A stretch of 32,000 nucleotides of DNA, from NCBI RefSeq assembly GCF_000017845.1, contig NC_010546.1, positions 3,060,001 through 3,092,000 of the forward strand. Direction: 5' to 3'. Both the position numbers and the translations under genes were made by a program. Shown here one piece after another: positions 1 through 32,000 of the stretch. How positions within the stretch are numbered: the stretch's first letter is position 1; every line of letters starts with the position of its first letter. The stretch comes from Crocosphaera subtropica ATCC 51142. GTDB lineage: Bacteria; Cyanobacteriota; Cyanobacteriia; Cyanobacteriales; Microcystaceae. The notes beneath the pieces are model-generated. The model was not told the DNA's origin, ran no database searches, and saw only the letters and a program-made list of their open reading frames with translations.

Positions 1-894
1 ATTATTCCCCTTGGGTTTAAGGATTATTCTTTAGACGGTAATTCCTTGGATGCCAGTAACGAAGATGGAACCATTAATCTTCAAACCTATGATAATCTTT
101 TCGGGATGTATCAACCCGATGCGATCGCTACTTACACCGTCAATGGTCAAACCTATATTGTGACGGCCAATGAAGGAGACTCAAGGGATTACGATGGATT
201 TAGTGAAGAGGCCAGAGTTGCAGATGTTGTCCTCGATCCAGATGCTTTTCCTAATGCAACTGAACTTCAACAAGACTCAGTTTTAGGTCGTTTAAATATT
301 ACCACCACGTTAGGTGATATAGATAACGACGGAGACTTTGATGAACTCTATTCCTATGGGGCCCGTTCTTTTAGCATTTGGGATGATGAGGGTAACTTAG
401 TTTTCGATAGTGGTAATCAATTTGAGGTTCTCTTAGCTCAACTTTTACCTGAATATTTTAATGCCAGTAATGATAACAATACCTTTGATAATCGTAGTGA
501 CGATAAAGGACCCGAACCCGAAGCCGTTACCATCGGGAGGATAGGTGATCAAATCTATGCCTTTATTGGCTTAGAACGGATTGGCGGGATCATGATTTAT
601 AACATCACCGATCCTGAGAATCCTTCTTTTGTGAACTATACCAATAATAGAAACTTTACTGAGGATGTCATGACTTCTGCGGCCGGAGATTTAGGGCCTG
701 AAGGGGTCGTCTTTATTAATCCCGAAGACAGTCCCACCAATTCACCTTTATTAGTCGTTGCCAACGAAATTAGTGGAACAACCAGTGTTTATGGGATTTC
801 TAAAGTCCCTGAACCCAATGCTATTTTAGGATTAATGACAGTAGGTTTGATGGGAAGTTTCCGACTGTTGAAACACCGCAAAAAATCTAATTAG
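1..894 (+). CDS. Secreted beta-propeller-type protein (choice-of-anchor I / phytase-like family) with a C-terminal PEP-CTERM sorting signal; 5' end lies outside the window
   Basis: The frame is open from nt 1 (IIPLGFKDYSLDGNS...), so the TTG at 46 is not the true start. The TANEGDSRDYDGF motif is typical of this family. The C-terminus VPEPNAILGLMTVGLMGSFRLLKHRKKSN has a PEP motif, a hydrophobic helix and a basic tail. Confidence 0.8.
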   Translation: MIPLGFKDYSLDGNSLDASNEDGTINLQTYDNLFGMYQPDAIATYTVNGQTYIVTANEGDSRDYDGFSEEARVADVVLDPDAFPNATELQQDSVLGRLNITTTLGDIDNDGDFDELYSYGARSFSIWDDEGNLVFDSGNQFEVLLAQLLPEYFNASNDNNTFDNRSDDKGPEPEAVTIGRIGDQIYAFIGLERIGGIMIYNITDPENPSFVNYTNNRNFTEDVMTSAAGDLGPEGVVFINPEDSPTNSPLLVVANEISGTTSVYGISKVPEPNAILGLMTVGLMGSFRLLKHRKKSN

Positions 895-918
895 AGACTT
901 GGACTAGAGGGAGTTTGG

Positions 919-953
919 ATAACTGGTTACTGATCACTGGTAACGGGTAATAC
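919..953. repeat. STRR-like heptanucleotide tandem tract (ATAACTG GTTACTG ATCACTG GTAACGG GTAATAC)
   Basis: The tract was read directly from the sequence. It overlaps the last codons and the stop of dusA (..LPVTSDQ*). Confidence 0.7.
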
Positions 954-1940
954 TCCCTCTCTCGGAACTTTTTTTAACCCTTGAACAATCACTTGAGAAT
1001 CTGCACCAGGTAAATGAGCATTTTCGCTAATATGTCGTTTCCACGCTTTTGTCCCTGGAATACCGGAAAAAATGGCTAATAAATGCCGACTAATTTTATG
1101 AAGTTTATGACCCCGACTGACCCAATCATCGATATAAGGTAACATTTTTTCGATGATTTGATGGCGAGTCAACTGCGTTACCTTGTCTCGGTAAATATCT
1201 CGATCAACAGTGGCGAGTAAATAGGGATTATCGTAAGCACTGCGGCCAATCATGACAGCATCCACTAATTTTAAATGATTTCGCACTTGTTCAAGATTGG
1301 TAATGCCTCCATTAATCTCAATAAAAAGCTGAGGAAATTCCTGTTTAAGACGATAAACCTCTTGGTATCGTAAGGGGGGAATATTGCGGTTTTCTTTGGG
1401 ACTTAAGCCTTGTAACCAAGCTTTTCTTGCGTGTACGGTAAAGCGTTGACATCCTGCCTCAGAAACAATCTTGACAAACCGGGCCATGTCTTCATAACTA
1501 TCTTGGTGATCGATACCAATTCGATGCTTAACGGTAACGGGAATAGTAACCCCTTGTTGCATTTTCTCAACACATTGGGCCACTAACTCAGGGTTAGCCA
1601 TTAAACAAGCCCCAAAATGTCCACTTTGAACACGATCGCTGGGACAGCCAACATTCAAATTAACTTCATCATAACCCCAATCTTCGCCAATGATGGCACA
1701 TTCGGCTAATTCTTGGGGGTTGTCTCCTCCTATCTGTAAGGATAGGGGTTTTTCTTCTGGGGAAAAGTCTAATAGTTTCGGGCGATCGCCGTTTATAATG
1801 GCTGCGCTGACAATCATTTCTGTATAGAGTAAGGTGTGACGGGTTATTTGTCGCATAAAGTAACGAAAATGGCGATCGGTATAATCCATCATCGGTGCTA
1901 CACTTAAAGGGTTCATTAAGTTAGTTTGATTGTCATTCAT
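927..1940 (-). CDS. dusA: tRNA-dihydrouridine(20/20a) synthase DusA
   Basis: The protein shows full-length DusA-type TIM-barrel similarity (LSVAPMMDYTDRHFRYF, NLNVGCPSDRV, TVKHRIG, TVHARKAWLQGLSPKENR). I prefer the ATG at 1940 (MNDNQ...) to the TTG at 1955 given in the ORF track. Confidence 0.93.
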   Translation of the reverse strand: MNDNQTNLMNPLSVAPMMDYTDRHFRYFMRQITRHTLLYTEMIVSAAIINGDRPKLLDFSPEEKPLSLQIGGDNPQELAECAIIGEDWGYDEVNLNVGCPSDRVQSGHFGACLMANPELVAQCVEKMQQGVTIPVTVKHRIGIDHQDSYEDMARFVKIVSEAGCQRFTVHARKAWLQGLSPKENRNIPPLRYQEVYRLKQEFPQLFIEINGGITNLEQVRNHLKLVDAVMIGRSAYDNPYLLATVDRDIYRDKVTQLTRHQIIEKMLPYIDDWVSRGHKLHKISRHLLAIFSGIPGTKAWKRHISENAHLPGADSQVIVQGLKKVPREGVLPVTSDQ

Positions 1941-1950
1941 TATGAGTCTG

Positions 1951-1978
1951 ACCAATCACTGATAACTGGTCACTGCTT
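1951..1978. repeat. STRR-like heptanucleotide tandem tract (ACCAATC ACTGATA ACTGGTC ACTGCTT)
   Basis: The tract was read directly from the sequence and lies immediately upstream of dusA. Its 20-mer TCACTGATAACTGGTCACTG recurs at 12125-12144 with one mismatch. Confidence 0.7.
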
Positions 1979-2010
1979 TAATAGTTTGCTATTACCAGTA
2001 TTGTATCAAT

Positions 2011-2463
2011 ATGAGTTTATTTATTGGCGATCGCATTTTAGTTCCCCTTGATTTTTCTCAAGATTCTTTTAATGCCCTTGATGAAACGTTAAACTATATC
2101 AAAGATCCAAATAAAATAACGGTTATTCATGTTTTATTACCATTAGAATCCGTTGATCCTGGGGTCATTTGGTCGACATTAGATGATGATACTCGTCAGC
2201 GTAATATTAAGAATACTTTTTATGAACGTTATCCTAAATCTTTAGTTGATAACTTAAACTTAGTCGTTAAAATAGGCAATCCTAGCTTAGAAATTGTGGA
2301 TTATGCTAAAAACAATAACATTGATCTCATTGTCATTGCTTCTCATGGACGTACGGGGTTAAATCGTTTTTTGTTGGGTTCAGTGACGGAAAAAGTAGTC
2401 CGTTTAGCTCAATGTCCTGTGTTAGTTTGGCGTGATTATCATCAGGATATAGAGAGTCCTTAA
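2011..2463 (+). CDS. Universal stress protein (UspA family)
   Basis: 150 aa. The C-terminal nucleotide-binding signature SHGRTGLNRFLLGSVTEKVV is typical of Usp domains. Confidence 0.85.
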   Translation: MSLFIGDRILVPLDFSQDSFNALDETLNYIKDPNKITVIHVLLPLESVDPGVIWSTLDDDTRQRNIKNTFYERYPKSLVDNLNLVVKIGNPSLEIVDYAKNNNIDLIVIASHGRTGLNRFLLGSVTEKVVRLAQCPVLVWRDYHQDIESP

Positions 2464-2479
2464 AATATCTTTCAAACTT

Positions 2480-2995
2480 CTAAATACAACCTTTTACTGA
2501 AACTGTATAAGTTTTTCCCATAGAAACGGGATCACCGACAAATAAATTAACTTGAATCGGTATATTATCTCCTTGAGAAACTCCTTTTATTTCCACTGAT
2601 TCTCCTGCGGTAAAAGTTTTATTTTCGTTATAGATTTCATCGGCAGTATTATCATTGTATTTAAGATAACCTCTTACTTTATATTCTCCATCATCTTGAG
2701 GGGTAAAAGTAATAATATATTTCTTGTATTGTTTGAGAGGAATAATAGAAAAATCCGTATTCCAGTTATTATTGACACCCACACTAGCAGGACCAATCAC
2801 AGGAATGGAAAGACCCGGTTGAGAAACGGTTTTAGTGACTTCGGTTTCATTTTCTTTTTCCCCACCAATAACAGGAAAAGCTGTACAAGTTTCTGCATAA
2901 CTAGGTTGAGTATTAAAAGATAATAAATTAAGACTTGTTAGTAACCCAATTCCTAATAAACGAGTTATTGTTTGATTGAAAAAACAGTTCATCAT
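2480..2995 (-). CDS. Hypothetical secreted protein (171 aa)
   Basis: The N-terminus has a signal peptide (..LLTSLNLLSFNTQPSYA/ETC). The mature part looks beta-rich. The only Cys residues in the mature part lie near its two ends (ETC.. and ..KGCI). I recognise no family. Confidence 0.6.
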   Translation of the reverse strand: MMNCFFNQTITRLLGIGLLTSLNLLSFNTQPSYAETCTAFPVIGGEKENETEVTKTVSQPGLSIPVIGPASVGVNNNWNTDFSIIPLKQYKKYIITFTPQDDGEYKVRGYLKYNDNTADEIYNENKTFTAGESVEIKGVSQGDNIPIQVNLFVGDPVSMGKTYTVSVKGCI

Positions 2996-3076
2996 TTTTT
3001 CCTTACCATTATTATATAGAAAATAAAAGAAATTTTATCATAAACATTCACCTGCTACTTATAACAGCATTATTTT

Positions 3077-4270
3077 TTACAAATCTTTAAATTGTATTTC
3101 CCGTTTACTGAAGGGTAAATCCTGATTAATGGCATCAATTTCTTCTTGTTCCATCTCATTAATTTGTGGAATATAATTACGAAGGATTTGGGTCATTTTC
3201 TGGTCATAAAATCGGTGTAAACTATAATTAGGTGTTGCAGGAAAACCTCGTCTTCTTTTGTGTCTTCCTCCGGCACCTGGATCAAACATTTTAATTCCTT
3301 CTTTGATAGCCCATTCTATGGGTTGATAGTAACAAGCTTCAAAATGAAGACAATCATATTCTTCAAAAGATCCCCAATAACGACCATATAAGTTATCGTC
3401 TTTTCTAATACAAAAAGACAGTCCTACAGGTTTATGATCGTCATAGTCTGTGTAAGCGGCAGCTAAGACAACCCGATGGGAATAATGAGGATAAAGTTGC
3501 TCAAAAAATTTGCGGGTTAAATATTTACTTCCCCAATAAAACTTTTCACAAGTGTTATTATAAAAACGATAAATCATCGGATACAAATGATGAGGAATCT
3601 CATCTCCTGTTAACACCTTCATTGTCAAATTAGCCTTATTGACTGCTTTTCTTTCTCGTTTAATATTGCGTCTTTGATTAGCATTAAACTGTTTCAAGTA
3701 GTCATCAAAATTATTAAAATTGGGATTAGACCAAATATAACTATGATGTAACCAACTACTAAAACCACAATTTTCTATCATGGGTTTCCAGTCAGGATCA
3801 ACAAACAAAAAATGACAACCTGACAGTTTATTTTGATCACAAAAATGATCAATGGCTGCTACCATAATTTCTGTGATTTCTGCTTCATTTTCATTAGGAG
3901 TAATTAAAAAACGATACCCAACAGCAGGGGTAAAGGGTGTCATCCCCAAAAGCTTAGGATAATAGGGAATACCCAAACGATGGGACAAATCAGCCCATTG
4001 ATGATCAAACACAAATTCCCCATAACTATGGCCTTTAATATACAAAGGTGCAACAGCAATTAACTGTTTATCTCGCCATAGTGTTAAATGACAAGGTTGC
4101 CATCCTGTGCGTGGTGTAGCACTTTTAGAGGTTTCGATATTATTGAGCCATTCCCACTCTAAAAAAGGGGTTTTTAAGGGGGTTGCAAGTTCATCCCAAA
4201 CCTGTTTAGGAATTTCAGAAATTTTTTGAATCCAACTGACAGAGTATTGAGGTTTGACTTGTTTAAACAT
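3077..4270 (-). CDS. DUF482 / FemAB-like (BioF2-like) GNAT-fold N-acyltransferase
   Basis: 397 aa with COG3146-type features: a C-terminal FDPGAGGRHKRRRGF motif (the family motif is G-x-Q-G-E-H-K-x-x-R-G-F-like) and typical length. Confidence 0.7.
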   Translation of the reverse strand: MFKQVKPQYSVSWIQKISEIPKQVWDELATPLKTPFLEWEWLNNIETSKSATPRTGWQPCHLTLWRDKQLIAVAPLYIKGHSYGEFVFDHQWADLSHRLGIPYYPKLLGMTPFTPAVGYRFLITPNENEAEITEIMVAAIDHFCDQNKLSGCHFLFVDPDWKPMIENCGFSSWLHHSYIWSNPNFNNFDDYLKQFNANQRRNIKRERKAVNKANLTMKVLTGDEIPHHLYPMIYRFYNNTCEKFYWGSKYLTRKFFEQLYPHYSHRVVLAAAYTDYDDHKPVGLSFCIRKDDNLYGRYWGSFEEYDCLHFEACYYQPIEWAIKEGIKMFDPGAGGRHKRRRGFPATPNYSLHRFYDQKMTQILRNYIPQINEMEQEEIDAINQDLPFSKREIQFKDL

Positions 4271-4396
4271 AGGTTAAGCTTGTCTCGGGAACGTTCTCTC
4301 TAGGATAATGAATTTTTGCTGAGATGACAGCCTAGATAGTTAGTCCGTTAATGCTGTTGAAGGGTACAGAGAAACAAGATTTTTTTGCTTATTATT

Positions 4397-5077
4397 TTAA
4401 ACAGATAAGACCTTATAGTGTAAAAAGATTTCTTGTTCTTTTTGTTCTAAGCTTAATAATTCTAATTTTTGAGCATGGGAAGAGAGAAAACCCATCCCTT
4501 CTACTGGAGTTGGGGCTGTTTTTCCTCCTAAGAGATAGGGACAAACAGTTAACCATAATTCATCGATTAAGTTCTGCTCTAAACAATTGGCTACCAGTTC
4601 CCCACCCCCTATAATTGCCAGATGACTTAATCCTAGTTCTTTTAACCTTTTCAATGCTTCAACTAAGTTGATTTTTCCTGCTTCTATTTCAGGAAAGGTC
4701 AAGACTTTTTCAAATTTTGAAGTTTGCTCTTTTGTCCCTTCTTGTGTAGTCATTAACCAATGGGGGACGGGTTGAGAAAAAAAGCGTAAATTATCGGCAA
4801 TTTTCCCCGAAGCTGAGACAACAATATTAATGGGTTGACTGGGTTTATTATTCTGTTTTCGATTGGCTAATAATTCAGCATCTTTTACTATTACTGTCGT
4901 TCCAAAAGCTCTTAACGTTCTTGCACCCAATAAGACACCATCGACTAAAGAAATTTGTTTTTCTAAATGATTTTGATCAATATTCGAGCCAAATCTAGCT
5001 GCATTACGTTGAAAATCAGCAATTTTTCCATCAGCAGTCATGGCTAAAATGACTGCTGTTTTTGGTCTATTTTCCAT
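4397..5077 (-). CDS. RibD C-terminal domain reductase (diaminohydroxyphosphoribosylaminopyrimidine reductase-like / DHFR-fold)
   Basis: MENRPKTAVILAMTADGKIAD..., GGGELVANCLEQNLIDELWLTVCPYLLGG. I prefer the ATG at 5077 to the TTG at 5107. Confidence 0.75.
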   Translation of the reverse strand: MENRPKTAVILAMTADGKIADFQRNAARFGSNIDQNHLEKQISLVDGVLLGARTLRAFGTTVIVKDAELLANRKQNNKPSQPINIVVSASGKIADNLRFFSQPVPHWLMTTQEGTKEQTSKFEKVLTFPEIEAGKINLVEALKRLKELGLSHLAIIGGGELVANCLEQNLIDELWLTVCPYLLGGKTAPTPVEGMGFLSSHAQKLELLSLEQKEQEIFLHYKVLSV

Positions 5078-5813
5078 CTGTATTTCTCTGTAAGTTAAGG
5101 ATAACAACTAATACCTGTTATTTTTGTATTTTTGTCAAGGGCAGGTTTATAATCGTTTACCTCTAGTTAGTACATTTGCTCAAAAAACTTTCTATTTTGC
5201 TCTTGGTAACCCTTATTTTGAGATAGATTCGAGTTTTAACCGACGCAATAATAGGAATATTCGGAGTTATTTTAAAAGCAGATAGACTATGCCTGCATTA
5301 TCAGTCTTGATGATCATACCATAAGCCCGTAACTTCGTTAATTATTGACAATAATTCTTATACATTGCGATATGTAAAGGGAGTGGAATATTTTTATTTT
5401 CTTTGTTCTTGTAATTTTATATAAGCTATGCTTATGTAAAAGCGTAGTTCTACTACGGATAGATAATCATCTCTTTTAAAGGTTATAAAATCCGAGGGTC
5501 AATCAAATAGATGATACCTTAGTTGGTTATATTTACTCAACTGAATTCAATCAACTAAATTGATTCAGCTATGTCCAAAGACTGATTTAGACATATATAA
5601 TTTAAGCACAAATATGTATATTTTTTACCCATTGGTGATTTAGCAATAAAAGTTAAAATAACTTAGGACAACTACCTCTTATACTAGATCTGCTTTAGAC
5701 AGTAGACAATCATCTTGAGAAGGCAGGGGGAGAAAGAAGATTACTCTACGATGATAAGCGGATTTGGTATCATTAGTTCATTAACAGATTATTTATCATT
5801 TTAAGTGTAAATA

Positions 5814-6608
5814 CTAAGTCTTAATCCACTGAGGAAAATCTTGAGAAAATTTCTCTAAACAAAGCAAAGAAATAGTATTATCTTCCTTAACTATTTGATG
5901 AGTTTTTGAGGTATTGTAACCCCAGTCAGCTAAAAATAATTTAACTTCACTTAAATCTGATTGATTTTGTACACTTTTTAAGGTTTTAAATAAGTCTTCA
6001 ATAAACCATAAATTGCTAGTAGCTTCTTGATTCTTTTTAAGAATTTGCCTTAAAGTTTCGTACTTTGGTTGTTTAACTTCCTTGCCAAAAATATGCTCTT
6101 CAGGAAAAGATAAATTTTGCTGTTTTAAAAGTTGTTTAACAAATCTACCTTCTTTAGTTGTGACAATATATAAAAGGGTAGAAGATTCTAACAGTTGACC
6201 TAGCTTTTCTAATACACCTGGATAAAATTCATGTAATGCTAACCAGTTATCTAAGTCTGTTTTGATCCAATGATCCCTTACTTCATCCAATTCTGACATG
6301 ACTTGTTGTTTATTTAAGTTTTCTTTTTCAACAATTTCAGAACAAATCTGATGCCAGTTGCTTTCAAGATTTTTTTGATCATATTTTAATACTAATGCTC
6401 TTAATAAAATAGGCATTTCCCATCCGGTTTCAATGACGGGACGTAATTGATAAAAAGAATTAGCCCAAACCTCTAAATTATCTTGATTCTTATCTAACCA
6501 TATTTGTTGATAAGTTCTGATAGTTGTTTGAAAATATTCCTTTAAACCGTTACAAATGACACCATCAAAATCAAGGGCTAAAATTTTAGGTTGCTCAGTA
6601 TTCTGCAT
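5814..6608 (-). CDS. HAD-superfamily hydrolase
   Basis: Motif I is LALDFDGVICNG (DxDG). Motif II is LYIVTTKE. The C-terminal acidic motif is WFIEDL. Confidence 0.75.
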   Translation of the reverse strand: MQNTEQPKILALDFDGVICNGLKEYFQTTIRTYQQIWLDKNQDNLEVWANSFYQLRPVIETGWEMPILLRALVLKYDQKNLESNWHQICSEIVEKENLNKQQVMSELDEVRDHWIKTDLDNWLALHEFYPGVLEKLGQLLESSTLLYIVTTKEGRFVKQLLKQQNLSFPEEHIFGKEVKQPKYETLRQILKKNQEATSNLWFIEDLFKTLKSVQNQSDLSEVKLFLADWGYNTSKTHQIVKEDNTISLLCLEKFSQDFPQWIKT

Positions 6609-6681
6609 AATGTTAACTTGATAGAATTGAGTTAAACTTGCTATAACTATTCATATTATAATGATAATAGACTAAAACACC

Positions 6682-7311
6682 ATGAACTTTTCTGAATATA
6701 TTAATAGTTTCATAACCTTACTAGCTATTTCTAATCCCATTGGAAATTTACCCATTTATCTTGGGTTAACAGCAGAAAAAACTAAGAAACAAAAACAACA
6801 AACAATTAAAACGGCATCCATTGCCTTTGCTATTATTTTAATTGTGTCTTGTTTTCTGGGAGAAGTGATCTTATCTGCTTTTGGCATTAGTATTGCTTCT
6901 TTTAGAGTAGCAGGAGGCTTTCTTATTTTTATCTTTGGATTTCATATGCTTCAAGCAAAAACCAGTGACATTCATCATACTTCAGAAGAAAATAAAGAAG
7001 CACAAACTGCCGATTCTATTGCCATTGTTCCCTTAGCTTTACCGTTATTAGCAGGGCCTGGAACCATTAGTTCTGTGATTGTTTTAGCCCATAAGACTCA
7101 ATCCTTAACCGATAAACTAGGACTATCTATTGTGATTATTATTTTAGGAAGTTTAATTTTTGTTGCTTATAGTTTTGCCCCTGTCATTGGTAATTTTCTT
7201 GGTAAAACAGGGATGAATATTGTTGCTCGTTTAATGGGATTAATTACAATGGCGATGGCAGTTCAGTTTATGGCGGATGGTTTAGAAGTTTTGTTTCCTG
7301 GATGGAAATAA
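6682..7311 (+). CDS. MarC-family (UPF0056) integral membrane protein
   Basis: 209 aa with about 6 hydrophobic segments. The sequence starts with NPIGNLPIY and contains IVPLALPLLAGPGTIS, both typical of the MarC family. Confidence 0.8.
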   Translation: MNFSEYINSFITLLAISNPIGNLPIYLGLTAEKTKKQKQQTIKTASIAFAIILIVSCFLGEVILSAFGISIASFRVAGGFLIFIFGFHMLQAKTSDIHHTSEENKEAQTADSIAIVPLALPLLAGPGTISSVIVLAHKTQSLTDKLGLSIVIIILGSLIFVAYSFAPVIGNFLGKTGMNIVARLMGLITMAMAVQFMADGLEVLFPGWK

Positions 7312-7367
7312 TATGTAACGCTTTAAATATGATGAATTCCCAAACTGTAAATTATTAGGAGAAAACA

Positions 7368-8492
7368 TTGCAACAAGAATCAGCTTATTGGTTAGCTTGG
7401 TCTAAAATACCTGGAGTTGGACCTGTGTTATTAAAACGGGTATGGCAACAGTTTGGCAGCTTAGAAACTGCTTGGAAAACTTCTGCAACTGAGTTAGGTC
7501 AAGTAGAAGGTATAGGGGCAAAACTACTCAATACGATTAAACAAGAGCGATCGCAGATTAACCCTTTAGAATTACTTGAGACACATTTAGAAAAAAATCC
7601 TCAATTTTGGACTCCCAATCAAGATACTTATCCCTGTTTATTATTAGAAATTCCCAGTCCTCCCCCTCTGCTTTATTATCAAGGACAAGTCAATTTATTA
7701 GAAAATCAAGGACATACGCCCTTAGTGGGTATTGTGGGGACTCGTTACCCCACCGAACATGGTCGTCGTTGGACTCGTAACATTGCCATAGCCTTAGTTA
7801 AACACGGATTTACGGTGGTTTCAGGAATGGCTGCAGGGATCGATGGTATTGCCCATCAAGCTTGCTTAGAAGCCGGAGGAAGGACTATTGCAGTGTTAGG
7901 AACAGGAGTAGATATGGTTTACCCGAGTCATCACCGTCAGTTACATCGAGACTTACAAAAAGACGGTTTAATCATCAGTGAATATCCAGCCGGAACGCCA
8001 GGCGATCGTCGTCATTTTCCTGCCAGAAATCGTATTATTGCGGGGCTAAGTCGCGCAGTTTTGGTGATGGAAGCGCCGGAGAAGTCTGGGGCGTTAATTA
8101 CAGCAAGATATGCTAATGAGTTTTGCAGAGATGTTTATACGTTGCCGAACTCTCCTGAAGTTGCCCAAGCCAGAGGATGTTTACGACTCATTCATCAAGG
8201 GGCAGAAATGATTGTCACAGAGGATGAATTATTAGAAATGTTAGGGGCTATTCCTGAGTTAGATCAAGGTCAACAGTTATCTTTATTTGATATGGAGAAA
8301 ACAGAAATGTTACTGAAGTTAGATCCTGAGTTATTAAAGATATTTCAAGTTATTTCTACCGAAGGAACGTCTTTTGATGTCATTGTAGAAAAAGCTGGTT
8401 TACCTACTGCTCAAGTTTCAGGAGGGTTATTACAATTAGAATTAGAAGGATTAATTATGCAGTTACCAGGGATGAGGTATCAGAAAAAATAA
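7368..8492 (+). CDS. dprA: DNA-processing protein DprA (Smf)
   Basis: GIVGTRYPTEHGRRW...VVSGMAAGIDGIAHQACLEAGGRTIAVLGTGVDMVYPSHH...FPARNRIIAGLS. The start is a TTG preceded by AGGAG. Confidence 0.92.
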   Translation: MQQESAYWLAWSKIPGVGPVLLKRVWQQFGSLETAWKTSATELGQVEGIGAKLLNTIKQERSQINPLELLETHLEKNPQFWTPNQDTYPCLLLEIPSPPPLLYYQGQVNLLENQGHTPLVGIVGTRYPTEHGRRWTRNIAIALVKHGFTVVSGMAAGIDGIAHQACLEAGGRTIAVLGTGVDMVYPSHHRQLHRDLQKDGLIISEYPAGTPGDRRHFPARNRIIAGLSRAVLVMEAPEKSGALITARYANEFCRDVYTLPNSPEVAQARGCLRLIHQGAEMIVTEDELLEMLGAIPELDQGQQLSLFDMEKTEMLLKLDPELLKIFQVISTEGTSFDVIVEKAGLPTAQVSGGLLQLELEGLIMQLPGMRYQKK

Positions 8493-8742
8493 ATTACACT
8501 CTAGAATTTTCATGATATTGTAATTCAGGCTCTCGAAAAAGATTGGTGAATTATTACACAAGATGCACTAAAATTTACTGTCGGTAGTCGTTCCCTTTAC
8601 AAAGAAAATTATCTGGTTTTGGGTTGGATCTCATGTAAATGTGTCTAAAAACACCCAAAAATTCAAGGACTCAAAGAAAAACGCTCCTCCCTTAAGTCCT
8701 TAAAACCCTTATGAATCGTGGGTTATACTGATTATAGCTAAA

Positions 8743-8815
<73 letters not shown>

Positions 8816-8946
8816 TAAAGCACTCATTTATTCAGTGCTTAACAAGCATAGCAAATATTTTTAAGCAGTGCAAGAGGTTTGGTAAAAAATTTTTACCTTA
8901 GTTAGAAGATAAAAACATCTCAGGATAAAATGCTAAAATGTGATCC

Positions 8947-9027
8947 ATAGCTAGGGGTGTCTGTGGAATTAGGCTGAGAAAAACCCTTAGAACCTGAGAC
9001 TGGGTAATACCAGCGTAGGGAAGCTGT
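8947..9027 (+). promoter_or_regulatory. TPP (THI-box) riboswitch in the thiC leader
   Basis: Conserved THI-box elements are present: GGGGTG...CTGAGA...ACCCTT..GAACCTGA....GGTAATACCAGCGTAGGGAA. A P1 pairing AUAGCU/AGCUGU can be drawn. The element ends 19 nt before the thiC ATG. Confidence 0.9.
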
Positions 9028-9033
9028 TTATAG

Positions 9034-10425
<1,392 letters not shown>

Positions 10426-10434
10426 TGCAATAAA

Positions 10435-10516
10435 CTGCTGGCAACCTACAGCAGTTAATTTTCGTGTCTAGAGTATAAAAAAACTCCTGTTAAGTATTAT
10501 ATTAACGGGAGTTTTT
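10435..10516 (+). terminator. Two tandem rho-independent terminator hairpins after thiC
   Basis: Hairpin 1: CTGCTG-8nt-CAGCAG followed by TTAATTTT (10435-10462). Hairpin 2: AAAAAA-ACTCCTGTTA-loop-TAACGGGAGT-TTTTT (10477-10516). The A and T flanks suggest it could act in both directions. Confidence 0.7.
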
Positions 10517-10718
10517 GAACAAACAGTGTCCATCACACCATTCAATTTATATGAATTCTCAAAAGTTACTAGAGACTTAATTAATATTCTTTTTGCTTTA
10601 TCTCCCGTGCTACCCTTGCTCCCTCAACTAATAATCTCTATTGTTTAATAAAGAGAATTGGTATTAGGGTTGATTCTGGTTACAATTTATCAATCGAGTT
10701 AAATAGAGGACAATTCAG

Positions 10719-11384
10719 ATGATAGAAAAGAATATAAATATTGATATTGCCACTTATATCGATCATTCCTTCCTTAAACCCACTGCTACCCCAGAAGATA
10801 TAGAACAATGTTGTAATGAAGCGCAATATTTTGGCTTTCCTACGGTTTGTGTTTACCCTAGTGCAGTGTCTCAAGCGGTTAAATTACTTCATGGTCAAAA
10901 GATTGCTGTTTGTACCGTTATTGGCTTTCCGACAGGTGCTAATACTTCATCTGTTAAACTGTATGAAGCCCAAGAAGCAACAGAAAATGGAGCAACGGAA
11001 CTTGATATTATGATTAATTTAGGACAGGTAAAAGCAGGAAGTTCTGAAGAGATTTATAATGAAATTTCAGCCATTTGTGAAGCCACAGGACAAACTATTA
11101 AAGTGATTTTAGAAACCAATTTATTAACAGATACAGAAAAACGGTTAGCAGCAGAAATTTGTATGGATGCAGGGGCAAATTATCTGAAAACCTGTAGTGG
11201 ATGGTTTGGCGGTGCAACAGTGACTGATGTGCGTTTTCTGAATAATATATCCCAAGGTAGAGTAGGTATCAAAGCATCAGGAGGCATCAAAACTTTAGAA
11301 CAAGCTTATGAGTTAATCGAAGCAGGAGCAACCCGTTTAGGAACTTCTCATGGAGTAGCTTTAGTTCAGAGTCAAAATGGATAA
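10719..11384 (+). CDS. deoC: Deoxyribose-phosphate aldolase
   Basis: 221 aa with DeoC/LacD-type motifs [23 protein letters not shown] and [10 protein letters not shown] (Schiff-base lysine region). Confidence 0.93.
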
Positions 11385-12105
11385 TCTTTTTATCTCATTA
11401 ATTATTTTATTAGGGGTATTTATTCAAAGTCTTTCTGGGTTTGGGTTGGGGTTAACTGTAATGCCGTTACTAACCCTATTGATTGATGTTCGGATAGCTT
11501 CTCCTTTAATGAATTTAATTGCTTTATTGACTTTGTTGATTATTTCTGTATATTATCGAAAAACGTTAAAAGTTAAAGCTATTTTAGGATTAATTATTGC
11601 TTCTAGTATAGCCATTCCTTTTGGGGTATATTTTCTAAAAAATTTTAATCAAACTATCATGTTAACTCTCTTAGGAATGGTAGTATTAGGGTATGCTCTT
11701 TATTCTCTTTTAGAGTTTCCCTTACCTTTAATTCATTCAAAAAAATGGGGTTATGGTTTTGCTTTTTGCTCAGGTTTATTGTCAGGAGCTTATAATACAG
11801 GAGGTCCTCCGATTGTTATTTATGGAAGTTGTCGTCAATGGACACCCGAACAGTTTAAAACGAATCTAAATTTCTTCTTTTTTTGTAATGTTATTATTGT
11901 TTTAATTAATCATTTTCTGCAAAATAATTTTACTCCAGAAGTTTTACAACTTTTTCTTAGAAATATTCCTATAATTTTTATGGGCTTAGTTTTAGGGTTC
12001 TTTTTATCTAATAAAGTGAATTTGTTATTGTTTCGTAAATTAGTCTTAATTTTATTAGTTATGGCAGGATTACAATTATTGATTAAAGTGATTTTGAGTT
12101 ATTAG
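11377..12105 (+). CDS. TauE/SafE (DUF81) family membrane permease
   Basis: 242 aa with about 7-8 hydrophobic helices. Gly-rich SGFGLG and GAYNTGGPP motifs are present. It overlaps the deoC stop by 8 nt (ATGGATAA). Confidence 0.75.
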
Positions 12106-12111
12106 TTTAAT

Positions 12112-12161
12112 GAACAGTGAACGGTCACTGATAACTGATCACTGTTCAATGAAAACTGTTG
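12112..12161. repeat. STRR-like heptamer tract forming a 9-bp hairpin between convergent genes
   Basis: Heptamers AACGGTC ACTGATA ACTGATC ACTGTTC AATGAAA ACTGTTG. The arm GAACAGTGA (12112-12120) pairs with TCACTGTTC (12139-12147). The element is probably a bidirectional terminator. Confidence 0.6.
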
Positions 12162-12163
12162 GC

Positions 12164-12730
12164 CTATTTAACCCCTAATAATTCCACATCAAAAATTAAA
12201 GTTGCATTAGGAGGAATAACACCACCGGCACCCCTTGCACCATAACCCAAGTCAGGAGGAATCACTAAGATTCGTTGGCCACCAACTTTCATTGATGCGA
12301 CTCCTTCATCCCATCCTTTGATCACTTGTCCAACACCAATTTTAAAAGAAAAGGGTTTACCGCGATCGCGGGAACTATCAAACTTTTTGCCATTTTCTAG
12401 GGTTCCAGTGTAGTGTACGGTCACCATTTGTCCCGTTTCTGGACTTTCCCCATCCCCTTCTTTAAGATCAATATATTTGAGTCCAGACTCAGTGGTAACG
12501 GCGTTTTCTAGATCCATATCGGTAATTTCCTTATTATTAATATTCAAAGCCATTAACGTATCTTGGGTGATATCGGGGGTATTTTCCGAGGCGATCGCCG
12601 TTTTTTTGTCAGAGTTACCAAAAATAAAACTAAATAGTAACAATAAACTAAAAGCAGCAATAATCCCGAAACTAATCAAAATTTCACGCATTGATCGTTT
12701 TTTTCCTTTACTAACTGTCTTTAACGCCAT
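12164..12730 (-). CDS. FKBP-type peptidyl-prolyl cis-trans isomerase with an N-terminal membrane anchor/signal
   Basis: Canonical FKBP core: [61 protein letters not shown] hydrophobic N-terminal segment is present. Confidence 0.93.
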
Positions 12731-13065
12731 AATTTGTTTTCTAAGTCCCTAACTTGTCGTTCCAGGCGATCAATTCTTCCCCGTAACTCATCAATTTCAT
12801 TTTGACGGGGAACACCTAAGTCTCGCAACATATTACGCAGTTGACGTTCCATGTTGTTTTCAAAGTTGCCTTGTCCCGTTTTTATCTGATCCATAATATC
12901 ATCAACGAAACCTTGGGCTTGATCTGGGTTAATTTTACCTTCTTTGACCCATTCTTCGCTGACTTCTTTTAATTTTTCAGCAGCTAGTGAGGTTGTACCA
13001 ATGCCCATGAGGACTAACTGTTTAATCCAGTCATTATCGTTTCTGTTGCTTTTATCTTCAGCCAT
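12721..13065 (-). CDS. Phasin-like (COG3937-type) small coiled-coil protein
   Basis: 114 aa, charged and helical. The sequence [27 protein letters not shown] resembles phasin-family regulators. Its stop overlaps the FKBP start by 10 nt (ATGGCGTTAA). Confidence 0.6.
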
Positions 13066-13528
13066 AATGGTGACATTTAAGGTTATTTTATCTTCTTTCT
13101 TAATTTAGCAAATAATTGAGGTTAATATTAACTTATACTTTTACGCCTGTTTTTTGTCTTTCTTTTTTGTGTTAGATAATCTTACTATAAGACCATAAAA
13201 ATTTCTCCTAATTTGGAGAGTTTTCTTTTTTTTGTCCTGTTATATTAAAATCATCCATAACAATTAATTATCAAGTTTAATCTGACTAGGATTAATATTA
13301 TTAAATCCCAAGCCATTAGGATGCGGTGATTATCTATCCCGACCATAACATCGGCAAAATAGGAATATATCCCATTTGACTATATTTTCATGAACTATAA
13401 CTAGACTAAATCCAGATACAATAGCCAACTTATGTTTGAATTTTTGCCGTAGTTTTTTGTCTAACATTCCAATGTAATTGACCCATCTTTTTTTTTGGAT
13501 TTTGTATTTTAATTGGTATTATACAACG

Positions 13529-13561
13529 AAAAAGCGATCACCCCAGAACAGAGCGATCGCT
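13529..13561 (-). terminator. Rho-independent terminator of giant gene 1
   Basis: On the minus strand, AGCGATC-15nt-GATCGCT is followed by TTTTT, 20 nt after the stop codon. The stem is built from HIP1-like sequence. Confidence 0.6.
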
Positions 13562-13580
13562 ACTCAACTAACAACTTGAA

Positions 13581-16500
13581 TTAACCAAAGACAAAGTGAT
13601 CAGCACTCAAACTACCAGCACTCACACCAAGCAGTTTGGCTAACTCATCGTCTCCAGTGGCAATTAAGGTATCGCCGTTTTCTTCACTGATCGTTAAACC
13701 GTCAAAGCCAATGCCCAAGCCAGCAATGCCCAAAACATCCGCTTCTAGGTCAAAGTCAGTGATGGTGTTGGCTGCTTCAGGAATCTCAGCCACAGCAAGC
13801 CAGAAACTGTCAGACCCTGCACCCCCTGTAACAACGTTATTACCCCCTAAGAGGAAGAAACTATCATCCCCTGCACCGGCAAAGGCACGGTCATTATGAC
13901 CGAGGATAAACGTATCATCGCCGGATTGTCCATAGAGACGGTTGCCTCCATTGCCCGCAACGGTATCAATGAAGTCATCTCCTGAGCCACCGAATAAGAT
14001 GTCATCAGTGCCATCAAACCCAGGAGTAACTCCTGCATCAAAGGTTTCCCCATCAAGACTACCAAACACAGGAAGCATCGATTCAGGGGAACTCTCTTCT
14101 AGCGTCGCCGTTAGCTCGTAGTCACCGTAAAATACCCCAATTTCTGGGAACGTCCAACCGCTACCGCTTCTGACCACATTGGGATCATAGTTACGGTTGC
14201 CTAGTAGACTGACACCGACATAGTAAGTCCCTGCTGTTTCAGCAGTAAACTCCAGATAGGGATCACGGGAGAATTCTTCCCCAGGGGCTGCACCATCACT
14301 ATTAGCAGCAAGTTCATTACCCTGTGCATCAAATAACCGTAATTCTGTATCCGTTTTCTGGGGCATTTCTACCAGTGCTGGATAGACGGTAAAACCATTG
14401 TTAGCAGGGGTGGGTTCCCCAGTATCAATATCGAGGGAAACCGTTTGTCCTGCTTCTAAAGTGATGGCGTACATATCCACATCTTCGGCAAACCCCAACC
14501 ATCTCTCAGGAGTTTGATTACTAGGCCCAGTAGCGGCAAGGGTTCCGTTAATGGAAACTGTGGGGGTTTGAGAACTTAAACCAAGGGCATTAGCTTCTGC
14601 TATGGTACTATTCCCCTCAATTTCTTCTGAAACACTGGCTTGATCTGGGGTATCTGCGATCGCAAAACTGGCTTGAGGGATTGCTTGGTTAATGAGATAA
14701 TTTTCACTGGGATCTAGACTAAAGAGTGCGGTTTCGCTGCCTTCTTCTACCCCATCATCCAGAACAGGGAGATTAATGGTGGCTTCCCGTTCAGTAATAT
14801 TGAAGTCAAAACCATCATCTCGCACCTCAGCAATGGTGCCACCCGCTGTATCAATAGCATCTAAATTAAATTCATCGAGGGCATCGGCACTGACACTGAC
14901 AGTTAAACCCTCTTCTGGGGGTGGGGAACTGAGGGTAAAGGTATGAACACTAACCGTTTCTTCTGACTCAATGAGGCTGGCTGGTGAACCTGTTAATCCC
15001 ACTTGAATCTTGGAGTCTGGGTTATCGGCAATGGTCAAGGTAATTTCACTGGCATCTGAATCAATGGTGTAACCTTCCTGGGGTTGTAGAGCAAAGGTTA
15101 TGTCAAACAGTCCCTCTTGTACCGTCACGGGATTATCGATCACCGTTAACTCATCAAACACTGACACGGTGATAGTGGCGGTTTGGTCAGTGATGGTGAA
15201 GAAAAAGCCCGATTCATCGCTATTGGGAACAGGGAAGTTGCCTCCTTCGATTTCTGCTTCAAGAACGGAAAACTGACCAAGAATACTACCGAGAAATGGC
15301 TCATCTTCGCTGTCCACAAATACGGTTATGCCCCCTTCTGGTGGTGCTTCGGATAGGGTAAAGCTAAAAGTGGTTTCCGTTTCTTCTGACTCAATGAGGA
15401 AAGTTTCACTCACCGTTAATCCCACTTCGGGAACAACATCTCCCCCACTTGGCGGTGGGACATCAGCCAGAGAGTCGTAGTAGGTTACCTCTGTGGTTCC
15501 GATTTCTGGGGCAACCTCGTAGCCTTCCCCTGGTTGTAGAAAGAAAGTGACATCTTCGGGCCCATCGGTTTCTAATCCTTCAAAGAGATCATAAAACCCA
15601 GTTGTATCGTGCTGGAAAGCGATAACAGGGTTACGATTCGCTCTTTCGAGATTAACAGTCATAGTGGGTTCATCGATGCGGAGTCGAATACCCGTAGGAA
15701 TACCTTCCTCGTTATAATATGCCCCTAGAGACTGTCCACCAACGGTGGTAGGAAGCTCATCTTGACCGAGATAGGAAACATAATCGAACAAATTAACATC
15801 GCTATTGAGAACAAATTCAATGCCCTCTTCCGGAATTTCTCCCTCGGCTTGAATGGTGAAGTTAACCCCAGAAATACCCCCAAGTTCCACAAATTCCACC
15901 ACTGCACTGGTAAAGTTCCCTTCGCTGTCTACGGTGGTGGGATTCGCACCCAAAGAAAGGGTAGGAGGATTGATAACATTGGGATTACTGACAGGGGGGG
16001 TGGGGGTTCCTGTTTTGCGTGGATTATCTTCTGTCAATAGGTTGATTTCCAGTTCATATAGACCGAAAGCAACTCGGTTGTCATCTCCTGAAGCCGGAAT
16101 CTCAATATCATAAGCAAGATCCTCACGGCCGTAAGATACGGGCGTGGCTGAGAGATAGGACGAAACCCCCACATAGTAGATGCCATCTTCTGAGGCGGTA
16201 AATTCTAAGTAAGTATCTGTTTCACTTTCAACGACGGTTCCATCATCCCGAAAAGCCCCTTCACCGACACCAAAAAGCTTATCGGGGGCAGCCGGGGTAT
16301 AAAGACCCGAAGAAATGAGTCGATTTCCTTCCGCGTCAAAAATAGCGACCCCTGAGAGATTACCAAATCGATTATTTACGTCACGATTCCCTTCTACTTC
16401 AAAGGTTTCGACGGCGATGGTATCTCCTGCGGTTAATTCTAATTTATAGAGGTCTACATCTTCGTTGTAGTCAACATAGGTGTAAGTGCCATCTTCGTTG

Positions 16501-18953
16501 AGATAGCGGTTGCCGATGTCAAAGTAGATAGAATCAACAGCAAAGAAGGAAGGGTTTTCGGGGGTAATTTGGGTGTCTGTGGCAAGGGAAACAATGTCAT
16601 TGGGTTCGGTCACAACCCCTCGCGGAATATCTGACCGTGTATCGACTAAGTTAAAGCTACCACCACTGTAATCTTCTACAATCTCATACCCATCTCCAGG
16701 GGCTAAACTAAAACTAGCGGTTTCTCCTGTTTCTGTTTCGCCATCATCGGCAATGGGCAAGTTTACCAATGTCGTATATTGAGTCATTCGCAGGTCAAAC
16801 CCACCATCACGGACTGCTTCGATGGTTCCTCCGTCCACGGAAATCCCTGCTAAGTCAAACTCGCTTAAGTTAGGCGCATCGACCGACACCACTAACCCGC
16901 CTTCGGGAATAGTGCCATTAGTTACATTAAAGGCATGAGCGGATACGGTTACCTCATCTTCGATCAAGTAACTAGGGCCAGTAAATAAACTTACTTGTAG
17001 AACATCCAACTCAGGCGGTTCTGGTGGTGGGGGTTCAGAAATCTCACTCAATTGACTCTCATCATCGACAAACAATACCGTAGAAGCAGCAGCATTGGGA
17101 TCAATGGTATAGTCCCCTAACGTTCCTACGTCTGCCAAATCTTCTGGTGCTACTTCAGTTTTCAACTCAAATACGGCTTCTACTAACCCATCAAAGGTTT
17201 CGGGTAGAAAGGTATCGGGTTCAGGATTATCAAATACGTCAATAGTAAAGGTTCCAAAGGTCGCCCCTTCATCAATGGTCAGGTAAAACCCTGAATTATC
17301 GAAGCTTGTGCCAAATAATGCAGGTTTAATGTTTTCCGTAATGGGATTAAAAGCAAACCCAGGTAAATCTAAACGATTGACAATTTGCTCAACATTACTA
17401 TCGACAAACACCTTTAAACCGCCTTCAGGGGCAGGTCCATCCAGGTCAAAGCGCACGGTCAAGGCGTTGCCTAAATCTTCAACCAAGGCGTTGAGATCGC
17501 CGTCAAAGTTAGTTGATGTTGATAAGCTTACTTGTGTTATAGTTTGATTTTTAATTGTGTCAACAATGGTCAAAGTCCCTGTTTGCGCTTCGGGATCAAC
17601 TTCGTAACCTTCTCCTGCTTCGAGGGAAAAGGTAGCGGTTTCTTCCCCTTCGATTTCTCCGTCATCAGCTACAGGTAAGGTTATCTGAGCGGTTTGTTCG
17701 GTTAAAGTCACCTCAAAGGTATCGTCAGCGATCCCTTGTCTATAGGGAGGCAAAATATCCCGAACCAGGTTATCGCGAGAAAAGCCGTTAATTAATTCAA
17801 TGTAGGTTAAGTCATCTTGAGGGGAATACCACATATTTGAGCGATATCCCAAAGTTTGCCCCCTGTGAGCATACCAAAAACGAATAGCAGATTCGAGGGT
17901 TCCTACTCCTAACCCATAGGAATCATAATTATTGTTGTCAATGGTAGGGATAACAGCAAGCATTTGCTCAAGGGTTTCGGGTTCTAGTAGTCGATCCTCT
18001 TTAAACAAACTACGGGCAAAGGTATCTAAATCTTGGGCATTAGAAATCATCGCCCCTGCTGTCCACGCCCAAGACAAACCTGCCGGGGTAATATTATCTA
18101 ACGTGCCATTGCTATCAAAATCCCAATAACCATTAACAAAGCCCCCAGGAACCGCTTCTTCTTGAGCAAAAAAGGTATTTTCCAGATTCAAAGGGGTGAG
18201 AATACGATTGCGGATTTCTTGGGCAATATTATTCCCTGTGGCTGCTTCAACAATTAATCCTGCTAAGATATAGTTCGTATTGGAATACTGCCAAGACTCC
18301 CCAGGCTCAAAGACAGGTTCTGCCCCATCAATTAAGTCCATTAATTGCTCTGGTTCCCACGGCCGCAAAAATACGGTCGGGTTGGTGGCTGCTTGGGTAA
18401 AGAGTATGTCTAAATAGTCGGCAATACCGCTTGTATGCTGCAATATTTGCCTGATGGTAATCTCTTGAGCATTGGGAATATCGGCGGTTAAGCTTTCGGG
18501 TAACCAAGTGGTCAAAGTATCTTCTAAGCTTAAAGAACCTTCTTCAACTAACTGTAAAACAGTGGTAGCCACAAAGGTTTTGGTAATACTGCCAATTTGA
18601 AAGCGATCGCTTGGTTGCAAAGGAATATTATTTTCTAAGTCAGCCACCCCACTGGTCCCATACCAACTGCCAAAAGGGGCAACAATGGCAACCACAGCCC
18701 CTGGTACTTCAGGGGTGCGAGTTCCATCTAATGCTGTCTGTAACTGTTGCTGAAGTTCGTCTTCTAGAGTAATGATCCCCCCTTCGATTTGTGCTTTACT
18801 CAGGTCAAACTCGGATAAGTTAGGAGCATTTAGCCTTACTACTATCCCATCAGGGGGAGGCGGTTCACTGAGACTGAGGGTCAGTAAAGAAAGGGTGGCT
18901 TCAGATTCAATTAAGCGTTCGGGTTCAAGGATTAAGCTGACTTTAGGTTCCAT
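13581..18953 (-). CDS. Giant (1790 aa) acidic RTX-type exoprotein with a beta-lactamase-like domain inserted in a Calx-beta-like domain, further Calx-beta-like domains, two PPC domains and a C-terminal Ca-binding repeat module
   Basis: The serine hydrolase domain has SxxK (S122-I-T-K), Y-S-N (Y223) and H-R-G (H363). Calx-beta-like signatures such as LPVADDGEIEGEETATFSL recur. PPC signatures are TEPND...DVDLYKLELTAGDT and DVDMYAITLEAGQT. The C-terminus has GGSGDDFID, GQSGDDTFI, GAGDDSFFL and GGAGSDSFW and ends in DHFVFG. I found no Cys codon. Confidence 0.9.
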   Translation of the reverse strand: MEPKVSLILEPERLIESEATLSLLTLSLSEPPPPDGIVVRLNAPNLSEFDLSKAQIEGGIITLEDELQQQLQTALDGTRTPEVPGAVVAIVAPFGSWYGTSGVADLENNIPLQPSDRFQIGSITKTFVATTVLQLVEEGSLSLEDTLTTWLPESLTADIPNAQEITIRQILQHTSGIADYLDILFTQAATNPTVFLRPWEPEQLMDLIDGAEPVFEPGESWQYSNTNYILAGLIVEAATGNNIAQEIRNRILTPLNLENTFFAQEEAVPGGFVNGYWDFDSNGTLDNITPAGLSWAWTAGAMISNAQDLDTFARSLFKEDRLLEPETLEQMLAVIPTIDNNNYDSYGLGVGTLESAIRFWYAHRGQTLGYRSNMWYSPQDDLTYIELINGFSRDNLVRDILPPYRQGIADDTFEVTLTEQTAQITLPVADDGEIEGEETATFSLEAGEGYEVDPEAQTGTLTIVDTIKNQTITQVSLSTSTNFDGDLNALVEDLGNALTVRFDLDGPAPEGGLKVFVDSNVEQIVNRLDLPGFAFNPITENIKPALFGTSFDNSGFYLTIDEGATFGTFTIDVFDNPEPDTFLPETFDGLVEAVFELKTEVAPEDLADVGTLGDYTIDPNAAASTVLFVDDESQLSEISEPPPPEPPELDVLQVSLFTGPSYLIEDEVTVSAHAFNVTNGTIPEGGLVVSVDAPNLSEFDLAGISVDGGTIEAVRDGGFDLRMTQYTTLVNLPIADDGETETGETASFSLAPGDGYEIVEDYSGGSFNLVDTRSDIPRGVVTEPNDIVSLATDTQITPENPSFFAVDSIYFDIGNRYLNEDGTYTYVDYNEDVDLYKLELTAGDTIAVETFEVEGNRDVNNRFGNLSGVAIFDAEGNRLISSGLYTPAAPDKLFGVGEGAFRDDGTVVESETDTYLEFTASEDGIYYVGVSSYLSATPVSYGREDLAYDIEIPASGDDNRVAFGLYELEINLLTEDNPRKTGTPTPPVSNPNVINPPTLSLGANPTTVDSEGNFTSAVVEFVELGGISGVNFTIQAEGEIPEEGIEFVLNSDVNLFDYVSYLGQDELPTTVGGQSLGAYYNEEGIPTGIRLRIDEPTMTVNLERANRNPVIAFQHDTTGFYDLFEGLETDGPEDVTFFLQPGEGYEVAPEIGTTEVTYYDSLADVPPPSGGDVVPEVGLTVSETFLIESEETETTFSFTLSEAPPEGGITVFVDSEDEPFLGSILGQFSVLEAEIEGGNFPVPNSDESGFFFTITDQTATITVSVFDELTVIDNPVTVQEGLFDITFALQPQEGYTIDSDASEITLTIADNPDSKIQVGLTGSPASLIESEETVSVHTFTLSSPPPEEGLTVSVSADALDEFNLDAIDTAGGTIAEVRDDGFDFNITEREATINLPVLDDGVEEGSETALFSLDPSENYLINQAIPQASFAIADTPDQASVSEEIEGNSTIAEANALGLSSQTPTVSINGTLAATGPSNQTPERWLGFAEDVDMYAITLEAGQTVSLDIDTGEPTPANNGFTVYPALVEMPQKTDTELRLFDAQGNELAANSDGAAPGEEFSRDPYLEFTAETAGTYYVGVSLLGNRNYDPNVVRSGSGWTFPEIGVFYGDYELTATLEESSPESMLPVFGSLDGETFDAGVTPGFDGTDDILFGGSGDDFIDTVAGNGGNRLYGQSGDDTFILGHNDRAFAGAGDDSFFLLGGNNVVTGGAGSDSFWLAVAEIPEAANTITDFDLEADVLGIAGLGIGFDGLTISEENGDTLIATGDDELAKLLGVSAGSLSADHFVFG

Positions 18954-19186
18954 TATATTTGGGTAATAGAATTACTATTAAGAATATTTTTAGATAAATA
19001 AATGAAAATGAATATGAGATATTAGTAGCTAACCACAGGCTTTCCTTGCCTATTGTCTTCACCTCACTCAGTCATATTTACTCTTCAAAGACTTCTAAAG
19101 CCAATAACTGGCAGCAACACATCTATTTTAAGTAGAGGATGTTGACTTAAATCAGTTGAGAGACTCTCTCAACAAAATTTTTACGA

Positions 19187-19195
19187 AGTATATCA
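19187..19195 (-). promoter_or_regulatory. Candidate extended -10 (TGATATACT) for giant gene 1
   Basis: The element is conserved as TGATATAGT at 26436-26444 upstream of giant gene 2. The spacing to the shared palindrome is the same within 1 nt. Confidence 0.4.
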
Positions 19196-19257
19196 CACTC
19201 AATGATGGTTTGGAAAGGTTTTTTACATTTAATATGTGATGAATAGAGATTTGCATC

Positions 19258-19274
19258 TGTGCAAATTTTGCACA
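19258..19274. promoter_or_regulatory. 8-1-8 perfect palindrome TGTGCAAA-T-TTTGCACA (candidate transcription-factor site)
   Basis: The palindrome was read directly from the sequence. Its centre is about -60 from the predicted isiB start and about -86 from the predicted gene 1 start. A paralogous copy lies at 26508-26524. Confidence 0.5.
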
Positions 19275-19290
19275 AATCCCCTCTAGCATC

Positions 19291-19319
19291 TTGACAGTTA
19301 TTGAGAATTATTCTAAACT
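19291..19319 (+). promoter_or_regulatory. Sigma70-type isiB promoter (TTGACA-17 nt-TAAACT) with an embedded Fur-box-like 7-1-7 element
   Basis: TTGACA lies at 19291-19296 and TAAACT at 19314-19319. TGAGAAT-T-ATTCTAA (19302-19316) matches the Fur 7-1-7 consensus TGATAAT-N-ATTATCA at 11 of 14 positions. Confidence 0.55.
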
Positions 19320-19332
19320 AAATTGTATCTAC

Positions 19333-19347
19333 TGCAAATAATTTGCA
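19333..19347. promoter_or_regulatory. Perfect 7-1-7 palindrome TGCAAAT-A-ATTTGCA in the isiB leader (operator-like)
   Basis: The palindrome was read directly from the sequence. It lies at about +7 to +21 of the predicted transcript, 19 nt before the ATG. The same heptamer also occurs at 19249-19255 and 19260-19266. Confidence 0.5.
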
Positions 19348-19365
19348 ATAAATTGGAAAAAAAGC

Positions 19366-19878
19366 ATGAGTATGATCGGACTGTTTTACGGTACAGAAAC
19401 GGGAAAGACCGAAACCACCGCAGAAATGATTCAATCAGAACTAGGAGGGGATAAGGTTGTCGAACTAATGGATATTGCTGATTGTGAGGCGACGGACTTA
19501 GAGAAGTATGATTATTTAATCATCGGTTGTCCAACCTGGAACGTAGGAGAGCTACAAAGCGATTGGGAAAGCATTTATGATGATTTAGACACTATTGATT
19601 TTAAAGGCAAACAAGTCGCTTATTTTGGTACAGGGGATCAAATCGGCTATAGTGATAACTTTCAGGATGCGATGGGAATGCTCGAAGAGAAAATTAGTCA
19701 ATTGGGGGGAAAAACCGTCGGTCATTGGTCAGTAGATGGCTATGATTTTGATGACTCAAAAGCGGTGAAAAACGGTAAGTTTGTCGGTTTAGCTCTCGAT
19801 GAAGATAATCAGTCAGACTTGACCGAAGAACGTATTAAAACTTGGGTTGCTCAACTTAAACAAGAGTTTAACCTCTAA
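19366..19878 (+). CDS. isiB: Long-chain flavodoxin
   Basis: 170 aa. The FMN-binding start is IGLFYGTETGKTE. PTWNVGELQSDW, YFGTGDQIGYSDNFQDA and the long-chain insert are present. Confidence 0.95.
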   Translation: MSMIGLFYGTETGKTETTAEMIQSELGGDKVVELMDIADCEATDLEKYDYLIIGCPTWNVGELQSDWESIYDDLDTIDFKGKQVAYFGTGDQIGYSDNFQDAMGMLEEKISQLGGKTVGHWSVDGYDFDDSKAVKNGKFVGLALDEDNQSDLTEERIKTWVAQLKQEFNL

Positions 19879-19942
19879 TTGATGGCTATCAAGAAATTTT
19901 AAAGTTTTCTCGTTTGTTAGAATCCAATCCACTTGTTTGGAC

Positions 19943-19984
19943 ACTCCTCTGTTACAGTTTAAGATTAACAGAGGAGTTTCTTTT
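19943..19984 (+). terminator. Rho-independent terminator after isiB
   Basis: A perfect 12-bp stem ACTCCTCTGTTA / TAACAGAGGAGT with an 11-nt loop is followed by TTTCTTTT. The element abuts the stop of the convergent 96-aa ORF. Confidence 0.8.
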
Positions 19985-20273
19985 ACTTATATCTTTGATG
20001 AAATTGATTTAATAAGCTCTGAGTCGAAGGTATAAATTGATCTAGGTAATTTGATTTCACAACTTCAACCCTTTTTGAGTCAATTTTATGAGACATTTCG
20101 GGTTCCATTGGGGAAACGCAACATTTTCCTAAAAAATTGTGAAAATCATCAGCATCAGTGAATCTCGGCAAAATAGGTATTTTTCTATCAATATCCTCGA
20201 TTATTGCCTTGGTATGATAATAAGTTCTAAAGACTTCTCTAATTACGGGAAATGTTTCGAGTTTCATGATCAA
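19983..20273 (-). CDS. Hypothetical protein (96 aa), no recognisable family
   Basis: This is the only ORF of at least 60 aa in the 780-bp gap between isiB and giant gene 2. It has an ATG start and no signal peptide. Confidence 0.4.
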   Translation of the reverse strand: MIMKLETFPVIREVFRTYYHTKAIIEDIDRKIPILPRFTDADDFHNFLGKCCVSPMEPEMSHKIDSKRVEVVKSNYLDQFIPSTQSLLNQFHQRYK

Positions 20274-20491
20274 TAAAATACAAAATGTCTTCTTTTAATA
20301 TTGATTGAAATACTGATATCCCTACGCCACGGGTAAAAGTTGACGTTTCTGAGAACAGCGTTTCTGCTTATTCAATGTCTTCAATCAAATGGGCAGTGGT
20401 ATGGCTAAAAAATGTTTTAATAAACTAATTACAGTTTAAATTAATTAAGAAAACTTGTCAATAAGTTGTTTAAAAATTTGTATAACAGAAG

Positions 20492-20521
20492 CCCCAACGA
20501 ACTGCTTACGGTTCGTTGGGG
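20492..20521 (-). terminator. Strong GC-rich hairpin downstream of giant gene 2
   Basis: CCCCAACGAAC-8nt-GTTCGTTGGGG forms an 11-bp perfect stem about 140 nt after the stop at 20660. The U-tract is weak, so it could be a terminator or an RNA-stability element. Confidence 0.5.
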
Positions 20522-20659
20522 TCATTCCTATTTTGCTCAATGTTTGAAAAGATATAATAGTACAAAAATTAGTCAGGACATTTTTTATATCCGTAATTTG
20601 TCCTTCCGAGGAAAGAAAACAGGGAAAAATAATTCTCCCCTGCCCTCCATTATCTCGAA

Positions 20660-23600
20660 TTAACCAAAGACAAAGTGATCAGCACTTAAACTACCAGCAC
20701 TCACACCGAGTAGTTTGGCTAACTCATCGTCTCCTGTGGCAATTAAGGTATCACCGTTTTCTTCACTGATCGTTAAACCGTCAAAGCCAATGCCCAAGCC
20801 AGCAATGCCCAAGACATCCGCTTCTAGGTCAAAGTCAGTGATGGTGTTGGCTGCTTCAGGAATTTCACCAACAGCAAGCCAGAAACTGTCAGATCCTGCA
20901 CCCCCTGTAACAACGTTATCACCCCCTAAGAGGAAGAAACTATCATCTCCTGCACCGCCAAAGGCACGGTCATTATGACCCAGGATAAAGGTATCATCGC
21001 CGGATTGTCCATAGAGACGGTTGCCACCATTACCCGCAACGGTATCAATGAAGTCATCTCCTGCGCCACCGAATACGATGTCGTCAGTGCCATCAAAACC
21101 AGGGGTAACACCAGCATCAAACATTTCTCCGTCGAGGCTGCCAAACACAGGAAGCTCAACCACAGGAGGGGTATCATCAATGGTAAAAGACACATCAGAA
21201 GCATCAGGAGCAACTTCGTATTCTTCCCCGTTAACTAGGGAGAAGTTGAACGCTTCTAACCCTTCTCCTGGACCATCTTCAAATACAGAGAGAGTAATGC
21301 TGGCGTTGGAGTCAGTCAAAGTAACAAAGAAACTGCTGCCAATGCCATCGGCTGGAGTAGGTACGCCGTCAATACCGGTAGTTTCAAATAACGGTGTGCC
21401 ATTTTCATCAAATAGTGCAAATTCTCCGAGAGAGCCAGCCGTATCGCTAGTAACGAGAACTTCTAGACCCTCTTGAGGGATCTCACCATCAACCGCAAAG
21501 CCAAAGGTGAATTCTTCTCCTTCGGTGAGTTCGGTTTTGTCGATAGAGATGCCCACAGTGGGTCCGACACCAGGGCCACCATTACCATCAACTAACTCAA
21601 AACTACCCATATTGGCATCTGGGTTGACGGTGTAGTCTGAACCTTCGAGGTCTTCTAATAGTTCAAAATTGAAGGTAAAGGGATCTTCTTCAATGATGTC
21701 ATTGAAGGTGGGCAGAGTAATACTCGCAGTTTCTTCCGAGAGTATAAATTCAACAACAGTGGGTTGTGCTTCGTCAAAAAATGGTCCAAATGTCAGACCC
21801 TCAACACTAAAACTATCACCCAACTGGTCTAATAGGACATCAAGCTCTTTAACATCTAAGAAAACTGAGAGTCCACCAGAAACATAGTTACCCTCAGCAT
21901 CGAAGACTGCTTCAGGAACCTCGCCATCAACGGTAAAAGTGGCTGTAAAAGCAGCATTAGGATCTTCTTCTATGACCTGTTCAGGGGTAATGCTTAGACT
22001 AACTTCAGGTAGAGTCTGTCCATCCTCGATGGTGAAGTCTATAGAGCTTGCCACTGGATCGACTGCATAGCCTTCCCCTTCAGCTAGGGTATAGGTAAAG
22101 GTTTCAGTCCCTTCAACTTCATCATCTGGGAAAACAGGAACCGAGATAGTGGCGTTGGCTTCATCCATCCGGAAGAAGAAGCCACTGACATCGTTGTCTG
22201 TCCCAACAATTTCACCACCCGTTACTTGAACCCCTTCGACTTCCCCTGTGCGCGCATTGCCTTCAATATCGAATTCAGCAATAGCTCTTGCTACATTGCT
22301 ATCGAGGAAGACGGTTACGCCCCCTTCAGGAATTTCTCCTTGAGCGTTCAAGGACACTGTTAAAACGGTTTGTTCACTTTCAACCAGTGTTTCAGGTGTT
22401 GCGGTAACCCCAATGGTCGGGACATTACTAGGCAACTCCCCATCACTAACGGTGAAGGTGGCACTGTTAACCCCAGTTTCATCGAGGTTATAACCTTCCC
22501 CTTCAATTAAGGTCAAAGTGTACTCGGTATCCATTTCCTCAAAGATGTCATCGACTACGGGTAAGCGTAGGGTAGCATTGGCTTCGGTAATGGTGACTCG
22601 TTGTAGCAGTCTGAGAAAGTTTCCGTCTTCATCGGTAATAGTTGTACGAGAACCACTAGGAATGCTGATACCGACGTTATCTCCTCCATTGGAGGGATTA
22701 CTAATTTGAGTCCCTAATAAGAGGGGGTCGGTGGTTTCGAGAACCACTGTGGTGCCAGAGGCAGGAATGTCACCAATGGTGGTGAAGTTTAATTCTAATA
22801 CTGTGCCTTCGTCTTCTCTGAGTAGGGTGGGACTGCCACTCATGCTAACTACGGGTGGCTCTAGGACATCTTCGATGCTAAAGGTAACACTGGGTCGAGA
22901 AGAACGAACATTATAACTTTCCCCTTCGGCTAGGGCAAAAGTAAAGGTTTCAAGTCCTTCGGTTACATCATCGGAGAAGACAGGAACCGAGATAGTAGCG
23001 TTGGCTTGATCGATACGGAAGAAGAAGCCACTGACATCGTTGTCTGTCCCAACAATTTCACCACCCGTTACTTCGACCCCTTCGACTTCCCCTGTGCGCG
23101 CATTGCCTTCAATATCGAATTCAGCAATGGCTCTTGCCACATTGCTATCGAGGAAGACCTCTATACCCCCTTCAGGAATTTCTCCTCGAACGTCGAAGGT
23201 TAAGGTTAAGATGCTCGGCTCACTTTCGTAGAGGGTTCCAGGGGTAGCACGAACTCCGATGGTGGGGACTTCGTCTGGTATCATGCCATCACTAACGGTG
23301 AAGGTGGCACTGTTAACCCCAGTTTCATCGAGGTTATAACCTTCCCCTTCCACTAAGGTCAAAGTGTACTCGGTATCCATTTCCTCGAAGATGTCATCGA
23401 CTACGGGTAAGCGTAGGGTAGCATTGGCTTCGGTAATGGTGACTCGTTGTAGCAGTCTGAGAAAGTTTCCGTCTTCATCGGTAATAGTTGTACGAGAACC
23501 ACTAGGAATGCTGATACCGACGTTATCTCCTCCATTGGAGGGATTACTAATTTGAGTCCCTAATAAGAGGGGGTCGGTGGTTTCGAGAACCACTGTGGTG

Positions 23601-26116
23601 CCAGAGGCAGGAATGTCACCAATGGTGGTGAAGTTTAATTCTAATACTGTGCCTTCGTCTTCTCTGAGTAGGGTGGGACTGCCACTCATGCTGACTACGG
23701 GTGGCTCTAGGATATCTTCGATGGTGAAACTGATGCTTTTGCGGCCTTCTCTGACCTGATATCCTTCGCCGTCAAGCACTGTAAACGTGAAGTCTTCAGT
23801 GCCTTCAGTAACATCATCTTGAAAGACGGGTACTGTGATGGATGAAAACTCTTCGGTAACTCGGAAGAAGAAGCCACCGGCTGTCTCATTGGTGCCAACA
23901 ATGCTACCACCCACTACCACAGGTCCAGTGACCACAGTTTCATCTTCGGGTAAACGGGGGTTAGTTGCATTAACATCAAATTCGGCGATCGCCCTAGGGG
24001 GACCATCTACAAAGACAACTACGCCTTCAGGGGGAATCTCACCCCTTGTTCTAAAGTTAATAGTAATCGCTGTTTGTTCGCTTTCATAGAGGGTGCCAGG
24101 AGTTGAAGAGATTTCTACTCTTGGGCCAACACCACCCTCAACTCCATCAGTTAAGGTAAATGTGCCGGTGCTGGCTTCGCTGTTAATGGTGTAGCCTTCC
24201 CCTTCTACTAAAGTATAGGTATAGGTCGTGTCTGCTTCTTCAATGAGATCATCCAACACGGGAAGGGTAATACTAGCGTTGGGTTCAGTGATGGTAAAGC
24301 TGAAGTTACTCAGAAAACCATCTCCTGCGGCGGTAGGATCGGAGTTGCTTTCACTGGGATCTCCGTCTTCTAAGGAAAAGCGATCAAGCACTCCGCCAAC
24401 GATGAAGCCGTTATCGGGGTTAACAAAGCCGTTATCAAAGCGATAGAAGATGTTTCCTGTTTCTGAGTCGAAGCGAGTTTGCGCCACGGTGAACTGTTGC
24501 ATAATTCGAGCAACATCCCCTTCTAGGTTGACGGTGATGCCGTTTTCGGGAATCTCCCCATCCACGCTGAACTCCATTACCAACGCTGTACCTTCGGCTT
24601 CACTAATGACCTCTGGGGTGGTGCTGAAACTCACCACAGGGAAAGCAGGGACATCCCCATCCTCAATGGTTACATTGATAACACTGGCATCGGGATCAAT
24701 CTCATAGAGTTCCCCATCTTGTAAATTAAAGATGAGGGTTTCCTCTCCTTCAGCCACATCGTCTTGAAACACCGGAACGGAAATAGTCGCTGTAGGTTCA
24801 AAAATTCGGAAGAACACCGAGCCAGCTACCTCATCGGTGCCGACAATGTTGCCACCGGTGACAACGACCCCTTCTACCACTGTCTCATTTTCGGGTAACC
24901 GTGGGTTAGTGGCATTGACATCAAACTCGGCGATCGCCCTTGGGGGTCCTTGCAACTGCACCACCAAACCGTCAGCGGGAATATCTCCTTCCGTGGTAAA
25001 GGTAATTTCAAAAACGGTCTGTTCTGACTCAAGTAGGGTTGTGGGGGTGGCTGTCACCCCAACGGTGGGACTGGTGGCAGGGGTTACCCCATCGGTTACG
25101 GTAAACGTGCCACTGTTAGCGGTTTCGTCAACGGTGTAGCCGTCCCCTTCTACCAGGGTATAGGTGTAGGTGGTGTCTGCTTCTTGTAGGATGTCATCAG
25201 ACACCGGCAAGGTAATACTGGCGGTTGGCTCCGTGATGGTGAAGCTGAAGTTACTTAGGAAGCCTATACCTGCGGCCTCGGGGTCGGAGTTATCTTGAGC
25301 AGGGTCACCATCTTCTAGGGAGAAGACCTCAAGGGTTCCACCCACGAGTCCCGCCCCCGGTCCAAAGGAAGTGTCAAAGCGATAAAAGATGTTGCCCTCG
25401 TCAGTAACTCGGGTTTGAACCGCTCCGTCTCCATCGGGTGCCAGAAACTGTTGGAGAATTTCCGCCATATCCCCTTCTAAGAAAACGGTGATGCCGTCTT
25501 CGGGAATCTCCCCGTCCACGCTGAACTCCATTACCAACGCGGTACCGTCCGCTTCATTAATAACTGTTGGGGTGGTGCTGAAACTGACTACAGGTGGATC
25601 ACCGTCACCAATATCCGGTAACTGACTCACATCATCAGCAAATAACACTAGGCTAGTAGCTGCTGCTGGATCGATGGTATAGTCACTGATGCCTGTGATA
25701 TCGACTGCATCTTCGTCACTGACTTCATCTGCTGTTTTGACTGAGAAAGTGGCTTCGACTAAACCATCGAAGGTTTCGGGTAAAAAGCTATCAGGTTCGG
25801 CATTATCAAAAATGGGAATAGTAAAACTACCAAAGGTCGCTCCTTCGCTAATGGTTAACGCTATTCCAGAGTTATCAAAATCAGTTCTAATAGAGGCTGG
25901 ACTAATATTTTCCGTAACGGGGTTAAAGGCAAAGGTGGGTAAGTCGAGTCGGTTCAGAATTTGTTCGACATCGCTATCAATAAAAACCCTCAAACCCCCT
26001 TCAGGGGCGGGTTCATCGAGATCCAAACGAAGGGTTAAAGCTGTACCAAGGGTTTCAACGAGGGCGTTTAACGCACCATCAAAGTTGGTTGAAGTTGATA
26101 AACTAACTTGGGTCAT
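20660..26116 (-). CDS. Giant (1818 aa) acidic Calx-beta-like repeat exoprotein with a C-terminal RTX module
   Basis: More than 10 repeats carry Calx-beta-like signatures (SVPVFQDDVAEGEETLIFNL, LPVVDDIFEEMDTEYTLTL and similar). The C-terminal 164 aa are about 96% identical to gene 1, including DHFVFG. I found no Cys codon. Confidence 0.9.
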   Translation of the reverse strand: MTQVSLSTSTNFDGALNALVETLGTALTLRLDLDEPAPEGGLRVFIDSDVEQILNRLDLPTFAFNPVTENISPASIRTDFDNSGIALTISEGATFGSFTIPIFDNAEPDSFLPETFDGLVEATFSVKTADEVSDEDAVDITGISDYTIDPAAATSLVLFADDVSQLPDIGDGDPPVVSFSTTPTVINEADGTALVMEFSVDGEIPEDGITVFLEGDMAEILQQFLAPDGDGAVQTRVTDEGNIFYRFDTSFGPGAGLVGGTLEVFSLEDGDPAQDNSDPEAAGIGFLSNFSFTITEPTASITLPVSDDILQEADTTYTYTLVEGDGYTVDETANSGTFTVTDGVTPATSPTVGVTATPTTLLESEQTVFEITFTTEGDIPADGLVVQLQGPPRAIAEFDVNATNPRLPENETVVEGVVVTGGNIVGTDEVAGSVFFRIFEPTATISVPVFQDDVAEGEETLIFNLQDGELYEIDPDASVINVTIEDGDVPAFPVVSFSTTPEVISEAEGTALVMEFSVDGEIPENGITVNLEGDVARIMQQFTVAQTRFDSETGNIFYRFDNGFVNPDNGFIVGGVLDRFSLEDGDPSESNSDPTAAGDGFLSNFSFTITEPNASITLPVLDDLIEEADTTYTYTLVEGEGYTINSEASTGTFTLTDGVEGGVGPRVEISSTPGTLYESEQTAITINFRTRGEIPPEGVVVFVDGPPRAIAEFDVNATNPRLPEDETVVTGPVVVGGSIVGTNETAGGFFFRVTEEFSSITVPVFQDDVTEGTEDFTFTVLDGEGYQVREGRKSISFTIEDILEPPVVSMSGSPTLLREDEGTVLELNFTTIGDIPASGTTVVLETTDPLLLGTQISNPSNGGDNVGISIPSGSRTTITDEDGNFLRLLQRVTITEANATLRLPVVDDIFEEMDTEYTLTLVEGEGYNLDETGVNSATFTVSDGMIPDEVPTIGVRATPGTLYESEPSILTLTFDVRGEIPEGGIEVFLDSNVARAIAEFDIEGNARTGEVEGVEVTGGEIVGTDNDVSGFFFRIDQANATISVPVFSDDVTEGLETFTFALAEGESYNVRSSRPSVTFSIEDVLEPPVVSMSGSPTLLREDEGTVLELNFTTIGDIPASGTTVVLETTDPLLLGTQISNPSNGGDNVGISIPSGSRTTITDEDGNFLRLLQRVTITEANATLRLPVVDDIFEEMDTEYTLTLIEGEGYNLDETGVNSATFTVSDGELPSNVPTIGVTATPETLVESEQTVLTVSLNAQGEIPEGGVTVFLDSNVARAIAEFDIEGNARTGEVEGVQVTGGEIVGTDNDVSGFFFRMDEANATISVPVFPDDEVEGTETFTYTLAEGEGYAVDPVASSIDFTIEDGQTLPEVSLSITPEQVIEEDPNAAFTATFTVDGEVPEAVFDAEGNYVSGGLSVFLDVKELDVLLDQLGDSFSVEGLTFGPFFDEAQPTVVEFILSEETASITLPTFNDIIEEDPFTFNFELLEDLEGSDYTVNPDANMGSFELVDGNGGPGVGPTVGISIDKTELTEGEEFTFGFAVDGEIPQEGLEVLVTSDTAGSLGEFALFDENGTPLFETTGIDGVPTPADGIGSSFFVTLTDSNASITLSVFEDGPGEGLEAFNFSLVNGEEYEVAPDASDVSFTIDDTPPVVELPVFGSLDGEMFDAGVTPGFDGTDDIVFGGAGDDFIDTVAGNGGNRLYGQSGDDTFILGHNDRAFGGAGDDSFFLLGGDNVVTGGAGSDSFWLAVGEIPEAANTITDFDLEADVLGIAGLGIGFDGLTISEENGDTLIATGDDELAKLLGVSAGSLSADHFVFG
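22022..23713. repeat. 2 x 846-bp (282-aa) tandem duplication inside giant gene 2
   Basis: The period of 846 nt follows from the identical antisense ORFs at 22518-22709 and 23364-23555. Segment 22439-22877 is about 99% identical to 23285-23723. The other half of each unit is clearly more diverged. An older duplication of about 954 bp links roughly 24548 and 25502. Confidence 0.85.
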
Positions 26117-26435
26117 TTTTTTATTAGTGCAAAATTATCTTTAATTTGTTGATGGTTGAGTGTTGCTTTAGAATTGGATTGTTCAGGCAATACTCAAAAA
26201 ATCTGAGACAGATTGGACTCTGTTGTCAACTAAGAGTAAAAATAGTTATTAACTGTTGCCACTAATTAGACATTGCTAATTAACTGTTTTACTCTCAATG
26301 GGGAAAATCCGAGGAAAGCGAGATTGGCTTTATAGCAACCTCTGTTGGGATGACAGAGAGAAGTGGGATGATTTGGATTAGAGAATTGTCAGTCCACACA
26401 TCTGAGAATTACTCTCAATAATTTTTCCTTGATGA

Positions 26436-26444
26436 ACTATATCA
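26436..26444 (-). promoter_or_regulatory. Candidate extended -10 (TGATATAGT) for giant gene 2
   Basis: This is the paralogue of the element at 19187-19195. It sits within a roughly 150-bp stretch that aligns by eye between the two upstream regions. Confidence 0.35.
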
Positions 26445-26507
26445 CATACATTTCTTTTTGGCTAGGATTTTTATATTTTAGTCAGATGAGGTTATGGAGT
26501 CTGTACT

Positions 26508-26524
26508 TGTGCAAATTTTACACA
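26508..26524. promoter_or_regulatory. Paralogous copy of the palindrome (TGTGCAAA-T-TTTACACA)
   Basis: It matches 19258-19274 at 16 of 17 positions. It lies about 77 nt upstream of the conserved -10-like element, in gene 2 orientation. Confidence 0.45.
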
Positions 26525-26579
26525 GTGTTAGGTGATATGAAATCTCTTTGAATACCATATTTATAAACAAAAAATACTA

Positions 26580-29500
26580 TTAAATGTCTATTTCCTTTCG
26601 TTGTTTAGTTGAATCAACCAAAGAAGGTTGAACAGATAGTTGAATCACATTAATTCGCTCTGCTAAACTCGCTACTGTCGGTTTTTCAAACAGAGTACGC
26701 AAGGGTAAATCTAAAGAAAGCGTTTGACGTAAACGAGAATTAATACGAGTCGCTAAAAGAGAATTACCCCCTAATTCAAAAAAGTTATCATCAACACTCA
26801 AACTATCAATTTTAAGAATTTCTCGCCAAATGTCTGCAATTTTCCTTTCAATGGTATTACGAGGGGCAATGACTTCCTTTTTACTCAACTGACTTAAAGC
26901 AAGCAACGCCTTTCGATCTAGCTTGCCATTAGGCGTTAACGGGAAACTTTCTAAGGTCACAAAAGCACTGGGAACCCCATAACTGGGTAATTTTTGCTCT
27001 AAAAACTGACGCAGTTTCTGAGAAATGTCTTCTGTTTGAGACGTTTGAATATAAGCAATCAGTCGGCGATCGCCTGATTCAAATTCTTTAGCAAGAACCA
27101 CACAGGCAGTGATATCGGGATGCTGGCTTAAAATTGTTTCTATTTCCCCCAACTCAAGACGAACCCCACGAATTTTTACCTGATTATCAATTCTCCCTAA
27201 ATATTCTAAATTGCCATCTTCTCGGTATCTAACAAGATCCCCTGTTCGATATAACCGTTCTCCCGGTTGAAAAGGGTTGGGAACAAAAGAGTGGGCTGTT
27301 AAGTCGGGTCGATTGAGGTATCCTCTAGCTAGTCCTTCTCCCCCTAAATATAGTTCCCCTGCGACTCCGACAGGCAGTAACTTCTGTTGGGCATTGAGAA
27401 CATAAACTTGAATATTATCAATAGGTTTGCCAATGGGAACGGAGTAGTCATCGGGAAGACAAGTCCAGGCGGTAACATCGATCGCTGCTTCGGTAGGACC
27501 ATAAAGATTGTGTAATTCAGCCTTTACGGTTTGGAAAAAGCGATTTTTTAAGTCCACAGATAAGGCTTCCCCACTACAAATAACCCGTTTCACGGAGTGA
27601 CACTGAGATGCGTTTGCTTCTTCGAGGAAAACTTGAAGCATAGACGGGACAAAGTGGACAGTAGTAATGTTTTGCTCAATGATTAAATTGGCCAGATAAC
27701 CACTATCTTGATGTCCCCCAGGTTTTGCTACCACCAAACAAGCCCCATTTAACAGCGTCCAAAGAAACTCCCACACAGACACATCAAAGGTGTAAGGGGT
27801 TTTTTGTAAAACACGGTCATCAGGGGTTAAATTATAAGCCTTCTGCATCCAATTTAAGCGATTTAACACGCCTCGATAGGTATTAACGACTCCTTTGGGG
27901 TTTCCTGTTGAACCTGATGTGTAAAGGGCATAAATGCTATTATTTGGCGTGGTTTGAGGTGTAAGATTGGTCTTCGGATATTGGGAGAGTTTAAAGTAAT
28001 CTCTGTTTAAATGAATCAGGGTTTCAACGGGACAGTTAGAAAAATTTTGATCCGTGAGCAAGATAGAGCTTTGAGTATCATGAAGGATAAACTTAATGCG
28101 TTCTAAAGGGTAAGTTGGTTCAATGGGAACATACGCTCCTCCTGCCTTAAGAATGGCTAAAATAGCAATTACCATCTCTAAAGACCGTTCTAAGCAAATA
28201 CCCACTAAAGTTTCTGGTTTTACCCCTAAACTCTGTAAATGATGGGCCAATTGGTTGGCTTGGCTGTTCAGTTCTTGATAAGTTAATTCTTGATTGTCAA
28301 ACGTAACAGCAATATGATTAGGGGTTTTCTCAACTTGTCTTTCAAACAGTTGAGGAATGTAAAGCTCCCTGCTTCCTGCTCCCTGCTCCCTCTGCTCCCT
28401 GCTCCATACTCCCTGCTGTTGTTCCGGTAATAAGGGTATCTGCCACAATAGTTGTTGAGGATTTTCTATAATGTGGGTTAATAGAGTTTGAAAATGTGCT
28501 AATAAACGATTAATCACTGCATCAGAAAAGCGATCGCAATGATATTTCATCTTAATTGATAATTCGCTTCCCCCTCCTACTAAAATCGTTAAGGGTAGAC
28601 TGGTCCATTCCGTAGACTTAACGCTTTCGATGGTCAATGTTTCGCTGAGTTGAGCCACCGAGGGATCAACAGGATAATTTTCAAACACCAGAATTGTGTC
28701 AAATAAAGGCGTACCTGGGGGTAAATCACTGTTTTTCTGAATTTCTAGTAAGGATACATATTCATACTGCGAGGATTCTCCTTGTTCAACTTGTAGCTGT
28801 TTTAACCAAGGAATTAGCTTTGCTTGGGGAGGAACCTGAACCCGCACGGGAAGGGTATTAATAAATAACCCCACCATTGAATTGATTCCTTCTAGACTGG
28901 CTGAACGTCCGGAACCCGTTGCGCCAAAAATAATATCATCTTCACCGCTATAATAACTTAATAATAATGCCAACGCTCCTCTAATTACGGTATTTAAGGT
29001 TAATTCTTGTTGCTGTGCCAAAGATTTTAAAGCAGTGGTGGTTTGAGGAGATAAGGCGATTTCTTGCTCTGCTTGTGAGCTATTTTCTGCCAAAATACCG
29101 CTTTTTCCTGGAACGTTCCAACTGGTAGGTGTGGTAAACCCTTTTAATTTCTGTTTCCAAAACGTCTTAGCAACTGTTTCATCTTGTTGCTGTAACCAAC
29201 TAATATAGTCACCGTAGGGACGAGGATGATTAAGGGATAAATTACCATCCCCATGATACTGTTGAAAGACCTCTTTAACCACTAATCCCGATGACCACCC
29301 ATCTAGAATTAAGTGATGTTGTGTCCAAACTAAATAATAACGATTTTTTGCTAAATAAATCAACTTTAGACGTATTTGAGGCGGATTTTTTAAATCAAAA
29401 TCCCGTTTTCGCTCTTTTTCTAAAAATTCTTGTAACTTTTGTTCTTGTTCTTCGGGAGAAATATCTCGCCAGTCCTGTTCTTCCCAAGGTAACTTAACCT

Positions 29501-29750
29501 CACGATACACCGCTTGAAATGGGCGATCGCGTTTTTCCCAATGAAAAGAGACACGGAAGGGTTGATGTCTAGCAATAATAGTTTTCCAAGCTTGTTTAAA
29601 CCGAGGAATATTTAAAGCACCCACTAAGGTCAAACATAGTTGAGGTTGATAAACCCCAGAATGAGGAGTTAAAAGAGTATGGAATAAAATGCCCTGTTGT
29701 AGAGGGGAAAGGGGATAAATATCTTCAATATTTTTTTTCTTATCTATCAT
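26580..29750 (-). CDS. Single-module non-ribosomal peptide synthetase (C-A-T), with no TE/R release domain
   Basis: C domain: YPLSPLQQGILFH and HHLILDGWS. A domain: LYTSGSTGNPKG, FDVSVWE, NLYGPTE, GELYLGGEGLARGY, YRTGDL, VKIRGVRLELGEIE and NGKLDRKAL. T domain: FFELGGNSLLA. The protein ends about 45 aa after the T domain. Confidence 0.93.
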   Translation of the reverse strand: MIDKKKNIEDIYPLSPLQQGILFHTLLTPHSGVYQPQLCLTLVGALNIPRFKQAWKTIIARHQPFRVSFHWEKRDRPFQAVYREVKLPWEEQDWRDISPEEQEQKLQEFLEKERKRDFDLKNPPQIRLKLIYLAKNRYYLVWTQHHLILDGWSSGLVVKEVFQQYHGDGNLSLNHPRPYGDYISWLQQQDETVAKTFWKQKLKGFTTPTSWNVPGKSGILAENSSQAEQEIALSPQTTTALKSLAQQQELTLNTVIRGALALLLSYYSGEDDIIFGATGSGRSASLEGINSMVGLFINTLPVRVQVPPQAKLIPWLKQLQVEQGESSQYEYVSLLEIQKNSDLPPGTPLFDTILVFENYPVDPSVAQLSETLTIESVKSTEWTSLPLTILVGGGSELSIKMKYHCDRFSDAVINRLLAHFQTLLTHIIENPQQLLWQIPLLPEQQQGVWSREQREQGAGSRELYIPQLFERQVEKTPNHIAVTFDNQELTYQELNSQANQLAHHLQSLGVKPETLVGICLERSLEMVIAILAILKAGGAYVPIEPTYPLERIKFILHDTQSSILLTDQNFSNCPVETLIHLNRDYFKLSQYPKTNLTPQTTPNNSIYALYTSGSTGNPKGVVNTYRGVLNRLNWMQKAYNLTPDDRVLQKTPYTFDVSVWEFLWTLLNGACLVVAKPGGHQDSGYLANLIIEQNITTVHFVPSMLQVFLEEANASQCHSVKRVICSGEALSVDLKNRFFQTVKAELHNLYGPTEAAIDVTAWTCLPDDYSVPIGKPIDNIQVYVLNAQQKLLPVGVAGELYLGGEGLARGYLNRPDLTAHSFVPNPFQPGERLYRTGDLVRYREDGNLEYLGRIDNQVKIRGVRLELGEIETILSQHPDITACVVLAKEFESGDRRLIAYIQTSQTEDISQKLRQFLEQKLPSYGVPSAFVTLESFPLTPNGKLDRKALLALSQLSKKEVIAPRNTIERKIADIWREILKIDSLSVDDNFFELGGNSLLATRINSRLRQTLSLDLPLRTLFEKPTVASLAERINVIQLSVQPSLVDSTKQRKEIDI
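28364..28414. repeat. Heptanucleotide tandem repeat (coding strand AGGGAGC, about 7 units plus 2 nt, 51 nt in total) in the NRPS C-A linker
   Basis: The plus strand reads GCTCCCT GCTTCCT GCTCCCT GCTCCCT CT GCTCCCT GCTCCAT ACTCCCT. It is translated in frame as GVWSREQREQGAGSREL. Confidence 0.8.
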
Positions 29751-29781
29751 AAGAACTTTTATTTTTTCGATTTTTTTTAAA

Positions 29782-29816
29782 GGCTCTCCTAGATAATTAA
29801 GCTATCTAGAAGAGCC
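29782..29816 (-). other. 14-position stem hairpin (13 bp plus 1 mismatch) between the giant gene 3 stop and the NRPS start
   Basis: GGCTCTCCTAGATA-7nt-TATCTAGAAGAGCC. On the minus strand only TTT follows before an A-run, so it is an attenuator or processing element rather than a clear terminator. Confidence 0.45.
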
Positions 29817-29838
29817 AATTAACATCAGAATTTAGACG

Positions 29839-32000
29839 TTAACCAAAGACAAAATGATCTTCATCCAGTTGAGTCGCCTCAATGTCTAATAAAAGACCGA
29901 AATTTTGTCCGTTGCTAGAGATTAGGGTATTACTGCCTTGTTGAGTCAACGTTAAATCCTCGTAACTCACACCTAAACCACCAATTCCTAATGTATCAAC
30001 ATCAAGTTCAAAATCGGTGATGGTATCAATATCATTAGGTATTTCACCTAAAGCAAACCAAAACTGATCGGCTCCTGTTCCCCCTGTAATAACATTGCGA
30101 TCGCCAAGAAGATAAAAAATATCATCTCCGCCACCTCCAAAAGCTCGGTTGTTGTCACCCAAGAGGAAAGTATCATTACCAGATCCACCATATAAACGGT
30201 TACCACCAGTTCCTGCTGTTGTGTCAATGAGATCATTTCCTGAGCCTGCGAAAACGATATCATCAGTCCCATTAAAGTCGGGAGTAACGCCAGCGTCAAA
30301 GGTATCATTCCCAACAGTCCCAAAGGACAAGATTTCTTCGGTAACAGGTGCTTCAGTCACTTCGAGGGTAACAGTTGTCGTGTCAGAATTATCAGTTCCG
30401 TCATTTGCTTGATAGGTAAAGCTATCTGTCCCTGAAAATCCTTCATTGGGGGTATAGGTAAAGGAACCATCTTCATTGAAATCAAGGGTTCCATTACTTG
30501 GCCCTTCGTCCACAATAGCACTTAAAGGATCACCATCAGCATCTGTATCATTATCTAACACATTACCGGTAATAGCAGCATTTTCTTCCAGGCTATAGCT
30601 ATCATCAGTGGCCACAGGAGGGGTATTCACAGGAGGTGGCGTAATACCGTCAATGGTAATAGTTGCTGTGGCTGTATCCGTTCCTCCTTGTCCATCACTG
30701 ACAGTGTAGTTAAAGCTATCAGTGTCGGTTTCTCCGTCTTCTAAGTTGTCAAAGACTCCATTGGGGTCATAACTATAACTGCCATCACTGTTGAGGGTTA
30801 ATAATGCACCTGAAGCTAAGGTAACTTGACTACCAACATCAGAAGCTTGTCCATTAACTTCAGTAACACTGAGACTGTCTCCATCCGCATCACTATCGTT
30901 GGTTAAAACATTACCAGCAAGAGAAGCATTTTCAGGGGTACTGTTGCTATCATCAGTGGCCACAGGAGGGGTATTCACAGGAGGTGGCGTAATACCGTCA
31001 ATGGTAATAGTTGCTGTGGCTGTATCCGTTCCTCCTTGTCCATCACTGACAGTGTAGTTAAAGCTATCAGTGTCGGTTTCTCCGTCTTCTAAGTTGTCAA
31101 AGACTCCATTGGGGTCATAACTATAACTGCCATCACTGTTGAGGGTTAATAATGCACCTGAAGCTAAGGTAACTTGACTACCAACATCAGAAGCTTGTCC
31201 ATTAACTTCAGTAACACTGAGACTGTCTCCATCCGCATCACTATCGTTGGTTAAAACATTACCAGCAAGAGAAGCATTTTCAGGGGTACTGTTGCTATCA
31301 TCAGTGGCCACAGGAGGGGTATTCACAGGAGGTGGCGTAATACCGTCAATGGTAATAGTTGCTGTGGCTGTATCCGTTCCTCCTTGTCCATCACTGACAG
31401 TGTAGTTAAAGCTATCAGTGTCGGTTTCTCCGTCTTCTAAGTTGTCAAAGACTCCATTGGGGTCATAACTATAACTGCCATCACTGTTGAGGGTTAATAA
31501 TGCACCTGAAGCTAAGGTAACTTGACTACCAACATCAGAAGCTTGTCCATTAACTTCAGTAACACTGAGACTGTCTCCATCCGCATCACTATCGTTGGTT
31601 AAAACATTACCAGCAAGAGAAGCATTTTCAGGGGTACTGTTGCTATCATCAGTGGCCACAGGAGGGGTATTCACAGGAGGTGGCGTAATACCGTCAATGG
31701 TAATAGTTGCTGTGGCTGTATCCGTTCCTCCTTGTCCATCACTGACAGTGTAGTTAAAGCTATCAGTGTCGGTTTCTCCGTCTTCTAAGTTGTCAAAGAC
31801 TCCATTGGGGTCATAACTATAACTGCCATCACTGTTGAGGGTTAATAATGCACCTGAAGCTAAGGTAACTTGACTACCAACATCAGAAGCTTGTCCATTA
31901 ACTTCAGTAACACTGAGACTGTCTCCATCCGCATCACTATCGTTGGTTAAAACATTACCAGCAAGAGAAGCATTTTCAGGGGTACTGTTACTATCATCAG
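29839..32000 (-). CDS. Cadherin-like / VCBS-type tandem-repeat exoprotein with a C-terminal RTX module; 5' end lies outside the window
   Basis: The repeats read PPVATDDSNSTPENASLAGNVLTNDSDADGDSLSV...FNYTVSDGQGGTDTATATITI. The C-terminus has GSGNDLID, GGSGNDTFL, GGGDDIFYL and GGTGADQFW and ends in DHFVFG. nt 31675-32000 repeat the in-frame unit with one synonymous change, so the GTG at 31674 is not the real start. Confidence 0.88.
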   Translation of the reverse strand, partial: DDSNSTPENASLAGNVLTNDSDADGDSLSVTEVNGQASDVGSQVTLASGALLTLNSDGSYSYDPNGVFDNLEDGETDTDSFNYTVSDGQGGTDTATATITIDGITPPPVNTPPVATDDSNSTPENASLAGNVLTNDSDADGDSLSVTEVNGQASDVGSQVTLASGALLTLNSDGSYSYDPNGVFDNLEDGETDTDSFNYTVSDGQGGTDTATATITIDGITPPPVNTPPVATDDSNSTPENASLAGNVLTNDSDADGDSLSVTEVNGQASDVGSQVTLASGALLTLNSDGSYSYDPNGVFDNLEDGETDTDSFNYTVSDGQGGTDTATATITIDGITPPPVNTPPVATDDSNSTPENASLAGNVLTNDSDADGDSLSVTEVNGQASDVGSQVTLASGALLTLNSDGSYSYDPNGVFDNLEDGETDTDSFNYTVSDGQGGTDTATATITIDGITPPPVNTPPVATDDSYSLEENAAITGNVLDNDTDADGDPLSAIVDEGPSNGTLDFNEDGSFTYTPNEGFSGTDSFTYQANDGTDNSDTTTVTLEVTEAPVTEEILSFGTVGNDTFDAGVTPDFNGTDDIVFAGSGNDLIDTTAGTGGNRLYGGSGNDTFLLGDNNRAFGGGGDDIFYLLGDRNVITGGTGADQFWFALGEIPNDIDTITDFELDVDTLGIGGLGVSYEDLTLTQQGSNTLISSNGQNFGLLLDIEATQLDEDHFVFG
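30598..32000. repeat. Tandem array of 348-bp (116-aa) repeats, at least 4 copies and identical as far as I can read, running off the window
   Basis: The marker GCCACAGGAGGGGTATTCAC occurs at 30611, 30959, 31307 and 31655. The copies align without mismatch by eye, except for one G/A difference near 31990. A diverged fifth unit lies at about 30330-30597. Confidence 0.9.

What the first reader, a model, noticed from the sequence alone, without database searches (positions are those of the whole stretch)
13529..32000. Island-level view: a family of RTX-tailed, Cys-free giant exoproteins interleaved with flavodoxin and an orphan NRPS
In 18.5 kb, three co-oriented genes totalling more than 4,300 codons share one C-terminal module but carry different cargo. 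Gene 1 has a hydrolase plus PPC domains, gene 2 has Calx-beta arrays, and gene 3 has cadherin-like arrays. Two of them share a promoter module that overlaps the isiB control region, and a Ser-type NRPS module sits between them. There are no transposases, integrases or secretion genes, so the island looks like a resident, internally recombining locus rather than a recent mobile insertion. Evidence for internal recombination includes the gene-converted tails, the nested duplications and the perfect repeats. My working hypothesis is an iron- or calcium-responsive surface or exoprotein system exported by a distant T1SS. Each individual part is known, but I do not recognise this combination as a described system.
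Basis: inference. Interest (0 to 1): 0.68.

Follow-up and report, generated by a model that had tools for sequence, protein, structure and literature searches.

The report
Iron-linked cluster of giant secreted proteins
Three huge, acidic, calcium-binding proteins of a marine nitrogen-fixing cyanobacterium share a portable export tail and sit beside a flavodoxin gene and a peptide-synthetase gene; they belong to a widespread, already annotated kind of secreted protein, the gene neighbourhood is not a conserved system, and shared promoter elements hint at iron control.

Summary
Nearly every sequence-level statement holds. Three minus-strand genes (1790 aa, 1818 aa, at least 719 aa, the last cut by the window edge) are Cys-free, very acidic and end in one RTX-type tail. 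A long-chain flavodoxin and an intact Ser-type C-A-T NRPS lie between them, and the window has no mobility or secretion genes. The window is almost certainly from Crocosphaera subtropica (Cyanothece) ATCC 51142.

The tail is a common C-terminal module: 163 cluster representatives at E<=1e-30, nearly always at the protein's end. It is homogenised within genomes, including a paralogue outside this locus.

The "island" is not a conserved unit. Flavodoxin homologues in relatives neighbour feoABC, or isiA and an α/β-hydrolase gene, not giants. Only the G3-NRPS pair is conserved, within Crocosphaera, where it lies among TonB-receptor, ABC-exporter and further NRPS genes.

G1 and G2 share a 120-nt upstream module with an 8-1-8 palindrome, an extended -10 promoter and a Fur-like 7-1-7 box. 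That box is otherwise found in the flavodoxin promoter.

Best reading: type I secretion-type surface or matrix proteins, probably iron-regulated, as RTX proteins are in Trichodesmium. They are new members of a known kind.

The parts
13581..18953 (-). G1: 1790-aa Cys-free giant. It contains Calx-beta-like units, an inserted S12 (R61-type DD-peptidase fold) hydrolase, two PPC domains and an RTX tail.
17739..18770 (-). G1 residues 62-405: the hydrolase domain (SITK, YSN and HRG motifs present), inserted between positions 61 and 62 of a Calx-beta-like unit.
   Evidence: G1 4-61 and 406-466 align contiguously to the uninterrupted unit G1 651-772, with scores of 115 and 144 against shuffle means of 25 and 30; best solved relatives are DD-carboxypeptidases and alkaline D-peptidase, E 1e-44 to 1e-52. 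Motifs read from the sequence.
13581..14076 (-). G1 copy of the shared tail: RTX nonapeptides plus a C-terminal segment ending DHFVFG.
   Evidence: PF00353 at 26.8 bits against a cut-off of 23
13533..13561 (-). Terminator-like hairpin (13 pairs plus a T-run) just after the G1 stop.
19157..19274 (.). Shared upstream module, copy A, in the G1/flavodoxin divergent intergenic region. Contents: a degenerate 7-1-7 box at 19157-19171, a minus-strand extended -10 promoter (TTTCCA-18-TATACT) at 19187-19216, and the 8-1-8 palindrome TGTGCAAATTTTGCACA at 19258-19274.
19291..19319 (+). Flavodoxin core promoter, TTGACA-17-TAAACT, with the Fur-like box TGAGAATTATTCTAA (19302-19316) in the spacer. The segment from the -35 hexamer through the box is identical in a Crocosphaera MAG apart from one spacer base; the -10 hexamer there is TAAATT.
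19366..19878 (+). Long-chain flavodoxin (FldA/IsiB type), 170 aa.
19983..20273 (-). 96-codon ORF with no family match, AT-rich. It is unclear whether it is a real gene.
20492..20521 (-). Terminator-like hairpin downstream of G2 (the scan also lists it on the + strand).
20660..26116 (-). G2: 1818-aa Cys-free giant with roughly 11-12 Calx-beta-like beta-sandwich units and an RTX tail (20660-21155). Its N-terminus is homologous to G1 from residue 472, so it is a 'headless' G1-type protein.
26403..26524 (.). Shared upstream module, copy B. Contents: the Fur-like box TGAGAATTACTCTCA at 26403-26417, a minus-strand extended -10 promoter (TAGCCA-17-TATAGT) at 26436-26464, and the palindrome TGTGCAAATTTTACACA at 26508-26524.
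26580..29750 (-). Single-module NRPS, C-A-T, 1056 aa. The A-domain code is DVWHISLIDK (Ser-like). There is no TE domain. The HHxxxDG, A3, A7, A8, A10 and GGxS motifs are intact.
   Evidence: orthologues 75-76% identical in two Crocosphaera genomes
29782..29816 (-). 15-bp hairpin after the G3 stop, leaving a roughly 30-nt A-rich leader before the NRPS ATG.
   Evidence: -31.9 kcal/mol for the 101-nt stretch, z = -7.7
29839..32000 (-). G3, the 3' part of a longer gene: cadherin-like/VCBS repeats (348-nt units, 99-100% identical) and a diverged copy of the RTX tail.
   Evidence: The Alani8 orthologue is 71% identical and has an N-terminal DUF4347.

Best explanation
SOURCE AND LAYOUT. This is a resident chromosomal region of Crocosphaera subtropica (Cyanothece) ATCC 51142. 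It carries three independently transcribed genes for giant, acidic, Cys-free, calcium-binding exoproteins.

PROTEIN ARCHITECTURE. Each protein is a string of beta-sandwich modules: Calx-beta-like units in G1 and G2, PPC domains in G1, and cadherin/VCBS repeats in G3. Each ends in the same portable module of RTX nonapeptides plus a roughly 60-residue uncleaved C-terminal signal.

INFERRED MECHANISM. The proteins are threaded unfolded, C-terminus first, through a type I secretion system (ABC transporter, membrane-fusion protein and TolC-like channel) encoded elsewhere in the genome. Outside the cell, calcium folds the RTX beta-roll and stiffens the repeat arrays. The result would be a cell-surface or matrix layer. 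G1 additionally displays an S12 D-peptidase/esterase-type hydrolase that is inserted into its first Calx-like unit.

TAILS. The tail is kept matched to the host's transporter by gene conversion or tail swapping among all tail-bearing paralogues of a genome.

REGULATION. G1 and G2 share a 120-nt regulatory module with three parts: an upstream 8-1-8 palindrome (a site for an unknown regulator, also present upstream of the G3 orthologue in Crocosphaera sp. Alani8), an extended -10 promoter, and a Fur-like 7-1-7 box at about +10 to +25. The same box type sits in the spacer of the neighbouring flavodoxin promoter. The giants are therefore probably de-repressed under iron limitation together with flavodoxin, as reported for RTX ('HTCaB') proteins of Trichodesmium.

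NRPS. The Ser-activating C-A-T NRPS is not a modifier of the giants. It is the local piece of a siderophore-like NRPS/PKS, TonB-receptor and ABC-exporter region that occupies the same position in sister Crocosphaera genomes.

SHOWN VERSUS INFERRED. Shown: domain content, tail sharing and tail distribution, the shared module, synteny, and intact catalytic motifs. Inferred: secretion route, calcium-dependent folding, iron regulation, and surface function. My separate estimates are about 0.85 that these are T1SS-type exported proteins and about 0.45 that they are iron-regulated.
For: SECRETION-TYPE FEATURES.
- PF00353 is above its cut-off in G1 and G2, and each tail has 3-4 GGxGxDxUx repeats.
- The tail query found 3776 cluster representatives at E<=0.001, 878 at E<=1e-10 and 163 at E<=1e-30.
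- In 131 of the 140 best matches that reach the end of the tail, the match ends within 20 residues of the protein's C-terminus, typically as F-[VAT]-F-[AGV].
- 124 of those 148 proteins have no Cys.
- The G1 and G2 N-termini lack a basic n-region and a hydrophobic core.

TAIL HOMOGENISATION.
- G1, G2 and cce_4675 tails are 95-97% identical, while the gene bodies are at most 72.5% (nucleotide) or 63% (protein) identical.
- The G1 relative in a Synechococcales MAG is 60% identical over 97% of G1. It carries a different tail, shared with its two giant neighbours.

REGULATION.
- The shared module is about 11 sd above shuffles.
- The palindrome is found in the window only at the two module copies, against 0.13 expected. 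It also lies about 140 nt upstream of the Alani8 G3-orthologue ATG.
- Homologous extended -10 promoters were picked up by the scan.
- The 7-1-7 box with at most 1 mismatch occurs in the window only at the flavodoxin promoter and upstream of G2.
- The same box lies upstream of flavodoxin genes in two further Crocosphaera lineages and upstream of an IsiA-like gene. The background for at most 1 mismatch is 0 in 1.38 Mb and 1 in 0.2 Mb of AT-rich DNA.
- The flavodoxin homologue in a relative is divergent from feoABC.

IRON-ACQUISITION CONTEXT OF THE G3-NRPS PAIR.
- Relatives have a TonB-dependent receptor (AMIN+Plug+barrel), two ABC_membrane_2 exporters, further NRPS modules, a terminal reductase, a methyltransferase and an aminotransferase nearby.

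PRECEDENT.
- Fe-regulated HTCaB proteins are reported in Trichodesmium (PMC5776111; PMC12090762).
Against: - No T1SS ABC, MFP or TolC gene is in the window or in the fetched relatives' flanks. Secretion is untested.
- NCBIfam's T1SS C-terminal target model did not match the proteins at E<=0.01.
- The Fur assignment of the 7-1-7 box rests on three things: resemblance to the classical Fur-family TGATAAT-N-ATTATCA motif (my knowledge), its position, and its conservation. The published cyanobacterial logos could not be read.
- The G1 copy of the box has 4 mismatches.
- The pattern was derived from the flavodoxin promoter itself, so only the G2 hit and the hits in relatives are independent.
- The palindrome is absent from the flavodoxin promoter of relatives, and its binding protein is unknown.
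- The flavodoxin-giant adjacency is not conserved.
- No expression or exoproteome data for these genes were found in the searchable literature.
Confidence: 0.5

Rival explanations
1. Fortuitous neighbourhood. The giants are general-purpose surface or matrix proteins (adhesion, S-layer-like coat, aggregation) with no functional or regulatory tie to flavodoxin or the NRPS. The shared upstream module is a leftover of the duplication and recombination that built G1 and G2, and the 7-1-7 match upstream of G2 is chance.
For: The flavodoxin-giant adjacency is absent in all relatives examined. The closest G1 relative lies among other giants, toxin-antitoxin genes and a Crp-type regulator, with no iron genes nearby. 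The tail is shared with a paralogue that is not among the window's genes. G2 is visibly a mosaic of G1-derived segments. Matches to the box with 2 or more mismatches are common in AT-rich DNA.
Against: The module keeps its promoter hexamers, palindrome and box while the flanking sequence has diverged to background. The palindrome recurs upstream of a different giant (the G3 orthologue) in another species. A match with at most 1 mismatch is rare (0-1 in 1.6 Mb of control DNA), yet it falls about 10-25 nt downstream of the predicted G2 transcription start.
Confidence: 0.3
2. Integrated iron-acquisition system. The giants, the NRPS-derived siderophore and flavodoxin form one functional unit. For example, a calcium-stiffened extracellular matrix could capture mineral or colloidal iron, or retain the siderophore, near the cell, with the NRPS product and the giants acting together.
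For: The G3-NRPS adjacency is conserved in three Crocosphaera genomes, with a TonB receptor, ABC exporters and further NRPS/PKS genes around it. A tail remnant lies next to the 54%-identical NRPS orthologue in Plectonema LEGE 06105. Fur-like boxes are present. RTX proteins have been proposed for particulate-iron use in Trichodesmium (PMC5776111, PMC12090762).
Against: Synteny within one genus is weak evidence for function. In C. watsonii WH8501 the G3 orthologue is split by an IS element and the G2-like gene is a fragment, while the NRPS stays intact. The Rivularia orthologue has no giant nearby. No metal-binding or siderophore-binding domain was identified in the giants. A strong hairpin separates G3 from the NRPS.
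Confidence: 0.12
3. Recently acquired foreign island. The higher G+C content of the giants (46-48% against 30-41% nearby) would reflect horizontal transfer.
For: G+C rises over G1 and G2. The closest full-length relative of G1 is in a distant Synechococcales MAG rather than in Crocosphaera.
Against: The rise is mostly at codon positions 1 and 2, reflecting the G/A/D/E/T/V-rich composition. GC3 is 0.39-0.43 in G1 and G2, against 0.35-0.37 in thiC, dusA and the flavodoxin gene, and only 0.29 in G3. There are no integrase, transposase or flanking tRNA or repeat signatures. G3-NRPS is syntenic across the genus.
Confidence: 0.08

Closest known systems
Giant RTX adhesins secreted by type I systems (LapA of Pseudomonas fluorescens, MpIBP of Marinomonas primoryensis, SiiE, the BapA/Bap/LapF family)
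   Same: Very large, acidic and Cys-poor. Long arrays of calcium-binding Ig-like repeats. A C-terminal block of RTX nonapeptides followed by an uncleaved secretion signal. G3 reaches the NCBIfam BapA/Bap/LapF large-adhesin model (182.8 bits against a cut-off of 180).
   Different: No adjacent ABC/MFP/TolC genes and no LapG/LapD-type retention machinery. No N-terminal [TP]AA[GV] site in G1, G2 or the in-window part of G3; the only match is at G2 residue 595. The extender modules are Calx-beta-like or PPC rather than BIg. G1 carries an enzyme inserted into a repeat. The retention mechanism is unknown.
Iron-regulated 'haemolysin-type calcium-binding' (HTCaB) proteins of Trichodesmium erythraeum (Tery_0419, Tery_0424, Tery_2055, Tery_2710; PMC5776111, PMC12090762)
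   Same: RTX-repeat exoprotein candidates of a marine diazotrophic cyanobacterium, with a link to iron limitation. In Trichodesmium the link comes from transcriptomics; here it comes from promoter boxes and gene context.
   Different: Homology to those particular genes was not tested. Polyviou et al. describe CHRD domains, which were not found here. Expression of the present genes is unmeasured.
Cyanobacterial RTX surface proteins: SwmA (Synechococcus WH8102), oscillin (Phormidium), HlyA/Sll1951 S-layer protein (Synechocystis 6803). Recalled from knowledge, not tested here.
   Same: Secreted, RTX-containing, cell-surface structural proteins of cyanobacteria whose transporter is encoded away from the substrate gene.
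   Different: Those are single abundant surface proteins with roles in motility or the S-layer. Here three modular paralogues carry different cargo and a genome-homogenised tail. No sequence comparison was run.
Streptomyces R61 DD-peptidase / Bacillus alkaline D-peptidase (MEROPS family S12)
   Same: The G1 head matches their structures at E 1e-44 to 1e-52 and keeps the SxxK, YxN and HxG motifs (read from the sequence).
   Different: It is embedded in a Calx-beta-like unit of a 1790-aa RTX protein. Substrate unknown.
EntF-type serine-activating NRPS modules of catecholate siderophore pathways
   Same: C-A-T order, a Ser-like specificity code (DVWHISLIDK) and an NCBIfam EntF alignment of 510 bits.
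   Different: Far below the EntF cut-off (2400 bits). No thioesterase domain. No DHB-activating or other partner genes in the window. The product is unknown.

Membership tests
RTX / type I secretion substrates | Tandem GGxGxDxUx nonapeptides near the C-terminus | tested here: met
   PF00353 scores 26.8 bits (G1) and 26.0 bits (G2) against a cut-off of 23. Each tail has 3-4 nonapeptides. The weak PDB matches are all to CyaA/HlyA RTX blocks.
RTX / type I secretion substrates | Uncleaved secretion signal in the last ~60 residues, at the extreme C-terminus | tested here: inconclusive
   The tail module sits within 20 residues of the C-terminus in 131 of 140 best homologues and ends F-x-F-[AGV]. 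That fits a signal, but none of the 5 proteins matched NCBIfam's T1SS C-terminal target model at E<=0.01, and function is untested.
RTX / type I secretion substrates | No N-terminal Sec/Tat signal; acidic; few or no Cys | tested here: met
   0 Cys, 18-19% D+E, and N-termini without a basic n-region or hydrophobic core. No dedicated signal-peptide predictor was available.
RTX / type I secretion substrates | Cognate ABC transporter, membrane-fusion protein and TolC-like channel (often adjacent) | tested here: not met
   None is in the 32-kb window. The ABC pair in the Alani8 flank is of the ABC_membrane_2/SbmA type. The rest of the genome could not be searched.
RTX / type I secretion substrates | Demonstrated export | not testable with these tools
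   Needs exoproteomics or mutants. No literature found.
LapA-type retained adhesins | N-terminal retention module with a LapG (di-alanine) cleavage site and lapD/lapG genes | tested here: not met
   No N-terminal [TP]AA[GV] motif in G1, G2 or the in-window part of G3; the only match is at G2 residue 595. No LapG/LapD-like gene is in the window. The G3 N-terminus lies outside the window; its orthologues start with DUF4347.
Calx-beta domain arrays | ~100-140-aa beta-sandwich units with the acidic DDxxxExxE calcium-site motif | tested here: met
   PF03160 scores 38.7 bits against a cut-off of 27 in G2. G2 has 8 canonical motif units about 140 aa apart and G1 has 3 or more. The AlphaFold model of one unit pair is all-beta (pLDDT 71). 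Foldseek gave only generic Ig-like matches.
MEROPS S12 serine peptidases (R61 DD-peptidase type) | Beta-lactamase fold with SxxK, YxN and H/KxG motifs | tested here: met
   PF00144 3.9e-60. PDB relatives at 1e-44 to 1e-52. SITK, YSN and HRG are present in the G1 sequence (read from the sequence). Activity and substrate untested.
NRPS elongation-type module | C (HHxxxDG), A (A3-A10 motifs, Lys517) and T (GGxS) domains intact | tested here: met
Siderophore biosynthetic gene cluster | NRPS together with a TonB-dependent receptor, transporters and partner synthetases in one locus | tested here: inconclusive
   Not met inside the window. Met in the syntenic regions of Crocosphaera sp. Alani8 and C. 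watsonii WH8501. The DNA beyond position 32000 was not available.
IsiB / long-chain flavodoxin | FldA-type long-chain flavodoxin with iron-stress regulation | tested here: met
   NF006736 scores 261.5 bits against a cut-off of 202. Homologues sit beside feoABC, or downstream of an IsiA-like (PF00421) gene and upstream of an α/β-hydrolase gene. Regulation is inferred from the conserved promoter box only.
Fur regulon | Fur-family 7-1-7 operator between about -100 and +50 of the transcription start (position range from PMC8634477) | tested here: inconclusive
   Boxes lie at 19302-19316 (flavodoxin promoter spacer) and 26403-26417 (about +12 to +26 of the predicted G2 start), each with 1 mismatch to TGAGAATNATTCTCA. 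The G1 copy has 4 mismatches. The identity of the binding protein is not shown.

The most novel reading that the evidence does not exclude
In unicellular marine diazotrophs of the genus Crocosphaera, the giant T1SS-type exoproteins would form an iron-limitation regulon. Control would come from a Fur-like operator plus a so far undescribed 8-1-8 palindrome, TGTGCAAA-N-TTTGCACA. The regulon would be physically and functionally coupled to a siderophore-type NRPS, TonB-receptor and ABC-exporter region. Its product would be a calcium-stiffened extracellular matrix that captures particulate or siderophore-bound iron, the unicellular counterpart of what has been proposed for Trichodesmium colonies.
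Probability: 0.18. Interest if true: 0.6.

Novelty: new member of a known kind. Interest (0 to 1): 0.36.

Why it matters
Crocosphaera and Cyanothece are major oceanic nitrogen fixers that are often iron-limited. If the giants are switched on with flavodoxin under iron stress, a well-studied and genetically tractable model strain (ATCC 51142) could be used to test what iron-regulated RTX proteins do. That question has been open since such proteins were seen in Trichodesmium transcriptomes.

Three by-products are useful for annotating and engineering cyanobacterial secreted proteins:
- the export tail is homogenised within each genome;
- enzyme heads are swapped on one chassis;
- a hydrolase is nested inside a Calx-beta-like unit.

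Otherwise the locus is an ordinary example of a large, already annotated cyanobacterial protein class.

Tried and rejected
- EXACT-SEQUENCE LOOK-UPS. Look-ups of the window's NRPS, flavodoxin, G2, G1 and the paralogue cce_4675 all returned nothing. The DNA beyond position 32000 (G3 5' end, possible further NRPS genes) and the rest of the genome (T1SS genes, other copies of the motifs) could therefore not be examined.
- METAGENOME SCAN FOR THE PALINDROME. The first attempt errored. The repeat gave more than 120 hits from unrelated habitats. None of the 80 fetched loci encodes a relative of any window protein, so these are chance matches and uninformative.
- E. COLI FUR CONSENSUS. Scanning with the 19-mer gave 20 scattered hits of at least 13/19 and did not discriminate.
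- A SECOND PALINDROME. TGCAAATAATTTGCA before the flavodoxin ATG is not conserved in the Crocosphaera MAG. I dropped it.
- STRUCTURE WORK. Foldseek on the G2 unit-pair model gave only generic antibody and integrin Ig-like matches with low TM scores. It neither adds to nor contradicts the Calx-beta assignment. The AlphaFold model of G1 1-470 had pLDDT 54.8, with confident flanking beta-strands but a poorly modelled hydrolase. The insertion claim therefore rests on the sequence alignment.
- LITERATURE. Searches for RTX, haemolysin or secretion in Cyanothece 51142 or Crocosphaera found nothing specific. The palindrome string matched only unrelated papers. The published cyanobacterial Fur-box logos exist only as images.
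- FOREIGN-ISLAND IDEA. Rejected on codon-position G+C content.
- NRPS MODIFYING THE GIANTS. No evidence was found for or against this, and I set it aside.

Full report
WHAT IS THERE.

The right-hand 18.5 kb of the window holds, all on the minus strand:
- G1 (13581-18953, 1790 aa);
- G2 (20660-26116, 1818 aa);
- a single-module NRPS (26580-29750, 1056 aa);
- G3 (29839 to the window edge, at least 719 codons, frame still open).

A flavodoxin gene lies on the plus strand (19366-19878), and a 96-codon ORF of unknown status lies at 19983-20273.

Pfam and NCBIfam give these assignments:
- G1: a Beta-lactamase-fold hydrolase, two PPC domains and RTX repeats.
- G2: Calx-beta and RTX repeats.
- G3: Big_9/Cadherin_4/5/VCBS repeats. 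It just reaches the BapA/Bap/LapF large-adhesin model.
- NRPS: Condensation, AMP-binding and PP-binding domains.
- Flavodoxin: FldA equivalog, above its cut-off.

The left 13 kb holds ordinary housekeeping genes: dusA, dprA, thiC with its TPP riboswitch, deoC, an FKBP gene and a phasin-like gene. Nothing in the window resembles a transposase, an integrase or a secretion component.

The three giants have no cysteine at all, 18-19% Asp+Glu and 0.4-3% Lys+Arg. The G1 and G2 N-termini have no Sec-type signal features.

SOURCE.

The window is therefore almost certainly from the Cyanothece 51142 chromosome.

- Tails. The G1 and G2 tails are 93.6% identical over 502 nt, with sharp borders: the similarity starts at 'LPVFGSLDGE' and ends 6 nt after the stop. 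There are 24 synonymous and 6 non-synonymous codon differences. Elsewhere the two genes are at most 72.5% identical. The G3 tail is a diverged copy (56-58% protein identity).
- Mosaic structure. The G2 N-terminus is homologous to G1 from residue 472, so G2 is a 'headless' G1-type protein.
- Repeats. G2 holds a 91% identical 811-nt internal duplication with a 305-nt exact run. The G3 348-nt units are 99-100% identical.
- NRPS. The A domain reads DVWHISLIDK. That is one conservative change from the canonical serine code DVWHLSLIDK (Stachelhaus rules, from my knowledge). All catalytic motifs are intact.

WHAT THE TAIL IS.

A full HMMER scan of 1.84 billion cluster representatives with the 175-residue tail found 3776 proteins at E<=0.001, 878 at E<=1e-10 and 163 at E<=1e-30. 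I looked at the 148 best matches in detail:
- In 140 the match reaches the end of the tail.
- In 114 of those it ends within 5 residues of the protein's C-terminus, and in 131 within 20. The usual ending is F-[VAT]-F-[AGV].
- Protein lengths range from 153 to 3899 aa.
- 124 of the 148 have no cysteine.

The tail is therefore a common, portable C-terminal module. Its anatomy (RTX nonapeptides followed by a short terminal segment) is that of type I secretion substrates.

The tail is also homogenised within genomes. G1, G2 and cce_4675 (which is not among the window's genes) share 95-97% identical tails. The closest full-length relative of G1 is 60% identical over 97% of its length and comes from a Synechococcales MAG. 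It carries a quite different tail (32% identity to G1's), which it shares with the two other giants next to it. The G3 tail clusters instead with its Alani8 orthologue (70%).

My inference is that the tail co-evolves with the resident transporter and is spread among paralogues by gene conversion or tail swapping. This process is genome-wide, not an island-internal one.

A MODULAR FAMILY ALREADY IN THE DATABASES.

The G1 search returned 84 proteins, essentially all cyanobacterial. Their annotations include 'serine hydrolase', 'pre-peptidase C-terminal domain-containing protein', 'DVUA0089 family protein', 'calcium-binding protein' and 'amidase family protein'. They share the PPC/Calx/RTX chassis but carry different heads: one or two beta-lactamase-fold domains, an amidase, DUF4347, or cadherin repeats.

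The G1 head is closest to S12 DD-peptidases and alkaline D-peptidase (E 1e-44 to 1e-52). It keeps the SITK, YSN and HRG motifs (read from the sequence).

The head is inserted inside a repeat. G1 residues 4-61 align to positions 3-61, and residues 406-466 to positions 62-122, of the uninterrupted unit G1 651-772. The scores are 115 and 144 against shuffle means of 25 and 30. The AlphaFold model gives confident beta-strands for exactly those two flanks but models the hydrolase poorly.

A model of one G2 unit pair is two beta-sandwiches (pLDDT 71). Foldseek found only generic Ig-like folds.

IS THE NEIGHBOURHOOD A SYSTEM?

Scanning one genome per species with the NRPS found 75-76% identical orthologues in Crocosphaera sp. 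Alani8 and C. watsonii WH8501. More distant ones (54-57%) sit inside multi-module NRPS clusters of Rivularia and Plectonema.

In both Crocosphaera genomes a G3 orthologue lies immediately upstream of the NRPS. In WH8501 only fragments of it remain, with IS-type transposase genes (DDE_3 and helix-turn-helix ORFs) between them. A G2-like tail-bearing gene lies downstream.

The surrounding genes are a TonB-dependent receptor (AMIN+Plug+barrel), two ABC_membrane_2 exporters, further NRPS modules, a terminal reductase, a methyltransferase and an aminotransferase. In Plectonema a tail-only remnant sits beside the orthologue.

The 'orphan' NRPS is therefore the local piece of a siderophore-like region. 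Whether partners lie beyond position 32000 is unknown. A 15-bp hairpin follows the G3 stop and leaves only about 30 nt before the NRPS start.

By contrast, the flavodoxin's neighbours are not conserved:
- An 85% identical homologue in a Crocosphaera MAG is divergent from feoABC.
- A 79% homologue lies between an IsiA-like (PF00421) gene and an α/β-hydrolase gene, the order of an isiA-isiB-isiC operon.
- A 76% homologue follows ftsZ.

No giant is adjacent in any of them.

REGULATION.

The segments 19157-19274 and 26403-26524 align in the same orientation with a score of 52, against 22.3 +/- 2.7 for shuffles and at most 28 for other intergenic regions. The module contains three elements.

(i) An 8-1-8 palindrome, TGTGCAAA-N-TTTGCACA.
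- It is found in the window only at the two module copies, against 0.13 expected.
- Among 81 fetched loci it occurs exactly only twice. One site is about 140 nt upstream of the Alani8 G3-orthologue start, again followed by an extended -10 element (read from the sequence). The other is unexplained, inside an NRPS coding region of WH8501.

(ii) Homologous minus-strand promoters with TG-extended -10 boxes: TTTCCA-18-TATACT at 19216-19187 and TAGCCA-17-TATAGT at 26464-26436.

(iii) An inverted repeat 10-25 nt downstream of the predicted starts.
- In the G2 copy it reads TGAGAATTACTCTCA.
- The flavodoxin core promoter is TTGACA-17-TAAACT at 19291-19319 and carries TGAGAATTATTCTAA in its spacer. In the Crocosphaera MAG the segment from the -35 hexamer through the box is identical apart from one spacer base, and the -10 hexamer is TAAATT.
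- With at most 1 mismatch to TGAGAATNATTCTCA, the only sites in the window are these two.
- Similar boxes lie upstream of flavodoxin genes in two other lineages and upstream of an IsiA-like gene. Control DNA gave 0 such sites in 1.38 Mb and 1 in 0.2 Mb of AT-rich sequence.

The motif differs at one position per half-site from the classical Fur-family 7-1-7 box TGATAAT-N-ATTATCA (my knowledge). I therefore read it as a Fur-type operator, but this is inference.

Three cautions apply:
- The G1 copy is degenerate (4 mismatches).
- The palindrome is not part of the conserved flavodoxin promoter.
- The module abuts the flavodoxin core promoter rather than overlapping it.

COMPARISON WITH WHAT IS KNOWN.

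By anatomy the giants work like RTX adhesins or surface proteins exported by type I systems. Membership of the RTX substrate class is supported for the repeat, charge, Cys and C-terminal-position criteria. It is unsupported for a cognate transporter, which is absent locally, and untested for export.

They are not LapA-type. No retention site or lapDG genes are present.

Iron-regulated RTX ('HTCaB') proteins have been reported in Trichodesmium and proposed to serve particulate-iron use (PMC5776111; PMC12090762). I found no paper on these genes in Cyanothece or Crocosphaera.

VERDICT.

The locus holds new members of a widespread, annotated but functionally uncharacterised class of cyanobacterial T1SS-type giants. 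They lie next to the remains or edge of a siderophore-like region and a flavodoxin gene.

The points worth keeping are:
- the shared regulatory module with a candidate Fur box and a new palindrome;
- genome-wide tail homogenisation;
- the nested hydrolase.

None of these is a strong surprise to a specialist, and all functional steps remain inferred.

Noticed in passing
window 17739-18770 (G1 residues 62-405): The S12 hydrolase domain is nested inside a Calx-beta-like unit. The two halves of the unit flank it and align contiguously to an intact unit further along the protein. Homologues carry other enzyme heads on the same chassis.
   Followed up: yes
L077 18354-18370 (C. watsonii WH8501): An exact copy of the 8-1-8 palindrome TGTGCAAAATTTGCACA lies inside the coding sequence of a neighbouring NRPS A domain (it encodes ...DCAKFAQE...). 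It could be chance or an internal regulatory site. Unexplained.
   Followed up: partly
L081 (Synechococcales MAG GCA_035285585.1), 2683-23369: Three RTX giants lie together: a PPC giant, the closest full-length G1 relative, and a DUF4347-cadherin G3-like protein. Their C-terminal ~70 residues are nearly identical to one another. A Crp/Fnr-family regulator gene is directly next to the G3-like gene.
   Followed up: partly
window 29782-29816 (-): A 15-bp perfect hairpin follows the G3 stop and is itself followed by UUUAAAAAAAA (z = -7.7 for the 101-nt stretch). It leaves only about 30 nt before the NRPS ATG, so the NRPS is either read through from G3 or has a promoter inside G3.
   Followed up: partly
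window 8943-9038 (+) and 8743-8815 (-): A TPP riboswitch lies upstream of thiC, and a tRNA gene is on the opposite strand just before it.
   Followed up: no
window 46-894 (+): The C-terminal part of a 'choice-of-anchor I' domain protein ends in a PEP-CTERM-like sorting motif (VPEP...hydrophobic...RKKS). This is another predicted surface protein, but of a different export class.
   Followed up: no
window 28364-28417: An imperfect heptanucleotide tandem repeat, (GCTCCCT)n on the + strand, sits in the C-A linker of the NRPS. It encodes a low-complexity Q/E/R/G stretch.
   Followed up: no
L077 6773-9747: In C. watsonii WH8501 the G3 orthologue survives as an N-terminal DUF4347 ORF and a C-terminal tail fragment, with DDE_3 transposase and helix-turn-helix ORFs between them. 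The downstream TonB receptor and G2-like genes are truncated. The NRPS remains full length.
   Followed up: partly
L013 9099-9602 (Plectonema cf. radiosum LEGE 06105): A tail-only remnant lies between NRPS genes, divergent from the 54%-identical orthologue of the window's NRPS. It has a stop codon directly before the tail and no upstream body.
   Followed up: partly
window 19983-20273 (-) and the 781-nt spacer 19879-20659: A 96-codon AT-rich ORF without any family match lies between the flavodoxin terminator and the G2 terminator. Coding status unknown.
   Followed up: no
L082 9007-10513; L085 4957-7488: The flavodoxin homologues of relatives are divergent from feoABC (L082) or lie between an IsiA-like (PF00421) gene and an α/β-hydrolase gene (L085). 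The L082 promoter from the -35 hexamer through the 7-1-7 box is identical to the window's apart from one spacer base. In L085 two boxes with 2 mismatches lie upstream of the IsiA-like gene.
   Followed up: yes

Follow-up and report, generated by a model that had tools for sequence, protein, structure and literature searches.

A penicillin-binding-type serine peptidase domain nested in a split beta-sandwich of a putatively type-I-secreted RTX protein from Crocosphaera subtropica

Can an enzyme of the penicillin-binding protein (PBP) fold be mounted in a loop of a beta-sandwich, and what would such a protein do? This question is raised by gene 1, a 1790-aa open reading frame at 13581..18953 (minus strand) of a 32,000-nt stretch of the Crocosphaera subtropica ATCC 51142 genome, referred to here as the window. 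A preliminary description, made from the DNA alone, had placed a serine hydrolase between the two halves of a Calx-beta-like domain, in a Cys-free host protein with an RTX tail. The region that it delimited, 17556..18953, corresponds exactly to residues 1 to 466 of gene 1. The multidomain product is acidic (pI 4.05; 192 kDa), has no Cys residue, as had been claimed, and is built of sandwich and PPC domains in series, followed by an RTX tail at the C terminus. Pfam detected PF00144, PPC and RTX only; the RTX match (PF00353, residues 1686 to 1716) scored 26.8 bits against a cut-off of 23. The nonapeptide repeats and a putative type I secretion signal lie at 13581..14081 (minus strand, residues ~1625 to 1790). 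Neither a signal peptide nor a hydrophobic N terminus was found in gene 1, and no type I secretion genes were present within the 32,000-nt window. Judging from its sequence, export of the gene 1 protein by type I secretion is most likely.

The N-terminal copy of the sandwich was compared with the rest of gene 1 by a self-BLAST search. Residues 4 to 61 matched residues 653 to 711 (E 5e-12) and 1317 to 1374 (E 1e-12), and residues 406 to 466 matched residues 712 to 772 (E 7.5e-16) and 1377 to 1443 (E 6e-14). The halves thus aligned with those of intact domains, as had been proposed, at E values on the order of 1e-12 to 1e-16. The matched segments abut in the two intact paralogous copies (711|712 and 1374|1377) and are 345 residues apart in the N-terminal copy. 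These intact copies are copy A at 16629..17012 (minus strand, residues 648 to 775), which represented the unsplit domain in the comparisons, and copy B at 14634..15020 (minus strand, residues 1312 to 1440). When residues 1 to 61 were spliced to residues 409 to 466, the product could be aligned with the intact copies over its full length (44% identity), leaving a junction gap of only 2 to 3 residues. The N-terminal half (18768..18953, minus strand, residues 1 to 62) contains strands at residues 4 to 8, 13 to 16, 21 to 28, 37 to 42, 55 to 57 and 59 to 62 and a conserved L-I-E-x-E motif, and the C-terminal half (17556..17732, minus strand, residues 408 to 466) contains strands at residues 412 to 417, 421 to 428, 438 to 445, 450 to 452 and 458 to 465. 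An AlphaFold2 model of residues 1 to 475 was confident (pLDDT 92.6, pTM 0.90), also within the two sandwich halves (pLDDT 81 to 94 and 84 to 92, respectively), and an intact copy modeled separately reached a pLDDT of 92.7. The DSSP states of the spliced halves and the intact copy were 86% identical, so that both halves are predicted to be structured with the strand pattern of the unsplit domain; strand pairing between the halves was deduced from the pLDDT, pTM and DSSP values. A complete sandwich on just one side of the hydrolase was not seen, and Foldseek with the full module as the query returned PBP-fold matches only. Sequence alignment and structure prediction together confirmed that residues 1 to 62 and 408 to 466 are the two halves of one beta-sandwich.

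The insert lies at 17733..18767 (minus strand, approximately residues 63 to 407). It begins with a helix at residues 65 to 78 and closes with a helix at residues 397 to 407; 2- and 4-residue linkers connect it to the sandwich. Pfam assigned residues 82 to 393 to PF00144 (204.2 bits against a cut-off of 27; E 3.9e-60). Its closest solved relatives are the D-stereospecific hydrolase dHy1 (9s7k; E 4e-53), the alkaline D-peptidase ADP of Bacillus cereus (4y7p; E 3e-52), the R61 DD-peptidase of Streptomyces (1cef; E 7e-50) and a D-amidohydrolase, also from Streptomyces (3wwx). Foldseek gave E values of 5e-31 to 8e-29, with target-normalized TM scores of 0.85 (1hvb), 0.88 (9s7k) and 0.87 (4y7p). The two-lobed PBP fold is shared with all four enzymes (1cef/3pte, 4y7p, 9s7k and 3wwx; TM 0.82 to 0.88, 31 to 33% identity), but these are free-standing single-domain proteins, whereas the gene 1 copy sits within an RTX protein, in a loop of one of its sandwiches. 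Sequence and structural comparison thus both indicate that the insert is a member of PF00144, MEROPS family S12, in the group of the R61 DD-peptidase and alkaline D-peptidase.

All three active-site motifs noticed earlier are intact and in register with those of R61. According to the alignment, the catalytic serine and lysine of the SxxK motif, S122-I-T-K125 (18579..18590, minus strand), correspond to S62/K65 of R61; in the YxN motif, Y223-S-N225 (18279..18287, minus strand), Y223/N225 correspond to Y159/N161; and the HxG motif, H363-R-G365 (17859..17867, minus strand), is the equivalent of H298-T-G300. The H-R-G variant is common to dHy1 and the insert. Among 53 aligned sequences, S122, K125, Y223 and Gly365 were invariant and His363 was nearly so, and N225 was replaced by Ser in some family members (Y-S-S for Y-S-N). 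The invariance or near-invariance of the Ser, Lys, Tyr and HxG positions throughout the family makes it most likely that the insert is an active acyl-serine hydrolase. Arg285 of R61, which binds the terminal carboxylate, aligns with a Gly in gene 1 and is also missing from ADP. Since this residue is not conserved, the insert looks more like a D-stereospecific endopeptidase or amidase of the ADP/dHy1 type than a strict DD-carboxypeptidase; its absence argues against R61-like DD-carboxypeptidase activity in the strict sense, not against membership in S12. PF00144 also takes in esterases and non-peptidase enzymes, and specificity within it is not readable from sequence. A SurE-like PBP-type thioesterase was considered as a candidate and rejected, as the insert is followed on its C-terminal side by the other sandwich half and an RTX export tail is present.

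The assignment of the host domain to the Calx-beta type held only loosely, at the superfamily level. PF03160 did not match gene 1, and a Pfam search of 10 spliced or intact copies at E <= 10 yielded noise but no Calx-beta match. A sandwich profile searched against PDB sequences gave NCX1 matches that were all nonsignificant, with NCX1 CBD2 at an E of 0.56. With an intact copy, Foldseek returned the Calx-beta structures 3e9t, 3rb7, 2qvm, 3gin, 3fso and 2dpk (E 7e-3 to 2e-2), mixed with other Ig-like sandwiches and at TM scores of only 0.42 to 0.51. The relationship is carried by gene 2 (20660..26116, minus strand), an 1818-aa paralogue without the enzyme module but with the same RTX/secretion tail. 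Gene 2 begins at the exact point that corresponds to the beginning of domain 2 in gene 1; the last 496 nt of gene 1 are 94% identical to its 3' end, and the protein tails are 90% identical. Its sandwich repeats score as Calx-beta in Pfam (38.7 bits against 27; best stretch, residues 1314 to 1358), and the C-terminal half of the split domain is 47% identical to gene 2 residues 1313 to 1375 (E 4e-14). Like the Calx-beta domains of PF03160 (NCX1 CBD1/CBD2 and integrin beta4), the host domain is an Ig-like sandwich of ~120 aa with a conserved acidic D-D-x-x-x-E-x-x-E loop before a hydrophobic F-x-L strand; unlike them, its subtype has no PF03160 match. The loop, D430-D-G-E-I-E-G-E-E438 (17640..17666, minus strand), is a putative Ca2+ site identified by sequence comparison. 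D431, E435 and E438 (D/E/E at 0/+4/+7) are conserved in the split and intact copies, and the loop aligns with the DDxxYE loop of NCX1 CBD2 within the same nonsignificant match. We infer that acidic residues of the host sandwich bind Ca2+.

The explanation that we favor, and consider likely, is a nested S12 D-peptidase on a split sandwich pedestal, type-I-secreted, stabilized by Ca2+ and acting outside the cell; we infer how the protein is exported, that it binds Ca2+ and is catalytically active, and what its substrate is. The N-terminal 466 residues form one structural module, in which the complete peptidase domain interrupts the sandwich in the hairpin that links strands 5 and 6 and its terminal helices lead directly out of and back into the sandwich. 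As a Sec-independent acidic RTX protein, the gene 1 product would be exported unfolded, C terminus first, through a type I system and would fold in Ca2+-rich seawater, and completion of the sandwich would be possible only after the N-terminal half had emerged. Because conserved acidic residues of the N half (L-I-E-x-E) and of the C half (DDGExEGEE and the terminal Asp) may bind Ca2+ beside the junction, the enzyme would be fixed rigidly on its pedestal. Its substrates would be peptides that contain D-amino acids, for example peptidoglycan stem peptides or nonribosomal peptides. There is an outside chance that the module is, in addition, a natural calcium-gated enzyme, with both peptidase termini held by a Ca2+-binding sandwich. 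The active geometry would then arise only once the whole N terminus had left the channel and met the millimolar Ca2+ of seawater, and a potentially self-damaging D-peptidase or PBP-like activity would be kept silent inside the cell. If so, the module would be a natural counterpart of engineered switches such as TEM-1 beta-lactamase in maltose-binding protein (PMC3375305, PMC2490766), in which a beta-lactamase-fold enzyme is likewise joined through both termini to a ligand-binding host. Those switches are artificial, of class A, often circularly permuted and selected for allostery, whereas gene 1 is natural and any Ca2+ coupling in it is hypothetical. As a natural case of a large alpha/beta enzyme inserted in a hairpin of a putatively Ca2+-dependent sandwich, the module would serve to study how such an insertion is tolerated and would allow Ca2+ control through nesting to be tested directly.

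The architecture had been thought undescribed, which our literature search bore out for the enzyme but not for the split. Split Ig-like domains that project a functional domain are a described hallmark of RTX adhesins (PMC12077191, PMC10865825, bioRxiv 10.1101/2025.09.30.679566). MpIBP, Vibrio cholerae FrhA and Aeromonas hydrophila AhLap have the same interrupted-then-completed Ca2+-dependent Ig-like sandwich, RTX tail and type I secretion, and in them, as in gene 1, the termini of the insert are adjacent and the functional domain projects from the chain. Their inserts are binding domains (CBM, peptide-binding domain, vWFA or RTX roll), whereas that of gene 1 is a 345-aa domain of the catalytic PBP fold with intact catalytic residues. 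In addition, the split in the adhesin domains follows the first strand or precedes the last two, whereas that of gene 1 is in mid-domain, between strands 5 and 6. The new family also differs in its cyanobacterial hosts and in that many members are short enzyme-plus-RTX proteins. We found no earlier description of a PBP-fold enzyme as the projecting insert, and the literature search likewise yielded none of Calx-beta/beta-lactamase nesting or of RTX proteins with penicillin-binding or DD-carboxypeptidase domains in cyanobacteria; neither family is named in the text or the available supplements of a survey of domain insertions from 2026. If our reading is correct, the split-domain design of type-I-secreted RTX proteins mounts enzymes and not only binding domains.

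The resemblance to adhesins also suggests that the insert could serve mainly as a ligand-binding domain, recognizing peptides of the D-Ala-D-Ala type, or peptidoglycan, on other cells or the sheath, with catalysis secondary or absent. The architecture is identical in principle to the split-domain and ligand-binding units of RTX adhesins, the 192-kDa host strings together sandwich and PPC domains and ends in an RTX tail, and the adjoining gene 2 encodes the same scaffold without the insert. We nevertheless regard adhesion as an unlikely main function in view of the invariance of Ser122, Lys125, Tyr223 and Gly365 and the near-invariance of His363 in the 53 sequences. Moreover, many family members have only 620 to 650 aa, like classical type-I-secreted enzymes and not like fibrillar adhesins, and in gene 1 Pfam found neither an array of BIg extender domains nor a retention module at the N terminus, which the enzyme module occupies. 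The neighborhood suggests another role, tied to nonribosomal peptide synthesis. A single C-A-T NRPS module lies at 26580..29750 of the window, NRPS-related genes occur within ~10 kb in 6 of the 7 loci that were analyzed, L001, L002 and L008 likewise contain one C-A-T module each, and L003 and L004 have a CmlA-like hydroxylase and a reductase with docking domains. The enzyme might then act outside the cell on the product of the NRPS (maturation, pro-drug cleavage or self-resistance of the ClbP, BogQ/TriF or Lip3/Lip7 type) or be a SurE-like cyclase; there are documented cases of S12 peptidases that attack lipopeptides with D residues (PMC12903863), and SurE is among the structural matches in Foldseek. 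Such a link is quite improbable on the present comparison. Orthology of the window NRPS with those of L001, L002 and L008 was rejected, because it is only 42% identical to them, whereas those three form an orthologous set with 72 to 83% mutual identity, and it is found on the opposite side of the peptidase gene. In addition, no epimerization domain was detected, SurE matched at E 4e-22 compared with ~1e-52 for R61 and ADP, and there are neither transmembrane helices of the ClbP type nor a lipocalin domain of the SurE type. The shared neighborhood may instead reflect the common ancestry of related genomes.

It is very unlikely that the insert is a secreted beta-lactamase or carboxylesterase instead of a peptidase. 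Class C beta-lactamases and family VIII esterases also have the PF00144 fold, the matches include EstB, IS11 and EstCE1, and the closest characterized relative, alkaline D-peptidase, is a class-C-type penicillin-binding protein (PMC4570186). However, the NCBIfam class C model (bla_class_C) scored 62.2 bits against a cut-off of 415, and DD-peptidase, D-peptidase and D-amidohydrolase were the best matches by 25 to 30 orders of magnitude. An artifact, whether by misassembly, a gene fusion error or unrelated half-domains that do not assemble, would have to be considered for a gene that is repetitive and whose orthologues are often fragmented in metagenome assemblies. This is effectively refuted by the recurrence of the same order (N half, enzyme, C half) with the same junctions in independent isolates and metagenome-assembled genomes, including the complete chromosome of Calothrix parasitica NIES-267 and Plectonema cf. 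radiosum LEGE 06105, by the confident AlphaFold2 model, and by the duplication and relocation of the module as a unit.

The distribution of the module was consistent with the nested, secreted S12 D-peptidase that we favor. The nested module is conserved, with 97 to 100% of its length covered, in about 20 proteins of cyanobacteria; where a source is named, it is nearly always marine. The module is rare (~10 of 3583 related cluster representatives). A homology search with an intact sandwich copy found 13 fragmentary orthologues of gene 1 only, which is uninformative on a wider family. Many members are short proteins consisting of the module and an RTX tail. Public annotation of the family reads "serine hydrolase" only. 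On our reading, these cyanobacterial proteins would form a small and conserved family of S12 D-peptidases that act outside the cell, with peptidoglycan fragments or D-residue-containing natural products of marine microbial mats as possible targets. Such a family would bear on nutrient scavenging and interspecies conflict, and also on biocatalysis because D-stereospecific peptidases are sought-after tools. In the same enzyme clade, all relatives carry export signals, either a Sec signal with a PEP-CTERM-like tail or RTX tails. A neighbor-joining tree of the enzyme domains contained two robust clades of nested forms (support in 98 and 100 of 100 replicates); the two were monophyletic in 18 of 100 replicates, and clade 1 instead grouped with un-nested forms in 57. 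The module is N-terminal in gene 1, internal in P0137 and P0010, and in tandem in P0134 and the L001 ORF (1108 aa), and in P0135 and P0136 it is followed by a second, un-nested copy. Given this variable placement, the nested module behaves as one evolutionary unit.

Gene 1 (13581..18953, minus strand) encodes a giant protein of 1790 aa in which an N-terminal beta-sandwich is split around a complete S12 peptidase with its catalytic residues kept, and which ends in an RTX tail. A self-BLAST of this protein showed that residues 4-61 matched residues 653-711 (E 5e-12) and 1317-1374 (E 1e-12), and that residues 406-466 matched residues 712-772 (E 7.5e-16) and 1377-1443 (E 6e-14). The two matched segments adjoin in both intact copies (residues 648-775 and 1312-1440) but are 345 residues apart in the N-terminal copy. 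When spliced together, the two halves aligned with the intact copies over their full length at 44% identity, with a junction gap of 2-3 residues. The self-BLAST and the spliced alignment thus bore out the preliminary description, made from the sequence alone, of a domain split around an insert and contiguous in later copies. The start codon of gene 1 is sound: an AT-rich leader with stop codons lies immediately upstream, and orthologues start at the same position.

Residues 1-475 were modeled with AlphaFold2 from an input alignment of 53 sequences, structure prediction having been proposed earlier as a check on the split domain. The model had a mean pLDDT of 92.6 and a pTM of 0.90, with per-block pLDDT values of 81-94 for residues 1-62 and 84-92 for residues 408-466. 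With a whole-chain pTM at this level, a quarter of the residues being unplaced is not expected. DSSP assigned strands at 4-8, 13-16, 21-28, 37-42, 55-57, and 59-62 in the N half and at 412-417, 421-428, 438-445, 450-452, and 458-465 in the C half. The strands of the intact copy (648-775), modeled on its own at a pLDDT of 92.7, corresponded to these one by one, and the DSSP states of the split and intact copies were identical at 86% of 119 aligned positions. Both halves were thus confidently modeled with the strand pattern of the intact copy, and we infer from the model that they contact each other directly. Strands 62-68 and 71-76 of the intact copy make a hairpin, and in the split copy the enzyme occupies the turn of this hairpin. 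The first helix of the insert (65-78) begins 2 residues past the last strand of the N half, and its last helix (397-407) ends 4 residues ahead of the first strand of the C half. With linkers of this length, the connection between enzyme and sandwich is short at both ends; judging from the model, it is probably rigid.

The host domain is an Ig-like sandwich that is Calx-beta-like at the superfamily level only, so that the earlier assignment to a Calx-beta-like domain held only in a loose sense. In its favor, homologous domains encoded by gene 2 exceeded the Pfam Calx-beta threshold (38.7 bits versus 27), and the C half was 47% identical to one of these threshold-passing domains. Against it, Pfam gave no PF03160 match in gene 1, relaxing the limit to E <= 10 gave none in 10 copies, whether spliced or intact, and a host-domain profile reached NCX1 CBD2 only at an E value of about 0.5. 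Foldseek searches with the intact-copy model returned weak and mixed matches (E 1.5e-3 to 2e-2, TM 0.42-0.58), including Calx CBD1, CALX CBD12, NCX1 CBD1/2, and integrin beta4 Calx-beta as well as adhesin, pilin, and integrin sandwiches. Both halves contribute conserved acidic residues: L-I-E-x-E in the N half, and a terminal Asp and a DDGExEGEE loop in the C half. The loop is conserved as D431-x-x-x-E435-x-x-E438 with F-x-L after it, and in the weak profile match it aligned with the acidic loop of NCX1 CBD2. By strand parity in this topology, the insertion hairpin and the acidic loop would share one end of the sandwich.

The serine hydrolase described between the two halves, with SxxK, YSN, and HRG motifs, was confirmed as a PF00144 domain at residues 82-393 (204 bits versus a cutoff of 27). 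S122-I-T-K125, Y223-S-N225, and H363-R-G365 were in register with S62/K65, Y159/N161, and H298-T-G of the Streptomyces R61 DD-peptidase. The reading of a hydrolase nested in another domain was essentially right, and the observation is real. Among 53 aligned relatives, Ser122, Lys125, Tyr223, and Gly365 were invariant, and His363 was nearly so. The nearest solved proteins by sequence were the D-stereospecific hydrolase dHy1 (9s7k, E 4e-53) and the Bacillus cereus alkaline D-peptidase ADP (4y7p, E 3e-52), followed by R61 (1cef, E 7e-50) and a Streptomyces D-amidohydrolase (3wwx, E 1e-44); fold comparison with these four gave target-normalized TM values of 0.82-0.88. The class C beta-lactamase model scored 62 bits versus a threshold of 415. 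The carboxylate-binding Arg285 of R61 is replaced by Gly in the insert, as it is in ADP. Because of this replacement, we lean towards a putative ADP/dHy1-like D-stereospecific endopeptidase or amidase over a strict DD-carboxypeptidase. In four homologues (P0001, P0002, P0017, and P0018), the second catalytic motif is Y-S-S rather than Y-S-N, with all remaining catalytic residues kept; this may mark a variant in specificity or activity.

The nested module (residues 1-466) is conserved and mobile. In a search of 5.8 billion proteins, about 20 covered 97-100% of it, and all members with a named organism were cyanobacterial, including Calothrix parasitica NIES-267, Plectonema cf. radiosum LEGE 06105, and many marine MAGs. 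They usually total 620-820 aa, with a variable middle between the module and an RTX tail. When 1.84 billion cluster representatives were searched exhaustively with HMMER, 3583 relatives were obtained at E <= 1e-30, of which only about 10 matched the query without a break from about residue 1 to about residue 466. The module is internal in P0137 (residues 317-784) and P0010, duplicated in tandem in P0134 and in a Plectonema open reading frame, and followed by a second, un-nested enzyme copy in P0135 and P0136; it thus behaves as a single unit. The Plectonema frame (L001 8001..11327, plus strand) is uninterrupted and encodes 1108 aa with a tandem pair of nested modules. In public records, protein P0022 has just 637 aa and begins at the second of these modules, so that its annotated start may be an internal one. 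This cyanobacterial enzyme clade has other exported forms as well: at the extreme N terminus of RTX-tailed proteins (P0041 and P0045), C-terminally behind two intact sandwiches (P0033), and as free-standing Nostocales proteins that bear a Sec signal and a PEP-CTERM-like tail (P0032 and P0049). The latter two are 60-65% identical to the insert and have a Sec-type signal peptide; at their C terminus, a VPEP motif precedes a hydrophobic stretch and then a basic tail, an arrangement resembling a PEP-CTERM sorting signal. The clade thus seems to have two or more unrelated export routes. In a neighbor-joining tree of the enzyme domains, the nested sequences formed two robust clades (bootstrap 98/100 and 100/100), the sister relation of which had a bootstrap of 18/100; at that value, the tree does not decide between one insertion and two. 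In Crocosphaera watsonii WH 8501 (L005 8001..10501), an insertion sequence with DDE_3 transposase and HTH open reading frames truncates the orthologue near residue 400, immediately ahead of the sandwich C half; this orthologue is probably a pseudogene.

Gene 2 (20660..26116, minus strand) encodes a second giant protein, of 1818 aa. Both proteins lack Cys and have a pI of about 4.05, and the gene 1 protein has no Sec signal. The 3' ends of the two genes, coding for the RTX repeats and the C-terminal tail, are 94% identical across 496 nt, and this near-identical secretion tail suggests recent duplication or gene conversion. The gene 2 product begins with MTQVSLSTSTNFDG..., the exact start of the second domain of gene 1 (residue about 472), and is 48% identical to it over 350 aa; it looks like the gene 1 scaffold minus the enzyme module. 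In Calothrix parasitica NIES-267 (L008 1..8693) and Plectonema (L001 99..3878), the giant PPC-domain proteins have genes of their own, which lie upstream of a short nested-peptidase RTX gene (786-1108 aa). The window instead joins a PPC-containing scaffold and the peptidase module in one 1790-aa protein, and this difference suggests gene fusion or domain shuffling in the window lineage.

We propose that the protein would leave the cell unfolded through a type I system, C terminus first, and that the sandwich would be completed only upon emergence of its N-terminal half. Ca2+ held by the acidic loops beside the junction would then fix the enzyme on its pedestal, where it could cleave D-residue-containing peptides extracellularly. 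In the penicillin-binding protein (PBP) fold, one face of the central sheet carries the terminal helices, and the all-alpha lobe and the active-site cleft are on the other. It is therefore more likely that the sandwich serves as a mount than as a lid. Two other readings of the insert were considered beside an extracellular D-peptidase, namely that it has a non-catalytic binding role and that it functions as a beta-lactamase or an esterase; a link between the enzyme and the neighboring NRPS genes was considered as well. That the nesting is an assembly artefact is effectively excluded, since the arrangement recurs in independent genomes. The finding would gain interest if nesting proves to give Ca2+-gated activity.

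Domain insertion is common, occurring in about 20% of multidomain proteins in a 2026 survey (PMC13114784); the text and supplements examined mention neither the host nor the insert family. In RTX adhesins, "split domains" are Ig-like extender domains that project a ligand-binding domain with adjacent termini, namely a carbohydrate-binding module, a peptide-binding domain, vWFA, or an RTX roll, and their presence is used to diagnose such binding domains (PMC12077191, PMC10865825, bioRxiv 10.1101/2025.09.30.679566). The module found here follows the same principle in an RTX-tailed host protein. It differs in that the projecting domain is a catalytic PBP-fold enzyme of 345 aa whose catalytic residues are intact, in that the split falls in the middle of the host domain (not behind the first strand or ahead of the last two), and in its cyanobacterial hosts; moreover, neither a retention module nor a BIg array was detected in the protein. 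The terms peptidase, hydrolase, lactamase, and cyanobacteria did not occur in the split-domain texts examined, and targeted searches of the open-access literature found no description of the nested-enzyme architecture. The module is best filed as an enzyme-bearing split domain in RTX proteins, a variation on a known design, and it defines a small cyanobacterial family that had not been remarked on before.

Six of seven loci have NRPS-related genes at a distance of up to about 10 kb from the nested-peptidase gene. A stand-alone C-A-T module is encoded in the window (26580..29750, minus strand), and other stand-alone ones in Plectonema (L001 13085..16480), MAG J06621_15 (L002 9770..11629, extending past the contig end), and Calothrix parasitica (L008 15526..18903). 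The last three are orthologous (72-83% identical), whereas the NRPS of the window is just 42% identical to them and lies on the opposite side of the peptidase gene. Two other MAGs encode a CmlA-like diiron hydroxylase and a thioester reductase, both with TubC docking domains (L003 6310..9631 and L004 11435..14804). A flavodoxin gene (19366..19878, plus strand) stands alone between the two giant RTX genes on the opposite strand, a position that raises the question of stress-linked (e.g., low-iron) expression of the locus. Two genes flanking the locus probably also encode surface or secreted proteins, one of 611 aa with four Big_9/cadherin-like repeats (29839..31674, minus strand), the other a choice-of-anchor I domain protein that the start of the window truncates to its C-terminal part (46..894, plus strand).

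Follow-up and report, generated by a model that had tools for sequence, protein, structure and literature searches.

A putative duplicated promoter module upstream of two giant RTX-type exoprotein genes in a Crocosphaera-like cyanobacterium, with Fur-like repeats and a distal palindrome

Two giant RTX-type exoprotein genes of a unicellular cyanobacterium are preceded by similar non-coding regions, and one of these genes is transcribed away from isiB, the gene of a flavodoxin, across a short spacer. Do the two regions form a single promoter present in two copies, and does a palindrome that they share place the giant genes in the stress regulon of isiB? The window, i.e., the whole 32-kb stretch of DNA that was analysed, comes from a member of the Microcystaceae/Crocosphaera group; among named organisms, the flavodoxins closest to its own are those of Crocosphaera sp. 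(85% identity) and of Microcystaceae MAGs (79%).

Gene 1 (13581-18953, minus strand) encodes a 1790-residue beta-lactamase-type serine hydrolase with PPC and RTX repeats. Gene 2 (20660-26116, minus strand) encodes an 1818-residue protein with Calx-beta and RTX repeats. Both proteins are mosaics: the C-terminal 178 residues of the gene 2 product are 90% identical to that of gene 1, and its N-terminus matches gene 1 from residue 472 onward at 48%. The isiB/fldA gene (19366-19878, plus strand; long-chain flavodoxin, 170 residues) is separated from gene 1 by a 412-bp spacer, and a conserved 96-residue ORF (19983-20273, minus strand) follows. Gene 2 is located directly 3' of a gene for a single-module (C-A-T) non-ribosomal peptide synthetase (NRPS; 26580-29750, minus strand), on the same strand.

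Two diverged copies of a promoter module

Read on the gene strand, the upstream regions of genes 1 and 2 align in blastn with 103 identities over 157 positions (66%, E 5e-13), in agreement with the original prediction, which had estimated by eye 60-70% identity over about 150 bp. Copy 1 covers 19125-19274 and copy 2 covers 26371-26524 (both minus strand), the latter beginning 56 nt past the NRPS stop codon. The first base of the alignment is the start of a 17-bp palindrome, the "distal palindrome", and its end lies about 55 nt past the predicted start site. Beyond this module of about 155 bp, the remaining leader sequences of the two genes are unalignable.

Each copy harbors a predicted core promoter. 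A -10-like block, TGTGATATA(C/G)TTC, occurs in both, its TGTGATATA part being 9/9 identical between them. In gene 1, the extended -10 element TGATATACT (19187-19195, minus strand) is preceded by a weak -35 hexamer, TTTCCA (19211-19216, minus strand), and predicts a start site near 19180. In gene 2, the extended -10 element is TGATATAGT (26436-26444, minus strand), the weak -35 hexamer is TAGCCA (26459-26464, minus strand), and the start site is predicted near 26429. The promoter scan thus calls TTTCCA-18-(TG)A-TATACT and TAGCCA-17-(TG)A-TATAGT at aligned positions, with a TG upstream of each -10, as expected from the extended -10-like TGATATA(C/G)T noticed beforehand; the sigma-70 matches at the giant genes do not exceed in number what shuffled sequence yields, and they are to be read as consensus matches only. 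An extended -10 of the form TGnTATA(C/G)T could fire without a good -35. Just 5' of the -35, a conserved block of the alignment contains an A-rich tract, AAATGTAAAAAA in copy 1 (19219-19230, minus strand) and AAATATAAAAAT in copy 2 (26467-26478, minus strand), which resembles an UP element and may act as one. The start sites are predictions, placed 7 nt past the -10, and yield leaders of 227 nt for gene 1 and 313 nt for gene 2, close to the long leaders of about 230 and 310 nt anticipated earlier.

The -10-like block has a second possible reading, that of a Crp-type site. Both copies match TGTGA-N6-TCACA at 8/10 positions (19182-19197 and 26431-26446), and these are the only sites with canonical CRP spacing in either upstream region. 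By estimate, however, chance alone would produce about 0.7 matches of this quality (8/10) in the two regions; no -10-like hexamer is found downstream at a class-I or class-II distance, and the extended -10 reading fits both copies. A Crp-type function of this block is therefore highly improbable.

We read the two segments as diverged paralogous copies of one sigma-70-type promoter module. From its distal edge onward, the module would consist of the odd-centred palindrome at about -86/-87, the A-rich tract with the weak -35, the extended -10, and an inverted repeat at +7 to +28; once duplicated, it would drive both giant exoprotein genes. Shared ancestry might also be all there is, the segments being a relic of segmental duplication or gene conversion between paralogues and the palindromes having no function of their own. 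The two genes are built of layers of different age (93.6% DNA identity over the 3' 502 nt, 72.5% in the N-terminal/internal block, and 66% in the promoter), distant homologues are devoid of the palindrome, and the conservation of the palindrome block does not rise significantly above its background (see below). Such a relic is nonetheless unlikely: non-coding DNA has kept 66% identity beside a leader that cannot be aligned, the first base of the homology coincides with that of a perfect palindrome, a single 412-bp spacer would hardly contain two perfect palindromes by chance, and neither copy has lost the extended -10 element at the aligned position. Because there are only two copies, constraint is not cleanly separable from shared ancestry.

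Among close relatives, no orthologous giant-gene promoter was recovered, all C-terminal homologues being contig-end fragments and the sequence of the closest relative (L001) ending within the giant gene; assemblies tend to break at these genes. The module and the distal palindrome are absent upstream of the N-terminal homologues, of 67-73% identity, in four other sequences (L138, L139, L140, and L141). In blastn searches against plasmids, neither the module nor a 30-mer returned a cyanobacterial match.

The distal palindrome and the divergent isiB promoter

The two palindromes lie exactly where they had been reported. Copy 1, TGTGCAAATTTTGCACA (19258-19274), is a perfect 8-1-8 palindrome centred at -86 relative to gene 1 and at -60 relative to isiB, while copy 2, TGTGCAAATTTTACACA (26508-26524), pairs at 7/8 arm positions, with one arm mismatch, and is centred at -87 (all from predicted starts). 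The distance from palindrome centre to -10 centre is 75-76 nt, compared with the 76-78 nt first proposed. The pattern TGTG-N9-CACA is found only at these two palindromes in the 32-kb window. Both the -10 block and the palindrome had been described as standing out above the background of the alignment. For the latter, this is not borne out: the palindrome block is conserved at 16/17 positions, which is not significant against 66% background identity (column shuffle, P = 0.22). If arms of 8 or more and a spacer no longer than 3 are required, the window contains only five perfect palindromes, for 2.8 expected, and two of the five are located 85 bp apart, both upstream of gene 1. It is the palindromy that is unlikely by chance, and not the conservation of the block.

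The original prediction assigned this palindrome to a regulator of the Crp/Fnr type. According to this proposal, a Crp/Fnr-family (IdiB-like) activator would bind the distal palindrome and activate isiB from a class-I position at -60, together with gene 1, the second copy serving gene 2. The computed centre at -60 does bear out the distance of about 60 nt from the predicted isiB start, and the half-sites TGTGC/GCACA are similar to TGTGA/TCACA. The outer TGTG...CACA, the dyad symmetry, and the position upstream of a promoter are shared with known sites of the family (E. coli CRP, cyanobacterial SyCRP1). Furthermore, the isiB leader contains, at 74 bp from the first, a second TGCAAA-type palindrome, TGCAAATAATTTGCA (19333-19347). 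TGCAAA/TTTGCA hexamers are under-represented in the window (12, for about 20 expected), yet 5 of them are clustered within 19250-19347, two more being upstream of gene 2.

The geometry of the site speaks against this assignment. CRP (TGTGA-N6-TCACA), FNR (TTGAT-N4-ATCAA), and NtcA (GTA-N8-TAC) sites are even-centred, while an axis on a base pair is the usual geometry of 7-1-7 boxes of the Fur family and of helix-turn-helix operators of 17 bp. The distal palindrome, TGTGC-AAATTTT-GCACA, is organised as 5-7-5 with its symmetry axis on a base pair, T19266; it has one extra central base pair compared with CRP/FNR sites, and its position 5 is C/G rather than A/T. A scan with the CRP, FNR, and NtcA patterns gave no match on the palindrome. 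The half-site spacing of the two TGCAAA palindromes is unequal (1 versus 3 bp), and only the left half of the second is conserved in relatives. The position at -86/-87 of the giant genes is non-canonical for class I, the class-I and class-II series of site centres being -41.5, -61.5, -71.5, and so on.

A second set of arguments comes from the isiB promoter itself. In the two closest relatives with isiB, L001 (flavodoxin 89%) and L003 (85%), the palindrome stretch is a gap, and in the alignment of the three genomes conservation begins abruptly at CTTGACA, the -35. The palindrome is thus not conserved at orthologous isiB promoters, contrary to the idea that it forms part of them. The core promoter, TTGACA-17-TAAACT (19291-19319, plus strand), is near-consensus, so a class-I activator would not be needed. 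Its spacer and -10 contain a Fur box, TTGAGAATTATTCTAAA (19301-19317), the string reading TTGACA-gtta-TTGAGAATTATTCTAAA-ct with TAAACT as the -10. With this embedded box, the isiB promoter has the design of a repressed, not of an activator-dependent promoter, as far as can be judged from its elements. Taken with the geometry, this makes a Crp/Fnr-type activator at the palindrome distinctly unlikely.

By synteny, the proximity of isiB and the palindrome is peculiar to this lineage. In L001 (ENA ERZ23499148, SRR15216809), the order is NRPS (+), a second flavodoxin (+), isiB (+), a 94-residue ORF (-), and a giant gene represented by its C-terminus (-); identity to the window is 85% for both the NRPS and the small ORF. 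The two orders differ by an inversion of the block from isiB to the giant gene, which would have brought isiB beside gene 1 and the NRPS gene beside gene 2. In L003 and L006, the place of gene 1 is taken by feoA and isiA, respectively. The adjacency of palindrome and isiB would therefore be a lineage-specific outcome of rearrangement, and the palindrome would travel with the giant-gene module.

Promoter-proximal Fur-like repeats

A second inverted repeat, missed in the original prediction, sits at +7 to +28 in both copies of the module. In copy 1, it is a perfect 9-1-9 palindrome, GTTGAGAGA-C-TCTCTCAAC (19155-19173, +7 to +25), that includes the Fur-box-like TTGAGA-N5-TCTCAA. In copy 2, it reads ATTGAGAGTAATTCTCAGA on the gene strand (26401-26419, +10 to +28) and matches TGATAAT-N-ATTATCA at 11/14 positions. 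The gene 1 leader contains an additional classical Fur-like 7-1-7 site, TGAAAATGAATATGA (19003-19017). In blastn, the gene 2 repeat aligns with the isiB Fur box in both orientations. No base of the isiB box differs among the window, L001, and L003, while its flanks and all sequence 5' of the -35 are divergent.

The Fur motif of Synechocystis is a palindrome of 21-23 nt with a single central base, and the Fur boxes of this organism are concentrated at -100 to +50 relative to the start site (PMC8634477). The isiB box, in the spacer and -10, and the giant-gene repeats, at +7 to +28, fall within this range of the predicted starts. Like cyanobacterial Fur boxes, the proximal repeats of the giant genes are odd-centred, AT-rich inverted repeats, with TTGAGA/TCTCAA half-sites as in isiB. 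Matches to the classical 7-1-7 consensus amount to 11/14 for isiB, 11/14 for gene 2, and only 8/14 for gene 1; matches to the FurA consensus of Anabaena, AAATAAATTCTCAATAAAT (PMC4005646), amount to 15/19 for isiB and 12-13/19 for the giant genes (12/19 for gene 1). The gene 1 copy is more G/C-substituted than known Fur boxes, it differs from copy 2 at the background rate, and by these counts it is the weakest Fur-like member.

Relatives carry comparable boxes at other iron genes: L003 has TTGAGATAATATCTTAA in the interval from feoA to isiB, and L006 has TTGATAAAAATTTTCAA in front of isiA. The pattern TTGAKA-N5-TYTYAA was generalised from the sites upstream of isiB, feoA, and isiA in relatives. 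With one mismatch allowed, the window contains 12 strand matches to this pattern, compared with 3.3 +/- 1.8 for shuffled sequence, none of 100 shuffles reaching 12. Three of its four two-strand (symmetric) sites are those of isiB, gene 1, and gene 2. Similarly, the 7-1-7 consensus with up to three mismatches gives six sites in the window, three of which are in these promoters and leaders (26403-26417 for gene 2, 19302-19316 for isiB, and 19003-19017). In the distant cyanobacterium L138, a 632-residue beta-lactamase-domain homologue of the N-terminal part of gene 1 is encoded after a small RTX-repeat ORF, and 60 nt upstream of the start of this homologue lies a different Fur-like box, TTGATAAAACTTTTCAA, which comes very close to the isiA box of L006.

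The isiB gene is a classic Fur target. For the giant genes, an iron connection is plausible on the sequence resemblances above. Iron-loaded Fur would bind the proximal repeats and block transcription of the giant genes under iron sufficiency, and these genes and isiB would share one iron-stress regulon through separate Fur boxes. The proposal that the giant genes belong to the stress regulon of isiB is thus retained in its outcome but not in its basis: any iron link most likely runs through the promoter-proximal Fur-like boxes and not through the distal palindrome, whose half-site matches the Fur consensus at only 2/7 positions. A parallel, cited in the original prediction, is offered by the iron-regulated FrpA and FrpC of Neisseria, RTX-repeat exoproteins whose promoters have a putative Fur site, as is predicted here for the giant genes. 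The Neisseria proteins differ in phylum and in architecture from the present ones, with their serine hydrolase, PPC, and Calx-beta parts, and iron regulation of the latter is only predicted.

The repeats could also act at the RNA level. Transcription would then come from upstream of the module, by read-through from the NRPS gene in the case of gene 2, and the palindromes would form hairpins in the 5' leader with a role in stability or processing. On the gene strand, every difference between the palindrome arms of the two copies is a transition that leaves a G-U wobble pair in place; the 5' region of gene 1 has favourable folds (z -3.2 in its proximal part, -3.0 in its distal part); and gene 2 immediately follows the NRPS gene in the same orientation. 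Yet copy 2 folds no better than its shuffles (z +0.6 proximal, -1.4 distal), no fold is common to both copies, and no Rfam family matches either upstream region. Moreover, arms around a one-base centre must open to form a loop, and three wobble-compatible transitions are expected by chance in about one case in eight. Upstream of the palindrome, no convincing promoter for gene 1 is found, save a -10-like string within the isiB Fur box. Leader hairpins are thus a very unlikely explanation.

A putative operator at the distal edge of the module

A dimeric regulator probably uses the distal palindrome as its operator, a reading based on the perfect 8-1-8 dyad at the distal edge of the module, kept with one change in copy 2. 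The palindrome would belong to the giant-gene module and be bound by a second dimeric regulator. The clustering of TGCAAA/TTTGCA hexamers described above is compatible with a real motif. The whole model, combining the duplicated module, the Fur-like proximal boxes, and the distal palindrome as operator of this second regulator, might equally well prove right or wrong.

As to the family of this regulator, the palindrome resembles odd-centred operators of the lambda and TetR types in its 17-bp length with a central base pair. Its half-site GTG(C/T)AAA presumably also resembles GalR and PurR half-sites (LacI/GalR-type: GTGTAAAC, GCAAAC). LacI-family operators usually possess a central CG step, and the window contains no regulator gene of these kinds. 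The motifs of RpaB (HLR1), SufR, ChlR, RexT, NtcA, and LexA were considered, and none fits. A MITE or other mobile element was rejected for want of terminal inverted repeats and of further copies in the window, and an intrinsic terminator of the NRPS gene was rejected on the missing T-run and weak stem. Among published cyanobacterial motifs, comparison with HLR1, RppA, Rre1, RexT, ChlR, SufR, FurA, NtcA, and CRP found none matching the palindrome, and literature searches by sequence string and for the Crp family, FurC, and RTX-iron links returned no published motif that matches it.

A scan of 185,579 species genomes for the exact palindrome gave at least 120 matches, scattered among unrelated phyla and about as frequent as chance predicts; one of the matches listed is in a cyanobacterium. 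This genome, that of Chroococcidiopsis sp. FACHB-1243 (L098), has the identical 20-mer TGTGCAAATTTTGCACAAAT upstream of a strong promoter, TTGACA-17-(TGTG)TAGTAT, with 42 nt between its centre and the -35. The 20-mer is thus located near -77, which differs from -86/-87 by one helical turn. It fronts an operon encoding a sugar C-methyltransferase, a nucleotidyltransferase, and a PIG-L protein, and is flanked by three TTTGCAA-type elements, TTTTGCAAAA, TTTGCAAG, and ATTTGCAAAT. This match is suggestive, a lead and not evidence, one cyanobacterium among 120 listed matches being the chance expectation. A scan of metagenomes for the palindrome followed at N50-70 by GTGATATA gave six matches, all in unrelated sequences and at about the chance rate. 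It is doubtful, although conceivable, that TGTG(C/T)AAA-W-TTTGCACA, together with TGCAAA/TTTGCA elements, forms the operator of a regulator conserved across distant cyanobacteria, which would control genes of cell-surface and secreted products from about eight helical turns upstream of an extended -10.

A duplicated promoter with operator sites is an ordinary kind of feature, of which this is a new instance, and current concepts are left unchanged. If confirmed, the module would illustrate cleanly, in a natural setting, how a promoter can be duplicated and stay separate from the coding sequence that it drives, and the orphan palindrome is a candidate handle for a new cyanobacterial regulator. 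If the iron link is true, the Fur-controlled response to iron stress would include, besides flavodoxin, giant RTX-type exoproteins of a Crocosphaera-like cyanobacterium, in line with the idea that surface proteins of this kind assist cells when iron is scarce.

Two ends of the giant genes

The two giant RTX-type exoprotein genes (gene 1, 13581-18953, and gene 2, 20660-26116, both on the minus strand) resemble each other most closely at their 3' ends. Over the 3' 502 nt (13575-14076 versus 20654-21155), a block that runs to 6 nt beyond the stop codons, they share 93.6% identity, while outside this block they have drifted much further apart. This suggests that the RTX/C-terminal secretion region has recently undergone gene conversion. 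A G+C-rich hairpin, CCCCAACGAAC-N8-GTTCGTTGGGG, is found 140 nt 3' of the gene 2 stop codon (20492-20521), and is probably the terminator of this gene, or a bidirectional terminator.

The start of gene 2 (25751-26125) is homologous to the interior of gene 1 (17175-17549, 72.5%), the matching part of gene 1 beginning at about residue 468, and this homology takes in 9 nt located 5' of the gene 2 ATG. For the serine-hydrolase N-terminal region this leaves two histories, loss from gene 2 or gain by gene 1; in either case, both genes have retained the same promoter module, the ~155-bp homologous upstream segment bearing a 17-bp palindrome at its distal end. A lone half-site of this palindrome, ATTAGTGCAAAATT, is also observed 7-20 nt 5' of the gene 2 start codon (26123-26136).

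Palindromic and Fur-like sites at other loci

An identical 20-mer, TGTGCAAATTTTGCACAAAT, is present in Chroococcidiopsis sp. FACHB-1243 (NZ_JACJQX010000034.1, 1950-2100 of the extracted locus), where it sits near position -77 relative to a TTGACA-17-TAGTAT promoter. Three further TTTGCAA-type palindromes lie near it, and TGTCAAC occurs four times between 1784 and 1950. The surrounding 2.2-kb stretch is devoid of ORFs and is followed by a sugar C-methyltransferase operon.

At 5108-5857 of the window, a 700-bp stretch lacks any ORF reaching 80 aa. Within it, a perfect palindrome, AATTATTGACAATAATT (5340-5356), overlaps a Fur/Zur-like match of the 7-1-7 form; a symmetric site, TTGAGAAAATTTCTCTA (5841-5857), falls just within the HAD gene at its 3' end. 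A metal-regulated small gene or sRNA that has escaped annotation may be present here. Another perfect palindrome, GGTAAAAAATTTTTACC (8881-8897), is located upstream of thiC, between a tRNA gene (8743-8815, minus strand) and a TPP riboswitch (8943-9038, plus strand). In a distant cyanobacterium, the Fur-like box TTGATAAAACTTTTCAA (L138, 5925-5941) stands 60 nt 5' of a homologous beta-lactamase/RTX gene and is nearly identical to the one that precedes isiA in another relative (L006, 4907-4923).

Gene order around isiB

The closest relative (L001, 1-5839) displays the order NRPS (+), an extra flavodoxin (174 aa), isiB, a 94-aa ORF (-), and a giant-gene C-terminus (-). A 96-aa ORF (19983-20273) adjoins isiB in the window, and its counterpart, with 85% identity, is kept beside isiB in this relative; it has no match in Pfam and is a conserved small protein. 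Relative to L001, the compared part of the window (13581-29750) has its isiB-to-giant-gene block inverted. The arrangement that preceded this inversion may have had the two giant genes in divergent orientation, their promoter modules abutting at the palindrome.
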